In this document: positions 1 to 64,000 of the stretch, piece by piece
Layout: each line of letters opens with the position of its first letter
Numbering within the stretch: the stretch's first letter is position 1
Source of the DNA: Oculina patagonica
Lineage: Eukaryota
Assembly: GCF_052425735.1 (NCBI RefSeq)
Contig: NC_135761.1
Coordinates: forward strand, 20,336,001-20,400,000
Reading direction: 5' to 3'
Length of the DNA stretch: 64,000 nt
Translations under genes and position numbers: made by a program
Notes under the pieces: model-generated
The model's database searches: none
What the model saw: only the letters and a program-made list of their open reading frames with translations
Told to the model about the DNA's origin: nothing

Positions 1-1237
1 GAAGTGCAGAATTACCTAAAAAGTCAAACGGCCTGGTTAATTCCCAGTGAAGGTTAGTTCTGTTTTTGTACAGTTGTCAATGTCCTCAGTCCAAAACGTG
101 TCTGATAATATTAGGCTGTTCACAACCTCTTCATTATTTCAACGCAAAAAAACGCAAGAGAAATTCTCGCCCCCAAGCCCTACCCCCTCCAGCCTCCAGT
201 TTTGCGCTGGTGACCAGTTCTCTCGCAAAACTTTTCGCACATTCAACGATACATTCAAAAGTAGGAAAAAAAGAAATACTCCAGAATAAGAATACTGTAG
301 ATTCCTCACGTGACTAATTAGTAATATGAGACTCACCTTGACTCCCTGAACCGCCGTCAGGAGGGGGGAGTAGGGACTGGGAAGGAAAAGACGAAACGTT
401 ATTAAACCAAAACCCTGTCGTTTTCAAAATGTGAAGATTTGTTGTTGACATACTTTGTTGCGTATCAAGCTATCACTCTACCGAGGTCAAACGCAGTTAT
501 TACCTTTAGACGATTATACTATATAGGATTGGTGCATTGCCAGCTTTTTTGAGAGGGATATCAAATGCTGCATAACCCGTTAACCCCGCACCTCCTGAAA
601 GTGCCATAATACAAATTTGTCAAATTTTCTTAAATACTATTTGGGATGTACAACATTACCACTTGAAAGTACTACTTAACAGCTTTCATTTGGATGGTCA
701 CACTAGGGTTTTATTCACAGACTAAAAAGTCAAAACCACGTTGTCCAGCGTAGTAGACAGTACCGCATGAAAGTGCTAAGTAGCTTAGATTGAATAGCCA
801 CACGACAGGGTTTCATCCACAGACCAAAACCACCTTGTACGGCGTAATATACTGCATGAACAGATGAACGTATTGCTCAATAGCTTTTGCTTGAATGATC
901 AGACACGGGTTTATTTTACAGTTTGAAACATTAGAATGGTATGACGGCTCAAATCTCAAGGTCAGGCTGAAATTAGATCTACAGTTAAATTCTCCTTTCT
1001 GTTTTCCATACTTTTTCTATAGAACCTCTTGGGAGAATTGAATCCCATCTGAGATGATCAAGTACGTCATTCTCGTGACCTGTTTACTCGGATTTGTTAT
1101 AAAAAGGTTAAAAATAGACAAGAACAAGGACGAGAATCTAGAGAAACATTTGAAACAGTCACGTCGTGTTTGAACTTTCTCTCCGTTGAAAGATAATAGG
1201 ATGTTGTAGCACTTAGAAAATCATCATTCGCAATTCA

Positions 1238-1273
1238 TTTATTTATTTATTTATTTATATTTATTTATTTATT
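1238..1273. repeat. (ATTT)n microsatellite
   Basis: About 8 imperfect ATTT units are directly visible. Confidence 0.85.
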
Positions 1274-2296
1274 ACAATCGTCATTGAAAATACAGAAAGG
1301 TCCATAACGGTTCGCATAATAAATTATTGGTCATTATTGTGATCGAGTTAAATATTGGAGAGGGTGGAAAATCGGATTGAGAATTCCGCACGTAAATTTT
1401 GATAGCTTTGTCGATCAAGATTGTCGAGGTTGACAGTCGCGTGCAGTTCTTACATTGCAGCGTTTTCACATTGATGCCTAACTGTAGGAGATAAGTGAGT
1501 TAGTTCTGGTCTCCTTCTCTTTGAAAAAATTCGCTCAAGTTCACCTTGCAGACCTTGGAAATCTTGATGCACGTTTGGCACAGATGTAATTAAAGTTATT
1601 TAAAGCATTAATAGGTTTTACTACAGCAACAAAATTACTCCCTTACCTGGTCTAACGAGTACATTTCCTCTGCAGAGCGAAGCCAAAACAGTTAGTATAA
1701 AAACAAGTCTTCTAACACCGAAGATTTCAATTGTACAGTGATCACGGGGTTTCATTATTTACAGCAGCTGAAAGACCTTCAGCTTTCCGTGAGGATTAAA
1801 ATCGGCTGTTAGCACTGAAACAACAATTCAGTAAAGTGACCTTTAAATTTAAAAGGTCATATGCTATTATTATTGCGTATTTCCTGTTGACTGATCTTTA
1901 AATGATTTGGATGGCGCGGATTGACTGAACGGAACCTTGAAGACGCTCAAAACAGCTCAATTTTCAAACTGCTTGGCCCATAGTTTTCAGTTTTACCCTC
2001 TTGAAAATTGTTTTACAAGGTCCATCTTCATAAAGAAAATTAAACACATATTATGATTGTAGTTTCAGTCTTTCCAATTTTATAATCGTCCAATCAGAAA
2101 CAACACGGTCACGTCAGTCAGTGTCACAATCAGAAAAGTCACGTTATCTAGCAACACTGGCTAAGAAAGACCGCGGGCTCATTTAACTTTCCTAGACTGT
2201 TAAGAATTACGTCAGTTTGAGAACTGGTCAGAGATGGATAGTTTCCTGCTTTGAATAAGCCGTCGAGATAGACTTACTATTTGTTAAGACATGGTG

Positions 2297-2558
2297 CTAC
2301 AATCTTGGACAAAATTTGTTTTGACCAAACGCATTTCACGCATTTCTCACAAATGTCCTGACTTGCAAGCGGGTAAAAATATTTTATCCCCCTCTCCCCC
2401 TACTCAACACGTTGTTTCTTGGAGTTTGCGGTTCGCCAGGCCTTGAACATTGAAATGGGCTTGGAAAAAGGGGGGGGGGGGGGGGGGGTTGGATAACTGG
2501 ACTGTGGTACCTAAATTAAATTTGCCCAGTGTTTTAACAGTTTTGTCCAAGATTGCAG
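2297..2558. mobile_element. Small MITE-like element with ~18-bp TIRs and an internal poly-G tract
   Basis: ctacaatcttggacaaaa (2297-2314) is the inverted match of ttttgtccaagattgcag (2541-2558), with 1 mismatch. Confidence 0.55.
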
Positions 2559-3697
2559 TCAGTTGGATCCAAAATGCCAAACCTGTGCGATGGGGTCTAC
2601 TTGAGTCCCTCGTTTCCCTTTTGTCTGTAGTCATTTCAAAAGCATAAACGCATCCATTCAAACAAAAACCCTTTCGGTTGCTCATCTACTTATTCGAAGA
2701 AATTTCAGTGCTTCAAGTGCAATTCCCAAGTTGCAATACTAACAGTGTCGCGACAAACCATTGCAGTCACTCGACAATAACGGATATGAGACAATATTCT
2801 AATGAATGAACACACTCTTATCGTCATCTCAAGGTTGTAAGGTGGATCGCTACCCAGTTGGTGCCTGTAGTGAGGTCGGATCAAGTGAATTGGTCGTTTG
2901 CCAGAGGTTAAAAATATAGAAAATCTCAAACCATTGGACCTTAAAATGGCCGCGGTCGCATACGAGATGTGGTCACTCATGTAAGTCTCTGAATGCAGTG
3001 ATTTGACTGGAAAAATTTAATTAATTTTCGATCTTTACTTCCTTATATCTTTCAACAAAAAGAGGAGACTGTCCCCCGATCCCATTCCTAGATCCGTCCA
3101 TGAGTTGTGGAGGTTTCCTCCAAATTTCGTTGCCGTAGTTCTTGTGTTGTATCAGTATTGCGGATGTTAAAATTCACAAATCCATCTAATTATACGCAAA
3201 AGTGCAAGACCAAAGAAAGTACAAAAGCGTGTAAGCGGTTTTGTCTGTAACGGGTTACTGCTACTCGAGCCTTCTGAGCCACTGTTCTCAGTACTGTTGT
3301 GTCTATTGGTAATACTGGAGTAGAACAATTATGGAAGGATTTGCAAATCAATTAAGGGAGTAAAAGGGTGGTGCAGTTGTTGTTACTATACTTTTGATAT
3401 AACGTGGCACAGAATTCCAACCCTTTTATTACCCTTGTAACGCCTTTAAACAAATGTTTCAATATAATCTACTATCCTTGCTTTCTTTTGTTTTTCTATG
3501 AACAGTTTTTTTTTGCGGCCACCATATTGCTATTATTATTATTAATTTTCGGATTATTTATTTTATTTATTATATTCCACAAAAAACGACGAAGATAATC
3601 GCAAATATTGAGTCTGCCATAATTTTCTTATAGTAATAAAACAGTTGCAGTAGTATTGTTTTGCTCTTTTAGAGAACTGAAACGAATATGGAAGTGT

Positions 3698-6600
3698 TTA
3701 TGCTATGCCATAGCACTTTAGCTTTCCCAGTGTGTGATAACCTTCCTCGCCACTTGATACATCCCCAAACCTGAGCTGTTTAACTGGAAGATGTGTCTTG
3801 TCAGTGAGGAGACCGCTGTCCTCACGCCATACAGCGTCATTCTTATCACAGTTACAACCATACCTGGAGTCTGCACATGAGTTGTTCATCCCGCATGCGC
3901 ACTTACCACTACCAGGTGATGCTCCGCCCCAGTACGTCATCTTACTAGAGTCACGTGACACCCACCAGGCTGATCCGACTCTGAGCATCATTGAACTATA
4001 ACACTCGTACTTGATAAACTGCTCACAGTGTAAGGATACCCTGGTGAGACTCGCCAACTGAGGCAGACTCGCTCCAGTATAATGAATGTCACGCGAATAA
4101 CAACCGTGATCTTCACATCCGTCTACGTGCGTCCTGCTTTCACTGTCGTGATTTATTACTGTCACGCCAACTCCATTCTTGTCACTCATGTCACAATAAA
4201 CTGTAAATGGTGCCAGGCCTCCCGAGCCATCTGGACCAATGACGTAATTTCCGCTTACACTGCTGGCGTGTTTTCTTATCCCAGAACACGAAGTCGCAAT
4301 AACTGGGGAATTGATTTTGACCTTGGCTTCTATTATTGACAAAGCATTAGTCGCTCTACAGGTGTAAGATCCTTCGTGTGATTTCTTGATGTTCTGAATC
4401 AGCAGTGTTTCATTCTGTAGAACATTGGACTCTACAGGAAGTAGAGACTTACCATCCTTTGTCCAAGTGATTGTAGTTCTCAGGTCACTCTCGGCCACAC
4501 ACGGCAGATGGAGACTTAAACCAATCACAGGAGTCACCTCTTGAGGAGGACGGACTTTAAAACGCAAAGGAGGGAATACCGTTAGTTGAGCAGTGTCAGT
4601 TGCCGATCCCAGAATATTCTCTGCTTTACAAATGTATGTTCCACCGTCCTTTCTTGTCACACTGTTAATAGTCAACGTTCCATTCACCACTTTATTTCTG
4701 TCTTCAGGCAAACTACCTACTGACTTAGCCCACGCGACACTGGGAGGCGGCTGACCATAACCACTGCAGGCGATGGTAACGTTTTGTTTTTCTTCAGCAA
4801 TCAGCCGATTGGATGATAATAAAAGTTTAGGAGCGACTGTTGAAAAAAAGGAATTATTTTCCTTTGGCAAAACATACTACGTTTACAATTTACTGAATAA
4901 ATTTTAACCAACACCTACTTTATTGTAAAGTTCACTCCAGAATGGCCATTTATTTTCTTCACGCCAATAAAAAGTTAATACAAAGATATGTTATTCACAA
5001 AAATTTCAGCCTCCAACGTACGCTTTAACCCTACGAAATCTTTCCCAGAACTCAACAACTGAACACCGCCATCTTGGAGCTGGTAATGTATGCTTGACGT
5101 CAAAGAGCTCAGCATGAAGTTTGGCGGGAAAATTAAAATACTCGAAACTCCTTGTTTCTTCGTCTTTTGTTTCTCAAAATTCCTGTTTTGCAGCTCCATT
5201 CTGCTCAAACAGCTCCAAGAGCTACAAAAAACAAGGAGTTCTGACTATTAAATCTTTCCGCCAAAATTCAGGCTTAGCTCTTTGACGTCACGCATACAAT
5301 ACCAGCTTCAAGATGGCGGGGTTCAGTTATCGAGTTTTAGGAAAGATTTCGTAGGGTTATAGCAAACGTTAGAGGCTGACATTTTGGTGAATAACATGTC
5401 TTTGTGTAAACTTTTTATTGGCGTGAAGAAAATAAATGGCCATTTTGGAGTGAATCGAACTTCTCCTTTAACGTTGTTTCACATGTATATTTTGTTTAAT
5501 TACGTATACCTATTTATAACCTAGTCAAATTGTAGGCTACTTTCAGCACGTTTATTTCAATTTAAATGTCATGGGATAAATGCGGCCCGATATGAAAGGA
5601 ATTGGCATATTTCGCACCAACTCATAACAAAACCTTCCAGTGACCAAAAACCCTATCTTTACAGCGGACTTTTAGTAACACTGATCTAAATTATATAACT
5701 TACACTGGACAGTTAATTTCGCCGAGGCATTCACTTGTCCCAGCAAATTTTCCACTCTGCAGCTGTAAACTCCGTCGTCTCCAGGTCTAACGTCCTTCAC
5801 AATCAGTGCGCCACTGGACTCTACCACGTGACGTCCAACCGGCAGCGATGAATTCAGCTTAGACCACGTGACTTTTGGACTTGGATTACCATCCGCTGTA
5901 CATTTCAAGATGGCTGTCTGACTTTCATTGACTGTCGTTCCAACAGGACGCTGCAGCAGAGATGGAGCCGAGATGGACTGGCCCGGTTCACCTTTGACGC
6001 CTTTCATACCCGGTGGGCCTCTAGGTCCCACGGGACCGGGGTCTCCTGGTACTCCGATATCCCCCTTTATACCCATCGGTCCTTGAGCTCCTATTGGTCC
6101 ATGTTTACCGGGAGGTCCGTTTGATCCGGGTCTCCCTGGGGGACCTGACTTCCCTCGGGTTCCCAGTTTTCCTCGTCGTCCCGTGTTACCTTTTGGTCCC
6201 GTGCGACAGAGCGTGTGATCTTTAGCACAGACTTGGTTTTGCAGCAGACCAAATTCTTGTTTGACCAGTGCTTGTACTTCAGAGGCGGTAAGGGTTGATT
6301 TCTTTTGTGGATCATCCGTCGAAGAGCGTTTCTGTCTTGAGATGGTCGCCTGTTTACCTGTAAAATTATAGTTATTTGTTTATTAACGTACACTCTTTCA
6401 ACCATTCTTTGACGTTCAGCGGTTGGTATGATGCGACGTATTTCCGCTTTGATTTGTCAATGTGACTAACTGACTTAGATCCCAGCTCTCCTCTGGGAGA
6501 ATGCGGCCTCCGGAGGGGGGGGGGGGGTCGCATAACAAAGGGACGGGGATGCTCGTCGGAAATTTTGAAATGAACCTCTAAAAGAGACCAATCTGGTGTG

Positions 6601-7923
6601 GCTCAAGCTTTTCCTGACCCCTAAAAGATACAAAAAAAACTAAGAATAGAATTTATATTTGTATATTTCTTCCTGTGCACCTCTAAACGAGACCATTATG
6701 GCTAAAAATATTGGCGTTTTGCCTGGAACACCCTAAGCGAGGTCAACATCCGAAATTTACACCCCTAAGCGTGTACACTCATATGCGAGTCTCCCCCCCC
6801 CCCCCCGGGATAGGTCCATATCATTGAAATCTTTTGAAATTGTAACTATTCGTGTTAGAAAAACCACTTTCTTTATTTTTTTATTTTTTATTGCAATTAC
6901 AAAAAAGAAAATTAATTACACAGTAAAGTTACATACATTTTAGGAATAGGAAAAAAAAAAATAATAATGAAAAAAAATAAAATAAAGTTAATTAATAAAT
7001 GTGATAATTACACTTCACTATTACAATTCTCAAGTTATTACACGCACAAAGATAGCCTTAAGGATAGTAACATTTGAAATAATAACAATACATATTTATT
7101 ATATAGGTTTAATTATCCATTTTTTATTAAAATATTCTTTTTTGTGATTTTACTTTCTATTTCATACTTAATTTTAATTTTGGCTTTAAACCCCGCAATT
7201 TTAGGAAGGGTTTGACTTCTTCTGCAGTCCCATAAGAACAATTTTCCAATAATTATGAAGTAATTTAATAGATCAAGTAAAGGGCATTTTTCCGTAAATA
7301 TTCCAAATAAAACATATTTTAGGGGGAGGTGGATTTTCTGTTTTGATAGTAGGTGCCAGTATGATGCAAAATCTGTCCAGAATTGTCTAGTGTGGGAACA
7401 GTTATAAAAGAAATGATTTGAGGTTTCTGACTCAGTTGTACAAAACGTACACAAATCATCGCTTTTGTAACCAATTTTAAGTAATGTAGTATTCGTATAA
7501 AAAAAAAAGTTTATAACTTTATATTGGAAAGCTTTAACATAAGATTCAAGTGCAGGAACAACATGTTTCTGCTTGGACAAAAGGCGCGCCAGAATAACTG
7601 ACAAATTACACAAGAACCTATGCTCTTAAAAAAATCTCAGTAACGTAACTGAACATACCTTTGGAGGCTTGCCAATGGCGTCCTGTAGCCATAACGTGCC
7701 ATCTTTCGTATTGTTGTTGTACTTTTAGCAGGAGTTTTGTTTCCATCTTATCACAGAATGTTACTGAGTGCGATATCAGTCGATGATGTTCTTGTATTCT
7801 GAGTTCCACGTGAATTAGCGAGATACAACACACAACAGACAACAGTAAGCCTGACGCGGAACACAAGCGGTGCCGTGTTTGTCTTCTGTTCGTCTGCTTC
7901 TTTTCTTTATCTTGGTGTCTCAT
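3698..7923 (-). CDS. Copy 1: type II TM-furin-collagen-3xIg-Caspr-type fibrinogen-like protein (CniFL-like), 685 aa; exons 7659-7923, 5704-6357, 3698-4836
   Basis: Exon 1 runs from the ATG through a basic tail and hydrophobic [20 protein letters not shown] to the donor AAG|GTATG. Exon 2 (654 nt, CAG acceptor, T|GTAAGT donor) encodes RQKR, 25 GXY triplets and an Ig domain. Exon 3 encodes 2 Ig domains plus [23 protein letters not shown]. Both introns are phase 1 and the joined frame is open. Confidence 0.9.
4927..5470. mobile_element. Palindromic MITE (long inverted arms) in intron 2 of copy 1
   Basis: ttcactccagaatggccatttattttcttcacgccaataaaaagtt (from 4931) mirrors aactttttattggcgtgaagaaaataaatggccattttggagtgaa (to 5454), and the arms extend about 250 bp. 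Absent from intron 2 of the other copies. Confidence 0.8.
6510..6810. mobile_element. ~300-bp MITE-like insert with poly-G/poly-C ends in intron 1 of copy 1 (paralogous insert at 54065-54372 in copy 8)
   Basis: gggggtcgcata...tatgcgagtctccccc ends. The same insert sits at the same position in copy 8 and is absent in copy 3 intron 1. Confidence 0.65.
6868..7559 (-). mobile_element. 5'-truncated non-LTR retrotransposon (L1/Tx1-like ORF2 C-terminal zinc-finger fragment with A-rich tail) in intron 1 of copy 1
   Basis: ORF 7113-7613 contains CTFC..ETSNHFFYNC..FW, typical of the zf-RVT region after LINE RT. There is an A-rich 3' end near 6870, and the flanks join up in copy 8 intron 1. Confidence 0.75.
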
Positions 7924-8159
7924 CGTCGCAACTGTCACTGCAATCTTGCGATGTCAAATTGATTTAAACGGCGTTTTGTTCACTCTTGAGTTGCTTACAG
8001 ATAAGTCCACTGTAGGGTTAATCGATCAGTGAAAGGACGATGTCAAATTGATGGTCCGATTTTCATTGAGACTCGCAAATGTAACACGAATCCAAATGTT
8101 AACCGATGCGGTGTAAAAATAGAAGCATTTGTCTGTGTTCGTTATGACGATTCAGTATC

Positions 8160-8206
8160 ACAGGAAGTATAATATTTTTTTACTGAGGTCACATTTATTT
8201 ACCACA
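8160..8206. promoter_or_regulatory. Conserved upstream block (ACAGGAAGT ETS-like, RGGTCA, ACCACA RUNX-like) about 240 bp 5' of the ATG; paralogous blocks near 13548, 19383, 35292, 39694, 44602, 50489, 55746 and 55965
   Basis: The ETS-like motif is seen upstream of all eight exon 1s, and ACCACA in six of them. Function is inferred only. Confidence 0.35.
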
Positions 8207-9118
8207 CGGATTGACCACAGCGTCTGAGCTGATGCCAGTGGGTGTACGAACACGTGTCTGGGGAGGGGAGGGGTAAATACTATCTCGACGGAGAGTTGTA
8301 TAAACCGTCAATTGTGAAAAAAATAAATTTAGAAGGTATTTCAAGCAACAATTAAAAGAGAGATAAATGGTAACTTGTTTCATTGATCATTGCGGGTCGT
8401 AGAGTTCACGAATAATTAATATCATAACTTTGTAACCCGTTCTTTGCCGTTTGCCGCGCAATACTCTTCAGACAGTGGTTTAAATAGGTTGTTCACAACA
8501 GCTGAGAGAATTCTACTGCAGTAACTTAACTGAAAAGGTAAAACTTGAGAAATTCATATTTCTCTTTCTGGGAAAGGAAATATGAGAGTTTTGAATGGTC
8601 ATTTTGAGACATTTGGGACTAAATCGGAGCCTTTAGCAGAAAAAAAGTCATCTGCTGCGATCTGTCACGCGTACGAGTATTTCGCACTAAGTTCCCTCTA
8701 ATTTACTAGTCTATAACACTGAATGAAAATCTGAATGGAAACACTGCGTTATTAAATAATTCTTTTAACGAAGAAAGATGCATCAGCTGATGATTAAGTC
8801 TAGTTAATCCGATTCCAACCAATTTACCGGCGCATACTTCACTTCCTTGATGGAGCACGTAGTATCCACTTTGTGCAAAAACAGGGTCTATGTTTTCTCG
8901 ACAATACGTAAATGTATATTTTCAGCTCGCTATTAGAAATGCTTACCCGTGCTATATGACAAAAGTTCAAGCCAGTACAAAGAGTGAAATAGCATGTAAC
9001 CGTTGGTAAAACTACTTGGTAAAATACCAAAAAAAAAGATAAAAATAAAAAAACGCCTTTGATTGCAGTTTACAGATTACAGATTTTTACGAAGGTGTCA
9101 CTTTACAATAATCACTAA

Positions 9119-9358
9119 GGCACCGTTCACACTGACCCGGGTAAATTTGAAAACGCATCTTTTTTTCTCTCCGGTCAGGCCAACCATCCACACTGAAACG
9201 GCGTTTTCGGTCACCGAAAACGGAACTTTTTAAAAACGCTCACCAATGAAGCGTATCGTTTTCAAATTTACCCTGGTTCATGTGGACGGAAAACATTTTA
9301 CCAGGCGTTTTCAAATTTCTCCGTTTTCAAATGTACCCGGGTCAGTGTGGACGGGGCC
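9119..9358. mobile_element. PIF/Harbinger-like MITE (paralogous copy 57109-57345)
   Basis: TIR ggcaccgttcacactgacccgggta / tacccgggtcagtgtggacggggcc, flanked by TAA on both sides. Confidence 0.75.
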
Positions 9359-9367
9359 TAAGTAACT

Positions 9368-10169
9368 GGGCGCTTTCCATTCGACCAAAAATTCCGGAAA
9401 TTTCGGGACAAGAGCGGTCAAGAGCGAATGGTACAGAAATTTCCTGGGAATTGAAGTTCCAGAAAATCCGGAAAGTGTTGACTTTCCGAAATGCGAAGCA
9501 TTCAACCGAAAATCCCGGAAATTCCAAGAGCAAAATCGAATGGAACTGAAATTTCCGGGAAATTGTTTTCGAAAATTTGGGTCTACCTCCGAGGCTGTCC
9601 TCTTTTCTGGAAATTTTGGAAAAACCGCCATTTTACACTCAGCTCGAGTTCCTTTGGCCGAAAATTTAGCGAGTTCGGCAGCTGAAAGCAGCTACATGTG
9701 TTTAGAAAGCATTCTTAAAACTCCATAAAAAAAATTAAGGCCTCGTGGTTAACTTGAATTGGTTGTTTTTCGTTTTTGTTTTGCAGGCGACAGCAAAGAA
9801 ATGTACAAATATTTATAACGCGCGTGCAGGATACGTCATTGTATTGTTCATTAAACTTTTTGTTTGGCGACGTTTTCGTTGCTTGTGTGCCTTTTGAAGG
9901 TTCCCTGTTGTTGTGCCCACGATGTCGGTCTTTGCGGTTTATCAGTGCTCGGAATGCTTTTTTATTTGCCAAAAAAATTGAGTTATTTGTTCAGCAAACC
10001 TGCCACAGTGCATTATTTAAATGTACTGTGAAGATTTCCATATAAGACGCACTTCCATATGCAAATTTTTTTTTGCATTTCGGACAGTCAACCGGAAAAT
10101 GATGTTCCATTCGCCCATGGAATTTTCCAGAAATTCAAACCAGAATCTTTGGTCGAATGGAACGCGCCC
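9368..10169. mobile_element. Non-autonomous TIR element (paralogous copy 57355-62112 is interrupted by a 4-kb insertion)
   Basis: TIR gggcgctttccattcgaccaaa / tttggtcgaatggaacgcgccc, with internal (tt)ccggaaa motifs. Confidence 0.7.
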
Positions 10170-10736
10170 ACAGTTTCTGCCCGTTGTGTAAATATATTTT
10201 CAGCCCGCTATTAGAGATGCATACCCGTGCCATGCAAAGAAACTACAAGCCAATACAAATTGTTATAGCGTGTAAGCGTTTTTGCTTGATGCAACATGAC
10301 TCTAAATATACTTTGTAAAATACAAAAAAAAAACAGGAAGAAACGCCTTTTATTTTCTTGATTTGTGATTGCTGTATACACTTCAGTTACGAAGCTCTCA
10401 CTTTACATTTGTCACTAAGTGAAACTGATTTTTTCCTATTCGTCGCTCGGATTATCCTAGCTTGTTTTTATGCCAGTTATCGTATAGGGAAGATATTTGT
10501 TTACAAACATTGTCTTTGTTATTTAAATGTCCAACAAGTTAAACAAAAGAACTCTTTGTTTCACTAGCCAATAGTTCTCTGGTTGGCACATTAATAACAA
10601 TCGGTGACGTCAACGATATCTTTGCTGTTGCTATTCTTATTGACACATTACAAGGCTAAAAGCGTATTTTAAAAATAAAAAGATGCTGTTCGTATTGTTT
10701 TACTCTCTTGAGAGTACTTAAATGATATTTGAATGT

Positions 10737-13332
10737 TTATGCTATGCCAAAACACTTTAGTTTTCCCAGAGTATGGTAACCTTGCTCGCTACTACCCCCT
10801 GTATCTCCAAACCTGAGCTGTTTAACTGGAAGATGTGTCTTGTCAGTCAAGAGACCGCTGTCTTCACGCCATACATAGTTATTTGCATCACAGTTACAAC
10901 CTCGACTGGAGACTGCACATGAGTTGGTCATCCCGCATGCGCACTTACCACTGCCAGGTGATGCTCCGCCCCAGTACGTCATCTTAGTAGAATCACGTGA
11001 CACCCACCAGGCATCACTCCCTATCACTGAACCATAACACTCGTACTTGATAAACTGTTCACAGTGTGTGGAGACTCTGGTGAGACTCGCTAGCTGGGAC
11101 AGGCTTGCTCCTGTATAATGAATGTTACGTGAGTAACAACCTTGAGGTTCACATCCGTCCACGTGCGTTCTGCTCTCACTGTCGTGACTTATCACTGTCA
11201 CGCCAACTCCATTCTTGTCACTCATGTCACAGTAAACTAAAAATGGTGCCAGGCCTCCTGCGCCATCCGGATCAATGAGGTAATTTCCGCTTACAGTGCT
11301 GACGTGTTTTCTGGTTACAGAACACGATGTTGCAATAACTGGGGAATTGATTTTGACCTTGGCTTCTATTATTGACAAAGCATTAGTCGCTCTACAGGTG
11401 TAAGATCCTTCGTGTGATTTCTTCACGTTGTGAATTAAAAGTGTTCCATTCGGTAGAAAACTTGAGTCAGCAGAAAGTGAAGACTGTCCATCTTTCTTCC
11501 ATGTGATTGTAGTTCTCAGGTCACTCTCGGCCACACACGATAGATAAACCGTTGCAAACATACTGGGAGTCACCTCTTTAGGAGGACGGACTTTAAAACG
11601 TAGAGGAGGAAATACCGTCAGTTGAGCAGTGTCTGTTACTGATCCAAGAATATTCTCCGCTTTACAAATGTATAGTCCACCGTCCTTTCTTGTCACACTG
11701 TAGATTGTCAGCGTTCCATTCAACATTTCTGTTCTGACTTCAGGTAAACTGTCAACTGCTCTGGACCACGTGATACCGGGAAGCGGCTGGCCAGTAGCAG
11801 TGCAGGCGATGGTAACGTCTTGTTTTTCTTCAGCAATCAATCGATTAGAAGATAATAAAAGTGTAGGAGCGACTGTTGAGAAACAAGGAAATTTTATTCT
11901 TTGGGAAACATATGGCGAATGCACTGAACTAAATAAGGTTTCATTCTATATACTCTTCCGACAAGAAAATTATCTTTCTGAAAAACGACTGAATTGATAT
12001 TTTGGATTAATAAAGTGCTTGAGTAACGGTTTTCATTTTGCCCTCAACTGGCCTTAACCCCAAAACGCCATCTTAACAAAGGGCCTGTTTTTCAGGATCA
12101 ACCACAACTACTCGGCACTAAATATCTTAATTATACAACTTACACTGGACAGTTAATTTCGCCGAGGCGTTCACTTGTCCCAGCAAATTTTCAGCTTTGC
12201 ACCTGTAAACTCCTTCGTCTCCACGTCTAACGTTTTTGACAATCAGAGCGCCACTGGACTCTACCACGTGACGACCTACAGGAAGCGATGAACTGAGCTT
12301 AGCCCACGTGACCTTTGGACTTGGATTTCCATCCGCTGTACATTTCAAGATGGTTGTCTGACTTTCATTGACTGTCGTTTCAACAGGACTCTGCAGCAGG
12401 GATGGAGCCGAGATGGACTGGCCTGGCTCCCCCTTGTTACCTTTCATACCCGGTGGACCTCTAGGTCCTACCGTACCTGGGTCGCCCGGCACTCCGACAT
12501 CCCCCTTTATGCCCATCGGCCCTTGAACTCCTATTGGTCCATGTTTACCGGGAGGTCCGTTTGTCCCGGGTCTTCCTGGGGGACCTGGCTTCCCTCGGGT
12601 TCCCGCTCTTCTGCGTCGTCCCGTGTTACCTTTTGGTCCTGTGCGGCAGAGCGTCTGATCTTTAGCACAGACTTGGTCTTGCAACAGTCCAAATTCTTGT
12701 TTGATCAGTACTTGTACTTCAGAAGCTGTTAGGGTTGATTTCTGTTGTGAATCATCCGTCGAAGAGCGTTTCTGTCTTGAGATTGTCTCTTGTTCACCTT
12801 TGAAATTAAAGTTATTTGTTTAACATCGTACACTGTGAACCATTCTTTGACATTCAGCGGTTGGTATGATGCAACATATTCAGCCTATTTCCGCTTTTAT
12901 TTGTCAATGTAAATTACTGACTTAAATCATAGCTCTGCTCTGTGAGAATAGGGCATAACAATGTACTCTTTTTAATTATTGTATCTATTCGTGTTAGGTA
13001 AACCATTCCAATAAAAACATGTTCCTCTGTGAAAATCTTGAAAATCTCAGTAACGTAACTATTAACATACCTTTGGAGGCTTGCCAATGGCGGCCTGAAG
13101 TCAAAACATGCCGTCTTTCGTAATTTTGTTGTACTTTTCGAAGGATTTCTGTCTCCATCCTATCACAGAATGTTACTGAGTGTGATATCAGTCGATAATG
13201 TTCTTGTATTCTGAGTTCCACGTGAATTAGCGCGATACAACACACAACAGACAACAGCAAGCCTGACGCGGAACACAAGCGGTGCAGTGTTTGTTTTCTC
13301 TTCGTCTGATTCTTTTCTTTGTTTTGTTTCAT
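10737..13332 (-). CDS. Copy 2 of the CniFL-like gene, 683 aa; exons 13071-13332, 12144-12797, 10737-11872
   Basis: Same splice sites and phases as copy 1, open frame. One collagen Gly is replaced by Arg (GRR-RRA-GTR). Confidence 0.9.
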
Positions 13333-15247
13333 CGTCACTGCAAACTTGCGATGTCAAATTGATGCAAACGGCGTTTTCTTTACTCTGAGCTGCTAACAGA
13401 ATAGTTCACTGTGAGTGAAAAGACGATGCAAAACTGATGGTCCGATTTTCACTGACGTGTAACACGAATCTTTCTTATCTTTAAGTTACCGATATGAGTG
13501 GTAAAAATAGAAAGATGTGTTTGTGCTTGTTGTGAAGATTCAGTATCACAGGAAGTATATCATGATCTTACTGGGGTCAAAGTAATTTACCACAACATCT
13601 GTCTGACACCGCCAGTGGTTGCTCGAGTTTGAGGGGGAGAAATGGCACAGGAGGGGAGGGGAGGGGAGGAGAGTGACGTGTTATCGGGAACGACAGTTGT
13701 GCAACAACTGGTTACTGTCGAATCTGGAAGAACTTATTACATTTAGTAAATTACCTTCGTTTATTGATCACTATGAATGACCGACAATGCAAAGTGCCAA
13801 TTTTACTCTTGGTGACATTCCTATGTTCTTCGGCAAGCTCCTAAAGAATCTTTCTTCTTAGTTATGTCTTCTTTTATTGGTTTCTTCGTTCAAAGCGTCT
13901 CAGCGTTCGGCGAAAGAGCGAAGCAAGGTACATTATCACTTTAAGGTACTGCTCAATAGCTTTTTTTAATTTTCACACACTAGCTAGGGTTTTTAAATCC
14001 AGTGACCTAAAAGTTGAAACCACCATGTACCCGGCGGGGCAACTGTTTTTTTTTTTAGTTTTTTTTTTCTCTTTTTTTTCTTTAGTTTTCTTAGTTTTCT
14101 AGTTTTCTAGTTTTCCTGGCGGGGGCAACTGCCCTCTCGACCCCCACCCCTCCCCCCTCCCCTCCCCCCCCCCCCATACGCATACTACTCACACAGGGTT
14201 GTTCAACACGTTGAAACTACTTATCAATCGCTTTCATTTGGATGGTCACACACTAGGGTTTTTTCATATGCAGAAAGTTAGGGCCATTGTACAGCGCAAT
14301 AAAGAGCACGACGCGAAAACAAACTGTTTAATAGCTTGTTTTTGAATGGTTACACATGCACGTTATATTTTTATCAACAGACGTTCAAGGTAGTACATAT
14401 TAGCACAGTTTAACCAGGGTTATTTTCTGAGAGTGGAAGAGGTAAACAAATCCTCTTCAATCTGAATATCGTATCAAAACATTCATCACAACAGCTTTTA
14501 TTATTTACTACGACTGCATTTCAATCTTTGTAGGTAAAATCATTGTTCTTAAACAAAAATTAATAAATCACGCGAATAAAAGAGGTTTACTGCCTCTGGG
14601 TACTTTACGCCATTGAGAGAGCCTTCTCCGTGGCATGCTCTAAATGTAGATTTGTATTCTGTGAACAAAGCACCATGGAGCACCATGAAGCTAGGCCCAG
14701 ACTGAGGACCAGATTGCACGACATGTGTCGTACCATCAGGCTTGCCTCTAACAGAATGCTGGGTACCACCGCCATATGTTGCTGAAATCCGTATAGCAAG
14801 TGGATTCGAACCCAGTTACAGGCACGCGCTTAGCTTCCTTGGAATTTTCGATCGAGCGCGAACAATACACATTGTCGAAAAGCAAGGTCTATGTATTCGC
14901 CTCAATACTTAAATGAAGTTTTTGTGCACTAAGGTTGAAATAGTGCACGAGCAGCTTTACTGGGAGCAATAAAAATAAAATTCAAGAAAAAGAAACATTT
15001 TTTACTTTATTTTCTTCATTTGCAATTGTACGCAATACAAGAAGATGTAACTTCACATTGTCACTAAGTGGCACAGAGTATTTACCTTTTTGTTGCTGTT
15101 ATACTTTGAAGATAATAGGATTTAAACAAACAGTTCAATGATTCTTATATTATTATCGCTACCTTTATGCTTCTAGGAACCGTTTTTGCGGGCTATGTGT
15201 TCCTATTTTTATTATGCATTTTCTGCTTATAACAAGGCTACGTTTAA

Positions 15248-16095
15248 GGAGGCTCGATGTAGCTTTTCTAGCCTAAGGGTGGTTGTTTTGAAAATTAAAA
15301 TTATCTAGGAAGCCAATGTTCGATTCTTGCCAAAATACACCATAATGATCAAATATGACCAAATTTTATTTTTTTACCCGTCACTTTGCCACAAAGGTTA
15401 CCATAGCAACCATTGACGTTTTCTTTTGTTCTCAAACAAGCTTGATTTTCTCGAAATCTAGACTGACTCTTGGTATTCATTTTTTGATATGTTTAAGTAT
15501 AGTAGATTGACTACCTGTACACAAAATTTTAGGAAAATCTGTAAGAGCGTTTTAGAGTAAATCAAGAATGAAGTTTTTGGTATTTTCTTATAATTTCCTT
15601 CAATCGGCAATCGATATATTTTAACAAATTAAAGCAAAAAGTCTTTCGCTTTTAGTTAATGGTCTTGGATGGTGTAAGTATTTATATTTCAGTGAAAGTA
15701 ACTGTGCTCAAATAATACGAAACAATTTTAAAGCGACTATTTTATATTAAAACGGTGTTTTTCTGAAATTTTTATTCTTGATTTACTTGAAAGCGCTCTT
15801 ACAGATTTTTCTAAAATTTCGTCAACAGTTAGTCAATCTACTAAACTTTAACATATAAAAAATGAATACCAAGAGTCAGTCTAGATTTCGAGAAAATCAA
15901 GCTTGTTTGAGAACAAAAGAAAACGCCAATCGTTGCTATGGTAACCTTTTTGACTAAGTGACAGGTAAAAAAAATAAAATTTGGTCATATTTGATCATTA
16001 TGGTGTATTTTGGCAAAAATCAAACATTGGCTTCCTAGATAATTTTAATTTTCAAAACAACCACCCTTAGGCTAGAAAAACTACATCGAGCCTCC
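15248..16095. mobile_element. Kolobok-like MITE with ~300-bp TIRs and TTAA target-site duplication
   Basis: TTAA|ggaggctcgatgtag...ctacatcgagcctcc|TTAA. The paralogous spacer near 41368 has a single TTAA (empty site). Confidence 0.9.
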
Positions 16096-16179
16096 TTAAA
16101 GGTGTAACAAAGAAATGATGACCATTGTTTTTAATTTTCCGATTATTACTTTTTCTGACAGTTTATTCTTTTCATTTTG

Positions 16180-16220
16180 GAACTTGAAAATGGTGTCATG
16201 ACGACTCCGAAACGTCGTTC
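16180..16220 (+). ncRNA. Degenerate minimal type I hammerhead-like motif (Penelope-type), U3:A8 core variant
   Basis: Stem I GAAC/GUUC, core UUGAAAA plus an extra U, stem II GGUGUC/GACUCC (1 mismatch), GAA, palindromic ACGU stem III, C17. Confidence 0.45.
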
Positions 16221-16385
16221 GATTTTATCGTTTATTTTCACTTGCCTTGTATGTCTAAACCTGTGCTTATAAGGATGATTAGAAAGCTACACTTAAAGTT
16301 GTAACAGAAAGTGATGGAGACCATTGCGAATATTACCATAACTGTTGTTGCTTTCTTTGAGAGTACTGTAACTGTTTTTAAATGT

Positions 16386-19144
16386 CTATGCTATGCCATA
16401 GCACTTTAGTTTTCCCAGCGTGTGGTAACCTTGCTCGTCATTTTCACCTATATCTCCAAACCTGAGCTGTTTAACTGGAAGATGTGTCTTGTCAGTGAGG
16501 AGACCGCTGTCTTCACGCCATACATCGTCATTGTTATCACAGTTACAATTACGACCATTTACACATGAGTTGGTCATCCCGCATGTGCACTTACCACTTC
16601 CAGGTGATGCTCCGCCCCAGTATTTCATCTTAGTAGAGTCACGTGACACCCACCAGGCATGGTCAGGTTCGTACCTGAATATCGCTGATGCATAGCACTC
16701 GTACTTGATAAACTGTTCACAGTGTGAGGAGACTCTGGTAAGACTCGTTAGCTGGGACAAGCTTGTTCCTGTGTAATGAATATCACGTGAATAACAACCA
16801 GAATCTTCGCATCCATGCACGTGCATTCTGCTCTCACTGTCGTGACTTATCACTGTCACGCCAACTCCGTTCTTGTCACTCATATCACAGTAAACTGTAA
16901 ATGGTGCCAGGCCTCCTTCGCCATCCGGATCAATGACGTAATTTCCACTTACAGTGCTGACGTGTTTTCTGATCACAGAACACGAAGGCGCAACCACTTT
17001 GACTTTGACTTTGGCTTCTATTGTTGACAGAGCATTGGTTGCTTTGCAGGTGTAAGATCCTTCAAGTGATTTCTTGATGTTATGAATCAGCAGTGTTTGA
17101 TTTTGTAGAACATTGGACTCTACAGGAAGTGAAGACTTACCATCCTTTGTCCAAGTGATTGTAGTTCTCAGGTCACTCTCGGCCACACATGGTAGGTGAA
17201 CACTTAGTCCAATCAAAGGAGTCACCTCTTGAGGAGGACGGACTTTGAACCGCAGAGGTGGAAATACCACGACTAGAGCAGTGTCTATTGCTGATCCAAG
17301 AATATTCTCCGCTTTACAAATATATAGTCCACCGTCCTTTCTTGTCACACTGTTGATTGTCAGAGTTCCATTCACCACATCAGTTCTGTCCTTAGGCAAA
17401 CTACCCCCTGCTCTAGACCACGTGATGCTGGGAAGCGGCTGACCAGTAGCACTGCAGGCAATGCGGACGTTCTGTTTCTCCTCAGCAATCAATCGGTTGG
17501 ATGACAATAATAGTTTGGGAGCGACTATCGAGAAAAAAAGGAGAAATATATATTTTCATGGGGTGAAACAATGGCGAATGCACCTTACTGGATGAATTTT
17601 TATGCAATATTTTCTTTATATACAATTTATAGATCTTTTTATGCTTGTTAAATTATAGCCGGTCATGTGCAGGTTCTTTCAGATTTAAATTTTATGGGAT
17701 GAAGCAACACCTGATAAGAAAAGTTTTTCTCTTAAATACGACTTCATAGTTTGGATGAAAGTACTTCTGAAGTTGCGTTATCTTTTCATATTTCGCATCG
17801 GCTAAAACAACGACTTTTTACCCCAAAAGACCTATCTTTACACTGCAAAGGGCTTCTTTTCCAGCATCATCCACAAGTATTTGCCACTAAATATCTAAAT
17901 TATATGAAAACTTACACTGGACAGTTAATTTTGCCGAGGCGATCACTTGTCCCAGTAAATTTTCAGCTTTGCAGCTGTAAACTCCTTCGTCTCCAGGTCT
18001 AACGTCCTTCACAATCAGAGCGTCACTGGACTCTACCACGTGACGACCAACAGTAAGCGTTGAATTGCGCTTCGACCACGTGACTTTTGGAGTTGGGTAA
18101 CCATCCGCTGTACACTTCAAGATGGCCGTCTGACTTTCATTGACTGTCATTCCAACAGGACGCTGCAGCAGAGAAGGAGCCGAGATGGACTGTCCTGGCT
18201 CCCCCTTGTTACCTTTCATACTCGTCGGGCCTCTAGGTCCCACGGGACCTGGATCGCCAGGAACTCCTATATCCCCCTTTATGCCCATGGGTCCTTGAAC
18301 ACCTATTGGTCCATGTTTTCCTGGAGATCCGTTTGTCCCGTGTCTCCCTGGGGGGCCTGGCTTCCCTCGGGTTCCCGGTCTTCCTCGTCGTCCCGTGTTG
18401 CCTTTTGGTCCTGTACGGCAGAGCGTGTAATCTTTAGCACAGACTTGGTATTGCAGCAGCCCGAGTTCTTGTTTGATCAGTACTTGTACATCAGAGGCGG
18501 TAAGGGTTGATTTTTGTTGTGAATCATCGGACGAAGAGCGTTTCTGTCTTGAGATGGTCTCCTGTTCACCTTTGAAATTAAAGTTATTTTTTAACATCGT
18601 ACACTGTGAACCATTCTTTGACATTCAGCGGTTGGTATGAAGCAACCTATTTCCGCTTTGATTTGTCACTGTGTGCCTAACTGACTTAGATACTAGCTAG
18701 CTCTCCTCTGGGAGAATAGCGCCATATCAATGTTCTCTTTTAAAATTGTAACTATTCGTGTTAGAAAAACCATTCCACAAAAAGCATGTTCCTTCGTGGA
18801 CAGTAGGCGCACCAGAACAACTGACAAATTACACAAGAACCTATGCTCCTGAAAATCTAAGTAACGTAACTTAACACACCTTTGGCCGCTTGCCAATGGC
18901 GGCCTGTAGTCATAGCATTCCATCTTTCGTAATTTTGTTGTACTTTTCGCAGGAGTTTTGTCTCCATCTTATCACAGAATATTACTGAGTGTGATATCAG
19001 TCGATGATGTTCTTGTATTCTGAGTTCCACGTGAATTAGCGCGACACAACACACAACAGACAACAGCAAACCCGACGCGGAACACAAGCGGTGCAGTGTT
19101 TGCTTTCTGTTCATCTGCTTCTTTTCTTTATCTTGGTGTTTCAT
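16386..19144 (-). CDS. Copy 3 of the CniFL-like gene, 685 aa; exons 18880-19144, 17916-18569, 16386-17524
   Basis: Conserved splice sites and open frame. Collagen Gly to Ser (GPT-SMK). Confidence 0.9.
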
Positions 19145-19724
19145 CGTCGCAACTGTCACTGCAATCTTGCGATGTCAAACCGATGTAAACGGCGTTTTGT
19201 TTACTCTTTGAGTTGCTTACAGATAAGTCCGCTGTGAGCTTAATCGATCAGTGAAAGGACGATGTCAAATTGATGATCCGATTTTTTATTGAGACTCGCA
19301 AATGTAACACGAATCTTAATGTTAACCGATGCGGTACAAAAATAGAAACATTTGTCTGTGCTCGTTATGACGTCTCAATATCACAGGAAGTATATTATTT
19401 TCTTACTAAGGTCACATTTTTTTACCACACACATTGACCACAGCGTCTGAGCTGAAGCTGGTTGGTGCACGTGTTTAGGGAGGGGAGGGTAAATATTGTC
19501 GGTTGGAAAGTTGTAAAAATTATCAGTGTTACACATAAGTTTAGAAGATTTCATATGCAACAATTGTAAAAAGCTACATGGTTACTTCAGTTCATTGATC
19601 ATTGCGGGCTGTAGATTTCACGAAAAATTGATATTATAACTTATTTCGAACTTTGTAGCCCATCCTTCGTCTTTTGCTGAGCAATATTCTTCTGACAATT
19701 CAACTGAACTTTCATCTGCCATAT

Positions 19725-19814
19725 TAGCCTGTTCCAGGCTCTCGGTAGTTTTTTTCCTCGCTTGCCCGCGTTTTTCGCTTTCCCTTTCAACTACCGAGAG
19801 CCTGGAACAGGCAA
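19725..19814. mobile_element. 90-bp hairpin MITE (hAT-like ends)
   Basis: tagcctgttccaggctctcggtagt / actaccgagagcctggaacaggcaa, with an imperfect ctgccatat/ctcccatat flank duplication. Absent at the paralogous site near 44905. Confidence 0.75.
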
Positions 19815-22719
19815 CTCCCATATAAACCTTTTGACAGTATTATTAAAGGGTCTCAAAGCGCAAGCGTGGTTGTGGAACGAAAAATCCGATGTCTCCATGT
19901 ACGAAAAAAAATTTCGAACAGGATTCCCTCTAATTCGTCGGTTTAAAAGAGTGAATAGAATATGTATGCACGTCCGTCGAAACAGTATGCTTGGAAGTGG
20001 ATTCGAACCCATTTTCCGTCGCACACTTAGATTCCTTGTGATTTTAGATCAAGCACGTATTCTGATCCACTTAAAGTAAAAACAGCTAGGGTCTATGTGT
20101 TCTCCTCACGTAAATAAATTTTCAGCGTGCTCATACGTCTTACCAGTGCCACACAAGAAATTAAAACGGTACAAGCCAATATAAAGGGTAAAATACATTG
20201 TGTAGCGTACAAGCGTCTTTGGTCAGTATAACAGCTTCATTAAATATACTTGGTAAAACACCAAAATGCAGGATTGTGATCGTATAAAATGTGTTCGTGG
20301 CGGCCATGTTGGAGAAGTGAAACAATAAAAGATATTTGTATAAAATGATTTTTTCCCAAAGGAAAATCAATCTATTGTTTCACTCCTCCAATATGGCCGT
20401 CATGAACGTACTCTACACACCAGTTTTTTCGAAGGTGTCACTTCACATTGCAATTATTTTTTACTTCATAGGCACTTAAACAAGGTAACTCCATCAGCTT
20501 TACAATTAAAACTATTATCGATAGATGCCCTGATAAAAAATAAAGAAATAAAATAATAAAAATAATGATAAAAATGAGACGTTTCGTAAGTGAGTCTCAT
20601 TGTAGTGAGGTTGCCATGACAGATCGTGTCCGTTGATGTATTTTGTTTAGCTCACCAATCCACCCAACCATGCGCCAAAGAGTACAAAAGCGTACTTCAC
20701 ATAACACCGTACTGCTATTAAATTAAACTGAAACTGTACAAGAAAAAGCGCCCAATATGTATTTTAGTTCTTTATTTCAAAATGCTTATTTTTTGCGATT
20801 ACATAATCTCGAAAAATGACTTTAATTTCGTGTTTTTGTAGAAAAATTATGCTAAAGGGAAGTAAGTACACGAAAAGTTTCCAACTAATTGCTGATCGAT
20901 ATAAAAAAGATAGTTTCAGAATCGGCGCTACAGATTCCAGTTTTACAAAGCAATTTTTATCCAAGCGATATTGAGCAAAACGATAACAAGACAAAACTAA
21001 AACAGGTTGGCATGTTCGTTTCCAACAAATCATGAAGTCGTACTAACGAGGTTAACGTTTATTAAGATATGTCTTTCCTCTGCTTCATGATATAACAATA
21101 ACTGAGGTACACTGTGATTGTTTACGAAGTTGTTATAAATTGCACATTTTTTTACTATGTGGCACAGAGTTTCTACCTTTTTTCGCTCTAATTATTAGGC
21201 ACAATTATTATCCTCGCTTGCTTCCATGCTTTTATGAACTATTTTTATTATTATCTTGCTTTCCTTATCATTATCTTCAGGTAATTGCAAAGTCACATTT
21301 ACATTTCAAACAAAACTGATTGTGATCATTGCAAATACTAAGTTTGGTGGTGATGTCAGTTCTTTTGAGAGTATCAAAAGGATACTCGAATTTTTATGCT
21401 ATGCCATGGCATTTAAGTTTTCCCAGGGTATGATAACCTTGCTCGCCGCTATCGCCTATATCGCCAAACCTGAGCTGTTTAACTGGAAGATGTGTCTTGT
21501 CATTGAGGAGACCGCTGTCTTCACGCCATACCTTGTCATTCTTATCACAGTTGCAACCATACCTGGAGTCTGCACATGAGTTGGTCATCCCGCATGCGCA
21601 CTTACCACTGCCAGGTGATGCTCCGCCCCAGTAATTCATCTTAGTAGAATCACGTGAGAACCACCAGGCGTGCCCATACAAGACAATCGTTGAAGCATGA
21701 CACTCGTACTTGATAAACTGTTCACAATGCGAGGAGACTCTTGTGAGACTCGCCAGCTGAGACAGACTCGATCCAGTGTAGTGTATGTCACGCCAGTAAC
21801 AACCATCAGGGTTACATCCCCGCACGTGTGTTCTGCTCTCACTGTCATGACTTATTACTGTCACGCCAACTCCATTCTTGTCACTCATGTCACAGTAAAC
21901 TGAAAATGGTGCCAGGCCTCCCGAGCCATCTGGATCAATGACGTAATTTTGGCTTTCACTGGTGGCGTATTTTCTGATCACAGAACAAGAAGTCGCAACA
22001 ACCGGGGAATTGATTTTGACTTTGATCCCTCGTGTGATTTCTTGATGTTCTGAATAAGCACCGTTCCATTCTGTAGAACTTTGGACTCTACAGGAAGTGA
22101 AGTCTTGCCATCCTTTGACCAAATTACTGTGGGTCTCAGGTCGCTCTCGGCCACACACGGTAAGCGAATTGCATGTCCAATCACAGGAGTCACCTCTTGA
22201 GGAGGACGGACTTTAAAATGCAGACGAGAAAATATTACCAGTTGAGCAGTGTCTGTTACTGATCCCAGAATATTCTCAGCTTTACAAATGTATAGTCCAC
22301 CATCCTTTCTTGTCACACTGTAGATTGTCAGCGTTCCATTCATCACTTCTGATCTGTCTTCATTTTTACCCCCCGCTCTGGACCACGTGATCCTGGGAAG
22401 CGGCTGACCAGCAGCCGTGCAGCTGATTGTAAAGTTTTGTTTTTCTTCGGCAATCAATCGATTGGATGATAATAGAAGTGTAGGAGCGACTGTCGAGGAA
22501 CAAAAAAAAGAATTTTATTCTTTGGGAAAACATATGGCGAATGTACTTTACAGAACAAGAACATTGAGAAGCTTGAGAAGCTTAAAATCGGGCGCTTTGC
22601 CTTGAAAGGCAGGGTTCAGTACAGCAGAAACCACGAAGCAGTTACTTAAGTAGCACTCAGTCCGACTGTGTTTGTGTAAGTCACAGGGCTTGCATGAGCT
22701 GTATTAGTGTGCATAATAT

Positions 22720-23036
22720 AATTTATACCATGCCATAGAAAATACAGCCAATCAGAATACAGGAAAGCCGTTGTATATCCGACGGTATTCAACCCAACCT
22801 TCCCATCGTGCGCTGCAATCTTATTCTCGATGAAATTTAGTGAGCGTATTTTCTATGGCATGGTATAAAATAGTTACACAACACTTTCTCGTGGTATACT
22901 ATGGAATATCCCACTTGTCACTTGTATTTTCTTCGTATACACACTCGCCTAAAGGCTCGTGTGTATACCGAGAAAATACAAGTGACTCGTGGGATATTCC
23001 ATAGTATACCACTCGAAAGCGTTGCATAACTAGTAT
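22720..23036. mobile_element. Double-hairpin non-autonomous repeat (cagccaatcaga-containing type)
   Basis: ttataccatgccatagaaaatac / gtattttctatggcatggtataa, plus a second long hairpin at about 22890-23012. Confidence 0.55.
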
Positions 23037-24057
23037 ATCTAGAACGTTGTCGAGATTGCATTATTACTTAATGACATGATGGTTTCAATTTATAAATGTA
23101 TTTCACACAATACAAATAAACGATTGAAGTAGACGACTAGAAAATGTAAAGTTTTAAGACTTAGCAAAGTGCAGTGTATTGGTAATACTGTAAGGTGCGG
23201 TTTCACCTGAAGGTCGTGTGCTTTTCGGTATTTTCCAGGCATTGCACTTTGATGGGACAGTACTACAACTGTTTACCGGGGAACTACTATTGTCAAGAAA
23301 ATGATCACAACTTGTTGATGAATGATTGAACATTTGTTTCATACCATTACTGTAATAGCAATTGATGAAGGCTTTTAGTCCTGAACTAAGGAGTGGGAAA
23401 TACTGAAACCCATTATCAGCCACCTTAAACGGAAATATCTTGTTGGTGTTTCAAGGAATCCAAGGAAACTTCACTCATCCCATGTATCTATGTATTGCGG
23501 TATTTTGTAATTTTTTGAGTGATTTTTGGGGATGTTTGGCAGGTGATAGTTTTTTTAAAAGAATTAGTAAAATTTAGACAACTAAGAAATATTGAAAATT
23601 TAATGTGAATTTAACATTGGAATTTGAAGTTAGAAATTGGCAGACGGACACCAAACAGTCCCGTGACATCCTGGAGTGTTTTTGCATGGGGGTCAACTGT
23701 GTGATAATGTTTCCATTTTTTTCTTCAATCCCCACTGATAAAGAACTGCTGTTGGTGTTATGTTGGTGTTATCACATGTCAAGCCTTTAACAAGGTATGA
23801 AAGAACACAAGGATTTAAATTATTCTGGTGCTCAATTTTTGCGTAACTAAAATTAATGTTACTCAAATTCCTGATGGATTCTGTCTTAAACTGTTACGAG
23901 CTTAGTATTTCCAAATTATTGCATGTCAATGTAAGGCAAGACAAGACATGCCTTGGTTCGTATGTAATTCTCTTAAAAACATATAAGATATTGACTATAA
24001 TTTTGTCTGTGCTATGGCAATTCACAGTGGGGTGGTCTTGATGTGTCTTTAACTTGT

Positions 24058-24128
24058 GGACTGGACTGGACTAGTAAAACGCGGACTAGTAAAACGCGGA
24101 CTAGTAAAACGCGGACTTGTAAAACGCC
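24058..24128 (+). repeat. 15-bp tandem array (GGACTAGTAAAACGC)x~4, inverted counterpart of 29571-29863
   Basis: ggactggactggactagtaaaacgc... is the reverse complement of the end of the 29.6-29.9 kb array. Confidence 0.85.
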
Positions 24129-24467
24129 TCTAGACACTTCCTTGGCCACAATCATCTTACGGCTCTCTTCAATACATAATGTCTCAAAAAAACAGTAACC
24201 TCAGAAAGAAGTCAGAAGCAAATAAGGTCGAAAGACCGAATTTGAACATATATATAACGGCAAATGTTCTAATGTCACGAACGTAGGAGTCGTGTAGGCC
24301 CGTCACCTTTATTTACCACTACCGTAATCGCAGGAAAGAAACAAATTAATTCGAAGTGTGTGGTTTGTGGAACTTATCGTCGAGGATAATCGAATTACAA
24401 GTGAGTCGCGTTTGTGAAGATTGTTTGCTTCGATTATTTTGTGGTAAACGTTTAAGCGTTTTTAGCA

Positions 24468-27400
24468 ATGGAGAAGTTTATTCAGATGGGAGAAAAGTTT
24501 GGACTCGAAGGAGAAAAGCTGCTGAAATTCGTAAAAGAACAAGAGGAGAAAGAGGAAAGACTTCAGAGAGAAAAAGAAGAGAAAGAGGAGAGACTTCGAA
24601 CACAACAAGAGGAGAAAGAAGAGAGACGTCGACAACAAGCCGAAGAGAGAGACGAGAAACGTCGGCAAGAAGAAGATGAAAGAGAAGCAAGGCGCCAGGA
24701 ACGCGATCTCCGAAAAATGGAAAGGGAAGCGGAACTTTTGAGACAGAGAGAAGCGATCGAAGCCGCGAAAAGACAGCATGAGTTAGATCTAGCACGTTTG
24801 GCGGGAGATGGACATTTCCCCGCACAACCGAACAATAACAAAGAGGAACGAGCCAAGACACCTAAACTACCGTCATTTGTGGACGGTAAGGATGACCTCG
24901 ATGCCTATCTCCAGCGTTTTGAACGGTTTGCGACGAATGCTAAGTGGGAGAAGAATGGTTGGGCTACAAAGCTTAGTGCTCTGTTGACAGGACGCGCCCT
25001 GGATGTTTATTCACGGTTGTCAGAGGAGGCCGCTACGGATTACGATAAAATGAAACTGGCACTGATGAAGAGGTATGATTTAACTGAGGACGGCTACTGT
25101 CGTAAATTTAGAGTATCTAAGCCTGAGATTGATGAAAGTCCTGATCAGTTTGTTGTGCGCTTGAGTACATATCTAATGCGGTGGGTCGAACTCTCTAAGA
25201 CCACTAAGAGCTTTGATGGCCTAAGAGATTTGATAGTCAAGGAGCAATTCATCAATTCATGTCCGAAGGAACTAGCCATTCACTTACGTGAAAGGGCTCC
25301 AGAGACACTGGAACAGATATCCCAGATTGCTGATCAGTACTTACAAGCTCATGGAAAGCACGTGTTTAGTAGTGGACGAAGTAGACCACCAGCCCCGCCC
25401 CAAAAGGATGATGACGCAAAGAAACCGCCCATTCAGCCTAGCCAGGTACAGTGTTACAAGTGCAATGGTCGAGGGCATAAAGCTGCCAACTGTCAAGCCG
25501 TATCAAGGTTGTGTTTCTTGTGTGGAAGGCAAGGACATGAAGCGAGAAATTGCCAAGTGTCTCTCAAAGTGAATTTGCCGAAGGCTGGAGGATCGAGTAA
25601 GCCTCGTGTACCCGCAGCACCACGTGACCAAGTGAGTGCTGGCTGTCTAGTTCAGCCACCCCAGCTAAACGCTACGCCAGAGGAAGTCAAGTCTTGTATT
25701 GAAGAGGATCAGCTCCTTTTAGCCTGTGGAAAAAGGATTCCGTTGCTTAGCAATGCGTGCGTGGAGCCGTTGACTGGAGCTAGAAGCAAGATGCCTGTTG
25801 TAAAGGGTAGAGTGGGTGAAAAGACAGTGGATGTTCTGAGAGACACTGGTTGCAGTGGTATTGTAGTAAAGAAGGAGTTAGTTTCAGAGGAGCAGTACAC
25901 TGGTGACTTCAATTGTATGCTGCTTATAGACAATACTGTGAGAAAAGTACCTATTGCAAAGATCACTGTGGACACCCCTTACCTGTCAGGAGAAGTTGAA
26001 GCACAGTGCCTCCCCAATGCGATCTATGACCTTATCGTTGGTAATGTGCCTGGTGCAAGAGCCGCAGATGACCCAGACCCCAGCTGGCAGGAAGCGTGTG
26101 CCGTGACTACTAGAGGTCAAGCTAAGAAAGCCGGAGAACATACCCCATTGAAGGTACCAAGTTCATCAGAGAGTCCCATAGTAGATAGAGAGAAGCTTAT
26201 GCAGTTGCAGCGTGAGGATGCGAGTTTGAAGAAGTACTGGGACCGCGATGACACTCGAGTGAAGGGTCAAGCTGAGATCTCATTTGAGCAAAAGAGCGGA
26301 GTCCTGTACCGAGTTTACAAGCACCCGTACGTAAATAGTGGAAAGCCAGTGAGACAAGTTCTGGTTCCAACCCCGTTGAGACGCCAAATCATGGATGTAG
26401 CTCACGGGTCAATAATGGGTGGACACATGGGCATAAAGAAGACAGCTGACAAAATTCAGGCTGCGTTCTACTGGCCTGGTATCCAAGGAGATGTCACGCG
26501 ACATTGTAAATCCTGTGATGTATGTCAGAAGACCGTACCAAAGGGATCAGTCCCCAAAGTTCCGTTGGAGAAGATGCCGATAATTGACAAGCCGTTTAAG
26601 AGAGTAGCAATCGACCTGATTGGTCCGATAGGCCCGCCAAGCGAGGAAGGTCACAGATACATACTGACGCTCGTGGATTATGCAACTCGATACCCAGAAG
26701 CTGTCCCGTTGGAGAACATTGATACAGAAACCGTTGCAGAAGCCCTAGTAGACATCTTCAGCCGCCTTGGAATACCGGAAGAGATCCTTAGCGATCTGGG
26801 AACACAGTTTGTCTCTGAATGTATGAAGGAGGTAATGCGTCTCTTGAGCATCAAGCAGCTGACGACAACTCCGTACCACCCCATGTGTAATGGTATGACC
26901 GAAAAGTTTAATGGATCACTGAAGTTAATGCTGAAAAGATTGTGCAGTGAGCAGCCAAAGCAGTGGCATCGCTACATCAACCCGCTGCTGTTTGCCTACC
27001 GTGAAGTTCCCCAGGAGTCTACAGGATTTGCACCGTTTGAGCTATTGTATGGGAGAGCTGTCAGAGGACCCATGTACATTCTGAAGGAACTGTGGACGAA
27101 AGAAGTAGAAGAACCAGAAGTAAAGAACAGTTACCAGTATGTCTTCGAGCTGCGCGAGAAGCTAGAAGATACTCTCAACCTTGCCCACAGTGAGTTGCAG
27201 AAATCCCAGCAGAAAGGGAAGCACTACTATGACCGCAAAACGAAGGTCCGCAAGCTCCAGCCAGGGGACAAGGTACTTGTATTACTGCCAACTGACCACA
27301 ACAAGTTGCTAATGCAGTGGAAAGGCCCTTTTGAAGTCAGCGCTGTTGTAGGCCTTAACGATTACAAGGTCAAAGTCAAGGGCAAAGAGAGAGTTTACCA

Positions 27401-28940
27401 TGTCAACCTCCTCAAGAAGTATTTTGAGCGAGAGGAGCCAGCAGAAGTGTCAGCGGTGGCAATTGAGGCTGAGACTGAGGAGACAGACGTTGAAGCCGAC
27501 TTCCTGGAGATTGGAGGATATGTACCGAAGGAGTCTATCCGTGACGTGACTACAGGACCCAATCTTAGAGATGACCAAAGAGATGAGTTTATGGACTTGG
27601 CACACCAGTTCTCAAGTCTATTCACCGAAGCGCCTGGTACCACGAACTTGGTTCAGCACCACGTCAAGCTTACGTCAGAGGAGCCAGTCAGATCTAAGCC
27701 GTATCCTGTTCCGTACAGCCTCAGAGAATCTCTTAAGGAGGATATTAACGATATGATTAAGATGGGCGTGGTCAGAGAATCTAATTCGCCGTATTCGTCA
27801 CCCGTTGTTGTTGTGAAGAAAAAGGATGGGACGAACAGGGTATGCGTTGATTACAGAAAGTTAAACAAGCTAACTGTATTTGATCCTGAACCAATGCCAA
27901 CTGCAGAGGAGCTTTTCCAGAAATTAAACGGTGACAAGTACTTTTCGAAGATTGACCTTAGCAAAGGATACTGGCAGATAACCATACCGGAGGAAGACAT
28001 CCCGAAGACAGCCTTTGTAACGCCCGATGGGTTGTATGAGTTCTTGAAAATGCCATTTGGGATGGTTAATTCCGCAGCAACCCTTAAACGCGCCATGAAA
28101 AGATTACTGAAGGATCTGCCAAACGTCGAATTCTACTGGGACGATATCCTAGTCCACACCCGTACGTGGGAGGAGCATCTCGAAGCCCTTCGTGAGCTAT
28201 TCAAGCGACTACTACAGTTCGGGATGACAGTCAGACCAAGCAAGTGCATTTTTGGCGTAGACAGTGTTGAGTTTCTTGGTCATCAGTTGCAGTGTGGTCT
28301 AGTAGGACTTCATGAGGATAACGTGGCTAAGATTAGAGACGCCCCAAGACCTAGCACCAAGAAGCAGATCCGTTCGTTTATGGGATTGGCCGGATACTAT
28401 CGAGATTTCATCCCAAATTTCGCTGCAGTGGTAGCTCCCCTCTCGGACCTAACACGCAAGGGCCAGCCAAACAGAGTGGAGTGGGGTGAAGCCCAGGAGA
28501 GAGCCTATCAGTCAGTCAAGGCACACCTTACAAGCACGCCAATTCTGCATCTTCCTGATCCTAGCAAGACGTACTACTTGAGAACTGACGCATCAGATAA
28601 TGGCATTGGCGCTGTTCTAATGCAAGAGCATGAAGGAAAGCTGTTTCCAGTTTGTTACGCTAGCAAGAAACTGTCCAACGCGGAGCGGAATTATTCTACT
28701 ATCGAGAAGGAGTGTTTAGCCATTATGTGGGGGATCAAGAGATTTCACCTATACTTGTATGGAGTACGTTTTGTACTGCAGACAGATCACGAGCCTCTCA
28801 AGTACATGAACAGTGCTAAGTTCGTGAACAGTCGCCTTATGCGCTGGGCGATCTTTCTTCAGAGCTATAACCTGAAGGTTGAAGCTATCAAGGGATCAGA
28901 CAATGTTGGAGCAGACTACCTGAGCCGAGTGGTTGAGTAA
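24468..28940 (+). CDS. Gmr1-like Ty3/gypsy gag-pol polyprotein (gag/SCAN-like, 2 CCHC, PR, INT, RT, RNase H), 1490 aa, intact
   Basis: Zinc knuckles CYKCNGRGHKAANC and CFLCGRQGHEARNC; protease RDTGCS; integrase H..H..CKSCDVC, IDLIG/SDLGTQF/EKFN and KGPF; then RT YWDDIL; RNase H TDAS/EKECLA/TDH/ADYLSR. Confidence 0.95.
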   Translation: MEKFIQMGEKFGLEGEKLLKFVKEQEEKEERLQREKEEKEERLRTQQEEKEERRRQQAEERDEKRRQEEDEREARRQERDLRKMEREAELLRQREAIEAAKRQHELDLARLAGDGHFPAQPNNNKEERAKTPKLPSFVDGKDDLDAYLQRFERFATNAKWEKNGWATKLSALLTGRALDVYSRLSEEAATDYDKMKLALMKRYDLTEDGYCRKFRVSKPEIDESPDQFVVRLSTYLMRWVELSKTTKSFDGLRDLIVKEQFINSCPKELAIHLRERAPETLEQISQIADQYLQAHGKHVFSSGRSRPPAPPQKDDDAKKPPIQPSQVQCYKCNGRGHKAANCQAVSRLCFLCGRQGHEARNCQVSLKVNLPKAGGSSKPRVPAAPRDQVSAGCLVQPPQLNATPEEVKSCIEEDQLLLACGKRIPLLSNACVEPLTGARSKMPVVKGRVGEKTVDVLRDTGCSGIVVKKELVSEEQYTGDFNCMLLIDNTVRKVPIAKITVDTPYLSGEVEAQCLPNAIYDLIVGNVPGARAADDPDPSWQEACAVTTRGQAKKAGEHTPLKVPSSSESPIVDREKLMQLQREDASLKKYWDRDDTRVKGQAEISFEQKSGVLYRVYKHPYVNSGKPVRQVLVPTPLRRQIMDVAHGSIMGGHMGIKKTADKIQAAFYWPGIQGDVTRHCKSCDVCQKTVPKGSVPKVPLEKMPIIDKPFKRVAIDLIGPIGPPSEEGHRYILTLVDYATRYPEAVPLENIDTETVAEALVDIFSRLGIPEEILSDLGTQFVSECMKEVMRLLSIKQLTTTPYHPMCNGMTEKFNGSLKLMLKRLCSEQPKQWHRYINPLLFAYREVPQESTGFAPFELLYGRAVRGPMYILKELWTKEVEEPEVKNSYQYVFELREKLEDTLNLAHSELQKSQQKGKHYYDRKTKVRKLQPGDKVLVLLPTDHNKLLMQWKGPFEVSAVVGLNDYKVKVKGKERVYHVNLLKKYFEREEPAEVSAVAIEAETEETDVEADFLEIGGYVPKESIRDVTTGPNLRDDQRDEFMDLAHQFSSLFTEAPGTTNLVQHHVKLTSEEPVRSKPYPVPYSLRESLKEDINDMIKMGVVRESNSPYSSPVVVVKKKDGTNRVCVDYRKLNKLTVFDPEPMPTAEELFQKLNGDKYFSKIDLSKGYWQITIPEEDIPKTAFVTPDGLYEFLKMPFGMVNSAATLKRAMKRLLKDLPNVEFYWDDILVHTRTWEEHLEALRELFKRLLQFGMTVRPSKCIFGVDSVEFLGHQLQCGLVGLHEDNVAKIRDAPRPSTKKQIRSFMGLAGYYRDFIPNFAAVVAPLSDLTRKGQPNRVEWGEAQERAYQSVKAHLTSTPILHLPDPSKTYYLRTDASDNGIGAVLMQEHEGKLFPVCYASKKLSNAERNYSTIEKECLAIMWGIKRFHLYLYGVRFVLQTDHEPLKYMNSAKFVNSRLMRWAIFLQSYNLKVEAIKGSDNVGADYLSRVVE

Positions 28941-29040
28941 GAAGGACAAATCTAAGACACTGGACTACCCCCAATTCTGTAAAGTCAATTTTTCGTTATT
29001 ATTGAGAAATGTTTGCAAATTTCTTTTCAAGAGGGGGTTA

Positions 29041-29321
29041 TGTTACAAAAAATTGTGTTACTTCCGAAACTGAGCGTGACATTGTTCGTGACATTGTCCA
29101 TGTGACGTATTTTCCCACGAGGATGTTTATTTTTAGACTTTCGCTTAGGTCACGTGATAGAGACTTTCCGGAGAAGAACTTGAGACGAGAAGTGTTTTTG
29201 GAGTTGATTGTCGAAGGGTGCGACATGTTAAGCTGGAATTAAGTAAAATTGTTGTGTTACCGAGAATCCTGCGTTCAGTCTGGTAAACGTTTACTTCACC
29301 AAACCGAATCCATTCGTAACA
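29041..29321 (+). mobile_element. 3' LTR (281 bp) of the Gmr1-like element, preceded by a polypurine tract
   Basis: PPT aagaggggg ends 3 nt before TGTTAC (29041), and the element ends GTAACA (29321), giving a 6-bp terminal inverted repeat. Confidence 0.8.
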
Positions 29322-29570
29322 AATACAAACGACTGCACTCAACAGACGTCAAGTAGTGGAAAGAAAGAAACATATGCACACAACTCATAGCATCAATCCC
29401 GTTGTTTTAGTAGGGGTTTGCAGAACGAACATGTGCTATACTGCAAAAACATCTCCACGCTAAAACAGACCATAGAGTGCTCAAAAAAGCTAGAAATATG
29501 CCGTCGAAGAAACACACAAGAGCTTCAAACACAAATTGTTTCGCTCGCTAAACCGTTTAGTTTTATCCGA

Positions 29571-29863
29571 TTTACAAGCGCTTGTTTTACAAGTCCGCGT
29601 TCTACAAGTCCGTGCTTAACAAGCCCTCGTTTTACAAGTCCGCGTTTTACAAGTCCGCGTTTTACTAGTCCGCGTTTTACAAGTCCGCGTTTTACTAGTC
29701 CGCGTTTTACTAGTCCGCCTTTTACAAGTCCGCGTTTTACCTGAGTCCGCGTTTTACTAGTCCGCGTTTTACAAGTCCGCGTTTTACTAGTCCGCGTTAT
29801 ACTAGTCCGCGTTTTACAAGTCCGCGTTTTACTAGTCCGCGTTTTACTAGTCCAGTCCAGTCC
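29571..29863 (-). repeat. 15-bp tandem array (GCGTTTTACWAGTCC)x~19 ending in ccagtccagtcc
   Basis: Directly visible. It generates the spurious FTSPR/VKRGL/SKTRT ORFs. Confidence 0.9.
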
Positions 29864-31441
29864 TCGAAATACAGTATGCCAAAACTCCCCGCCCTCTAAA
29901 GATAAGTCCTTGACGGTTCTTGTCGTTTTTCGGTGCCTATTCATCTTCGGCATCTTTCTCATCCACCTCTCGTTCTGTCCTGTGTCTGTCATCACACGAA
30001 AGAAAAGCTGATTCTCAAAAAATCTGCCACAAAAGGAAATTGACAAAAACAATATGAAAACCATATATCGAAAGTTTCTTATTCTAAAATTTTATCATAC
30101 GTCTTAATTCAGAGCTACAAAGAAGTTCCTCCTTTTGAGTTATTGATACTGTTCTTACAGTACCTCTTTCCACTAGCGAAATTTTACAAAATTTCTTCGC
30201 GGCGAAAAGGTAGCGCGAATCCAGAACAGACTCCAATCGAGAGTAGGTTAATTCTAGATTACTATTAATTAACTATTACAACATTCATTTTTAAAATAGT
30301 TTCCCAAGCCGACTAAGCTAACTAAACGTCGAGTGTATCTTTCAGTAAACAAAACATGCCGTTATGACGCCGGAAATCCAGCTCACGCATACTATACCCC
30401 GTTACTCACGCAAACCTCCGACTTACTGCTACTACAGTCATTCCTTTCTAAACATTTTTTTTGACCACCACCGTACCTTTTTACCCAAAAAACTCATGAA
30501 ACCGCCCGGTTTTAACCTGTTTTAACCTTTCAAAAATTAGAGCGTTCGAAACTAAATAAGATCTGTAATCACAAACAACATACAGCCGTTTACCAGCACT
30601 CTTTAAAACTCCTGAAACCCTTCAAAATCAGGCAAAATAAATCTTTGAAATAACCTTTATCAATGTTTCTTATTTTTTATTCAGTTCTGTAAAATGCCTT
30701 TCATACACTACTGTCAAACAAAAATTTCAATTTCCTCAAAGTTTCAAGACAAAAGAATAACAAACATTTCGTGCACAATGTAATTTTATTAAGCCAATAT
30801 TATCACGTCTAAAAATACTTCAAGCAATTCAGTGAAAACCCGTTTTTTTCGTATCAACGAAAACCACTTTCGAATAATCAATACATGAAAATAACAATAA
30901 GATCAAAAGGAAGAAAGGAACCTTTCTAATTATTTGAAGACTTTCAAAGCCGTGATATTATGCATCCAATCCGCGATAAAATTTAATTACAATAAAATCC
31001 AAGTTCTCATTTTGAAGTCCATTTTTTTCAGTTGATACCTTTATCCAACTTGTGAAAAATTCCATTCAAGTTCCTATTAATACTGTACATTCCCAATGTT
31101 TTGCTCGGGTCTTCAGAAGCGTCTTACTAACCAAATCTAAAATAATTCCAAAACATGCTGTACAAACATTCTACTCTTTGTGACAAACGACTTGACGACC
31201 AATTGTTCAGAAATGAAAATCGACACAGTTCTTGCTAAATAAAAAAAAAGTTTTACGGCGGAGTCAGGCTCAAAAAATATACCGCAAGATCACACCCCCA
31301 TTCATAGTCAGAAACCAGCAAACCATCTAGTTTGCTAAAAAAAAAAACACTGCGTGACATCAATGACGTTACCTTTTTCATTTACAAAAATAACTTTAAC
31401 TTGTCAAAGTAAGTGCAATTTCACAATGGTGAATATCAGTA

Positions 31442-32492
31442 CAGTATGGGGCCCTGTTCTCGGCCGGGCCAGTTCTCGGCCACTTTGTGTTTAACGCGTT
31501 TTTTCACACTCCAGTTGAATTAAAAGAAAAAGGTATTTCCTTCAAACGATAGACTGATTCGTGTGCTTTAAGTATCTTGAGTTTGATCGTTCAATTCGAT
31601 ATAGAAAGCTCACACGCCGAGTTTACGCGGAGGTAGGTGAATTTGCATTCCCGAAAAATTTGTTTGTTTACGGCTCCTTAAAATTCATGGTGTAGTTAAA
31701 TTCGTATTTTATCCAAAAGCCCCCACCATACGAGCTAATATTTGGCATGTCAAACGTAGAATAATTCAGCTTTCTGCTTTAGTTAACTTTTCGTTGAACC
31801 GTTGTATTTTTTGGTCTTAATTTACTTCGAAATTTTTTCTTGCGACGTTTGCGTATTTGCCAGTTCTCGGCCACCCTGCTCGCTATCACAGCTTAGCGCT
31901 TGGTTTTTAATATAATTTCATCTGCTGCTGCCAGAATGAAAGAAATAAATGTTTTAAAAATAAAGTTCAATCTTATCTCTAAGTTTTGAGCTGACTCTTG
32001 TCTTGTCTATTATTTCTACAACACCTAAATCTTTCAAGACCTTTTCACTGCAAAATAAACCATCTAAATGCACGGGTCACACAATGCGGTTTTGCCAGAA
32101 CCTGCACATAGGCATCTAGGCGCGTTAAAATCCTTCTTTTCTAAAGTAAAACAGAGCCTCATAAAAATAATTTGGGATCGATATAACATAAATAGGTTTA
32201 CAGAGTGCTTTTATGACTGTGAAAATTAATTGAGCATTTTTTTTACAGATAATCACGCACAAGCTTTTTAGTGGCCGAGAACTGGGCCAAGGTGGCCGAG
32301 AACTGGGCCCACAAATGGAGCTTTTATTTTTATTATTGCTCGGGCAAATTAATTTTTGACCGGTCGATAGCTTTACACCAAAAAGCTGAATAATGTAGCT
32401 AGCTCTGGGAGAAATTTCAAGTTCCTGCGGTTCTTCTGAGGTAAGAAATACAAGTTTACGTCAAAAGTGGCCGAGAACTGGGCCCCGTACTG
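31442..32492. mobile_element. Tc1/mariner-pogo-type non-autonomous element, TA TSD
   Basis: TA|cagtatggggccc..ccagttctcggccact ... agtggccgagaactgggccccgtactg|TA, with internal copies of the ccagttctcggcc motif. Confidence 0.8.
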
Positions 32493-32923
32493 TACTTTGC
32501 CCCGTAAGCTTTTTTCTCTGTCCTTCCGCCGAAGCAAAAAAACACAACCTGATTACACATTAACCCAAAAGTCGACCAAGTGTGCCTGCAACGATTTCCT
32601 GTCAAAACTAAAATGAAAACCATTGCGGTATGCGTCACCCGTAGCGGTTTTGTAGCAACCCCAAGCTATCCCCGTCTTTTTGGCCGACAGGAGACTATGC
32701 TCTAGGACGACCAAAGGGTAAACTATAAATCGGCCACGCCCGATTAATAAGGTTTCATTTTAACACATAGATTATTATGAAAGTTTTTATAAATGTTATT
32801 TTCCTTTTAAATTTTATCTCATTAATCTCATATCTTAAGCAGGTTCGTTTTGATTTAAATTTCATTTAAAAAGCCTCTTCCGAAAAGAAAACTATCTTTC
32901 TGTTATACGGCTTAATCAGTCAA

Positions 32924-33401
32924 TATATACTACTTATTAACCGAGAGTGAGGTCATTACAGGGGAATCTCAGACCGAGGCCTTGATGTATTGACCGAGGG
33001 ACAGCGAGGTCAATACATCAAGGTCGAGGTCTGAGATTCCCCTGTAATGACCGAACGGACGAGGTTAATAAGTTATTTATTATATGGCCTTTAAGCACTA
33101 TTAAAAAAAGAGTATAATCAAAGGAAAAAACACTGGAGGTAAAACTCGCTCTCTGTGGCTCTCTTCGTCGCTCATACTAAAGAAGTATCGGTATGCTTAT
33201 ATTTTTCTTTCAGTTATTGAAAAGATAATTATATTTTTCCGGCATTTTTTGTTGTTTTTGCCCCCTCGCTAGTAGCTTTTACTCACAACTCAAAAAACCG
33301 TCGAGCCGTGAAAAATTTTTTATAATGCCCGGTCATTACAAGAAAATAATGCCCGCTCAGCAGCCAATCAGAGCGCGCGTACAATGGTAGCCATATAATA
33401 A
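32924..33401. mobile_element. Hairpin-bearing non-autonomous repeat in intron 2 of copy 4
   Basis: A ~45-bp-arm hairpin at 32951-33052, ending cagccaatcagagcgcg...ccatataataa. Absent in copy 7 intron 2. Confidence 0.7.
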
Positions 33402-36400
33402 TTTGGATTATTAATTAAGTGCTTGTGTAACTTCTCTTTTTGCGATATTTCGCACCAGCTTTAACAAGACCCTCGACTTACCTTGACAGGGGAAAAAACC
33501 GTCTTTACGATAGGCCTGCTTTTAAGCATCAGCCACAACTAAACGCCACTAAATATCTCAGTTTTCCAACTTACACTGAACAGTTAGTTTCGCCGAGGCG
33601 TTTACTTGTCCCAGCAAATTTTCAGCTTTGCAGCTGTAAACTCCTTCGTCTCCAGGTCTAACGTCCTTGACAATCAGAGTACCACTGGACTCTACCACGT
33701 AACGACCCACAGGAAGCGATGAATTGAGCTTCGACCACGTGACTTTTGGACTTGGATTACCATCCGCTGTACATTTTAAAATGGCTGTGTGACTTTCATT
33801 GACTGTCGTTCCAACAGGACGCTGCAGCAGAGATGGAGCCGAGATGGACCTGCCCGGTTCACCCTTGTCGCCTTTTATACCCGGCGGGCCTCTTGGTCCC
33901 ACAGGACCGGGCTCTCCCGCCACTCCGACATCCCCTTTTATGCCCATCGGTCCTCGAGGACCCATTGGTCCATGTTTACCGGGAGGTCCTTTTGACCCGG
34001 GTCTCCCTGGGGGACCTGGTCTTCCTCTAGGTCCCGGTCTTCCTCGTCTTCCCGTGTTGCCTTTTGGTCCTGTGCGGCAGAGCGTGTGATCTTTAGCACA
34101 GACTTGGTTTTGCAGCAGACCAAATTCGTGTTTAATCAGCAGTCGAACTTCAGAGGCTGTTAGGGTTGATTTCTTTTGTGAATCATCGGGTGAAGAGCGT
34201 TTTTGTCTTGTGATGGTCTCCTCTTTACCTAAAAAATTTAAGCGTTTATAATATAGCTAAATCCACGTGCGGGCAAGATGTGCCCATCTTGCCCGTTCGG
34301 GATTTCCCTTGTCCGTTCCGCAATAAAAATTTCGTTTTTTGGCCATATAATTGATCCTTTATTGGTCAAGCTTGTTGGTCAAGATGGCTTCCTAATGATA
34401 TGGCCTCGTTCCTTTTTCTGCTTTTATTGACTTCGACTTCGTGTCGGACCATAACACGCAAAAATGAATTTGGCTAATATCCAGCCATCTTGACCTCACG
34501 CTTTGGTCAATTAGCCATATTTGTTTACACATCGTTCACTGTGAATCATTCTTTGACATTAAACGGTTTGTATAAAGTAACCTAGCGGTAACGTTTTCCA
34601 CTTTCATTTAACTGAGTCTCGGGCATCGTACCATAAGCCTCTTCGCTTCCTAGCTGTTTAGAGAAGAAGAAAAATCCTCTAAAGGCACCTTCCTGCGTGG
34701 AGCCGGAGAAGGCGCCCCAGAATAGATGACAAATTACACAAGAAATGATACTGTCGTAAAATTAATAAACGAAACAAAACATACCCTTGTTCGCTTGCCA
34801 ATGGCGACTAGTATCCATAACTTGCCTCCTTTCGTAATTTTGTTGTACTTATCGAAGGAGTTTTGTCTCCACCTTATCACAGAATGTTACTGAGTGTGAT
34901 ATCAGTCGATAATGTTCTTGTATTCTGAGTTCCACGTGAACTAGCGCGATACAACACACAACAGACAACAGCAAGCCTGACGCTGAACACAAGCGGTGCA
35001 GTGTTTCTCTTCTCTGCTTCTTCTCTTTATCTTGTTGTTTCATCGTCACGACCGTCTCACCTCAAACTTGCGATGTCAAATTGATGTAAATGGCGTTTTC
35101 TTTACTCTTTAAGCTGCGTACAGATCAGTGCAGTCACTGAGTTGAGGGTCAGTTGAATCGATCGGTGAAAGAACGATATAAAACTGATGGTCCGATTTTC
35201 ACTGACGAGTGAATTTAACACGAATCTTAATGTTGACCAATTTGTGGTTAAAATAGAAGGATGTGTTCGTGCTTGTTGTAGTGATTCACGACAGGAAGTA
35301 TATTATTTTCTTAGTGGGGTCACGTTCATTTACCACTGTATGTAGGCTAATTCCGGTGGGTGTAGGTGTTTAGGGTGAGCGGGGGTGGTGGGGTAAATAT
35401 TATCTAGTCGGCTGGGCAGTTGTATATAACGTCAATGCCAAGTAAATGAGATTAGAAGATTTCTTGTCTCATTGATCATAGCGGGCTTTAGATTTCACAG
35501 GTATTTACTTATTGGAATAATAACTTTGTAGCCCGTCCTTATCTTTATGCTACGCAATACTTGTCTTGCAATAGTTTACTTGACATTCGATCTCTTATAC
35601 ACAATTGACAATAAAGGGGGGAGGGGCGTGATTGTGAGCCAGATTCTTCACAACAACTGAAAGAATTCTCATGCGCTTATTGGTCGGGAGCTATGGTCAA
35701 TGAGAGTATGGGCAGCAAAAATGTTATAACCTGTAACGTAACCCAAGGTCATAGTTGAGAAATAAGCGAGACTTTTTCATGAAAACAGGGATGGCGGAGC
35801 CGGAGGGGCTGGGGGGGGGGGGGGGCTTTAGCCCTCCACTTTTACAGAAAAAAAAAAGGAATTAATAAGAGGAGTCTCTTAAGCCCCCCCCCCCACTTCA
35901 AGTCACTAGTCAGCCCCCCCAGTTGGAAAAATGCTTCGCCGCTCATGGAAAAGGAAACCGGGGAGTTGTTAATCACTGCAATTAGGAGACTTTGAGCTAA
36001 ATTTCAGAGCTTCAAGCAGAGAAAAGTAATCGTTTGCCATCTTTCACACGCACACGCAATTTCGCACTGAGTTCCCTCTCATTCTCTGGTCTTAAAGATT
36101 GACTGAAAATCGGATGTCGGTCGAAACATTATGATTTCGTTCAACGAATAAGAATGAGTAAGTCTTGTTAACACGCGCGCGAAGAGTGAGTGGATTCGAA
36201 CCCATTTACAGGGTCGCTTTAAGCTTCCTTATAATTTTTGAGCACGTACCATCCACAAAGAGGTAAAGCGAGGTCTATGTATTCTCCTTGATGCGTACAT
36301 AGATTTTCAGTGCGCTATACAAAGGTTGAAATAGCGCCTGAGCGATGTTGCTTGCAATGGCGAGTCTAAATAAACTCAGAAAAATGAAAAAAAAAAATAA

Positions 36401-36775
36401 AAGAAACGTTTCGCACTTTATTTCTTCATTTGCAATTGTACGCACTACAGTTTTCCACGGAGCTGTCACTTTATTTTGTCACTAAACTATCCCCCCTTTT
36501 GTTGCTCTTACTCTGAAAAGAAAAGGCTTTAAACATACAGTTCAATTATTCTGATTCCCGCATCCTTTATGCTTCTGGAAGCCATTTTTGCGGGCTTTGG
36601 TATTGCTTTTCTTATTCATGAATTTTCAATTATTTCAATGCTACATTTACAGTTGTGACAAAAAAGATAATGGCCGTTTCGAATATGAGTTTACCATAAC
36701 ATTCTTTTAGTAACAAAAATGTCTACGTATTGTATTGTCCCAATGATTGGGAGTACTGAGCCGATATTTGAATGT

Positions 36776-39480
36776 TTATGCTTTGCCATAGCACTTAAGT
36801 TTTCCCAGCGTATGGTAACCTTGCTCGTAATCGGATATATCTCCAAACCTGAGCTGTTTAACTGGAAGATGTGTCTTGTTAGTAAGGAGACCGCTGTCTT
36901 CACGCCATACCTTGTCATTTTTATCACAGTTACAACTTTGACTGGGGTTTGCACATGAGTTGGTCATGCCGCATGCGCACTTTCCACTGCCAGGTGATGC
37001 CCCGCCCCAGTAATTCATCTTAGTAGAATCACGTGACACCCACCAGGAAAATCCGCTTCTGAAAATCATTGCCTCGTAGCACTCGTACTTGATAAACTGT
37101 TCACAGTGTGAGGAGACTCTGGTAAGACTCGCTAGCTGGGACAGACTCGCTCCTGTATAATGAATGTCACGTGAATAACAACCAGAAACTTCGCATCCAT
37201 GCACGTGTGTTCTGCTTTCACTGTCGTGACTTATCACCGTCACGCCAACTCCATTCTTGTCACTCATGTCACAGTAAACTGTAAATGGTGCCAGGCCTCC
37301 TGTGCGATCCGGATCAATGACGTAATTTCCGCTTACACTGGTGACGTATTTTCTTATCACAGAACAAGAAGTCGCTACTGGGGAATTGATTTTGACTTTG
37401 GCTTCTATTGTTGACAGAGCATTAGTCGCTTTACAGGTGTAAGATCCTTCGTGTGATTTCTTGATGTTCTGAATCAGCAGTGTTCCGTTCTGTAGAACAC
37501 TGGACTCTACAGGAAGTGAAGACTTGCCATCCTTTTTCCAAGTTATTGAAGCTCTCGGGTCACTCTCGACGACACACAACAGATGAAGACTTAAGCCAAT
37601 CACAGGAGTTACCTCTTGAGGAGGACGGACTTTGAAACGCAGAGGCAAAAATATCATGACTACAGCAGCGTTAGTTGCTGATCCCAGAATATTCTTTGCT
37701 TTACAAATGTATAGTCCAGCGTCCTTTCTTGTCACACTGTTGATTGTCAGGGTTCCATTCACCACATCAGTTCTGTCCTTAGGCAAACTACCTACTGCTC
37801 TGGACCACGTGATACTAGGAAGCGGCTGACCAGTAGCACTGCAGGCGATGCGGACGTTTCGTTCCTCCTCAGCAATCAATCGGTTGGATGACAATGATAG
37901 TTTAGGAGCAACTATCGAAAAAAGAGAAAAATATATTAGGGGTCAAACAATGGCGAATGCAATGTACCATATGAATTTTTTTCCACTTTTTCCTTAATAT
38001 TCAAATTAATAGATCTTTTTACGCTGGTTAAATTATAGCCTGTCATGTGCAGGTTCGTTCCGATTTAAAATTTCATGGGATGAAGCAACCCCTGATGAGA
38101 AAAGTTTCTCTCTTAAATACGACTTCATAGTTTGGATGAAAGTGCTTCTGAAGTTGCGTTATCTTTTCATATTTCGCATCAGCTAAAACAACGACTTTTT
38201 ACCCCAAAAGACCTATCTTTACACTGCAAAGGGCTTCTTTTCCAGCATCATCCACAACTTCTCGCCAATAAATATCTAAATTATGTGAAAACTTACACTG
38301 GACAGTTAATTTCGCCGAGGCGTTCACTTGTCCCAGCAAATTTTCAGCTTTGCAGCTGTAATCTCCTTCGTCTCCAGGTCTAACGTCCTTCACAATCAGA
38401 GCACCACTGGACTCTACCACGTGACGACCTACAGGTAGCCGTGAATTGTCCCTTGACCAAGTAACTTTTGGTGTTGGATTACCATCCGTTGTACATTTTA
38501 AGATGACTGTCTGACTTTCATTGACTGTCATTCCAAATGGGCGCTGCAGCAGAGATGGAGCCGAGATGGACTGGCCCGGCTCCCCCTTGTTACCTTTCAT
38601 ACCCGTCGGGCCTCTAGGTCCCACGGGACCGGGATCGCCAGGCACTCCGACATCCCCCTTTATGCCCATCGTTCCTTGAGCTCCTATTGGCCCATGTTTA
38701 CCGGGAGGTCCGTTTGACCCAGGTCTCCCTGGGGTGCCTGGTCTTCCTCGGGTTCCCGGTTTTCCTCGTCGTCCCGCGTTACCTTTTGGTCCTGTGCGGC
38801 AGAGCGTGTGATCTTTAGCGCAGACTTGGTTTTGCAACAGACCAAGTTCTTGTTTTATCAGTACTTGTACTTCAGAGGCGGTAAGGGTTGATTTATGTTG
38901 TGAATCATCGGGCGAAGAGCGTTTCTGTCTTGAGATGGTCTCCTGTTCACCTGTAAAATTAAAGTTATTTGTTTTACATCGTACACTGTGAACCATTCTT
39001 TGACATTCTGCAGTTGGTATGAAGCAACATATTTACTTCCGTTTTATTTGTTAATGTGAATTACTGATTTTAATCATAGCTCTTCTCTGGGAGAAAAAGG
39101 GCATATCCTTGTACTCTTTTTAGTTATTGTATCTATTTGTGTTAGGTAAACCATTCCAATAAAAACATGTTCCTGTGTGGAAATCTTGAAAATCTCAGTA
39201 ACCTAACTATTAACATACCTTTGGAGGCTTGCCAATGGCGGCCTGAAGTCAAAACATGCCGTCTTTCGTAATTCTGTTGTACTTTTCGAAGGATTTCTGT
39301 CTCCATCCTATCACAGAATGTGACTGAGTGTGATATCAGTCGATGATGTTCTTGTATTCTGAGTTCCACGTGAATTAGCGCGATACAACACACAACAGAC
39401 AACAGCAAGCCTGACGCGGAAAACAAGCGCTGCAGTGTTTGTCTTCTGTTCGTCTGATTCTTTTCTTTGTTTTGTTTCAT
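36776..39480 (-). CDS. Copy 5 of the CniFL-like gene, 683 aa; exons 39219-39480, 38297-38950, 36776-37911
   Basis: Conserved splice sites, open frame, all domains present. Confidence 0.9.
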
Positions 39481-41451
39481 CGTCACTGCAAACTTGCGAT
39501 GTCAAATTGATGCAAACGGCGTTTTCTTTACTCTGAACTGCTAACAGAATAGTTTACTGTGCGTGAAAGGACGATGCAAAACTGATGGTCCGATTTTCAC
39601 TGACGTGTAACACGAATCTTTGTTATCTTTATTACCGATATGAGTGGTAAAAATAGAAAGATGTGTTTGGGCTTGTTGTGAAGATTCAGTATCACAGGAA
39701 GTATATTATGATCTTACTGGTCAAAGTAATTTACCACAACATCTGTCTGCTCTTGGTTGCTCTAGTTTAAGGGGGAGAAATGGCACAGGAGGGGAGGGGA
39801 GGAGAGGGACGTGTTATCGGGAACGACAGTTGAGCAACAACTGGTTACTGTCGAATCTGGAAGAACTTATTACATTTAGTAAATTACCTTCGTTTATTGA
39901 TCACTTTGAATGGCCGACAATGCAAATTGCCAAGTTTACTCTTGATGACATTCCTATGTTCCTCGGCAAGCTCTTTAAGAATCTTTCTTCTTAGTTATAT
40001 CTTCTTTTATTGGTTTCTTCGTTCAAAGCGTCTCAGCGTTCGGCGAAAGAGAAAAGCAAGGTACATTATCACTTTAAGGTACTGCTCAGTAGCTTTTTTT
40101 TAATGTTCACACACTAGCTAGAATTTAATCCAGTGACCTAAAAGTTGAAACCATCATGTATCCGGCGGGGGGCAACTGGGTTTTTTAGTTTATTTTTCTT
40201 CTTTTTTTCTATAGTTTTCTTAGTTTTCTAGTTTTCCTGGCGGGGGCAACTGCCCTCTCGATCCCCCCCCCCCCCCCCCGCCCATACGCATACTACTCAT
40301 ACAGGGTTGTTCAACACGTTGAAACTACTGATCAATCGCTTTCATTTGGATGGTCACACACTAGGGTTTTTTCATATGCAGAAAGTTAGGGCCATTGTAC
40401 AGCGCAATAAAGAGCACGACACGAAAACAAACTGTTAAATAGCTTGTTTTTGAATGGTTACACATGCACGTTAGGGTTTTATCAACAGACGTTCAAGGTA
40501 GTACATATTAGCACAGTTTACCCAGGGTTATTTTCTGAGAGTGGAAGAGGTAAACAAATCCTCTTCAATCTAAATATCGTATCAAAACTTTCATCACAAC
40601 AGCTTTTATCATTTACTACGACTGCATTTCAATCTTTGTAGGTAAAATCATTGTTCTTAATCAAAAAGAAATTAATCACGCGAATCAAAGAGGTTTACTG
40701 CCTCTGAGTACTTTACGCCATTGAGAGAGCCTTCTATGTGACATGCTCTAAATGTAGATTTGTATTATGTGAACAAAGCACCATGGAGCACCATGAAGCT
40801 AGGCCCAGACTGAGGCCCAGATTGAACGACATGTGTCGTACCTTCAGGCTTGCCTCTAACAGAATGCTGGGTACCACCGCCCCTGGGGACCACCGCCCTA
40901 TGTTGCTGTAATTCGTAGAGCAAGTGGATTCGAACCCAGTTACAGGCACGTGCTTAGCTTCCTTGGAATTTTTGATCGAGCGCGAACAATACACATTGTC
41001 GAAAAGCAAGGTCTATGTATTCGCCTCAATACTTAAATGAAGTTTTTGTGCACTAAGGTTGAAATAGTGCACGAGCGGCTTTACTGGGAGCAATAAAAAT
41101 AAAATTCAAAAAAAAGAAACTTTTTTTACTTTATTTTCTTCATTTGCAATTGTACGCAATACAAGAAGATGTAACTTCACATTGTCACTAAGTGGCACAG
41201 AGTAACTACCTTTTTGTTGCTGTTATACTTTGAAGATAATAGGATTTAAACAAACAGTTCAATGATTCTTATATTATTATCGCTACCTTTATGCTTCTAG
41301 GAACCGTTTTTGCGGGCTATGTGTTCCTATTTTTATTATGCATTTTCTGATTATAACAAGGCTACGTTTAAAGGTGTAACAAAGAAATGATGACCATTGT
41401 TTTTAATTTTCCGATTATTACTTTTTCTGACAGTTTATTCTTTTCATTTTG

Positions 41452-41492
41452 GAACTTGAAAATGGTGTCATGACGACTCCGAAACGTCGTTC
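41452..41492 (+). ncRNA. Second copy of the degenerate minimal hammerhead-like motif
   Basis: Identical to 16180-16220, within a duplicated spacer. Confidence 0.45.
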
Positions 41493-41657
41493 GATTTTAT
41501 CGTTTATTTTCACTTGCCTTGTATGTCTAAACCTGTGCTTATAAGGATGATTAGAAAGCTACACTTAAAGTTGTAACAGAAAGTGATGGAGACCATTGCG
41601 AATATTACCATAACTGTTGTTGCTTTCTTTGAGAGTACTGTAACTGTTTTTAAATGT

Positions 41658-44364
41658 CTATGCTATGCCATAGCACTTTAGTTTTCCCAGCGTGTGGTAA
41701 CCTTGCTCGTCATTTTCACCTATATCTCCAAACCTGAGCTGTTTAACTGGAAGATGTGTCTTGTCAGAGAGGAGACCGCTGTCTTCACGCCATACATCGT
41801 CATTGTTATCACAGTTACAATTACGACCATTTACACATGAGTTGGTCATCCCGCATGCGCACTTACCACTTCCAGGTGATGCTCCGCCCCAGTATTTCAT
41901 CTTAGTAGAGTCACGTGACACCCACCAGGCATGGTCAGGTTCGTACCTGAATATCGCTGATGCATAGCACTCGTACTTGATAAACTGTTCACAGTGTGAG
42001 GAGACTCTGGTAAGACTCGTTAGCTGGGACAAACTTGTTCCTGTGTAATGAATATCACGTGAATAACAACCAGAATCTTCGCATCCATGCACGTGCATTC
42101 TGCTCTCACTGTCGTGACTTATCACTGTCACGCCAACTCCGTTCTTGTCACTCATATCACAGTAAACTGTAAATGGTGCCAAGCCTCCTTCGCCATCCGG
42201 ATCAATGACGTAATTTCCACTTACAGTGCTGACGTGTTTTCTGATCACAGAACACGAAGGCGCAACCACTTTGACTTTGACTTTGGCTTCTATTGTTGAC
42301 AGAGCATTGGTTGCTTTGCAGGTGTAAGATCCTTCAAGTGATTTCTTGATGTTATGAATCAGCAATGTTTGATTTTGTAGAACATTGGACTCTACAGGAA
42401 GTGAAGACTTACCATCCTTTGTCCAAGTGATTGTAGTTCTCAGGTCACTCTCGGCCACACATGGCAGGTGAACACTAAGTCCAATCAAAGGAGTCACCTC
42501 TTGAGGAGGACGGACTTTGAACCGCAGAGGTGGAAATACCACGACTAGAGCAGTGTCTGTTGCTAATCCAAGAATATTCTCCGCTTTACAAATATATAGT
42601 CCACCGTCCTTTCTTGTCACACTGTTGATTGTCAGAGTTCCATTCACCACATCAGTTCTGTCCTTAGGCAAACTACCCCCTGCTCTAGACCACGTGATAC
42701 TGGGAAGCGGCTGACCAGTAGCACTGCAGGCAATGCGGACGTTCTGTTTCTCCTCAGCAATCAATCGGTTGGATGACAATAATAGTTTGGGAGCGACTAT
42801 CGAGAAAAAAAGGAGAAATATATATTTTCATGGGGTGAAACAATGGCGAATGCACCTTACTGGATGAATTTTTATGCAATATTTCCTTTATATACAATTT
42901 ATAAATCTTTTTATGCTTGTTAAATTATAGCCGGTCATGTGCAGGTTCTTTCAGATTTAAATTTTATGGGATGAAGCAACACCTGATAAGAAAGATTTTT
43001 CTCTTAAATACGATTTCATAGTTTGGATGAAAGTACTTCTGAAGTTGCGTTATCTTTTCATATTTCGTATCAGCTAAAACAACGACTTTTACACCAAAAA
43101 GACCTATCTTTACACTACAAAGAGCTTCTTTTCCAGCATCATCCACAACTTCTCGCCAATAAATATCTAAATTATGTGAAAACTTACACTGGACAGTTAA
43201 TTTCGCCGAGGCGTTCACTTGTCCCAGCAAATTTTCAGCTTTGCAGCTGTAATCTCCTTCGTCTCCAGGTCTAACGTTCTTCACAATCAGAGCACCACTG
43301 GACTCTACCACGTGACGACCTACAGGTAGCCGTGAGTTGTACCTTGACCAAGTAACTTTTGGTGTTGGATTACCATCCGGTGTACATTTTAAGATGACTG
43401 TCTGGCTTTCATTGACTGTCATTCCAACTGGGCGCTGCAACAGAGATGGAGCCGAGATGGACTGTCCTGGCTCCCCCTTGTTACCTTTCATACCCGGCGG
43501 GCCTCTAGGTCCCACGGGACCTGGATCGCCAGGCACTCCGAAATCCCCCTTTATGCCCATCGGTCCTTGAGCTCCTATTGGTCCATGTTTACCGGGAGGT
43601 CCGTTTGACCCTGGTCTCCCTGGGGGACCTGGTCTCCCTCGGGTTCCCGGTTTTCCTCGTCGTCCCGTGTTACCTTTTGGTCCTGTGCGGCAGAGCGTGT
43701 GATCTTTGGCACAAACTTGGTTTTGCAACAGACCAAGTTCTTGTTTTATCAGTACTTGTACTTCAGAGGCGGTAAGGGTTGATTTATGTTGTGAATCATC
43801 GGGCGAAGAGCGTTTCTGTCTTGAGATGGTCTCCTGTTCACCTGTAAATTTTAAATAATTTGTTTTACATCGTACACTGTCTGTGAACCATTCTTTGACA
43901 TTCAGCGGTTGAAATGATGCAACCTATTTCCGCTTTTATTTGTCAATAAATGGACTAAAATCATAGCTCTTTTCTGTGAGAATAGGGCATAATACTCTTT
44001 TTAATTATTGTATCTATTCGTGTGAGGAAAACCATTCCGCTAAAAACATGTTCCTGTGTGAAAATCTTAAAAATCTCAGTAACGTAACTATTAACATACC
44101 TTTCGTCGCTTGCCAATGGCGGCCTGTAACCATAGCATGCCATCTTTTGTAATTTTGTTGTACTTTTCGAAGGATTCCGGGCTCCATCTTATCACAGAAT
44201 GTTACTGAGTGTGATATCAGTCGATGATGTTCTTGTATTCTGAGTTCCACGTGAATAAGCGCGATACAACACACAACAGACATCAGCAAACCTGACGCGG
44301 AACACAAGCGGTGCAGTGTTTGCCTTCTGTTCATCTGCTTCGTTTCTTTATCTTGGTGTTTCAT
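41658..44364 (-). CDS. Copy 6 of the CniFL-like gene, 685 aa; exons 44100-44364, 43188-43841, 41658-42796
   Basis: Conserved splice sites. The exon 3 product differs from copy 3 at only 4 residues. Confidence 0.9.
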
Positions 44365-45339
44365 CGTCGCAACTGTCACTGCGATCTTGCGATGTCAAAT
44401 TGATGTAAGTTGCGTTTTGTTCACTCTTTGAGTTGCTTACAGATAAGTCCGCTGTGAGTTTAATCGATCAGTGAAAGGACGATGTCAAATTGATGATCCG
44501 ATTTTCACTGAAACTCGCAAATGTAACATTAAACTTAATGTTAACCGATACGGTGTAAAAATAGAAGCATTTGTCTGTGCTCGTTATGACGATTCAGTAT
44601 CACAGGAAGTAGGTTAACTTCTTACTGAGGTTACATTTATTTACCACACACATTGACCACAGCGTCTGAGCTGAAGCTGGTTGGTGCACGTGTTTAGGGA
44701 GGGGAGGGTAAATATTGTCGGTTGGAAAGTTATAAGTTTAGAAGATTTCATATGCAACAATTGTAGAAAGCTACATGGTTACTTCAGTAATTGATCATTG
44801 CGGGCTGAATATTTGATAAAATAACTTATTTGAAACTTTGTGGCCCATCCTTCGTCTTGTGCTGAGCAATATTCTTCTGACAATTCAAATGAACTTTCAT
44901 CTCCCATATATACCTTTTGACAGTATTATTTAAGGATCTCAAAGCGCAAGCGTGGTTGTGGACAGAAAAATCCGATGTCCCCATGTACGAAAAAAAAAAT
45001 TCGAACAGGATTCCCTCTAATTCGTCGGTTTAAAAGATCGAGTGACTTGAAATTGATGTATGCATGTCCGTCGAAACAGTATGCTTGAAAGTGGATTTGA
45101 ACCTATTTTCAGCCGCGCACTTAGATTTCTTGTGATTCTAGATCAAGCACGTATTCTGACCCACTTAAAGCAAAAACAGGGTCTATGTGTTCTCCTCACG
45201 TAAATGAATTTTCAGCGTGCTAATACGTCTTACCAGTGCCACACAAGAAATTAAAACGGTACAAGCCAATATAAAGGGTAAAATGCATTGGACTAGCGGG
45301 ACTTCGAACGCGATGTTCGACGAGTTAGCTTCACCGAAA

Positions 45340-45386
45340 GGTCTCTGATAAGTCTCTTGGCGGAGACGAAACATGCGTGTCAGACC
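45340..45386 (+). ncRNA. Type I hammerhead ribozyme, copy with G8>A core mutation
   Basis: GGUCU-CUGAUAA-GUCUC(UUGGCG)GAGAC-GAA-ACAUGCGUGU-C-AGACC. Confidence 0.7.
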
Positions 45387-45522
45387 AGCCACGAAAGTAT
45401 TCATTAACAATTTACACGTTACGCAATTGGGAATGCTTACGCGATGTAAGGCCAGATTGCACCATCATTTCGACGCTAGCGGGACTTCGAACGCGATGTT
45501 CAACGAGTTAGCTTCACCGAAA

Positions 45523-45569
45523 GGTCTCTGATGAGTCTCTTGGCGGAGACGAAACATGCGTGTCAGACC
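45523..45569 (+). ncRNA. Type I hammerhead ribozyme, intact core, predicted cleavage after GUC at C45564
   Basis: Stem I GGUCU/AGACC, CUGAUGA, stem II GUCUC/GAGAC, GAAA, near-palindromic stem III ACAUGCGUGU, and a GUC site. Confidence 0.88.
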
Positions 45570-46747
45570 AGCCACGAAAGTACTCTAAATATACTTGGTA
45601 AAACACCAAAAATGCAGGATTGTGATTGTATAAAGTGTGTTTGTGGCGGCCATGTTGGAGAAGTGACACAATAAAAGATATTTGCATAAAAATGAATTTT
45701 TTTCCCAAAGGAAAATCTATCTATTGTTTCACTCCTCCAATATGGCCGTCATGAACGTACTCTATACACCAGTTTTTTCGAAGGTGTCACTTCACATTGC
45801 AATTAGTTTTTACTTCATAGGCACTTTAACAAGGTAACTCCATCAGCTTTACAATTAAAACTATTATCGATAGATTCCCTGATAAAAAAACAAAGAAATA
45901 AAAAAATAAAAATAATAATAAAAATGCCGTTTCGTAAGTGAGCCTCATTGTAGTGAGGTTGCCATGGCAGATCGTGTCCGTTGATGTATTTTGTTTAGCT
46001 CACCAATCCACCCATGCCCAACCATGCGCAAAAGAGTACAAAAGCGTACTTCACATAACACCGTACTGCTATTAAATTAAACTGAAACTGTAGAAGAAAA
46101 AGCGCCCCATATGTATTTTAGTTCTTTATTTCGTAATGCTTATTTTCTGCGATTACATAATCTCGAAAAAAGGACTTTAATTTCGTGTTTTTGTAGAAAT
46201 ATAATGCTAAAGGGAAGTAAGTTCACGAAAAGGTTCCAACTAATTGCTGATCGGTATAAAAAAGATAGTTTCAGACATGGCGCTACAGATTCCAGTTTTA
46301 CAAAGCAATTCTTTACCAAGCGATATTGAGCAAAACGATAACAAGACAAAACTAAAACAGGTTGGCATGTTCGTTTCCAACAAAGCATAAAGTTGTACTG
46401 ACGAGGTTAACGTTTATTAAGATATGCCTTTCCTCTGCTTCATGATAAAACAATAACTGAGGTACACTGTGATTGTTTACGAAGCTGTTATAAATTGCAC
46501 ATTTTTTTACTATGTGGCACAGAGTTTCTACCTTTTTCGCTCTAATTATCAGGCACCATTATTATCCCCGCTTGCTTCCATGCTTTTATGAACTATGTTT
46601 ATTATTGTCTTGCTTTGCTTATCATTATCTTCAGGTAATTGCAAAGTCACATTTACATTTCAAACAAAACTGATTGTGATCATTGCAAATACTAAGTTTG
46701 GTGGTGATGTCAGCTATTTTGAGAGTATCAAAAGGATACTCGAATGT

Positions 46748-49700
46748 TTATGCTATGCCATAGCATTTAAGTTTTCCCAGGGTATGGTAACCTTGCTCGC
46801 CACTATCCCCTGTATCGCCAAACCTGAGCTGTTTAACTGGAAGATGTGTCTTGTCAGTGAGCAGACCGCTGTCCTCACGCCATACACCGTCATTTGCATC
46901 ACAGTTACAAGCCGGATAACTGGGGTTTGCACATGAGTTGGTCATCCCGCATGCGCACTTACCACTGCCAGGTGATGCTCCGCCCCAGTAATTCATCTTA
47001 GTAGAATCACGTGACACCCACCAGGCATATTGTAACGTTGAATCAAAGCACTCGTACTTAATAAACTGTTCACAGTGTGAGGAGACTCCGGTGAGACTTG
47101 CCAACTGAGACAGGCTTGCTCCTGTGTAGTGAATGTCACGTGAGTAACAACCTTGAGATTCACATCCCCGCACGTGTGTTCTGCTCTCACTGTCGTGACT
47201 TATTACTGTCACGCCAACTCCACTCTTGTCATTCATGTCACAGTAAACTGAAAATGGTGCTAGGCCTCCTGCGCCATCTGGATCAATGACGCAAGTTTCG
47301 CTTACACTGGTGGTGTATTTTCTGATCACAGAACAAGAAGTCGCAATAACTGGAGAATTGATTTTGACTTTGGCTTCTATTGTTGACAGAGCATTAGTTG
47401 CTTTACAGGTGTAAGATCCCTCGTGTGATTTCTTGATGTTCTGAATAAGCACCGTTCCATTCTGTAGAACTTTGGACTCTACAGGAAGTGAAGTCTTGCC
47501 ATCCTTTGACCAAATTACTGTGGGTCTCAGGTCGCTCTCGGCCACACACGGTAAGCGAATTGCATGTCCAAACACAGGAGTCACCTCTTGAGGAGGACGG
47601 ACTTTAAAATGCAGACGAGAAAATATTACCAGTTGAGCAGTGTCTGTTACTGATCCCAGAATATTCTCTGCTTTACAAATGTATAGTCCACCATCCTTTC
47701 TTGCCACACTGTTGATTGTCAGGGTTCCATTCATCACTTCTGATCTGTCTTCATTTTTACCCCCTGCTCTGGACCACGTGATCCTGGGAAGCGGCTGACC
47801 AGCAGCAGTGCAGGCGATGGTAACGTTTTGTTTTTCTTCGGCAATCACTCGATTGGATGATAATAGAAGTGTAGGAGCGACTGTTGAGAAAAAAAAAAAT
47901 AATTTTATTCTTTGAGAAAACAGCTGGCGAATGCACTTTACTAAATAAGGTTTTATTCTAACACATGCATAGGTTATTAGGAAAGATTTTATAAATGTTA
48001 TTTTCCTTTTAAATTCTATCTCATTAATCTCATTATACTCGTTAAATTGTAGCCTATCTTGAGCAGGTTCGTTTTGATTAAAAAAAAACCCTCTTCCGAA
48101 AAGAAAAATATCTTTCTGTAAAACGACTTAATTAATATTTTGGATTATTTATCAAGTGCTTGTGCAATTTCTTTTTGCGATGTTTCGCACCAGCTCTAAC
48201 AAGACCCTCGACTGACCTTTATAGCAAAACAAAAAACATCTTAACGATACGTACGATAGGTCTGTTTTTCAGCATCAACCACAGTTACTAAATATCTCAA
48301 TTATTACACAACTTACACTGTACAGTTAATTTCGCCGAGGCGTTCACTTGTCCCAGCAAATTTTCAGCTTTGCAGCTGTAAACTCCGTCGTCTCCAGGTC
48401 TAACGTCCTTGACAATCAAAGCGCCACTGGCTTCTACCACGTGACGACCCACAGGAAGTGATGAATTGATTTTCGACCACGTGACTTTTGGAGTTGGATT
48501 ACCATCCGCTGTACATTTTAAGATGCCCGTCTGACTTTCATTGACTGTTGTTCCAACAGGACGCTGCAGCAGAGATGGAGCCGAGATGGACCTGCCCGGT
48601 TCACCCCTGTCGCCTTTTATACCCGGCGGGCCTCTAAGTCCCATGGGACCGGGCTCTCCCGCCACTCCGACATCCCCCTTTATGCCCATCGGTCCTCGAG
48701 GACCTATTGGTCCATGTTTACCGGGAGGTCCGTTTGACCCGGGTCTCCCTGGAGGACCTGGTCTCCCTCTAGGTCCCGGTCTTCCTCGTCTTCCCGTGTT
48801 ACCTTTTGGTCCTGGGCGGCAGAGCGTGTGATCTTTAGCACAGACTTGGTTTTGCAGCAGACCAAATTCGTGTTGAATCAGCAGTCGAACTTCAGAGGCC
48901 GTTAGGGTTGATTTCTTTTGTGAATCATCGGGTGAAGAGCGTTTTTGTCTTGTGATGGTCTCCTCTTTACCTGGAAATTTAAAGCGTTTATAATATGGCT
49001 GAATCCACGTGCAAGAAATATATCTTATTAACCACGCGCGAGGGCCGTACTGGGCGAATATTGGCCCGAGGTCTTGACAGTACGGATCGAGCGCAGCGAG
49101 GTCCGTACAAAAAGACCGAGGGCCAATAAACGCCCAGTACGGTCCCGAGCAAGCTTGGTTAATAAGAGATTTATTACACGACTGGAAACTTTGGGTAGTG
49201 AGAATTGCTACCCGGTAGATGTTGTGGAAAAAAAATGTGCGGCAAAACTTTTTCGCACGCTAAAAGAGTTATAATTATTTCTGTGGTTAGTTCATTTCAT
49301 TTTCAAAGCAATGAAAACTTCGAAAAACTCTTGCAAAAAAATCTAGCAAAAATCTTGTGCTAAATCGCGCGGGAATTAGCGCGGGATCATCCGGGACAAA
49401 ACCCGGTCCGATACTTGGAAAATATCGGCCCTCGCGGGACCGGAAATAAAGTAATCTGATTGGCTGATTTAGTTATTGGCCCTCGGACCGCCTTAGTCGT
49501 GTAATAAGTGCCCGTATTGCCCGTTCGGGATTTCCCGGGTCCGTCCCACCAAAAAATTTTGTTTTTTGGCCATATAATAAATCCTTTATTGACCAAGCTT
49601 GTTGGTCAAGATGGCTTTATGTTGGCCTCGTTCCTTTTTCTGCTTTTATTGACTTCGACTTCGCGTCAGACCATAAAACACAAAAAAGCATTTGGCCAAT

Positions 49701-50264
49701 ATCCAGCCATCTTGACCTCACGCTAGGTCAGTTAGCCATATTTATTTACACATCGTTCACTGTGAATCATTCTTTGACATTAAACGGTTTGTATAAAGCA
49801 ACCTAGCGGTAACGTTTTCCACTTTCATTTAACTGAGTCTCATGCATCGTACCATTAGCCTCTTTGCTTCCTAGCTGTTTAGAGGAGAAGAAAAATCCTC
49901 TAAAGGCACTTTCCTGCGTGGAGCCAGAGAAGGCGCCCCAAAATAACTGACAAATTACACAAGAAATGATACTGTCGTAATATTCATAAACGAAACAAAA
50001 CATACCCTTTGTCGCTTGCCAATGGCGACTAGTATCCATAACTTGCCTCCTTTCGTAATTTTGTTGTACTTTTCGAAGGAGTTTTGTCTCCATCTTATCA
50101 CAGAATGTTACTGAGTGTGATATCAGTCGATGATGTTCTTGTATTCTGAGTTCCACGTGAACTAGCGCGATACAGCACACAACAGACAACAGCAAGCCTG
50201 ACGCTGAACACAAGCGGTGCAGTGTTTCTCTTCTCTGCTTCTTCTCTTTATCTTGTTGTTTCAT
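46748..50264 (-). CDS. Copy 7 of the CniFL-like gene, 681 aa; exons 50006-50264, 48317-48970, 46748-47880
   Basis: Conserved splice sites and open frame. Intact counterpart of pseudogene copy 4. Confidence 0.9.
49016..49507. mobile_element. Hairpin-bearing non-autonomous repeat nested in an older repeat in intron 1 of copy 7
   Basis: cttattaacc...ggttaataag hairpin, ending ctgattggctg...gtaataa. Absent at the equivalent site near 34278 in copy 4. Confidence 0.7.
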
Positions 50265-51234
50265 CGTCACAAATTGAATGGATGTAAACGGCGATTTCTG
50301 TACCGTTTGAGCTGCGTACAGATCAGCGCAGTCACTGAGTTGAATCTTGGTTGAATCGATCGGTCAAAGAACGATATAAAACTGATCGACCGATTTTCAC
50401 TGACGAGTGAATTTAACACGAATCTTAATGTTGACCAATTTGTGGTTAAAATAGAAGGATGTGTTCGTGCTTGTTGTAGTGATTCACGACAGGAAGTATA
50501 TTACTTTCTTACTGAGGTCACGTTCATTTACCACTGTATGTAGGCTAATTCCGGTGGGTGAAGGCGTTTAGGGTGGGCGGGGGGTGGGGTAAGTATTATC
50601 TAGTCGGCTGGGCAGTTGTATGTAACGTCAATGCCAAGTAAATGAGATAAGAAGATTTCTTGTTTCATTGATCATAGCGGGCTGTAGATTTCACAGGTAT
50701 TTACTTATTGGAATAATAACTTTGTAGCCCGTCCTTATCTTTATGCTACGCAATACTTGTCTGGCAATAGTTTACTTGAACTTTCGATCTCTTATACACA
50801 CTTTTTGACAATAAAGGGGGGGGCGTGATTAAGAGCCAGATTTTTTAACAACAACTGAGGGAATTCTCATGCGCTTATTGGTCGAGAGCTATGGTCGATG
50901 AGATCAAGGAAAAGAAACGTTTTTACTTTATTTATTCATTTGCAATTGTACGCACTAAGTGGCACAAGTACCAAGAGACTAGGCTCCCCCCTTAAACAAA
51001 CAGTTCAATGATTCTTATTCTCGCTTCCTTAATGCTTCTAGAAACCGTTTTTGAGGGCAATGGTGTTGCTGTTTTTGTTATGAATTTTCCGTTTTTTACA
51101 AGGCTACGTTTAAAGTTGTAATAAGGAAATGATGACTATTTCAAATATTGAGTTAACCATCACCTTCTTTTGGTAACAAAAATGTCTATGTATTTTTTGC
51201 TTTTATTGTGAGTACTGAAACGATATTTGAATAT

Positions 51235-54200
51235 TTATGCTACGCCATAGCACTTAAGTTTTCCAACGGTATGATAACCTTGCTCGTGACCGTATATATC
51301 TCCAAACCTAAGCTGTTTAACTGGAAGATGTGTCTTGTCAGTGAGCAGACCGCTGTCTTCGCGCCATTCACCGTCATTCTTATCACAGTTACAACCATAA
51401 CTGGAGTCTGCACATGAGTTGGTCATCCCGCATGCGCACTTACCACTGCCAGGCGATGCTCCGCCCCAGTACGTCATCTTAGTAGTGTCACGTGACACCC
51501 ACCAGGCCTGTCCCCATCGAAACATCACTGAATTATAACACTCGTACTTAATAAACTGTTCACAGTGTAAGGAGACCCTGGTAAGACTTGCCAGCTGAGA
51601 CAGGCTTGCTCCTGTATAGTGAATGTCACGTGAATAACAACCCGCGGAGTCACATCCGTTCACGTGCGTTCTGGTCTCACTGTCATGACTTATTACTGTC
51701 ACGCCGACTCCATTCTTGTCACTCATGTCACAATAAACTGTAAATGGTGCCAGGCCTCCTGCGCCATCCGGATCAATGACGTAATTTCCGCTTACACTGG
51801 TGACGAATTTTCTGATCACAGAACAAGAAGTCGCAATAACTGGAGAATTGATTTTTACTTTAGCTTCTATTGTTGACAGAGCATTAGTTGCTTTACAGGT
51901 GTAATATCCTTCGTGTGATTTCTTGATGTTCTGAATCAGCAGTGTTTGATTTTGTAGAACATTGGACTCTACAGGAAGTGAAGACTTGCCATCCTTTGTC
52001 CAAGTGATTGTAGTTCTCAGGTCACTCTCGGCAACACAGGGCAGGTGGAGGTTTGAACTAATCACAGGAGTCACCTCTTGAGGAGGACGGACTTTAAAAC
52101 GCAGAGGAGGAAATACCATCAGTTGAGCAGTGTCAGTTGCTGATCCCAGAATATTCGTAGCTTTACAAACGTATATTCCACCGTCTACTCTTGTCACACT
52201 GTAGATTGTCAGCGCTCCATTCACCACTTTATTTCTGTCTTCAGGCAAACTACCTACTGCCTTTGACCACGTGATACTGGGAAGCGGCTGACCAGTAACA
52301 CTGCAGGCAATGCGGATGTTTTGTTTCTCCTCAGCAATCAATCGGTTGGATGACAATGATAGTTTAGGAGCGACTATCGAAAAACAAGATAAATATATAT
52401 CTTCAGGGGTCAAACAATGGCGAATGCAATTTTTAAATGAAATTTTATCGAATTGTTCCTTTATTATCAATAACAATTTTATATAGATCTTTTCAGTTGA
52501 TTTCAGTTTTCTTTGGCCACTCGCTTTGCGAAGTTTGTTGGGAATTTGGAAACTTCGTTACGAAGTTGCCAATTACATTGCGAGTTCGCGAATCAAGTTG
52601 CGAACTTCGATACAAAGTTCCCAACTTCGGCCCGACTGAACTTCCCAAGTTTGGTAGTTGAAGAAGAACTAGACATGTTGTAAGTTTTTTATTGACGTCG
52701 GTATATTTGTTCAAACAAGTATTTTTCAACTTGAGCTGCAAGAGTGTCGCTGGGATATTCCCACCACAACCTTGCTTCCTTTAAAATTATTGAGTTCAGA
52801 TCGCCATGACTTCCGAGCAGCATGTCTTGTTTCTCCTCAACTAGGAAACTTGCGAAGGTTATTCGGGTCGAGGTTGGGAACTTTGTATCGAAGTTCGCAA
52901 TTTGATTCGCAAACTCGAAACGTAATTGCCAACGAACTTCGCAAAGCGGGCGGCCAAAGTAAACGGAAATCAACTGTAATGCTGGTTAAATTGTAGCCTG
53001 ACATGTGCAGGCTCGTTCCGATTTAAATTTCATGGGATGAAGCAACCCCTGATAAGAAAAGTTTCTCTATTAAATAGTCTAAATACGACTTCATAGTTTG
53101 GATACAATAAGTGCTTCTGCAGTTGCGTTTTCTTTTCATATTTTGCATCGGCTAAAACAAGGACCTTTACACCAAAAAGACCTATGTTTACAAACGGCTT
53201 CTTTTCAAGCATCAACCGCAACTACTCGCCACTAAATATCTAAGTTATATGGAAACTTACACTGGACAGTTAATTTCGCCGAGGCGTTCACTTGTCCCAG
53301 CAAATTTTCAGCTTTGCAGCTGTAATCTCCTTCGTCTCCAGGTCTAACGTCCTTCACAATCAGAGCACCACTGGACTCTACCACGTGACGACCTACAGGC
53401 AGCCGTAAATTGTCCCTTGACCACGTAACTTTCGGCGTTGGATTTCCATCCGTTGTACATTTTAAGATGGCTGTCTGACTTTCGTTGACTGTCATTCCAA
53501 CAGGACGCTGTAGCAGAGATGGAGCCGAGATGGACTGGCCTGGCTCGCCCTTGTTACCTTTCATACCTGGCGGGCCTCTAGGTCCCACGGGACCGGGATC
53601 GCCAGGCACTCCGACATCCCCCTTTATGCCCATCGGTCCTAGAGATCCTATTGGTCCATGTTTACCAGGAGGTCCGTCTGACCCGGGTCTTCCTGGGGGA
53701 CCTGGTCTCCCTCGGGTTCCTGGTTTTCCTCGTCGTCCCGTGTTACCTTTTGGTCCTGTGCGGCAGAGCGTGTGATCTTTAGCACAGAGTTGGTTTTGCA
53801 GCAGACCAAGTTCTTGTTTGATCAGTACTTGTACTTCAGAAGCGGTTAGGGTTGATTTCTGTTGTGAATCATCGGGCGAAGAGCGTTTCTGTCTTGAGAT
53901 GGTCTCCTGTTCACCTGCAAAATTATAGTTAGTTTATATTATTATCGTACACTCTTTCAACCCTTCTTTGACGTTGAGCAGTTGGTATGATGCGACGTAT
54001 TTCCGCTTTGATTTGTCAATGTGACTAACTGACTTCGATCCTAGCTCTCCTCTGGGAGAATAGGGGCCCCCTGGGGGACTCGCATATCAAAGGGACGGGG
54101 ATGCTCGTCGGAAATTTTGAAAAAAACCCTAAAAGAGACCAATCTGGGTGTGGCTAAAGCTATTCTTGACCCCTAAAAGATACCAAAAAACTAAGAATAG

Positions 54201-55519
54201 AATACATATTTGTATAGTTCTTCCTGTTTAGCCCTAAACGAGACCATTATGGCTAAAAATATTGGCGTTTTGCCTGGAACACCCTATGCGAGACTAAAAT
54301 CCGAAATTTACACCCCTAAGCGAGACGACGAGCATCCCTGTCACTTTCATATGCGAGTCCCCCCCCCCCCGGATAGGGTCACATCATCGTACTCTTTTAA
54401 GGTGGCTAAATACAGTTTTGAGGGGGTAAGTGAGCCCAACTTTTAACTCTCTTTAAAAATATTCAGGAATGTTCTTTCTTTCTCTTATTACTGTTTCTTA
54501 AAGCGTATAGCCATCATATGCGACATTTGACCAATAAAAATGCTAATAAACAATCAATAAAGAGCCAAAATGAATGGCCGAGTGCTTAGGAGGGGACTGG
54601 GCACTAGTTGTTTTAACAGCGTTTTTCTCAAAATCTACCCGTATGATCCCACCTCAAAATTTCAGAAATTACAAATTGGCTTTGATTTAACATTCATGCA
54701 GGATAAAATAAAAATCTGTAAGACAGATTTTTCGCAAAATAGAAAAATGTGATATTTTTGCCCCTTTAAAAAATAGCTCAAATTCTGTCTTACAGAATTT
54801 TTTTTTATTTTGCATGAATGTTTAATCAAAGCCAATTTGTAATTTCTGAAATTTTGAGGTGGGGTCATACGGGTAGATTTTGAGAAAAACGCTGTTAAAA
54901 CAACTAGTGCCCAGTCCCCTCCTAAGCACTCGGCCATTCATTTTGACTCTTTATTGATTGTTTATTAGCATTTTTATTTGTCAAATGTCGCATATGATGG
55001 CTATACGCTTTAAGAAAAAATAATAAGAGAAAGAAAGATCATTCCTAAATATTTTTAAAGACAGTTAAAAGTTGGGCTCACTTACCCCCTCAAAACTGTA
55101 TTAAGCCACCTTAAAATTGTAACTATTCGTGTTAGGAAAACCATTCCACAAAAAGCATGTTCCTGCTTGGACAGAAGGCGCGCCAGAATAACTGACAAAT
55201 TACACAAGAACCTATGCTCTTGAAAATCTCAGTAACGTAACTAAATATACGTACCTTTGGAGGCTTGCCAATGGCGGCCTGTAGTCATAATATGCCATCT
55301 TTCGTATTGTTGTTGTACCTTTCGCAGGAGTTTTGTCTCCATCTTATCACAGAATGTTACTGAGTGTGATATCAGTCGATGATGTTCTTGTATTCTGAGT
55401 TCCACGTGAATTAGCGCGATACAACACACAACAGACAACAGCAAGCCTGATGCGCAAGACAAGCGGTGCAGTGTTTGCCTTCTGTTCATCTGCTTCTTTT
55501 CTTTATCTTGGTGTTTCAT
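51235..55519 (-). CDS. Copy 8 of the CniFL-like gene, 685 aa; exons 55255-55519, 53261-53914, 51235-52373
   Basis: Conserved splice sites and open frame. Confidence 0.9.
52494..52976. mobile_element. Mariner/pogo-type MITE in intron 2 of copy 8
   Basis: cagttgatttcagttttctttggcc..gctttgcgaagtt / aacttcgcaaagc..ggccaaagtaaacggaaatcaactg|TA. Absent in copies 3, 5 and 6. Confidence 0.8.
54401..55110. mobile_element. Kolobok-like, almost fully palindromic 710-bp MITE with TTAA TSD in intron 1 of copy 8
   Basis: TTAA|ggtggctaaatacagttttgagggggtaag...cttaccccctcaaaactgtattaagccacc|TTAA. The empty site ctcttttaaaattg is present in copy 3. Confidence 0.9.
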
Positions 55520-56627
55520 CGTCGCAATTGTCACTGCGATCTTGCGATGTCAAATTGATGAAAACGGCGTTTTGTTCACCTTTTGAGTTGCTTACAGATA
55601 AGTCCACTGTGAGTTAATGGCCGATGTAAACTTGATGGTCCGATTTTCACTGCGACTCGCAAATGTAACACGAATCTTAATGTTAACCGATACGGTAAAA
55701 AAAAATTGAAGCATTTGTCTGTGCTCGTTATGACGACTCAGTATCACAGGAAGTATATTATTTTCTTACTGAGGTCACATTTATTTACCACACAGATTGA
55801 CAACAGCATCTGGGCTGATAACGGTGGGTGCACGTGTTTTGGAAGGAGAAGGGTAAAGTGATTTTCCTATTTTCGCTGACGTGTGACACGAATCTTAACC
55901 GATTTGTAGTAAAAACAGCAGCACCTTCTGTTGGTGTTGTGGATATTCAGTATCACCTGGTATCACAGGAAGTGTATTATTATCTTCAGTACCGGGGTCA
56001 CATTTTTTTTATCACAGCATCTGGGCTGATGCCAGTGGGTGTACGCGCACGTGTTTAGGTGAGGAGAGGGGTAAATGTTATCTGGGTGGACAGTTGTATA
56101 AACCGTCAATTGTGAAGTAAATAAATTTAGAAGATTTTTCAAGCTACAATTAAAAGAGAGATAAATGGTAACTTGTTTTATTGATCATTGCGGGTCGTAG
56201 AGTTCACGAATAATTGATACTACAACTTTGTTACCCGTTCTTTGCTGTTTGCCGCGCGATACTCTTCAGACATGGGTTTAAATAGATTGTTCACAACAGC
56301 TGAGAGAATTATACTGCAGTAACTTAACTGCAAAGGTAAAACTCGAGAAATTGCTAATTCTTTTCCTAGCAAACGAAATGTGACAGTGATAAATGGTTAG
56401 TTGGGAGATTGGGGCTAAATTTCAGAGCTTTTAGCAGAAAAAAGTGATCTGCTGTTATCTGTCACACGCTCGCGTATTTTCGCACTGAGTTCCCTCTAAT
56501 TTACTGGCCTATAGAACACTGAATGAAAATGGTAACACTGCGCTATCAAATAATTCTTTTAACGAAGAAAGATGCATCAGCTAATTAAGTCTAGTTAATC
56601 CGATTCGAACCCATTTAGCGGCGCATA

Positions 56628-56828
56628 CCGTAAAATTCCGGTTATAAGCCCTGGGCTTATACAACTTCGCAAGGAACGAGCTACGGGAGTGTTGATCAAA
56701 ATACGTTTTAAAGTTAAAAACGCATATTAAAGCAACATTTAGCCCTGTTCAGTACTGTCAACTGGCAGAGGGGGGCTTATATCCGGGGGGTCTTATAAGC
56801 GGAGGGGCTTAAAACCGGAATTTTACGG
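56628..56828. mobile_element. Mariner/Tigger-type MITE, TA TSD
   Basis: TA|ccgtaaaattccggtt...aaccggaattttacgg|TA. Empty site cgcatacttc at 8831. Confidence 0.85.
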
Positions 56829-58709
56829 TACTTCACTTCCTTGATGGAGCACGTAGTATCCACTTTGTGCAAAAACAGGGTCTATGTATTCTCCACAATA
56901 CGTAAATGTATATTTTCAGCTCGCTATTAGAAATGCTTACCCGTGCTATGTGACAAAAGTTCAAGCCAGTACAAAGGGTGAAAAAGCATGTAACCGTTGG
57001 TAAAACTATTTGGTAAAATACCAAAAAATAAAAAATAAAAAAACGCCTTTGATTACAGTTTACAGATTACAGATGTTTACGAAGGTGTCACTTTACAATA
57101 ATCACTGAAGCCCCGTTCACACTGACCCTGGTAAATTTGAAAACGATTTTTTTTTCTCCGGTCAGGCCAACCGTCCACACTGAAACGGCGTTTTCGGTCA
57201 CCGAAAACGGAACTTTTTAAAAACGCTCACCAATAAAGTGTGTCGTTTTCAAATTTACCCGGGTTCATGTGGACGGAAAACATTTTACCCGGCGTTTTTA
57301 AATTTCTCCGTTTTCAAATGTACCCGGGTCAGTGTGGACGGGGCCTAAGTAACTGGGCGCTTTCCATTCGACCAAAAATTCCGGAAATTTCGGGACAAGA
57401 GCGAATGGTACAGAAATTTCCTGGAAAAGTTCCAGAAAATCCGCAAAGTGTTGACTTTCCGAAATGCGAACCATTCAACCGAAAATCCCCGAAATTCCAG
57501 GAGCAAAATCTAATGGAACTGAAATTTCCGGGAAATTGTTTTCGAAAATTTGGGTCTTCCTTCCGAGGCTGTCCTCTTATCTGGATTTTTTGGGAAAACC
57601 GCCATTTTACACTCAGCCCGAGTTCCTTTGGCCGAGAATTTAGCGAGTTCGGCAGCTGAAAGCAGCTACATGTGTTTAGAAAGCGTTCTTAAAACTCCAT
57701 AAAAAAATTAAGGCCTCGTGGTTAACTTGGTTGTTTTTCGTTTTCAGTTTTGCAGACGACAGCAAAGAAATGTACAAATATTTATAACGCGCGTGCAGGA
57801 TACGCCATTGTATTGTTCCTTAAACTTTTTGTTTGGCGACGTTTTCGTTGCTTGTGTGCCTTTTGAAAGGTCCCTGTTGTTGTGGCCACGATGTCGGTCA
57901 TGGCGGTTTATCAGTGCTCGGAATGCTTTTTTATTAGCAAAAATATTGAGTTATTTGTTCAGCAAACCTGCCACAGTGCATTATTAAAATGTACTGTGAA
58001 GATTCCCATACAAGACGCACTACCATATGCAAATTTTGTTTTGCATTCCGTGCAGTCAACCGGAAAATGCTATTCTCACTGCATAATTAATTAGCTCATA
58101 GCAGAAGTTTTAATTATATGCTCGAATTCCTTCGTTTTGGCGCATGCTTGTTGCAGTGTTGATGCTTTGCGGTCTAAGGGTATAAATCCTGTCGTCATTT
58201 CGCTTGAAACGTGGTCATTTTAACGGTACTCCGGCACGACGGCCAACTTTCGCTTTATAGCCCACAGTCAACCGCCACCAGCGTTTATGGCAGAACAAGG
58301 TCTTCCTCCTCCGCCTGCTCCTGTCGCCGTTGCGGACGTGGAACTTGCTGCTCTTGAACCTCTGTCAGCCGTTGAACCGCCAGCTATCGAACCGCAACCT
58401 TTTCTGCCGCAGGCACCGACTTTGCACGCGGCTCTGGCTGTTGGAGCCGGGGAACGGGTAATTTTCTAGTAACATCTTTAGCCTTGTTTTACGTGTCTTG
58501 TCGGGTTTTATCCGCTGCTTGTGGCTTACGCGCCTGCATTTGTTTTCGGTTTGTATATATTCTGTCTGGGTTGTTTAGTGTTGCTCTTTTGTCGCCGCAT
58601 AGTTCTCCGTATTTTGCTAGTTGCCCGCCATTTGTTCTTTTGCACGTGCTTGTTATTTTCTCTTCTGTCTGCTTTGCGCGCTTTTTAGCATTGCTTATTT
58701 GTGTTTTTG

Positions 58710-59110
58710 CATATCTCTAGGCCTTTGTTTTATTTTTAGCTCACGCAATTTAGGCTTTCTTGTTTTTATTTTGCTAGCTGTGTTAGGGTGTTTTTTCGTC
58801 ACCCTTTGCGGGTCTTATGTTATGCATTTTTCGTTCGCGCAATTTTTACATATCTCTAGGCTTTTATTTTTTAGTCTTGGCTCCCGCAATTAAGGCTTTC
58901 TTTTTTTATTTTGCTAGCCTTGTTAGGGTGTTTTTCGACACCCTTTGCGGGTTTTACGTTGTGCATTTTTATTCGCGCCCTTTTTTGCATGTCTCTAGGC
59001 CTTTGTTTTTCAGTTTAGCTCTCGCAATTAGGGCTTTTTTGTCTTTATTTTAGCACTGTTAGGGCGTTTTTCGCCTCCCTTTGCAGGTCTTATGTTACGC
59101 TTTTTTTATT
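58710..59110. repeat. ~139-bp diverged tandem repeat, 3 units
   Basis: tctctagg anchors at 58714, 58853 and 58992. Confidence 0.7.
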
Positions 59111-59334
59111 TGCACGTTTTGGGTCGGGTTTTCATGTTGTAGTTTATTGTCGCTTAAGTGTTCCATAGCAATTATTTCAGGATTTTCTTTGCCTGTGTTT
59201 ACCACCGGTTTAGACAACTTTTTTTGTTAAGCGGCTACTTTACGGTATACCACCGTTTTAGGCAACTCGTTACGTGGACATGTTTATAGTTTCTTGTGGC
59301 GTTTTTTAATTGTTACAGTACATGTTATAATGTT

Positions 59335-60690
59335 CCACTGTCGAAAAAAACGTCTTTTCGCGTGGCTATTGTTGTGTATACCACCAGTGAAGGCAACGTA
59401 TTGTTGCGGGGCTGTTTATAGGATACCACTGGTTATTGTATGAATGTTATTGTGTATTCCAATGGTGAAGGCAACGTTTTGTTGCGTGGCTATTATTTTG
59501 CGTATGCCACTGCTGAAGGCAACGTGTTGTTGCGTGGCTATTACTTTGTGTATTCCACTGGTGAAGGCAACGTATTGTTGCGTGGCTATTATTTTGCGTA
59601 TTCCACTGGTGAAGGCAACGTTTTGTTGCGTGGCTTTTATTTTGCGTATGCCACTGGTGAAGGCAACGTTTTGTTGCGTGGCTATTATTTTGCGTATGCC
59701 ACTGCTGAAGGCAACGTGTTGTTGCGTGGCTATTACTTTGTGTATTCCACTGGTGAAGGCAACGTATTGTTGCGTGGCTATTATTTTGCGTATTCCACTG
59801 GTGAAGGCAACGTTTTGTTGCGTGGCTATTATTTTGCGTATGCCACTGCTGAAGGCAACGTGTTGTTGCGTGGCTATTACTTTGTGTATTCCACTGGTGA
59901 AGGCAACGTATTGTTGCGTGGCTATTATTTTGCGTATTCCACTGGTGAAGGCAACGTTTTGTTGCGTGGCTTTTATTTTGCGTATGCCACTGGTGAAGGC
60001 AACGTCTTTTCGCGTGGCTATTGTTGTGTATACCACCAGTGAAGGCAAAGTGACTGTTATTGCGTATTCCACCAGTGAAGGCAACGTATTGTTGCGTGGC
60101 TATTATAGGATACCACTGGTAACGTCTTTTCCCGTGGCAATTATTGTGTTTACCACCAGTAAGGTCAAAGTTTTATTGTATGACTGTTATTGCGTTTTCC
60201 ACTGGTAAAGGCAGCACATTGTCGCGTGGCAATCTCTGTGTGGCAATCTTTTAAGGCAAAGCGTTATTGTATGACTGTTCTTACGTATTCCACAGGTGTA
60301 GGCAACGTATTGTTGCATAGCTATTATATTGTGTATACCACCAGTGAAGGTAAAGTTCTGTTCTTGCGTATTCCACTGGTGAAGGTAACCTATTGTCGTG
60401 TGGCTATTATTTTGTATACCACTAGTGGTTAAGGCAAGCGTTATTGTATAAATGTTCGAAATGTTATTTTCCACTAGTGAAGGCAACGTATTGCCGCTTG
60501 GCTATCTTGTGAATACCAACGGTGAAGGCAAAGCGTTGTTGTATTACTGTTATTGCGTATACCTATGGTTAAGAAGCGTGTTGTTGTGTGATTATTATCG
60601 CGAATACCTGTGGCAAGGAAACGTGTTGTTGCATGACTGTTTGTTGCGTATACTTCTGGTGAAGACAATATGTTGTTGCGTGGCTGTTAT
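59335..60690. repeat. 48-bp minisatellite (~12 near-perfect units at 59455-60040, degenerate flanks)
   Basis: Unit ccactggtgaaggcaacgtattgttgcgtggctattattttgcgtatt. Confidence 0.95.
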
Positions 60691-61118
60691 TGCGTTGTAA
60701 CGATACGTTTTATGGCTATCGGGCGTTTATTTGCTTGTACTTGGAAATTCTCGACGGGTAAATGGACGGATGATTCGGTAAATAACATATTTCGACGCGT
60801 AACGGGGGGAACAACTCGGTAGAGCCACTGGCTAGGCTGCCGGCACTCGTTACGTATGCCAGAAGTACAGAGAACTTGTTCCTCCGCCTTAGTGGACGAC
60901 AACACAGCAGAAAACCAAGGAAACTTCTTTGGAACTCAGCAAATCTTCTTTATTGTAGGATAAACTTCGACGGTTCTTCACACTAACTCATAGTACAAAC
61001 TGCCAAGGGTAATCCAGTAAGGTACTGAAGGTAATCATCAAGGTAATCGATTTGTAACAGTTTACGCGTTACTTATATACTAACCTAGACAAATACAGTT
61101 GTCTTTCGCTATTGAATT

Positions 61119-61467
61119 AGGCCTACTCTGGGACCCAAAGTCGCCGTAACTTTGGGCGACTTAAGGCGACTTTAGGCGATTTTAGGCGATTTTAGCTCAT
61201 TTTGTCCAAAATTACGGGCGATTTTGGGCGATTTAAGGCGATTTTGGGCGACTTTAGGCGACTTTGGGCGATTTTGGGCGACTTTAGGCAATTTTAGGTG
61301 ACCGACCTAAGTACAGTTTTAGCTTTACATAGTCTACTATTAATATATAAACTATATACAACGGATTTAAAGCGACTTAGAGCGACTTTAGGCGACTTTA
61401 GGCGACTTTGGGCGACTTTAGGCGATTTTGGGCGACTTTGGGCGATTTTGGGTCCCAGAGTAGGCCT
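61119..61467. mobile_element. MITE with 20-bp TIR, 6-bp TSD (TGAATT) and internal 10-bp repeats
   Basis: tgaatt|aggcctactctgggacccaa...ttgggtcccagagtaggcct|tgaatt, with (ggcgaYttWR)n inside. Confidence 0.85.
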
Positions 61468-62478
61468 TGAATTCTTGTACAAAGAGATCTTATTGTACAT
61501 GAATAAAGGTTAGTTTTTCATGGGAGAGATTGATGTATTTTTCAGAATATAGTATTTTCATTGGTTAAGTTATAATTAGAAATCCAGATTAACTTTTGGT
61601 TCGTTTACCTTGAGGAATATAATGCGAGAATAAAAGGTTACTTTTGAAATGTAAAATCTATTCTCGCTGCATAATTAATTAGCTCATAGCAGAAGTTTTA
61701 ATTATATGCTCGAATTCCTTTGTTTTGGCGCATGCTTGTTGCAGTGTTGATGCTTTGCGGTCTAAGGGTATAAATCCTGTCATTTCGCTTGAAACGTTGT
61801 CTAAGGGTATAAATCCTGTCGTTGGTCTAAGGGTATAAATCCTGTCATTTCGCTTGAAACGTTGTCATTTTAACGGTACTCCGGCACGACGGCCAACTTT
61901 CGCGACGCACCCACCTCCCCTGGTGGCAGTTGACAGAATTTCATGTTTTATCCTCATTGCATGCCTATTGCCTCAGCAGTCGCGAACTCTTCCCATAACT
62001 TAATCTTATGCGATGAGGTAATGAGTATGCAGTGAGGATTTTATACTGTTCCATTCGCTCATGGAATTTTTAGGAAATTCAAACCAGAATTTTTGTCGGA
62101 TGGAAAGCGCCCAGAGTTTTTGCCTGTTACGTAAATATATTTTCAGCACGCTATTAGAGATGCATACCCGTGCCATGGAAAGAAAGTTCAAGCCAGTGCA
62201 AATGGTTATAGCGTGTAAGCGTTTTTGCTCGATGCAACATGACTCTAAATATACTTTGTAGAATACAAAAAATACAGGAAGAAACGCCTTTCATTTTCTT
62301 GATTTGTAACTGATTTTTTCACATTCGTCGCTCGGATTATCCTCGCTTGTTTTTATGCCAGTAATCGTATTGCTATTCGTATTAACATATTACAAGGCTA
62401 AAAGCATATTTTAATAATAAAAAGATGCTGTTCGTATTGTATTACTTTCTTGGGAGTACTTAAATGATATTTGAATGT

Positions 62479-63623
62479 TTATGCTATGCCATAACACTTA
62501 AGTTTTCCCAGAGTATGGTAACCTTGCTCGCTGCTACCGCCTGTATCTCCAAACCTGAGCTGTTTAACCGGAAGATGTGTCTTGTCAGTGAGGATACCGC
62601 TGTCTTCACGCCACACACCGTCATTTGCATCACAGTTACACGGACGACTGGGGTTTGCACATGAGTTGGTCATCCGGCATGCGCACTTTCCACTGCTAGA
62701 TGATGCTCCGCCCCAGTACGTCATCTTAGTAGAGTCTCGTGACACCCACCAGGCACGCCATCCCATTTCAAAGATCACTGAATCATAACACTCGTACTTA
62801 ATAAACTGTTCACAGTGTGAGGATACTCTAGTGAGACTTACCAGCTGGGACAGACTCGCTCCAGTGTAATGAATGTCACGCGAATAACAACCATGATCTT
62901 CACATCCGTCCACGTGCATTCTGCTCTCACTGTCGTGACTTATTACTGTCACGCCGACTCCATTCTTGTCACTCATGTCACAATAAACTGTAAATGGTGC
63001 CAGGCCTCCTGCGCCATCCGGATCAATGACGTAATTTCCGCTTACACTGGTGGCGTATTTTCTGATCACAGAACAAGAAGTCGCAATAACTGGAGAATTG
63101 ATTTTTACTTTAGCTTCTATTGTTTACAGAGCATTAGTTGCTTTACAGGTGTAATATCCTTCGTGTGATTTCTTGATGTTCTGAATCAGCAATGTTTCAT
63201 TCTGTAGAACATTGGACTCTACAGGAAGTGAAGACTTGCCATCCTTTGTCCAAGTGATTGTAGTTCTCAGGGCACTCTCGGCCACGCAGGGCAGGTGGAG
63301 GTTTGAACTAATCACAGGAGTCACCTCTTGAGGAGGACGGACTTTAAAACGCAGAGGAGGAAATACCATCAGTTGAGCAGTGTCAGTTGCAGATCCTAGA
63401 ATATTCGTAGCTTTACAAACGTATATTCCACCGTCTACTCTTGTCACACTGTTGATTGTCAGCGCTCCATTCACCACTACAGTTCTGTCTTGAGGCAAAC
63501 TGCCAACTGCTCTGGACCACGTGATACTGGGAAGCGGCTGACCAGTAGCACTGCAGGTGATGCGGACATTTTGTTTCTCCTCAGCAATCAGTCGGTTGGA
63601 TGACAATGATAGTTTAGGAGCGA
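62479..63623 (-). pseudogene. Copy 9, exon 3 only (exons 1-2 lie beyond the window), with a premature stop
   Basis: TAG acceptor at 63624-63626. TCA>TAA at 63124-63126 at the end of Ig3, and the conserved [10 protein letters not shown] is changed to SSSSGKCACR. Confidence 0.8.
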
Positions 63624-64000
63624 CTATCGAGAACAAAGAGAAAAATATATCTTCAGGGGTCAAACAATGACAAATGCACTTTACTATATGACACTTTATC
63701 CAATTGTTCCTTCATATTCAAATTTATTTTTAATACTGGTTAAATTATAGCCGGTCATGTAGTTTTATTTTGATTTAAATTTCATGGGATGAAGCAACCC
63801 CTGATAAAAAAAAAGTTTCTCCCTTAAATACGACTTCATAGTTTGGATGCAATAAAATGCTTCTGAAGTAACGTTTTCTTTTTCTATTTTGCATGAGCTA
63901 AAACAACGACTTTTACACCAAAAAGACCTATCTTTACACTGCAAAGGGATTCTATTCCAGCATCAACCACAACTACTCGCCACTAAATATCTAAATTATA

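Follow-up and report, generated by a model that had tools for sequence, protein, structure and literature searches.

The head domains encoded by a tandem array of collagen-immunoglobulin genes in the coral Oculina patagonica join a conserved framework to a few short hypervariable loops, and single codons in and near those loops accumulate non-synonymous change faster than synonymous change. The array lies in a 64,000-nt window of contig NC_135761.1 (positions 20,336,001-20,400,000, assembly GCF_052425735.1), where tblastn finds exon 3 in nine copies, every one on the minus strand (Table 1). We regard these coral receptors as promising candidates for a repertoire of recognition molecules encoded in the germline. 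We think it reasonably probable that they are type II collagen-Ig receptors in which a rigid, conserved head presents exposed specificity loops.

Table 1. Copies of the gene and features of copy 1, in window positions.
Feature	Position	Strand	Evidence or remarks
Exon 1 coding part, copy 1: basic cytoplasmic tail (predicted) and hydrophobic anchor	7659..7923	-	RNA contig, hydropathy
Exon 2, copy 1: neck with furin-like RQKR site, 25 Gly-X-Y triplets, Ig1	5704..6357	-	RNA contigs, spliced ORF
Exon 3, copy 1: Ig2, Ig3, C-terminal head; stop codon 3698-3700	3698..4836	-	ORF; two Pfam Ig_3/I-set matches; RNA contig
Head, copy 1: 200 residues; residue 1 = 4298-4300, residue 200 = 3701-3703	3701..4300	-	AF2 model, Foldseek
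Loop A, residues 63-65, EDH in c1, hairpin turn	4106..4114	-	entropy 2.4-3.05 bits, 73 outside sequences
Loop B, residues 101-111, 8-14 residues long family-wide	3968..4000	-	76 distinct sequences among 81
Loop C, residues 143-148, between two short Cys-rich helices; moderately variable	3857..3874	-	entropy 1.1-1.8 bits
Residue 156, Ala in c1, isolated hypervariable codon just past the CNCD motif	3833..3835	-	entropy 2.92 bits
Loop D, residues 181-186, hairpin turn, 6-18 residues long family-wide	3743..3760	-	73 distinct sequences among 81; 19 insertion columns
Copy 1 (c1), exon 3 match	3701-4870	-	tblastn
Copy 2 (c2), exon 3 match	10740-11882; head 10740..11327	-	tblastn, alignment
Copy 3 (c3), exon 3 match	16389-17537; head 16389..16985	-	tblastn
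Copy 4 (c4), exon 3 match	21397-22529; head 21397..21990	-	tblastn
Copy 5 (c5), exon 3 match	36779-37927; head 36779..37369	-	tblastn, alignment
Copy 6 (c6), exon 3 match	41661-42809; head 41661..42257	-	tblastn, alignment
Copy 7 (c7), exon 3 match	46751-47893; head 46751..47338	-	tblastn, alignment
Copy 8 (c8), exon 3 match	51238-52389; head 51238..51828	-	tblastn, alignment
Copy 9 (c9), exon 3 match	62482-63639; head 62482..63078	-	tblastn

A preliminary description of this DNA had spoken of nine exon 3 sequences. Nine copies are indeed present, but c3 and c6 are 99.3% identical, so they represent eight distinct heads. The segment 3698-4300 (minus strand) holds the stop codon and the final 200 codons of the 390-codon ORF of copy 1. 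Exon 3 is intact in seven copies, and the remaining two of the nine are pseudogenes. In c4, a 43-bp deletion and a frameshift in Ig3 and a stop in exon 1 disrupt the gene, with the frame of its head intact and its exon 2 at 33576-34229, 11 kb from its exon 3; an in-frame TAA interrupts Ig3 of c9, whose exon 2 lies past the window end. The family extends well outside this locus: the head is matched by 2,773 database proteins, and the stony corals sampled that carry the family are Oculina, Montipora, Acropora, Porites, Stylophora, Desmophyllum, and Orbicella.

The genes are spliced and transcribed. RNA contigs, which are assembled and may mix paralogues, are restricted to the exons when placed on copy 1: one links 4836 to 5704 across a GT..AG intron (minus strand), others join exon 2 to exon 1 (6354/6357 to 7656/7659), and one spans 7656-7950. 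The resulting ORF is continuous over ~685 aa, from a first Met at 7921-7923 through the TM anchor (about 7807-7863), RQKR, and the collagen triplets (about 5975-6199), which include GKHGP. We called the anchor from hydropathy, as a hydrophobic 19-residue segment after a basic stretch (Kyte-Doolittle mean 2.07), conserved in seven copies; the predicted membrane orientation is type II. RQKR, GXY triplets, and GKHGP occur in each of the eight copies that have exon 2 inside the window. Each of these stalks has 21-25 GXY triplets, and the protein is therefore probably a trimer. Pfam matches the collagen region (PF01391) in exon 2 and in P0076, and assigns one I-set/Ig_3 domain of the Ig superfamily (clan CL0011) to exon 2 and two to exon 3. 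The protein is thus predicted to begin with a basic tail of short length and the TM anchor, followed by an RQKR neck that could permit shedding, a collagen stalk, three I-set Ig domains, and a Caspr-type head.

That head has a Caspr/CNTNAP-type fibrinogen-like fold in the AF2 model (pLDDT 97.4), rather than a ficolin-type one. Foldseek aligns the model with mouse Caspr1 residues 583-782 at TM 0.92, rmsd 1.6 Å, and 40% identity, and gives similar values for CNTNAP2-5 and Neurexin-IV (TM 0.89-0.92 and 36-40% identity for the whole group). Among solved structures the best matches are procollagen C-propeptides, with a TM of about 0.6 (0.56-0.63), and solved fibrinogen domains reach about 0.3. The match to the Pfam profile Fibrinogen_C (PF00147) is confined to the 50 residues at the start of the head and scores 17.5 bits (E=0.0037) against a cut-off of 22, a hit that a permissive Pfam scan would report. 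In Pfam, c1 had no match to COLFI (PF01410) at E<=0.01, and the profile matches two short stretches only.

The preliminary description had proposed four hypervariable loops in a nearly invariant framework, and a protein alignment of the copies recovers each of the loop strings that it listed. Between copy pairs, pN is 0.052 in the framework vs 0.379 in the loops. Framework pS is 0.256, and the constancy of the framework therefore reflects purifying selection, not recent homogenisation. The same residues vary beyond the window: of the 20 residues with the highest entropy in a set of 73 independent coral sequences, 14 fall within the 26 listed loop residues (hypergeometric p=2.7e-10), and the entropies of single sites in the window copies are correlated with those of the outside set (Spearman rho 0.63). 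In 81 sequences there are 81 distinct four-loop combinations. The loops are the hottest regions but do not hold all of the variability, since residues 58, 60, 156, 26, 119, and 199 also have high entropy; residue 156 was absent from the earlier list of loops. Residues 90 and 153, also outside the loops, were flagged by one site-model run each. As to composition, aromatic and charged residues had been called common in the loops. This holds for Tyr, which is enriched together with Gly, Ser, and Ala, but not for charged residues (18% in the loops vs 20%). Loop A is closed by a covarying cysteine pair, Cys62/Cys67, in 28 of the 81 sequences; 53 have neither cysteine and none has only one. Every loop indel keeps the frame, as had been claimed, both in the window copies and in 76 intact outside heads. 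The loop flanks are invariant, and for this reason we rejected covariation analysis as a way to place the loops.

Is this variability selected? Our site models are our own implementation, not PAML or HyPhy, and hold the tree topology and the relative branch lengths constant. The comparison of M7 with M8 that had been suggested for the window copies does favor M8 (2dlnL=59, omega 4.1 for about 10% of codons). With 81 sequences, 2dlnL is 351 for M1a/M2a, 343 for M7/M8, and 258 for M8a/M8, with an omega of 2.9 for 7% of codons under M2a and of 2.4 for 8.8% under M8. The selected sites lie in loops A, B, and D, at residue 156, or next to loops; posteriors are about 1 under both models for loop B residues 102 and 104-110, and exceed 0.99 under M8 for loop D residues 182 and 184. 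A stricter, FEL-like test, which gives each site its own synonymous rate, finds beta>alpha in loop A (residue 64, p=0.0014; residue 65, p=0.006), in loop B (residue 109, p=9e-8, with raised synonymous rates at residues 105-107), and at residue 156 (alpha 0.28, beta 3.17, p=6e-5; p=1.5e-4 on a tree of the distal head only), and marginally in loop D (residue 182, p=0.04; residue 185, p=0.006). Residues 109 and 156 alone survive Bonferroni correction. The same test places 104 of 199 codons under significant purifying selection. Loop C is fast, with no excess over neutrality in the 81-sequence set: it has no beta>alpha site there and was flagged only in the M8 run on the window copies.

Taken whole, the loops look less exceptional. 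Framework dN/dS is 0.17-0.20 and that of the pooled loops about 0.9-1.3, making the loops the only part of the head in which the non-synonymous rate equals or exceeds the synonymous rate. Measured against domain-wide dS, loop dN gives a ratio of 1.33 (CI 1.12-1.55); measured against the loops' own dS, it gives 0.88 (95% CI 0.75-1.04) over 27 independent sister pairs, and a tree-based count for loops B, C, and D gives 0.8. The latter two values are compatible with near-neutral loops that contain a few selected codons. A loop-wide dN/dS above 1, as first expected, is thus not what we find, the pooled value being about 1; the excess sits at single codons in the FEL-like test. Closely related sequences do speak for selection. 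In one pair with 97% DNA identity (L010/L018), 9 of 14 differences fall in the loops and a tenth is Q156F, with loop pN about six times framework pS (Poisson p=2e-5). Altogether, diversifying selection on the candidate binding loops is partly supported: the M-series models and residues 64, 65, 109, and 156 speak for it, but the whole-loop ratio of 0.88 and the lack of an excess in loop C do not.

It is tempting to read these results as selection for recognition, but one alternative is that unconstrained surface loops simply drift, tolerate indels, and undergo gene conversion, the signal of selection being an artefact of recombination, alignment error, or variation in synonymous rates. The whole-loop ratios of about 0.8-0.9 and the behavior of loop C fit this explanation, as does a 1.5- to 1.7-fold rise in the synonymous rate in loops B and D, which hints at recombination, at misaligned indel regions, or at a local bias in mutation. 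The paralogues are also clearly mosaic, with homogenised stalks and old distal heads: pS between c8 and c9 is 0.03-0.10 in the Ig domains and proximal head vs 0.31 in the distal head, that between c4 and c7 rises from 0.07 to 0.24 in the distal head, and a tract in loop C and the codon for residue 156 recur in other sequences. Raised synonymous rates together with recombinant paralogues mean that the M-series tests are inflated. However, beta still exceeds alpha at residues 64, 65, 109, and 156 once synonymous rates are fitted site by site, and also on a tree of the distal head only. Coil structure does not account for the pattern either: all four loops are in coil segments of the model, but only 3-4 of its 14 coil segments are variable, and the other 9-10 are conserved as strongly as the strands. 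Within loop B, Tyr101, Ser103, and Ala111 are conserved, and near-identical pairs differ mostly by non-synonymous changes clustered in the loops (13 N to 1 S, compared with 18 N to 10 S outside; Fisher p=0.07). We therefore regard drift of this kind as unlikely, while giving it real weight.

A second alternative is that the loops serve self-recognition, through chain selection in the trimer or through homophilic or allotype-specific cell contact (allorecognition). The fold shared with procollagen C-propeptides (TM about 0.6) lends it some appeal, since these propeptides reportedly nucleate and sort trimers via a variable sequence; a collagen helix, a membrane anchor, and Ig domains are present in the same protein, and many similar paralogues may be co-expressed. 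However, a profile alignment to 5k31 and 4ae2 maps the chain-recognition stretch to head residues of about 69-80 and 89-91, which are conserved except for Leu90, and we down-weighted the chain-recognition homology accordingly. Type II collagenous membrane proteins, moreover, usually nucleate from the N-terminal side, which counts against chain selection by the head. We consider self-recognition improbable as the role of the loops. That the cluster is merely decaying, its copies mostly pseudogenes and its loop variation a loss of function, is scarcely credible: c4 and c9 are disrupted, but the seven intact exons, the transcribed and spliced genes, the in-frame loop indels, and purifying selection on the framework contradict it.

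The reading we prefer, of a receptor repertoire, can be put as follows. The head is a Cys-rich framework, rigid and strongly held by purifying selection, on which loops A, B, and D and residue 156, and more weakly loop C, account for nearly all amino-acid differences between paralogues. These loops may be exposed on a common face as determinants of specificity, with a putative binding function and ligand class to match. Dozens of tandem paralogues per coral genome would then form a germline repertoire of putative recognition heads. The diversity would have three sources: selection favoring point substitutions at a small number of codons, indels that keep the frame, and the exchange of short tracts among paralogues, with longer conversion tracts keeping the stalk and Ig parts alike. 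A bolder version holds that corals turned a Caspr/procollagen-type fold into an antibody-like scaffold, with dozens of sheddable trimeric membrane receptors per genome whose three or four loops, diversified by selection and cassette-like exchange, set specificity in allorecognition (histocompatibility) or in the choice of symbiont or microbe strains. That version is speculative, and we would give it little credence as it stands. Our results bear on how corals discriminate symbionts, pathogens, and other colonies at the receptor level, and they narrow the candidate determinants of specificity to residue 156 and about 15 codons spread over three loops. If the repertoire is real, this would be, to our knowledge, the first case of a Caspr-type fibrinogen-like domain used as a variable recognition scaffold.

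Known systems resemble the coral proteins in part. To Caspr/CNTNAP and Neurexin-IV they are clearly homologous, sharing the fold over the whole 200 residues and the Cys framework. In Caspr, however, the fibrinogen-like domain is single-copy, conserved, and internal to a type I adhesion protein of neurons, alongside discoidin, laminin-G, and EGF domains, while the coral protein consists of collagen, Ig, and head only, has an N-terminal anchor, and lacks those domains and the type I topology. We know of no hypervariable loops in the Caspr domain and of no ligand or binding activity for Caspr-type heads. The ‘contactin-associated proteins’ of coral skeleton proteomes were considered and set aside, as they are neurexin-like EGF/laminin-G proteins and not members of the array family. 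Procollagen C-propeptides (COLFI) also lie C-terminal to a collagen helix and use a short variable sequence for a specificity function, but the similarity is distant, and the variable loops lie elsewhere than the conserved equivalent of the chain-recognition region. The FREPs of Biomphalaria, a large diversified family implicated in parasite recognition, place IgSF domains before a fibrinogen-type head. FREPs, however, are secreted proteins without collagen whose FBG heads are canonical, and their diversity is reported to lie mainly in the IgSF part and to be partly somatic, whereas the coral variation is germline, between paralogues, and in head loops.

Closest in architecture are the cnidarian ficolin-like proteins (CniFLs), described as TM proteins in which a collagen region and, as a rule, three Ig domains precede a fibrinogen-type domain at the C-terminus, multi-copy in anthozoans and proposed to be pattern-recognition receptors of the lectin-complement pathway (van der Burg et al. 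2016, PMC5094078). They are defined by a Pfam Fibrinogen_C (PF00147) match, with a TM domain in most members; Aiptasia members are annotated as ryncolins, and citing papers also trace CniFLs to Baumgarten et al. 2015. The coral array protein has an architecture identical to this description (collagen, three Ig, TM, C-terminal head), but its head has a Caspr-type fold and a PF00147 score below the cut-off, though within reach of a permissive scan. The CniFL literature that we examined reports neither hypervariable loops nor selection analysis, and our literature search found no published description of either for cnidarian fibrinogen-type receptors. Among sea-anemone relatives of the stalk, which we checked for a canonical FBG head, the gene models of Actinostola and Nematostella are fused or partial. 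Coral tachylectin-2 is a putative immune lectin reported to be highly diverse in amino-acid sequence and under positive selection (Hayes et al. 2010, PMC2880987). It is unrelated in fold and architecture and is not a tandem collagen-Ig family.

Taking as an operational mark of a diversified receptor that codons with dN>dS concentrate in defined loops, we find such codons in the coral heads (M2a/M8 omega 2.4-2.9; FEL-like residues 64, 65, 109, and 156), in our own implementation and with recombination present. A collagen stalk with a C-terminal recognition head is likewise found in ficolins, MBL, CL-P1/COLEC12, SR-A, and MARCO, and CL-P1, SR-A, and MARCO are type II membrane proteins too. The GKHGP of the coral stalks is of the GKxGP type, the motif that binds MASPs in MBL and ficolins. 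The coral protein differs in having three Ig domains between stalk and head and another head fold; and whereas the defence collagens are few and conserved genes, the coral family comprises tens of paralogues with hypervariable loops.

The 390-codon open reading frame that ends in the copy 1 head, used as a tblastn query, finds nine exon copies in the window, all on the minus strand and 5-11 kb apart. The preliminary description had proposed four hypervariable loops (A to D; head residues 63-65, 101-111, 143-148, and 181-186) in an otherwise near-invariant C-terminal domain, and every loop string it listed was recovered from the translations and a MAFFT alignment of the copies. DNA identity between copies 3 and 6 is 99.3%, with all four loops in common. 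Copy 4 is disrupted in Ig3 by a frame-shifting deletion of 43 bp and in exon 1 by a stop, and copy 9 has an in-frame TAA within Ig3. The nine copies thus give eight different heads, and exon 3 is intact in seven of them. The likeness of copies 3 and 6, together with a copy 6 neck/collagen exon closer to that of copy 5 than to that of copy 3 (25 versus 21 triplets), suggests a recent segmental duplication with later exchange. The stretch between the copy 4 exons looks as if a large insertion had occurred there.

Mapping of full-length coral homologues gives a three-exon layout (tail and anchor; neck, collagen, and Ig1; Ig2, Ig3, and head). Assembled RNA contigs support both joints, and in two metatranscriptomes the exons are covered and unique intron sequence is not. 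Read from its first Met, the spliced copy 1 frame encodes ~685 amino acids: a basic N-terminal tail is followed by a hydrophobic anchor of 19 residues (Kyte-Doolittle mean, 2.07), a neck that carries the furin-like sequence RQKR, a collagen stretch of 25 Gly-X-Y triplets including GKHGP, three I-set Ig domains, and the C-terminal 200-residue head. Anchor, RQKR, GKHGP, and 21-25 triplets recur in every copy that has those exons inside the window. From the anchor, RQKR, and collagen features we infer a type II protein that forms trimers and is shed; since RQKR-SS is conserved between anchor and stalk, the ectodomain may be released as a soluble trimer. GKHGP has the form of the motif through which MBL and ficolins bind MASPs. 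Two intron segments of copy 1 probably derive from dispersed repeats or from pieces of transposons transcribed elsewhere, and an open reading frame in intron 1 resembles the C-terminal end of a retroelement frame. At several outside loci (L004, L007, L009, L026, L027, and others), the exon 3 match covers 1.4-1.7 kb rather than 1.13 kb, which implies an additional intron within the Ig-head exon in some coral lineages.

Window positions of the features discussed
Feature	Position	Strand	Observation
Copy 1, end of exon 3	3698-4300	-	Stop codon and final 200 codons of the 390-codon frame
Copy 1, head residues 62 and 67	4115-4117 and 4100-4102	-	Flank loop A
Copy 1, exon joints	4836-5704 and ~6357-7659	-	GT..AG, in assembled RNA contigs (public runs)
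Copy 1, intron segments	4914-5497 and 6520-6811		RNA-contig summed depth to ~3,000, many loose ends
Copy 1, GKHGP	~6090-6110	-	In collagen stalk; kept in all, with seven other copies
Copy 1, furin-type RQKR-SS	6270-6300	-	Conserved, with seven other copies
Copy 1, intron 1 frame	7113-7613	-	166 codons, Cys/His-rich pattern
Copies 3 and 6	16389-18967 and 41661-44187	-	Heads 99.3% identical, Ig parts nearly so
Copy 4, pseudogene	21397-34872	-	Exon 2 located 11 kb from exon 3
Copy 4, between exons	24-30 kb		G+C 0.45-0.48 (rich), strong GC and AT skew

To place the head, we compared its AlphaFold2 model (input alignment of 65 sequences; mean pLDDT, 97.4) with known folds. It matches the fibrinogen-like domain of Caspr1/CNTNAP2-5 and Neurexin-IV with TM-scores of 0.89-0.92 and 36-40% identity over all 200 residues, and the procollagen C-propeptides, its best solved structures, at ~0.6. 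The Pfam Fibrinogen_C match is below threshold and limited to the first 50 residues. Its TM-score to true fibrinogen domains is ~0.3. Taken together, these results argue that the head is, as modeled, a Caspr-type fibrinogen-like domain rather than a ficolin-type one. The domain family comprises 2,382 clusters at 50% identity, and 2,773 proteins in a 90%-identity database match the copy 1 head. The nearest named matches, from Oculina, Porites, and Stylophora, are mostly labeled "contactin-associated protein 1-like," and full-length relatives of 620-690 amino acids occur under assorted automatic names in Oculina, Montipora, Acropora, Porites, Stylophora, Desmophyllum, and Orbicella. The head is also repeated two to seven times in tandem in long proteins (P0001, P0002, P0065, and P0121-P0136) and follows PAN/EGF modules in further coral and octocoral proteins, and is therefore a mobile module that more than one kind of stalk carries.

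Eighty coral loci on metagenome contigs, plus two loci in an ENA assembly, yielded 76 intact heads; the final set of 81 non-redundant sequences joins the window's eight to 73 from outside. Variability in the proposed loops was confirmed and extends across stony corals: among the 73 outside sequences, entropy peaks at residues 58-65, 102-110, 144-148, 156, and 181-186, and 14 of the 20 most variable residues lie within the 26 loop residues (p = 2.7e-10). Per-site entropy in the window and outside sets is correlated (rho, 0.63). All 81 sequences have different four-loop combinations, and nearly all indels are within loops A, B, and D. In the model, each loop lies in coil between secondary-structure elements. 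Only three of the 14 coil segments are hypervariable (60-67, 102-111, and 179-185); segments 139-149 and 154-157 are intermediate, and the remaining nine are as conserved as strands. The loops had been described as rich in aromatic and charged residues; Tyr is indeed enriched, with Gly, Ser, and Ala, but charged residues are not. Cys62 and Cys67, on either side of loop A, are both present in 28 of the 81 sequences, both absent in 53, and never mixed, a pattern that indicates a putative optional disulfide stapling the loop. Heads accordingly fall into GC-xxx-GC and GY-xxx-GS subtypes, and every copy in the window belongs to the former, with both Cys.

Is this variation selected? In pairwise Nei-Gojobori counts among the window copies, dN/dS is 0.17 in the head framework (dS, 0.31), 0.36 in the Ig domains, and 1.25 in the pooled loops. 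Across 27 independent sister pairs, it is 0.20 in the framework, and in the loops 0.88 (CI, 0.75-1.04) against their own dS or 1.33 (CI, 1.12-1.55) against domain-wide dS; loop A alone gives 1.8. In a SLAC-style parsimony count, no codon outside loops A, B, and D has dN above mean dS except residues 60 and 156; the same count puts synonymous change in loops B and D at 1.5-1.7 times the average rate. Codon site models for the 81 sequences (our own implementation; F3x4, FastTree topology, single global branch scale) gave lnL values of -16417.9 (M1a), -16353.0 (M7), and -16310.3 (M8a) with no positively selected class, and of -16242.3 for M2a (omega 2.9, 7% of codons) and -16181.3 for M8 (omega 2.4, 8.8% of codons). 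Posteriors were ~1 at residues 64, 65, 102, 104-110, 156, 182, and 184. The M7 versus M8 comparison suggested earlier, confined to the window copies, likewise favored M8 (2dlnL = 59; same implementation).

The site models presuppose a single tree and a synonymous rate that does not vary along the sequence, both violated in the head data, so we ran a FEL-like grid with the synonymous (alpha) and non-synonymous (beta) rates free at each codon. Beta exceeds alpha at residues 64 (p = 0.0014) and 65 (p = 0.006) in loop A, 109 (p = 9e-8) in loop B, 182 (p = 0.04) and 185 (p = 0.006) in loop D, and 156 (p = 6e-5) outside the loops, and at no site in loop C across the 81 sequences. Purifying selection is significant at 104 of 199 codons. 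With data and tree restricted to the distal head, residues 64, 65, 109, and 156 are retained. What can be defended is an approximately neutral or faster pace of change in the loops, on a tightly constrained scaffold, and positive selection at a few loop codons is robust. Diversifying selection, as first proposed for the loops, is therefore supported at those codons but not loop-wide, where dN/dS is ~1, nor in loop C across the 81 sequences.

Recombination also contributes, as sliding-window nearest-neighbor analysis shows the paralogues to be mosaics. Between copies 8 and 9, pS is 0.03-0.10 in the Ig domains plus head residues 1-55, and 0.31 in the distal head framework; between copies 4 and 7, the values are 0.07-0.08 and 0.24. 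Either the stalk has been homogenized or the distal head swapped, with the breakpoint immediately before loop A. Two outside loci, L010 and L018, are 97% identical in DNA, and nine of their 14 differences are in loops, a tenth being Q156F. Loop B has three non-synonymous changes, each single-base; loop C has a clustered replacement with the same sequence as in another gene; and all three positions of codon 156 differ, with the codon matching other family members. This pattern indicates that point substitution and short-tract exchange are both at work, and loop diversity would arise from the two together, the exchange being between paralogues. Overall, the original interpretation is partly supported, as selection at a few loop codons of a rigid scaffold plus recombination; as a single CDR-like surface that would bind a ligand, the loops are candidates.

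The head might instead act in chain selection, as does the procollagen chain-recognition sequence, which maps to head residues ~69-80 and 89-91; this role is weakened because that region is conserved apart from Leu90. Literature searches found no paper on hypervariable loops or selection in this collagen-Ig-head family. The closest described relatives are the cnidarian ficolin-like (CniFL) proteins, defined by Pfam collagen, Ig, and Fibrinogen_C matches, mostly with a TM segment and three Ig domains, and proposed there as lectin-pathway receptors (van der Burg et al. 2016, PMC5094078). Compared by published description, the architecture is the same, but the window head is under the Fibrinogen_C threshold and has a Caspr-type fold. 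The window family may be the coral branch of CniFL or else a sister family whose head differs. Functionally, it would resemble defense collagens, collagenous scavenger receptors, and snail FREPs. We rate it as a germline-diversified innate receptor family, a kind already known, in which the residues named above are candidates, open to testing, for what sets specificity in coral recognition.

Follow-up and report, generated by a model that had tools for sequence, protein, structure and literature searches.

Cnidarian ficolin-like proteins (CniFLs) have been described by Baumgarten et al. 2015 and by van der Burg et al. 2016 (PMC5094078). In the latter paper, CniFLs are defined by the combination of collagen, Ig and fibrinogen domains, mostly with a transmembrane domain (TMD) and three Ig domains. 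The published set was gathered from Pfam annotations and already contains heads of the Caspr type (PMC5094078). In Exaiptasia infected with Vibrio, TM/Ig-containing CniFLs and lectin-complement genes rise together (PMC7654579).

Within the window, the 64,000-nucleotide stretch of Oculina patagonica DNA analyzed here, we identified nine paralogues on the minus strand, spanning 3698-63623 (tblastn and blastn with an annotated 685-aa O. patagonica protein as query; Table 1). We consider it reasonably likely that the window holds part of a tandem array of a CniFL subclade with a Caspr/CNTNAP-type, COLFI-like head, whose products act in recognition. The genes belong to a known family and not to a new one: the source is cnidarian, and the proteins have a collagen repeat, three Ig domains between collagen and head, and an N-terminal TM. 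The assignment of this TM, collagen, Ig and fibrinogen architecture to CniFLs, made earlier from the sequence alone, agrees with the published definition (PMC5094078). The same sequence-only reading had set the Caspr-like head against the CniFLs, a contrast that was overstated, as the published clade of Adi_CniFL1, Ap_CniFL1-3 and Cp_CniFL3 shares its head motifs. WWVSRD is found in all of these proteins and CNCD.ND..W in Adi_CniFL1, and both are present in every copy in the window (compared by eye with the trimmed published alignment, with no tree). Because a published clade has these motifs, a Caspr-type head does not mark the array genes apart from CniFLs.

Array layout, transcription and decay

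Eight of the nine copies have exons 1, 2 and 3 within the window, and copy 9 is represented by exon 3 only. Seven genes are intact, encoding 681-685 aa, and two (copies 4 and 9) are pseudogenes. All introns are in phase 1 with GT..AG ends. The exon mapping (tblastn/blastn) bears out nine same-strand paralogues with a shared three-exon structure, as first read from the sequence; the accompanying count of eight complete copies holds for those with three exons in the window, but seven are intact, copy 4 being broken. Predicted splicing of copy 8 gives a 2058-nt CDS whose product is identical at every residue to P0002 (ACROYT_G013079). Orthologues of like architecture are found in Montipora, Acropora, Orbicella and Actinia.

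In copy 8, contigs from RNA runs join 52373 to 53261 (one run) and 53914 to 55255 (three runs), the CT..AC ends corresponding to GT..AG on the minus strand; the junction-spanning contigs have short sides of 25-26 nt, and the RNA origin is a guess for three of the four runs. In a metatranscriptome, the exons were covered and intron 2 was uncovered. RNA-seq had been proposed earlier as the check on the junctions, and RNA-run contigs now support transcription and both splice junctions of this copy.

The copies show 81-99% DNA identity, and their intergenic flanks are co-duplicated at 89-96% identity, collinear and offset by 25-26 kb; on these grounds they are real paralogues, neither chance matches nor a collapsed assembly artefact. 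Duplication of a three-gene unit, seen as copies 2-3-4 and 5-6-7, enlarged the array, and the paralogues are mosaic in ancestry, both within exon 3 and between exons. Along exon 3, synonymous divergence changes from 0.03-0.11 to 0.35 between copies 8 and 9 (Fisher p = 5e-5) and from 0.06-0.08 to 0.27 between copies 4 and 7 (Fisher p = 5e-4), the breakpoints having been picked after viewing the profile, and the nearest paralogue changes from exon to exon.

Exon 1 of copy 4 is interrupted by an in-frame stop, exon 3 is short by 43 nt and frameshifted, and intron 2 has an insertion of ~10.6 kb relative to copy 7, the duplicate of this gene. The insertion carries a retroelement ORF of 1490 aa, and a search of 22490-33575 for LTR pairs of at least 80 nt found none. 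Exon 3 of copy 9 contains a premature TAA, and its exon 2, just outside the window, is frameshifted. The birth and death that had been suggested for the family is thus evident in the segmental triplication unit, the two pseudogenes and the mosaic ancestry.

Table 1. Gene copies, lesions and copy 8 protein features, in window positions
Feature	Position	Strand	Details
Copy 1, intact, 685 aa	3698-7923	-	exons 7923-7659, 6357-5704, 4836-3698; blastn mapping; open spliced CDS of 2058 nt
Copy 2, intact, 683 aa	10737-13332	-	exons 13332-13071, 12797-12144, 11872-10737; blastn mapping, open CDS
Copy 3, intact, 685 aa	16386-19144	-	exons 19144-18880, 18569-17916, 17524-16386; blastn mapping, open CDS
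Copy 4, pseudogene	21394-35043	-	exons 35043-34785, 34228-33575, 22489-21394
Copy 4 exon 3 frameshift	near 22024		change of HSP frame
Copy 4 intron 2 insertion	22552-33395		comparison with copy 7
Retroelement ORF in copy 4 intron 2	24468-28940	+	Pfam: gag / SCAN / zinc knuckle, integrase, RT, RNase H, in this order
Copy 4 exon 1 stop, codon 65	about 34849-34851		translation
Copy 5, intact, 683 aa	36776-39480	-	exons 39480-39219, 38950-38297, 37911-36776
Copy 6, intact, 685 aa	41658-44364	-	exons 44364-44100, 43841-43188, 42796-41658
Copy 7, intact, 681 aa	46748-50264	-	exons 50264-50006, 48970-48317, 47880-46748; 681-aa gene in the assembly annotation
Copy 8, intact, reference gene, 685 aa	51235-55519	-	exons 55519-55255, 53914-53261, 52373-51235; spliced CDS = P0002
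Copy 8 signal-anchor TM, aa 21-39	55403-55459	-	19-aa Kyte-Doolittle peak of 2.2
Copy 8 RQKR furin-type site, aa 96-99	53883-53894	-	extracellular, ~55 aa from the membrane
Copy 8 predicted helical neck, aa 113-139	53763-53843	-	AF2 secondary structure, low confidence; directly precedes the collagen run
Copy 8 collagen run, 25 GXY triplets, aa 142-216	53532-53756	-	triplet count
Copy 8 PGKHGP, aa 171-176	53652-53669		alignment
Copy 8 three I-set Ig domains	51841-53531	-	Ig1 aa 217-306 (exon 2); Ig2 aa 308-395 and Ig3 aa 398-484 (exon 3)
Copy 8 head, Caspr/CNTNAP-type "fibrinogen-like" (COLFI-like), aa 485-685	51238-51840	-	AF2 model, fold matches
Copy 8 hypervariable head loops	51640-51666, 51508-51537, 51370-51411, 51283-51300		
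Copy 9, pseudogene, exon 3 in window	62479-63623	-	exons 2 and 1 lie ~0.4-1.9 kb past the window end
Copy 9 exon 3 premature TAA	63124-63126		

Protein architecture and the head domain

The intact copies encode type II membrane proteins. From the N-terminus, these comprise a basic tail, a signal-anchor TM, a juxtamembrane segment that ends with RQKR, a short predicted helical neck bearing two conserved Cys, the 25 GXY triplets, the three Ig domains and finally a disulfide-rich head of ~200 aa. The cytoplasmic tail of copy 8, 20 aa ahead of the TM with 7 K/R and 2 D/E, has no recognizable signaling motif. The RQKR, collagen triplets, three Ig domains and Cys-rich head noted from the sequence were all found, with one imperfect triplet each in copy 2 (Gly to Ala) and copy 3. 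RQKR is present in all eight exon-2 copies and an R-x-K/R-R site in 17 of 20 collagen-bearing relatives, and Cys132 and Cys139 of the neck are invariant alignment columns. The collagen run scores 50.1 bits with Pfam Collagen (PF01391; cut-off 27.2), and its PGKHGP motif is invariant in a 22-sequence alignment and found in 19 of 20 relatives. Pfam I-set/Ig_3 assigns one I-set domain to exon 2 and the remaining two to exon 3, and the full-length model contains three confident beta-sandwich Ig domains (pLDDT 84-96).

The head was modeled by AF2 with a pLDDT of 97.6. CNTNAP1/2/4/5, Neurexin-4, Axotactin and nlr-1 align to this model with TM of 0.86-0.92, rmsd of about 2 Å and 26-39% identity. The best matches among solved structures are procollagen C-propeptides (Z 14.6-16.2), where the head aligns to chain residues 36-245 only and is without the N-terminal stalk part. 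Pfam COLFI (PF01410) gives 23.9 bits, below its cut-off of 26.2, although the relation in fold is clear (Z 16). In comparison, the values for ficolin, FIBCD1, angiopoietin and fibrinogen chains are only Z of 4.7-5.5 and TMq of about 0.3; Fibrinogen_C (PF00147) scores 16.4 bits (cut-off 22) over profile positions 5-50, and an alignment profile has a match to fibrinogen beta (E of 5e-7) that is confined to the first 58 residues. On the fold comparison, we rejected a canonical ficolin-type FReD head (Z about 5 vs. Z 16 for COLFI and TM 0.92 for CNTNAP), and on this ground the acetyl-group binding site of ficolins is not to be assumed. The earlier placing of the head with the Caspr/CNTNAP/Neurexin-IV module and not with ficolin FBG was correct (TM 0.92, 33-39% identity; ficolin-type Z 5). 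To our knowledge, no ligand of the Caspr-type module is known.

Across 125 family heads, the high-entropy positions form four patches in the loops that join secondary-structure elements, and the framework is near invariant. The dN/dS is 0.16 for the framework, 0.35 for Ig2-3 and 1.17 for the loops, the last computed from 34 codons selected for amino-acid variability and fitting both diversifying selection and relaxed constraint. The whole-domain average of 0.30-0.35 indicates purifying selection.

Proposed function and its alternatives

The proteins of the array are probably innate recognition molecules. By analogy with other type II membrane collagens, the chains would trimerize via the neck and the collagen stalk, and a proprotein convertase may cleave RQKR to release a soluble trimer showing three heads. 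The four hypervariable loops would form the putative ligand-contact surface, from which we infer that the paralogues constitute a germline-encoded repertoire of extracellular molecules for recognizing microbes, symbionts or other non-self. PGKHGP presumably fits the Hyp-Gly-Lys-X-Gly-Pro pattern, which we take to be the MASP-binding motif of collectins and ficolins, and the stalk carrying it may link recognition to the cnidarian lectin-complement pathway. Trimerization, shedding and MASP binding are predictions from motifs alone, and we likewise infer the pattern- or allo-recognition role.

The proteins could instead be membrane collagens of the ECM or of junctions, with the head serving chain registration or chain selection, as it does in fibrillar procollagens, or Caspr-like cell adhesion, which we regard as unlikely. 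The variable loops would then decide which paralogous chains co-assemble and not which foreign ligand is bound, and many near-identical stalks expressed together would indeed pose a chain-selection problem. Such a role is consistent with the procollagen C-propeptide trimerization domain as the top solved-structure match (Z 16) and with the nearest homologous modules in adhesion proteins (CNTNAP, Neurexin-4 and Axotactin); contactin-associated and neurexin-like proteins also recur in the coral skeletal matrix, where the Acropora skeletal protein B8UU78 contains a module of the head type. However, three Ig domains stand between the head and the triple helix, and the stalk part at the N-terminus of the C-propeptide is missing from the head. 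In type II membrane collagens, nucleation starts at the N-terminal end. Recognition families more typically show tandem expansion, pseudogenes and loop hypervariability than matrix proteins do, and the related TM/Ig CniFLs react to infection (PMC7654579).

A role in allorecognition, through polymorphic molecules on the surface or shed from it that engage matching or non-matching heads of a neighboring colony and control fusion or rejection, is less likely still. The clustered Ig membrane proteins, hypervariable patches, segment exchange and pseudogenes recall invertebrate histocompatibility loci, and it also favors this role that we know of no coral allorecognition genes, but the tail is without a recognizable signaling motif, with a furin site the protein is expected to be released, and the family, found also in anemones, is linked to infection and symbiotic state and not to contact reactions. 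An array of assembly duplicates or a field of untranscribed pseudogenes is very improbable and already contradicted. Two of the nine copies are broken and exon 3 of copies 3 and 6 is 99% identical, as such an origin would have it, yet the flanks of these two are only ~95% identical, seven long ORFs are open over three exons with canonical splice sites, the framework dN/dS is 0.16, spliced contigs occur in independent runs, and orthologues of like architecture exist in the four other genera.

Comparison with known systems

Likeness to Caspr/CNTNAP/Neurexin-IV is found in the head module (TM 0.90-0.92, rmsd about 2 Å, 33-39% identity over about 200 residues), with the Cys pattern and motifs common to both. 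CNTNAPs, in contrast, are neuronal adhesion proteins of type I topology, which carry the module once and internally, together with discoidin, laminin-G and EGF domains; no Pfam match to these three domains was found in any array exon, and the topology here is that of an N-terminal signal anchor. The procollagen C-propeptide (COLFI; PDB 4AE2, 5K31) is similar in fold (Z 16, 178 aligned residues) and likewise C-terminal to a collagen helix, but identity is 20-22% and the array head is without the N-terminal stalk. COLFI directly follows a long uninterrupted helix, whereas a 75-residue helix (25 triplets) and three Ig domains precede the head here; no BMP-1 cleavage site as in procollagen was seen at the array head.

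Type II transmembrane collagens and colmedins (collagens XIII/XXIII/XXV, ectodysplasin, gliomedin) share with the array proteins a short N-terminal cytoplasmic tail, a signal anchor, a juxtamembrane furin site and, by prediction here, a trimer formed by neck and collagen and a shed ectodomain. The likeness is at the level of design and no sequence relationship is expected; their heads are absent, TNF-like or olfactomedin. Ficolins and collectins share a collagen stalk with P-G-K-x-G-P, a globular C-terminal head and the proposed oligomeric, MASP-coupled pattern recognition, but ficolins are secreted by a signal peptide, have no Ig and carry a canonical FReD head (here Z about 5). Molluscan FREPs combine IgSF domains with a fibrinogen-superfamily head in large diversified families with gene conversion and anti-parasite recognition. 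They differ in having no collagen, no TM, a canonical FReD head and somatic diversification, and we rejected membership in FREPs as the array proteins have collagen and TM and their head is not a canonical FReD.

In a limited search, the published CniFL literature contained no description of the head type, hypervariable loops or mosaic exchange; the size of the array, the re-classification of the head as Caspr-type, and the four hypervariable head loops with the mosaicism of the paralogues are apparently undescribed. CniFLs resemble the array in being hexacorallian and multi-copy, with an N-terminal TMD, collagen, three Ig domains and, at the C-terminus, a "fibrinogen" head, and the Adi_CniFL1, Ap_CniFL1-3 and Cp_CniFL3 clade also shares the head motif F.V[YF]C[DN]M.DKGG. 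In most published CniFLs the head is a canonical FReD of ficolin type, in place of the Caspr-type found here, and 1-7 are reported per anemone in comparison with nine within 60 kb at this locus.

Gene structure, integrity and transcription of the copies

The array lies at ~20.38-20.40 Mb of chromosome CM126638.1 of the scleractinian coral Oculina patagonica (GCA_052425735.1), and one open reading frame of the window is 100% identical to the annotated 'hypothetical protein ACROYT_G013079' (P0002, 685 aa). Searching the window with this protein (tblastn) and its exons (blastn), we identified nine copies of exon 3, all on the minus strand, which bears out the nine same-strand paralogues proposed in the sequence-only reading. 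Exon-2 and exon-1 partners were found inside the window for eight of the nine by blastn with the P0002 exons, and the introns of all copies are in phase 1 with GT..AG ends. The earlier count of eight complete copies thus holds for those having three exons in the window, but only seven are intact, copy 4 being one of two pseudogenes (see table). Intron 1 measures 1.0-1.3 kb in copies 1, 7 and 8 and ~0.26-0.31 kb in copies 2, 3, 5 and 6. Among the best 120 matches, O. patagonica contributes at least 17 distinct clusters at 90% identity, with locus tags G012172-G012218 and G013071-G013079. The public annotation merges adjacent copies into gene models of 1377 and 1802 aa (L001 21156-24285 and 1-3041), so automated family counts for the assembly will be off.

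Contigs of four public runs were placed on copy 8 at an identity of at least 95%. Two joints with CT..AC ends coincide exactly with the two predicted introns of this copy: one run gave 52373>53261, and three gave 53914>55255. The sides of the joints measure just 25-26 nt, and for three of the four runs the RNA origin is a guess; within these limits, transcript contigs span both junctions of the proposed three-exon structure. In a coral metatranscriptome, the copy 8 exons were covered and intron 2 was not. We conclude that the tandem array is genuine and expressed, and that its genes belong to a known cnidarian family. In two stretches of copy 8 intron 1 (54095-54380 and 54524-54952), the contig depth summed over RNA runs was very high, peaking at ~53,000 in the coral metatranscriptome; they probably represent a transcribed repeat of high copy number and do not belong to the gene.

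Features of the array and of its repeats, in window coordinates
Feature	Position	Strand	Description
Copies 1, 2, 3, 5, 6, 7, 8		minus	open reading frames, 681-685 aa
Copy 8, predicted splice	55519-55255 / 53914-53261 / 52373-51235	minus	2058-nt CDS, product P0002
PGKHGP of copy 8	53652-53669	minus	aa 171-176; same place in every copy
Copy 4		minus	pseudogene: stop at codon 65; exon 3 with 43-nt deficit and frameshift
Copy 4 intron 2	22552-33395		insertion; ~10.6 kb inflation, 1490-aa retroelement ORF within
Copy 9	63124-63126 (TAA)	minus	pseudogene; exon 2 frameshifted, just outside the window
Retroelement ORF	24468-28940	+	1490 aa: gag / SCAN / zinc knuckle, integrase, RT, RNase H
295-bp insertion	45291-45585		only in second copy of duplicated three-gene unit
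Minisatellite	29584-29853		15-nt unit, 18 copies
Minisatellite	58704-59106		139-nt unit, 2.9 copies
Minisatellite	59450-60048		48-nt unit, 12.5 copies
166-aa ORF	7113-7613	-	intron 1 of copy 1; Cys/His-rich stretch

Protein anatomy and class of the head domain

The copy 8 protein starts with a 20-aa tail containing 7 K/R, after which comes a hydrophobic segment of 19 aa (KD 2.2); with no signal peptide found in this protein, these features indicate a type II topology. All eight exon-2 copies retain the RQKR (aa 96-99), and 17 of 20 collagen-bearing relatives have a site of the form R-x-K/R-R. A helix with invariant Cys132 and Cys139 is predicted at aa 113-139 (model confidence low) and precedes a collagen run of 25 GXY triplets (aa 142-216; Pfam Collagen, 50 bits). 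Within the run, PGKHGP is invariant across a 22-sequence family alignment, is found in 19 of 20 relatives and fits, at the level of sequence, the MASP-binding motif of collectins and ficolins, Hyp-Gly-Lys-X-Gly-Pro. Three I-set Ig domains (Pfam; pLDDT 84-96) and the C-terminal head (aa 485-685) complete the protein, so that the transmembrane segment, RQKR, 25 triplets, three Ig domains and head of the initial description were all recovered. The full-length AF2 model, built on a shallow alignment, left the head and N-terminus unmodelled, and we used from it the Ig domains and the helix positions alone.

Pfam alone did not name the head, giving nothing beyond sub-threshold matches to COLFI (23.9 bits against a cut-off of 26.2, profile 30-221) and Fibrinogen_C (16.4 bits, profile 5-50), and a single-sequence search of PDB sequences returned only marginal fibrinogen-beta matches. 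A profile built from the head alignment matched fibrinogen beta over the first 58 residues only (E 5e-7) and the collagen I C-propeptide over residues 3-109 (E 8e-7). An AF2 model of the head, built on a 74-sequence alignment, had a mean pLDDT of 97.6; its best 24 matches among Swiss-Prot AlphaFold models were all to the internal 'fibrinogen-like' module of CNTNAP1/2/3/4/5, of Drosophila Neurexin-4 and Axotactin, of nlr-1 from C. elegans and of an EGF/laminin-G protein from Acropora. The TM scores to CNTNAP1/2/4/5 and Neurexin-4 were 0.90-0.92 (rmsd ~2 A, identity 33-39%), the fibrillar collagens coming next at ~0.6. Among solved structures, procollagen I/III C-propeptides alone reached Z 14.6-16.2 with 175-178 residues aligned, whereas ficolins, FIBCD1, angiopoietins, tenascin and fibrinogen reached only 4.7-5.5. 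The head is thus Caspr-type rather than ficolin-type, as first suspected, and its modelled fold is much nearer to COLFI than to FReD, the ficolin-type fibrinogen domain; because it is not FReD-like, ficolin binding chemistry should not be carried over to it.

An exhaustive phmmer search retrieved 2464 cluster representatives of the Caspr-type head at E <=0.001. This module, for which Pfam has no model, is widespread among metazoans. It occurs singly or in tandems of up to seven in mosaic proteins (among P0121-P0270, proteins from outside the window). Tandems of up to seven are in ~2600-aa EGF/VWD proteins; in a frog protein two modules follow Xlink-CUB-SRCR, and in an ostracod protein the module is found together with C1q. 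A literature search on Caspr, the fibrinogen-like domain and COLFI gave no link among the three, and the coral literature found on contactin-associated proteins concerned only skeletal-matrix neurexin-like proteins, not the Caspr-type-head CniFL family.

Loop variability and mosaic ancestry

Across 125 family heads, the residues of high entropy fall into four patches, 59-67, 102-111 (with indels), 144-149 plus 155-157, and 181-186, while the remainder is near invariant. By the secondary structure of the AF2 head model, each of the four falls in a loop flanked by predicted strands or helices. For the six intact window copies compared, dN/dS was 1.17 in loop codons, 0.16 in the head framework and 0.35 in Ig2-3. 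As the loop codons had been picked for amino-acid variability, the contrast, though strong, does not prove positive selection; whole-domain values were 0.30-0.35.

The array contains a duplicated three-gene unit, copies 2-3-4 and 5-6-7 being collinear, offset by 25-26 kb and 89-96% identical, intergenic DNA included. The closest paralogue nevertheless varies from segment to segment: exon 1 pairs copies 2 and 5 (97%) and 4 and 7 (98%); exon 2 pairs 5 and 6 (97%) and 5 and 8 (94.5%), with 2 and 5 at only 89%; and in the Ig-coding portion of exon 3 the pairs are 3 and 6 (99%), 4 and 7 (97%) and 8 and 9 (95%). Head identity drops to 88-90% in the pairs 4/7 and 8/9. In Ig2-3, the N-terminal and the C-terminal part of the head, dS was 0.107, 0.026 and 0.352 for copies 8/9 and 0.062, 0.084 and 0.265 for copies 4/7 (Fisher tests on the jump, P = 5e-5 and 5e-4, respectively, with the breakpoint picked after inspection). 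The jump suggests that paralogues exchanged segments or recombined, and not merely that amino acids changed faster; no donor lies within the window.

Two insertions, of 10.6 kb in copy 4 and of 295 bp, postdate the duplication. The retroelement in the former has its integrase upstream of RT, atypical for a gypsy-type element, and no LTR pair of at least 80 nt was found around its ORF in 22490-33575. Within the 295-bp insertion, Hammerhead_1 matches weakly at 45524-45568 (E 0.07; 19.6 bits against a gathering score of 34), and the insertion adjoins a long hairpin (45626-45769) with sub-threshold matches to miRNA-precursor families; at gathering thresholds, Rfam gave nothing in the whole window. 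The 48-nt minisatellite gives rise to long, spurious reading frames on either strand, and an annotated gene model of 263 aa overlaps it. The Cys/His-rich stretch of the 166-aa ORF resembles the zinc-binding C-terminal region of the reverse transcriptase of non-LTR retrotransposons.

Possible functions and relation to published CniFLs

Corals are not known to have adaptive immunity, yet they must distinguish symbionts, pathogens and neighbouring colonies, and few receptors for this task are known. CniFLs have reportedly been candidate recognition receptors since 2015, regarded as ficolin-like lectins with few copies. Beyond the gene structure, transcription, domain order, head fold and array dynamics demonstrated here, a recognition function of the array is plausible. 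By analogy with type II membrane collagens, collectins and ficolins, the chains may trimerise via neck and collagen, a proprotein convertase may release the ectodomain at RQKR, each trimer would display three variable heads, and PGKHGP is a possible docking point for MASP. Carried to its full extent, the proposal would make Caspr-type-head CniFLs a third lectin-pathway-style class beside collectins and ficolins, with dozens of germline paralogues in several arrays, four head loops diversified by segment exchange between copies, shed collagen-stalked trimers docking MASP via PGKHGP, and a repertoire differing among individuals; we consider this conceivable but unlikely as a whole. If true, these proteins could serve symbiont/pathogen discrimination or coral allorecognition. 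TM/Ig CniFLs rise along with lectin-complement genes in Vibrio-infected Exaiptasia (PMC7654579), and higher CniFL expression has been published for aposymbiotic anemones.

A structural, adhesive or chain-selection role, which we likewise hold to be doubtful, would draw on the COLFI and Caspr relationships of the head and on the contactin-associated/neurexin-like proteins of coral skeletal proteomes. A role in allorecognition appears quite improbable, and the reading of the copies as assembly artefacts, contradicted by the evidence, was rejected as having next to no probability. The locus supplies testable constructs on coral recognition: heads, loop swaps, a Lys173 mutant and an RQKR mutant.

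CniFLs are defined by Pfam Collagen, Ig and Fibrinogen domains, and the published supplementary alignment of the family contains two kinds of head (PMC5094078). The majority carry the ficolin-like motifs VYCDM TTDGGY ... GAWW, whereas Adi_CniFL1, Ap_CniFL1-3 and Cp_CniFL3 carry F.V[YF]C[DN]M [TS]DKGG and WWVSRD, Adi_CniFL1 having CNCDAND..W in addition (PMC5094078). The Adi_CniFL1-type motifs are present in every window copy, a likeness established by motif, not by tree. Full-length relatives occur in Montipora and Acropora, and in Actinia tenebrosa a protein combining Ig domains with the same head type shows 60% identity in the head. Judged by these sequence comparisons, the window genes are members of the already named CniFL family. 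In the CniFL literature searched, from which the founding paper was absent, we found no statement that the head of the Adi_CniFL1-type subclade is Caspr/COLFI-type. One CniFL subclade thus has a Caspr/COLFI-type rather than ficolin-type head, for which ficolin ligand chemistry is not to be assumed; it forms large tandem arrays in a scleractinian, and its variation sits in four head loops and appears to be reshuffled among paralogues. Compared with the published CniFLs, what is new here is therefore the detail (head class, loop hypervariability, mosaic exchange and array size) and not the kind.

Follow-up and report, generated by a model that had tools for sequence, protein, structure and literature searches.

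Insertion scars of a 183-nt hammerhead retrozyme family in the genome of Oculina patagonica

We analysed a hammerhead-bearing repeat in a 64-kb window of the O. patagonica genome (the whole stretch of DNA under study, C4:20336001–20400000) and searched the complete 529-Mb assembly for its relatives. With a probability of about 85%, positions 45293–45585 (plus strand) are a 5′-truncated 1.6-unit insertion of a non-autonomous non-LTR retrozyme family, which would spread by the life cycle proposed below and would have reached the window in the order of events set out in the next section. Animal retrozymes are already known as a kind, and the 183-nt family is a further member. Since this family is small, young, and nearly fully sampled, its insertion junctions are legible to the single base, and they support, at the sequence level, two steps that are usually assumed: in vivo cutting by the hammerhead ahead of reverse transcription, and an internal start of copying like that of Penelope-like elements. 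The role of the hammerhead in Penelope-type retrotransposition has been called unclear (PMC8557442, PMC11167929), and the family described here makes the question of hammerhead function in such retroelements testable.

The insertion in the window

The original prediction placed two type I hammerheads in a 183-bp direct repeat. The repeat proved to consist of two 110-nt copies (45293–45402 and 45476–45585) that are 97% identical and are spaced 183 nt from start to start. With the base (an A) immediately 3′ of the hammerhead GUC cleavage site taken as unit position 1, the insertion runs through unit positions 95–183, 1–183, and 1 to ~21. A single complete 183-nt unit, from cleavage site to cleavage site, lies at 45382–45564 (plus strand); it is non-coding, with stops in six out of six frames. 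It is followed by a 3′ ‘tail’ (AGACCAGCCACGAAAG..., 45565–45585, plus strand), which is the invariant 3′ end of every insertion in the family and the putative start of reverse transcription. The 293-nt insert differs from the family consensus at four positions, the G8>A change in the first hammerhead (see below) being one of them.

The same window contains a paralogous spacer near 20.2 kb, from which the insert was said to be missing, and alignment of the flanks bears this out. The left flank (44898–45290) aligns to 19812–20200 with 90.7% identity, and the right flank (45586–47098) aligns to 20241–21750 with 92.6% identity. Between them, the paralogous spacer has an empty site of 48 nt (20193–20240, plus strand), while the 45-kb copy has 10 nt and the insert. 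Because the paralogue is an empty site, the element inserted after the block had been duplicated, as had been proposed. Set beside the 90.7–92.6% identity of the paralogous flanks, the 98.6% identity of the window copy to the family consensus likewise suggests that this copy is young.

At the 5′ junction (45283–45298, plus strand), target sequence ATGCATTGGA gives way to the start of the element. The first bases of the element, (C)TAGCG, coincide with a TAGCG of the empty site, and this overlap indicates that the 5′ end of the window copy was probably joined through microhomology. No target-site duplication was found at the window copy; instead, ~33 nt of the target (20208–20240 of the empty site) are absent from the filled site. 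The insert occupies intergenic DNA, ~1.16 kb downstream of the stop codon of a collagen/Ig-domain gene (ORF 46748–47848) and upstream of the next collagen/Ig gene copy, both genes being on the minus strand, opposite to the insert. According to the history we propose, the window copy would have landed between these two minus-strand genes after the gene block had been duplicated, removing the ~33 nt of target as it did so. By itself, the locus is best described as an inert transposon copy of an ordinary kind, situated between genes.

The hammerhead and the family that carries it

Both predicted ribozymes were recovered at the sequence level, at 45340–45386 (HH1) and 45523–45569 (HH2), both on the plus strand, and so was the contrast between a perfect core in HH2 and a G8>A change in HH1. 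HH2 is built of helix I (GGUCU/AGACC), the core CUGAUGA, helix II (GUCUC-UUGGCG-GAGAC), GAAA, and the decamer ACAUGCGUGU, with C17 at 45564 and cleavage predicted 3′ of this base. All positions of the conserved core are present (C3 U4 G5 A6 N7 G8 A9, G12 A13 A14, the A15.1–U16.1 pair, and H17), and of the three helices around it, I is open whereas II and III are closed; helices I and II each have 5 bp, helix II being capped by a 6-nt loop. HH1 is the same sequence save for an A in place of G8 at 45350 (CUGAUAA), and this is the point at which it departs from the conserved core. G8 is required for hammerhead catalysis, and HH1, with its nominal cleavage site at C45381, is predicted to be inactive. 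Mutants of G8 abolish cleavage (PMC11167929). Since HH1 has lost G8, a transcript of the window copy is predicted to be cut only at C45564 and to release neither a 183-nt monomer nor a circle, and the copy is probably inert as a source of unit-length RNA.

Stem III of HH2 is the self-complementary 10-nt ACAUGCGUGU with two G-U pairs, in keeping with the near-palindrome and the dimeric fold that had been predicted. It may close on itself with 3 bp and a UGCG loop, or it may form a 10-bp intermolecular duplex at −12.5 kcal/mol, in agreement with published work on hammerheads of metazoans and of the Penelope type (PMC4209133). Because the 3-bp stem is weak and can be extended to the 10-bp intermolecular helix, the folding models suggest that hammerheads of this family probably act as dimers in multimeric RNA. 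The canonical HH2 fold has −8.6 kcal/mol; an alternative 7-bp hairpin at −11.6 kcal/mol, which arises because GUCUCU is present twice, competes with this catalytic fold.

A search with the Rfam Hammerhead_1 model, which had been suggested as a check, fell short: Rfam gave zero matches at the gathering level, and a permissive scan placed Hammerhead_1 (RF00163) at 45524–45568 at 19.6 bits, where the gathering score is 34 (E=0.049 for the 501 nt searched). The Rfam model mis-registers the 5-bp helix I. When a structural descriptor was used instead (the core, with a minimum of 4 bp each in helices I and II and of 3 bp in helix III), HH2 was the sole site in the 64-kb window, and there were no sites in 200 Markov controls.

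The genome holds many relatives, both dispersed and in tandem, as the original prediction had anticipated. At least 101 matches to the 293-mer were found, along with at least 136 copies of the 37-nt hammerhead within 3 mismatches, 41 of them perfect (0 for a reversed-pattern control). These are distributed over tandem arrays of ~14–20 units on C2, C3, and C5, shorter arrays on C14 and C6, and ~50 dispersed short insertions across 14 chromosome-scale contigs. Most family copies are 95–99% identical, and two subfamilies can be told apart, U7 with 183/184-nt units and A7 with 181-nt units. The unit has a G+C content of 49.2% and 17 CpG; stop codons occur in every frame, and no endless ORF runs through the tandem units. 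The hammerhead sequence gave no relevant matches in the literature and its supplements.

Dispersed copies vary mainly at tolerated positions (N7, loop II, and C17U); position 7 is free in hammerheads. In one divergent copy (L063), which is 76% identical overall, the hammerhead is identical at 41 of 41 nt, so that the ribozyme appears to be the best-conserved part between subfamilies. This conservation is as expected if a lineage needed a functional hammerhead in order to spread. The long arrays on C2, C3, and C5 hold many decayed cores (e.g. G12>A at a CpG, and G5>A), as is expected of neutral decay after insertion, and they probably grew by amplification at the DNA level. Both features of these arrays would also suit an ordinary satellite whose hammerhead is a relic and which spreads through unequal crossing-over and segmental duplication, without passing through RNA; this reading is weighed against the insertion junctions below.

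Two further candidates were considered and rejected. The minimum free energy of the monomer is −44.0 kcal/mol in linear form and −38.4 kcal/mol as a circle (z-scores of +0.6 and +0.7 against dinucleotide shuffles), and a viroid-like rod structure was dismissed, as the monomer folds no better than the shuffles. A locus with two hammerheads 1431 nt apart (L051), taken at first for a larger element, is one retrozyme copy split by a MITE-like insert. The MITE-split block was then duplicated, and it adjoins a Gypsy-type pol ORF.

Insertion junctions across the genome

A total of 52 loci could be oriented, and removal of three with common flanks left 49 independent insertions. In all of them the 3′ end lies at unit position ~15–26, within AGACCAGCCACGAAAG(UAUU); family 3′ ends usually show microhomology to the target, and no poly(A) was found at them. 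The 5′ ends are scattered over the unit, which amounts to variable 5′ truncation. We read this combination of a fixed 3′ end and variable 5′ truncation as the signature of target-primed reverse transcription. Adjacent target-site duplications of 9–13 nt (mean 11, 76% A+T) accompany 16 of the 49 insertions, whereas permuted flank pairings give 0.66 on average and 3 at most. The target shows a tendency towards S|WWWTTT, which is suggestive at most.

Within the scatter of 5′ ends, one place stands out. Exactly at position 1 begin 10 of the 49 insertions, and 13 begin at positions 1–3, compared with 0.8 expected (binomial test, P-value 9e-13). Insertions that start at the cleavage site contain 1, 2, 3, or 5 units plus the tail in 9, 2, 1, and 1 cases, respectively. 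Another five insertions begin 8–12 nt upstream of the cleavage site (P-value ~0.01). As the 5′ ends exceed expectation at a scissile bond that had been predicted independently, the copied RNA appears to have been processed by the hammerhead. The 5′ ends at the cleavage site would thus be a genomic footprint of self-cleavage in vivo, which they show indirectly. The template may have been either a linear RNA with a ribozyme-made 5′ end or a religated circle whose junction stops the enzyme; DNA alone does not tell the linear from the circular template.

The scars already contradict the satellite reading. The flanks of the 49 dispersed insertions are unrelated to one another, duplications of the target site far outnumber those of the permuted pairings, one 3′ end is common to all the insertions, 5′ ends are over-represented at the bond cut by the ribozyme, and the window copy has an empty site in the paralogous spacer. 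We consider it most improbable that the family spread as a satellite. The prediction of a retrozyme-like insertion, by contrast, accords with everything from the hammerhead copies and tandem arrays to the ~50 dispersed insertions with duplications, a constant 3′ end, and 5′ truncation.

The retrozyme life cycle that we propose on this basis is as follows. Tandem copies would be transcribed, and their hammerheads, probably as dimers, would cut the multimeric RNA 3′ of GUC, a step shown indirectly by the scars. A reverse transcriptase positioned at a staggered break in AT-rich DNA would then start internally, 15–20 nt 3′ of the cleavage site, and copying would run to the 5′ end left by the upstream cleavage or would stop earlier. 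The products would be inserts of 17 + n × 183 nt, or truncated forms of these, flanked by ~11-bp duplications. It is the scars that point to target priming, whereas likeness to published behaviour suggests a Penelope-like element as the source of the enzyme; by analogy with published retrozymes, a host ligase would be expected to circularise the 183-nt monomer.

A tentative extension, to which we would give somewhat less than even odds, is that the scars are a fossil record of this process: the template would have been a cleaved, partly multimeric linear RNA or a junction-stopped circle, copying would have begun at an internal point 15–20 nt 3′ of a cleavage site, much as in Penelope-like elements, and the enzyme would have run off at the ribozyme 5′-OH. 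If this is true, ribozyme cleavage would set the 5′ boundary of new copies, and a definite function in Penelope-type retrotransposition would fall to the hammerhead.

Variable 5′ truncation, a constant 3′ end, and ~11-bp duplications are generic marks of target priming and do not name the enzyme. They could also be left by a SINE-like hammerhead element such as Schistosoma Sm-alpha, which would be transcribed from a Pol III promoter inside the element and would owe its mobility to a LINE instead of a Penelope-like element, and the TTCGAA core of the unit faintly recalls a B box. Such an origin is unlikely for the present family. No tRNA-like part was detected in the element by ARAGORN or as an Rfam tRNA match at E up to 10, there is no other Rfam match in it besides the sub-threshold Hammerhead_1, and, with no tRNA-like head, it also lacks a poly(A) or simple-repeat tail of the kind that would mark a tRNA-derived SINE. 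Furthermore, the inserts are multimeric, and their 3′ end falls within the tandem unit, 15–26 nt beyond the cleavage site; an end so placed is the ‘tail’ signature of Penelope-like elements (PMC11167929). A scan for bacterial-type promoters and terminators found none in the element, a promoter scan of this type not being meaningful for a eukaryote.

Penelope-like elements, known retrozymes, and expression

Penelope-like elements have been proposed as the mobilisers of animal retrozymes (PMC7229834), and vertebrate retrozymes are related to the pseudo-LTRs of such elements (10.64898/2026.07.22.740005). In one Penelope-like element, copying by the reverse transcriptase begins at an internal AC-rich stem-loop downstream of the hammerhead, and AT-rich DNA is nicked as the target; the ‘tail’, a 3′ end inside the repeat unit, has been reported as unique to these elements (PMC11167929). 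The scars described above fit this picture in their internal A/C-rich 3′ end, AT-rich targets, and partial tandems.

Penelope-like elements co-occur with the retrozyme family in the genome, where at least 860 candidates with a GIY-YIG domain (PF01541) were found; 150 of these were scored, and all 150 are above the Pfam cut-off. Many of the candidates stand in head-to-head pairs, an arrangement typical of Penelope-like elements. One Penelope-like family, represented by eight loci (L071–L078), has a minimal hammerhead ~350 nt 3′ of the endonuclease domain, and its copies end either 37 nt or roughly 50–95 nt past their own hammerhead cleavage site. We take these staggered 3′ ends to be the ‘tail’ pattern. 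Mobilisation by Penelope-like elements, as originally predicted, is thus favoured in part. The resemblance of the scars to published behaviour and the abundance of the elements in the genome suggest, by analogy, that a Penelope-like enzyme mobilises the family. The search for a partner, on the other hand, gave none among 12 inspected GIY-YIG loci, in which similarity to the unit, the hammerhead, or the tail did not go beyond chance matches of 7–14 nt.

The same abundance of Penelope-like elements, together with the fact that their pseudo-LTRs carry hammerheads and that most of their insertions are 5′-truncated, raises the idea that the window insert is a 5′-truncated fragment, a solo pseudo-LTR, of an autonomous Penelope-like element. 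Such an element would have an ORF for a telomerase-like reverse transcriptase with GIY-YIG. The sequence upstream of each 183-nt unit, however, leads back into that unit, in arrays reaching ~20, and never into an ORF; all ~55 retrozyme loci are more than 200 kb away from the 150 GIY-YIG matches listed (out of at least 860 candidates); and the inspected Penelope-like loci have no sequence in common with the unit. A solo pseudo-LTR is therefore a very unlikely source of the insert, and a non-autonomous retrozyme family accounts for it better.

Among known systems, animal type I hammerheads in 150–450-bp tandem repeats have been described as retrozymes with duplications of >4 bp and circular RNAs (PMC7229834). 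The family reported here has a type I hammerhead in head-to-tail units of 181–184 nt, in arrays of 2 to ~20 and at ~50 loci, and it is non-coding, with a G+C content below 50% and target-site duplications of >4 bp. It shares with the metazoan non-LTR retrozymes of corals, mussels, and axolotl (Cervera & de la Pena 2020, PMC7229834) the type I hammerhead in a short tandem unit, the lack of an ORF, LTR, PBS, and PPT, and a G+C content just under 50%; both also occur as dispersed multimers with duplications of >4 bp, co-occur with Penelope-like elements, and are abundant in transcriptome-like data. The unit of 183 nt is at the short end of the range, compared with 220–245 nt in the described coral family and 350–390 nt in mussel (PMC7229834). 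Unlike published metazoan retrozymes, the present hammerhead has no extended helix I or loop 1 for tertiary contacts, and its monomer is not highly self-paired (z +0.6), in contrast to most published retrozyme circles. Points contrary to the retrozyme reading are the Rfam score below the cut-off, the stronger competing hairpin, the ordinary self-pairing, the missing duplication at the window copy, and the lack of a partner among the 12 loci.

In its hammerhead, the family is closer to the minimal, dimeric hammerheads of Penelope-like elements (Cervera & de la Pena 2014, PMC4209133): both have a short helix I (5 bp), a weak palindromic helix III able to pair between molecules, and the G10.1–C11.1 pair, and in tandem transcripts both would be expected to work as dimers. 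In the present family, helix III consists of 3 bp and a 4-nt loop, compared with 0–1 bp in the Penelope-like minimal hammerheads (PMC4209133). Insertion, too, resembles that of Penelope-like elements (Frangieh et al. 2024, PMC11167929; Craig et al. 2021, PMC8557442), with the same A/C-rich 3′ end inside the repeat and downstream of the hammerhead, AT-rich targets, partial tandems, and 5′ truncation. There are differences as well: the start site is 15–20 nt past the cleavage site here and ~85–92 nt past it in the Anolis element (PMC11167929), and 27% of the insertions begin at the cleavage site, whereas in the published system uncleaved RNA was the main in vitro substrate and no reads ended there (PMC11167929). 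The family also has no protein-coding part, unlike Penelope-like elements. Newt satellite 2, Schistosoma Sm-alpha, and cave-cricket pDo500 are likewise tandem or SINE-like repeats with type I hammerheads and a weak helix III; their sequences are unrelated to the present family, in which no Pol III head was found.

The element is present in 20 public runs, of which 15 are guessed to be RNA, five have no assigned kind, and none is on record as RNA; the run type is thus a guess, and assembled contigs do not resolve RNA ends, strand, or circles. In four probable RNA runs, from four studies and under three organism labels, contigs cover 45293–45585 at a summed word depth of hundreds to thousands, while the unique flanks (44900–45269 and 45899–46000) have a depth of 0 in the same runs. 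Since a whole-genome DNA run at such depth on ~250 units would cover the flanks, these four runs resemble transcriptomes with abundant sequence of the family. All contigs in runs X1 and X4 carry G at 45350, as does the family consensus, and for this reason we assign them to copies other than the one in the window. Several contigs exit the element at 45582–45584 into unrelated sequence, again marking the common 3′ end.

Insertion starts upstream of the cleavage site

Among the 49 independent insertions of the 183-nt hammerhead retrozyme family in this assembly, five (L008, L015, L036, L047 and L055) have their 5′-ends at unit positions 172–176 (p about 0.01), which lie 8–12 nt 5′ of the hammerhead cleavage site. 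Such starts may have arisen when the enzyme switched templates to another cleaved RNA, at its 3′-end.

A competing fold within the hammerhead

Two occurrences of the hexamer GUCUCU are present in the window hammerhead (45523–45551), once as the 5′ strand of helix I together with C3 and once as the 5′ strand of helix II; because of this repetition, a competing 7-bp hairpin is possible. This alternative hairpin exceeds the catalytic fold in stability and could serve as a putative on/off switch. One genomic copy, L061, carries an 11-nt slippage duplication at the GUCUCU region.

Surroundings of the window retrozyme and an interrupted copy

The entire window is a tandem array of collagen/Ig gene blocks. 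Tandem paralogous genes at 41658–43728 and 46748–48689, both on the minus strand, encode collagen repeats, Ig domains and a cysteine-rich C-terminal domain, for which no Pfam match was found with the ORFs tested. Immediately 3′ of the retrozyme lies a palindromic MITE-like element of ~140 nt (45627–45767), which aligns in either orientation with its counterpart in the duplicated spacer (20282–20419); contigs of the probable RNA runs span this element as well.

At another locus of the family, L051 (G000:C4:16383000-16391000; 2838–3213 and again at 4269–4644), the retrozyme copy is interrupted by an insert of ~180 nt that bears terminal inverted repeats and is accompanied by a 10-bp duplication of the target (AGATTGCACC). 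The 1277-nt block with this split copy is present twice at the locus, with 100% identity and 1431 nt apart, and is adjoined on the opposite strand by a Gypsy-type pol ORF (RVT_1, RNase H, integrase).

Penelope-like and GIY-YIG elements

Members of a Penelope-like family (L071–L078, e.g. G000:C7:6716934-6722779), frequently found as head-to-head pairs, contain, ~350 nt downstream of the GIY-YIG domain, a minimal hammerhead, GCUC-CUGAAGA...GAAACGUA|GAGC. Their 3′ termini fall at two or more distances past the cleavage site, the ‘tail’ pattern published for Penelope-like elements. A distinct hammerhead family, CCAUG-CUGAUGAG-...-CGAAAC-AGCU-GUC|CAUGG, was detected at L076 and L078 (~position 1119), immediately outside a truncated Penelope-like copy; it has in common with the 183-nt retrozyme family a GCCAC a few bases past helix I.

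A GIY-YIG-encoding element with a 1371-aa open frame occupies L079–L082 and at least six other places (e.g. G000:C3:1323294-1323515), the latter having an equal frame and an equal score; the frame is present in at least 10 genomic copies. No hammerhead was seen in the element at L079–L082. The four copies compared at these loci are 99.96–100% identical with a common sharp 3′-end, and the element looks to have been active very recently.

What the first reader, a model, noticed from the sequence alone, without database searches (positions are those of the whole stretch)
62479..62930. Variable loops are shuffled between paralogues like cassettes
Copy 9 combines loop A of copy 1 (DGCEDHG), loop D of copy 2 (TGGSSEQ) and a copy 7-like loop C ([14 protein letters not shown]) with a unique loop B. 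Copy 4 has loop C of copy 1 (ADSRYG), DKNDKVW of copy 5 and a copy 7-like loop D. Copies 4/7 and 8/9 share near-identical Ig regions but have different heads. Inference: short-tract gene conversion between conserved frameworks produces combinatorial diversity, and pseudogenes may act as donors.
Basis: partly seen in the sequence, partly recalled or inferred. Interest (0 to 1): 0.85.

Follow-up and report, generated by a model that had tools for sequence, protein, structure and literature searches.

The report
Coral receptor genes swap short segments
A stony coral carries a very large family of neighbouring receptor-like genes whose variable tips have been reshuffled in the germline by copying short DNA stretches between copies, a well-known way to diversify gene families that has not been described for this coral family.

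Summary

No single tree explains the mosaic. Segment trees conflict and AU tests reject most cross-segment topologies. Synonymous divergence jumps 6- to 18-fold within one exon in the sister pairs. Copy 9's two non-coding flanks belong to other paralogue types than its c8-type middle.

Across 51 family members, a copying-model test gives z = -20, against 0.3 +/- 1 for tree-like simulations. Distances between loop-bearing segments are mostly uncorrelated. Recent sister copies differ by 38-92 bp tracts that match third copies exactly.

The best explanation is germline gene conversion between paralogues, on top of segmental duplication.

Three parts of the reading are not supported:
- Loops are not discrete cassettes. 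Breakpoints fall inside them, and in copy 9 loop D, and plausibly loop A, ride on blocks of several hundred bp.
- Pseudogene donors are not shown. The two events whose direction can be inferred have intact donors.
- Somatic shuffling could not be tested.

The genes encode type II membrane collagen + 3 Ig + Caspr-type fibrinogen-like head proteins (CniFL-like), with at least 150 copies. The scan holds the same unfollowed note on this stretch (s1-293978).

The parts
62479..63069 (-). Copy 9 head ORF (Caspr-type fibrinogen-like domain). The finding's stretch 62479-62930 lies inside it.
63124..63126 (-). Premature TAA in copy 9, where the other copies have TCA. It lies between Ig3 and the head, inside the c8-type tract.
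63127..63663 (-). Copy 9 Ig2-Ig3 part of the same exon.
62913..63483 (-). c8-type tract in copy 9, about exon nt 115-685. It is 95-100% identical to c8, with dS 0.02-0.12.
62881..62910 (-). Copy 9 loop A core, c1-type: 1 mismatch at 24 polymorphic sites. It may be the tail of the c1/c8-type tract.
62617..62716 (-). Copy 9 loop C region, c7-like: 8 mismatches at 59 polymorphic sites.
62240..62589 (-). c2-type 3' block of copy 9: loop D, the C-terminus and about 240 bp of 3' flank. The flank is 91-95% identical to c2 and 33-68% to every other window copy.
63735..63934 (-). Copy 9 upstream intron, c3/c5/c6-type (85-90% identical) and not c8-type (42-45%). It bounds the c8-type tract on the 5' side.
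11332..11423 (-). Conversion tract in copy 2: a 92-bp exact identity with c1. It holds 20 of the 24 differing alignment columns between c2 and its near-identical duplicate c13.
4296..4387 (-). Copy 1 counterpart of that tract, the inferred donor. It lies at the end of Ig3 and in the linker.
21488..21984 (-). Copy 4 head island, 82-92% identical to its sister c7. Both sides are 94-100% identical (3' flank about 95.5%, Ig 94-100%).
21508..21572 (-). Copy 4 loop C tract (approximate coordinates). It has 0 mismatches at 41 polymorphic sites to ADSRYG-type copies L039 and L003, and 95-100% identity per 60-nt window to L054 over nt 895-1014.
22012..22034 (-). Junction of the 43-bp frameshifting deletion that makes copy 4 a pseudogene.
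3698..4870 (-). Copy 1, Ig2-Ig3-head exon, intact.
10737..11924 (-). Copy 2 exon, intact. It is the 3' exon of the annotated 683-aa protein P0005.
16386..17507 (-). Copy 3 exon, 99% identical to c6 and 98% to c14.
36776..37894 (-). Copy 5 exon.
41658..42779 (-). Copy 6 exon, a recent duplicate of c3.
46748..47848 (-). Copy 7 exon, sister of c4 through a segmental duplication of about 25 kb.
51235..52476 (-). Copy 8 exon, intact. It is the inferred donor of the c8-type tract in c9.

Best explanation
The window holds nine of fourteen tandem genes of a family with at least 150 members in a stony coral. The genome is very probably Oculina patagonica. Each gene encodes a type II membrane anchor, a furin-type RQKR motif, a coiled coil, a collagen stalk, three Ig domains and a C-terminal Caspr-type fibrinogen-like head with four variable loops.

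The array grew by segmental duplication: c3-c4 gave c6-c7, c2-c3 gave c13-c14, and c1-c2 matches c8-c9. Since then, non-reciprocal germline exchange between misaligned paralogues (interlocus gene conversion, with some unequal crossing-over) has copied tracts of about 20-200 bp, and occasionally about 600 bp, from one copy into another. Because variable loops sit between conserved framework, repeated exchange has reassorted loop variants until head segments are nearly independent of one another. The result is a combinatorial germline repertoire.

Shown here: the mosaic structure, tracts bounded on both sides, conflicting genealogies including at synonymous and non-coding sites, and presence of the copy 9 junctions in an independent data set.

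Inferred: the molecular mechanism (conversion), the direction of single events, and that selection on a recognition function keeps the diversity.
For: Conflict among window copies:
- Whole-exon PHI z = -10, and z = -4 at third positions.
- Pairwise fragments c4-c7 nt 49-541, c8-c9 nt 119-658 and c1-c9 nt 208-744 are each significant at Bonferroni 0.006.
- Five segment trees conflict, and AU tests reject 18 of 20 cross-segment topologies. The clades {c1,c9} (79%) and (c2,c13,c9) (81%) replace (c8,c9) (96-97%).

Synonymous divergence:
- c4/c7: dS is 0.049 in Ig (the non-coding flank differs by 4.5%) against 0.281 in the distal-head framework.
- c8/c9: dS is 0.023-0.12 against 0.416.
- dN/dS is about 0.1 in the framework and 0.65-1.17 in the loops.

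Non-coding flanks:
- c9's 3' flank is c2-type (91-95% identical), against 33-68% for the other copies.
- c9's upstream intron is c3/c5/c6-type (85-90%), against 42-45% for c8. The c8-type tract is therefore bounded on both sides.

Clean recent tracts:
- c2 against c13: 20 of 24 differing columns lie in 53 bp, where c2 equals c1. The exact identity runs 92 bp.
- L044 loop D matches L024 at 22/22 sites in 66 bp.
- L041/L043 differ mainly by three loop tracts, one matching L040 at 15/15.
- L003/L005 have 6 of their 9 differences in 38 bp.

Family-wide tests:
- The copying-model test on 51 heads gives z = -21.6, and -8.1 at framework third positions.
- Fourteen tree-like simulations with the same site rates give 0.27 +/- 0.99.
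- Segment-distance correlations are about 0, against 0.35-0.49 in simulations.

Independent data: contigs of run X2, from another study with the same species label, carry 62572-62722 and 62837-63003 with no difference.
Against: - Within the head of the eight window copies alone, the signal is weak. PHI gives p = 0.037 and is not significant at third positions. No pairwise fragment survives correction.
- For c9, c4 and c7 taken singly, the third-position copying test is not significant.
- PHI on 51 heads is saturated and not significant for all sites.
- The tracts shared by c9 with c1, c2 and c7 are 92-97% identical, not 100%. These events are old and their donors cannot be named with certainty.
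- The direction of most events is ambiguous, for example L003/L005.
- A published survey states that gene conversion is very rare in coral tandem arrays (PMC10236652). That survey looked for homogenisation rather than short diversifying tracts.
Confidence: 0.85

Rival explanations
1. Reciprocal unequal crossing-over alone, without conversion, made chimeric genes as the array expanded. The mosaics would then be junctions of duplication events.
For: - Segmental duplications of 25-74 kb are evident.
- The breakpoint of the 25-kb duplication lies in the intron of c2/c5. Their upstream parts are 92% identical while their Ig2-Ig3-head exons are 84% identical.
- c9's c2-type block runs into the flank.
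Against: Many tracts are bounded on both sides by sequence of the recipient type, so each would need a double crossover:
- the 92-bp c1 tract inside c2, which is otherwise 99.6% identical to c13;
- the c8-type tract in c9, which lies between a c5-type intron and a c2-type 3' end;
- the c4/c7 head island between flanks that are 95-100% identical;
- the tracts in L044 and L041/L043.
Confidence: 0.07
2. Tree-like descent with convergent or parallel amino-acid change in loops under diversifying selection. A variant is locally raised untemplated mutation in the head. Under either, shared loops are homoplasy.
For: - Loop dN/dS is 0.65-1.17.
- Homoplasy in the head is very high, and PHI is saturated.
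- Some c4-specific singletons exist.
Against: - The signal persists at framework third positions (z = -8.1) and in non-coding flanks.
- dS in the conserved framework jumps 6- to 18-fold.
- c4 and c7 differ at all three positions of a codon in aa 278, 322 and 325, and both versions already exist in other copies.
- Tree-like simulations with the same spatial rate pattern give no signal.
Confidence: 0.03
3. The array also serves as a donor library for programmed somatic gene conversion, as in chicken Ig or as proposed for snail FREPs. The germline mosaics would be a by-product.
For: Only circumstantial: a dense array of homologous donors, about 16-19% of copies carrying disabling lesions in this exon, and a putative recognition function.
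Against: - Most copies are complete genes with their own 5' exons. There is no single acceptor with upstream pseudogene donors.
- Every combination seen is encoded in the germline assembly, and the c9 junctions recur unchanged in an independent run.
- No somatic data were available.
Confidence: 0.04
4. The mosaics are assembly chimeras in a repetitive array.
For: Tandem arrays of copies 85-99% identical are hard to assemble.
Against: - Shared tracts are mostly 92-97% identical to their nearest relatives, not 100% as a mis-join would give.
- Independent contigs span the c9 junctions without a difference.
- The annotated protein P0005 of the public record equals c2.
Confidence: 0.01

Closest known systems
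Cnidarian ficolin-like proteins (CniFL; defined from the Aiptasia genome and surveyed in sea anemones, PMC5094078)
   Same: Collagen stalk + three Ig domains + C-terminal fibrinogen-type head, often with a transmembrane segment. They are proposed as pattern-recognition receptors of a lectin-complement pathway. The collagen stalk carries a PGKHGP motif of the type that, from my own knowledge, binds MASP in mannose-binding lectin and ficolins (seen in the ORFs).
   Different: - Anemones have 1-7 copies. This coral has at least 150 head copies in large tandem arrays.
- The head misses the Pfam Fibrinogen_C cut-off and is of the Caspr type.
- Hypervariable loops and conversion mosaics were not mentioned in the one CniFL survey I read (PMC5094078).
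Biomphalaria FREPs (IgSF + fibrinogen-related domain)
   Same: Ig domains joined to a fibrinogen-type head, multigene loci, and diversification attributed to gene conversion plus point mutation. This rests on my knowledge of Zhang et al. 2004 and on PMC2935394, whose abstract I saw.
   Different: - FREP diversification was reported as somatic and centred on the IgSF exon.
- Here the evidence is germline only and the variable part is the head.
- FREPs have no collagen stalk or membrane anchor.
Interlocus gene conversion in vertebrate MHC, KIR and Ig V arrays, and the mosaic 'element patterns' of sea urchin 185/333 (Trf) genes
   Same: Short tracts exchanged between tandem paralogues give patchwork variable regions on a conserved framework. 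Genealogies conflict along the gene.
   Different: The protein family and the phylum differ. No population or functional data exist here.
Chicken Ig light-chain diversification from pseudo-V donors
   Same: Templated short-tract copying from homologous neighbours.
   Different: That system is somatic and AID-dependent, with one functional acceptor and pseudogene donors. Here most copies are intact genes, and the events whose direction can be inferred have intact donors.
Central fibrinogen-like domain of Caspr/CNTNAP, Neurexin IV, axotactin and nlr-1
   Same: The head superposes at TM 0.80-0.87 with 26-39% sequence identity over about 205 residues. The fibrillar procollagen C-propeptide is the next-nearest fold, at TM about 0.6.
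   Different: In Caspr the domain is a single internal module of a neurexin-like adhesion protein. It is not a C-terminal hypervariable head on a collagen stalk.

Membership tests
CniFL (cnidarian ficolin-like protein) | Collagen triple-helix repeats (PF01391) | tested here: met
   PF01391 scores E 2e-13 in the upstream exon of c3 and 1e-13 in P0005, which is c2.
CniFL (cnidarian ficolin-like protein) | Ig domains between the collagen and the head, usually three | tested here: met
   Three I-set stretches in P0005. One lies in the upstream exon and two in the last exon.
CniFL (cnidarian ficolin-like protein) | C-terminal Fibrinogen_C domain (PF00147), as used to define the family in PMC5094078 | tested here: inconclusive
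   PF00147 scores 17.5 bits against a cut-off of 22, and COLFI 21.4 against 26.2. By fold, the head is the fibrinogen-like domain of Caspr at TM 0.87. It matches bona fide fibrinogen domains only at TM about 0.3.
CniFL (cnidarian ficolin-like protein) | Transmembrane segment, reported for most CniFLs | tested here: met
   A hydrophobic N-terminal anchor is read directly from P0005 and from ORF 49803-50270. No transmembrane predictor was run.
Interlocus (ectopic) gene conversion among tandem paralogues | Tracts of donor-type sequence bounded on both sides by recipient-type sequence | tested here: met
   Seen in c2, in c9, in the c4/c7 island and in L044, L041/L043 and L037/L040.
Interlocus (ectopic) gene conversion among tandem paralogues | Conflicting genealogies along the gene, including at silent sites | tested here: met
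   AU tests, dS by region, third-position copying test z = -8 and null simulations.
Interlocus (ectopic) gene conversion among tandem paralogues | Non-reciprocity: the donor stays unchanged | not testable with these tools
   This needs the pre-event state of the donor or pedigree data. Only parsimony from sister copies is available (c13 for c2).
Programmed somatic gene-conversion diversification (chicken Ig type) | One expressed acceptor gene with an array of pseudogene donors | tested here: not met
   Seven of the nine window copies have an intact last exon, and upstream exons are seen for most copies. Two events whose direction can be inferred have intact donors.
Programmed somatic gene-conversion diversification (chicken Ig type) | New sequence combinations in somatic cells that are absent from the germline | not tested
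   The runs laid on the stretch were short contigs, which cannot show rare variants.

The most novel reading that the evidence does not exclude
The four head loops form a combinatorial recognition code that the coral keeps close to linkage equilibrium across more than 150 genes. The same homology-driven conversion may also operate somatically, or at a programmed raised rate in the head. Each colony or cell lineage would then carry receptor variants beyond the germline set. That would make this a candidate for the unknown basis of coral self/non-self or symbiont discrimination.
Probability: 0.05. Interest if true: 0.95.

Novelty: new member of a known kind. Interest (0 to 1): 0.55.

Why it matters
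Corals lack adaptive immunity, and the receptors behind their pathogen, symbiont and allogeneic discrimination are largely unknown. This work documents a membrane-anchored collagen-Ig-fibrinogen-like family with at least 150 copies in this coral. Its four variable loops have been reassorted by conversion into a germline combinatorial repertoire.

That gives a concrete, testable candidate recognition family. It also qualifies a published generalisation that gene conversion is very rare in coral tandem arrays (PMC10236652). Here conversion is short-tract and diversifying rather than homogenising, so a screen for homogenisation would not detect it.

The mechanism itself is classical. The value lies in the family, its scale and the cleanness of the recent events.

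Tried and rejected
- PHI on the head of 51 copies was not significant for all sites (p about 0.3-0.6). Nearly all site pairs are incompatible, so the test is saturated. It reached only p = 0.01-0.04 at third positions. I replaced it with a copying-model test calibrated by simulation.
- A GENECONV-like scan restricted to the head of the eight window copies gave no fragment that survives Bonferroni correction.
- A regex to pull the 3' flanks of c10-c14 found nothing, so the flank comparison covers c1-c9 only.
- The pseudogene-donor idea was examined on L003/L005 against the TGA-bearing L029/L030/L034. L003 matches L029 at 6/6 differing sites, but the middle of the tract does not, and L005 matches L048-type copies at 5/6. 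The direction is ambiguous, so I make no claim.
- The cassette idea, that breakpoints avoid loops, was rejected.
- The public runs laid on copy 9 were unitigs of 60-170 bp. They confirm two junctions but say nothing about the stop codon in other individuals, about expression, or about somatic variants.
- The original CniFL paper (PNAS 2015) is not held in the library.
- I did not try a head-trimer prediction, because no binding claim is made.

Full report
WHAT IS IN THE WINDOW. The window is G000:C4:20336001-20400000 of a stony-coral genome. The contig length of 64,437,903 equals that of the Oculina patagonica record holding the homologues found. The annotated O. patagonica protein P0005 (683 aa) is the spliced product of copy 2. 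The species is therefore very probably O. patagonica.

Nine tandem genes lie on the minus strand. Each ends in one exon that encodes Ig2, Ig3 and a head of about 200 residues. An upstream exon encodes a coiled coil, collagen repeats and Ig1. A further exon encodes a hydrophobic N-terminal anchor (ORF 49803-50270 for c7; P0005 for c2), followed by an RQKR motif. I read the RQKR as a furin-type cleavage site from the motif alone; no cleavage predictor was run.

The array continues beyond the window to 14 copies. The genome holds at least 150 scored head matches out of 279 candidates, in clusters on six or more contigs.

Pfam sees Collagen and three Ig domains. The head gives only sub-threshold Fibrinogen_C and COLFI hits. 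An AlphaFold model of the head (pLDDT 84) matches the fibrinogen-like domain of Caspr/CNTNAP/Neurexin IV at TM 0.80-0.87 and 26-39% identity. It matches procollagen C-propeptides at TM about 0.6 and true fibrinogen domains only at about 0.3. The architecture is that of the cnidarian ficolin-like proteins (CniFL), known at 1-7 copies in anemones.

THE OBSERVATION. c4/c7 and c8/c9 are 97.4% and 94.9% identical in the Ig part but 89.3% and 88.2% in the head. c4 carries a 43-bp frameshifting deletion. c9 carries a TAA at 63124-63126.

IS ONE TREE ENOUGH? It is not.
- PHI over the exon gives z = -10, and z = -4 at third positions.
- A GENECONV-like scan finds c4-c7 (nt 49-541), c8-c9 (nt 119-658) and c1-c9 (nt 208-744), each at Bonferroni 0.006.
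- ML trees of five exon segments for 13 local copies conflict, and AU tests reject 18 of 20 cross-segment topologies.
- (c8,c9) has 96-97% support in the Ig segments. It is replaced by {c1,c9} (79%) in the mid-head and by (c2,c13,c9) (81%) in the distal head.

SELECTION OR GENEALOGY? Synonymous divergence answers this question.
- For c4/c7, dS is 0.049 in Ig. That equals the 4.5% divergence of their non-coding 3' flank. In the conserved framework of the distal head it is 0.281.
- For c8/c9, dS is 0.023-0.12 against 0.416.
- Framework dN/dS is about 0.1 and loop dN/dS is 0.65-1.17.
- A 6- to 18-fold jump in dS inside one exon, at sites under no diversifying selection, means the segments have different ancestries.
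- c4 and c7 also differ at all three positions of codons 278, 322 and 325, and both versions already exist in other copies.

ANATOMY OF COPY 9.
- The 3' flank, about 240 bp past the stop, is 91-95% identical to c2's and 33-68% to all other copies. It shares a deletion of about 52 bp with c2.
- The upstream intron is 85-90% identical to c3/c5/c6 and unalignable with c8 (42-45%).
- Between them, exon nt ~115-685 is 95-100% c8.
- The c8-type stretch is therefore a tract bounded on both sides, placed in a foreign locus. The donor is the intact c8 and the acceptor is c9.
- The nonsense codon lies inside the tract, and c8 has TCA at that position. The nonsense mutation therefore arose after the conversion.
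- The copying-model path for the head is c8 | c14 | c1 (loop A) | L010 (poor match; loop B is unique) | c7 (loop C) | L018 | c13 = c2 (loop D).
- Loop D belongs to the c2-type block of at least 350 bp.
- Loop A may be the tail of a c1/c8-type tract. c1 and c8 are positional homologues, and c8's own loop A is unique.
- Contigs of an independent run carry 62572-62722 and 62837-63003 without a difference. The mosaic is therefore germline and not an assembly chimera.

CLEAN RECENT TRACTS.
- c2 and c13 are near-identical duplicates. Of their 24 differing alignment columns, 20 lie in 53 bp at the Ig3/linker boundary, where c2 equals its neighbour c1. The exact identity is 92 bp, 4296-4387 = 11332-11423.
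- c14 differs from c3/c6 by 7-8 changes within 18-36 bp of Ig2.
- In the sister cluster at 10.8-11.8 Mb of the same chromosome, L041/L043 differ mainly by three tracts. These cover loop B (19 differences in 57 bp), the distal part of loop C (5 in 16 bp) and loop D (15 in 64 bp, matching L040 at 15/15).
- L044's loop D equals L024 at 22/22 sites in 66 bp.
- L040's loop B is L026-like.
- L003/L005 are 0.9% apart and have 6 of their 9 differences in 38 bp at loop D.

FAMILY-WIDE TESTS.
- I fitted a copying model in which each head is rebuilt from the other 50 non-redundant heads, with cost = mismatches + 2 per switch. It costs far less in the real site order than in permuted orders: z = -21.6 for all sites, -8.8 for third positions and -8.1 for framework third positions.
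- Fourteen alignments simulated on the ML tree with the real spatial pattern of site rates give z = 0.27 +/- 0.99.
- Pairwise distances in different head segments are almost uncorrelated in the real data (r from -0.14 to 0.11 for most pairs; 0.30 for A-D and 0.46 for B-C). Simulations give 0.35-0.49.
- Inferred segments have a median of 91 bp (IQR 52-141), at about 5.5 per head.

WHAT IS NOT SUPPORTED.
- Loops are not protected units. 37% of breakpoints fall inside loops, which hold 22% of the intervals. Tracts also occur in Ig2, Ig3 and the linker.
- Pseudogene donors are not shown. About 10-12 of 63 copies carry lesions in this exon. The two events whose direction can be inferred have intact donors, and the one candidate (L029 to L003) is ambiguous.
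- Nothing here bears on somatic change.

COMPARISON AND NOVELTY. Conversion-driven patchwork diversity in tandem recognition-gene arrays is classical (MHC, KIR, Ig V, FREPs, 185/333). I found no description of it for this coral family in four full-text searches. A survey of coral tandem duplicates concluded that gene conversion is very rare (PMC10236652). That survey looked for homogenisation, which short diversifying tracts do not produce. I therefore class the finding as a new member of a known kind.

CAVEATS.
- My GENECONV-like and copying-model tests are home-made, although the copying-model test was calibrated by simulation.
- The simulated tree was itself estimated from recombinant data.
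- Tract ends and donors for old events are approximate.
- Only 63 of about 279 copies were analysed.

Noticed in passing
window 24468-28940 (+): An intact 1490-aa ORF of an LTR-retrotransposon type: SCAN-like gag, zinc knuckle, integrase, then reverse transcriptase and RNase H. The integrase lies upstream of the RT. The ORF sits between copy 4 and the collagen-Ig1 exon at 33558-33965, possibly in the intron of the pseudogene c4.
   Followed up: partly
L002, L003, L005, L011, L018, L024, L025, L048, L049, L053, L055, L057 (C4:10.8-11.35 Mb): In this cluster the head is a separate exon. In L003, L005 and L024, the three read in frame, a Cys-rich EGF-like stretch (..GDGFEC..) precedes it instead of Ig3. 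This is a second architecture for the same head. Conversion crosses the two architectures: the Ig-type L044 carries the loop D of the EGF-type L024 at 22/22 sites.
   Followed up: partly
loop A, head residues about 68-76 (table): Loop A comes in two classes, GC....GC and GY....GS. A likely disulphide is therefore present or absent as a pair. All 14 local-array copies have the Cys form. Many copies at 11 Mb have the Tyr/Ser form.
   Followed up: no
L029, L030, L034 (C4:11054015, 11155121, 10923053): Three copies share an in-frame TGA that replaces the invariant Trp of TYWGGA, and an FSN in place of FGD. This is a pseudogene that was itself duplicated.
   Followed up: partly
window 12127-12684, 17887-18624, 38199-38996, 42964-43728 (-): The collagen stalks carry PGKHGP. 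From my own knowledge this fits the Hyp-Gly-Lys-X-Gly-Pro motif that binds MASP in mannose-binding lectin and ficolins. The scan also noted it as s1-294252.
   Followed up: partly
window 59349-60427: A long tandem repeat with unit offsets of 96, 144, 172 and 240 bp in self-BLAST. It yields long spurious ORFs on both strands.
   Followed up: no
window 54395-55116: A 723-bp stretch that matches its own reverse complement at 92%, a large palindrome. It lies upstream of copy 8's collagen exon.
   Followed up: no
head segments A (nt 676-745) and D (nt 1030-1110): Most head segments are uncorrelated, but loops A and D keep r = 0.30 and loops B and C keep r = 0.46. This could reflect co-conversion or structural coupling of the loops.
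   Followed up: no
L008 (c14, C4:20426070-20426657): c14 appears to have a 5-bp rather than a 6-bp deletion in the linker relative to other copies (one extra C compared with c3/c6). That would shift the frame, so c14 is possibly a third pseudogene in the local array.
   Followed up: no
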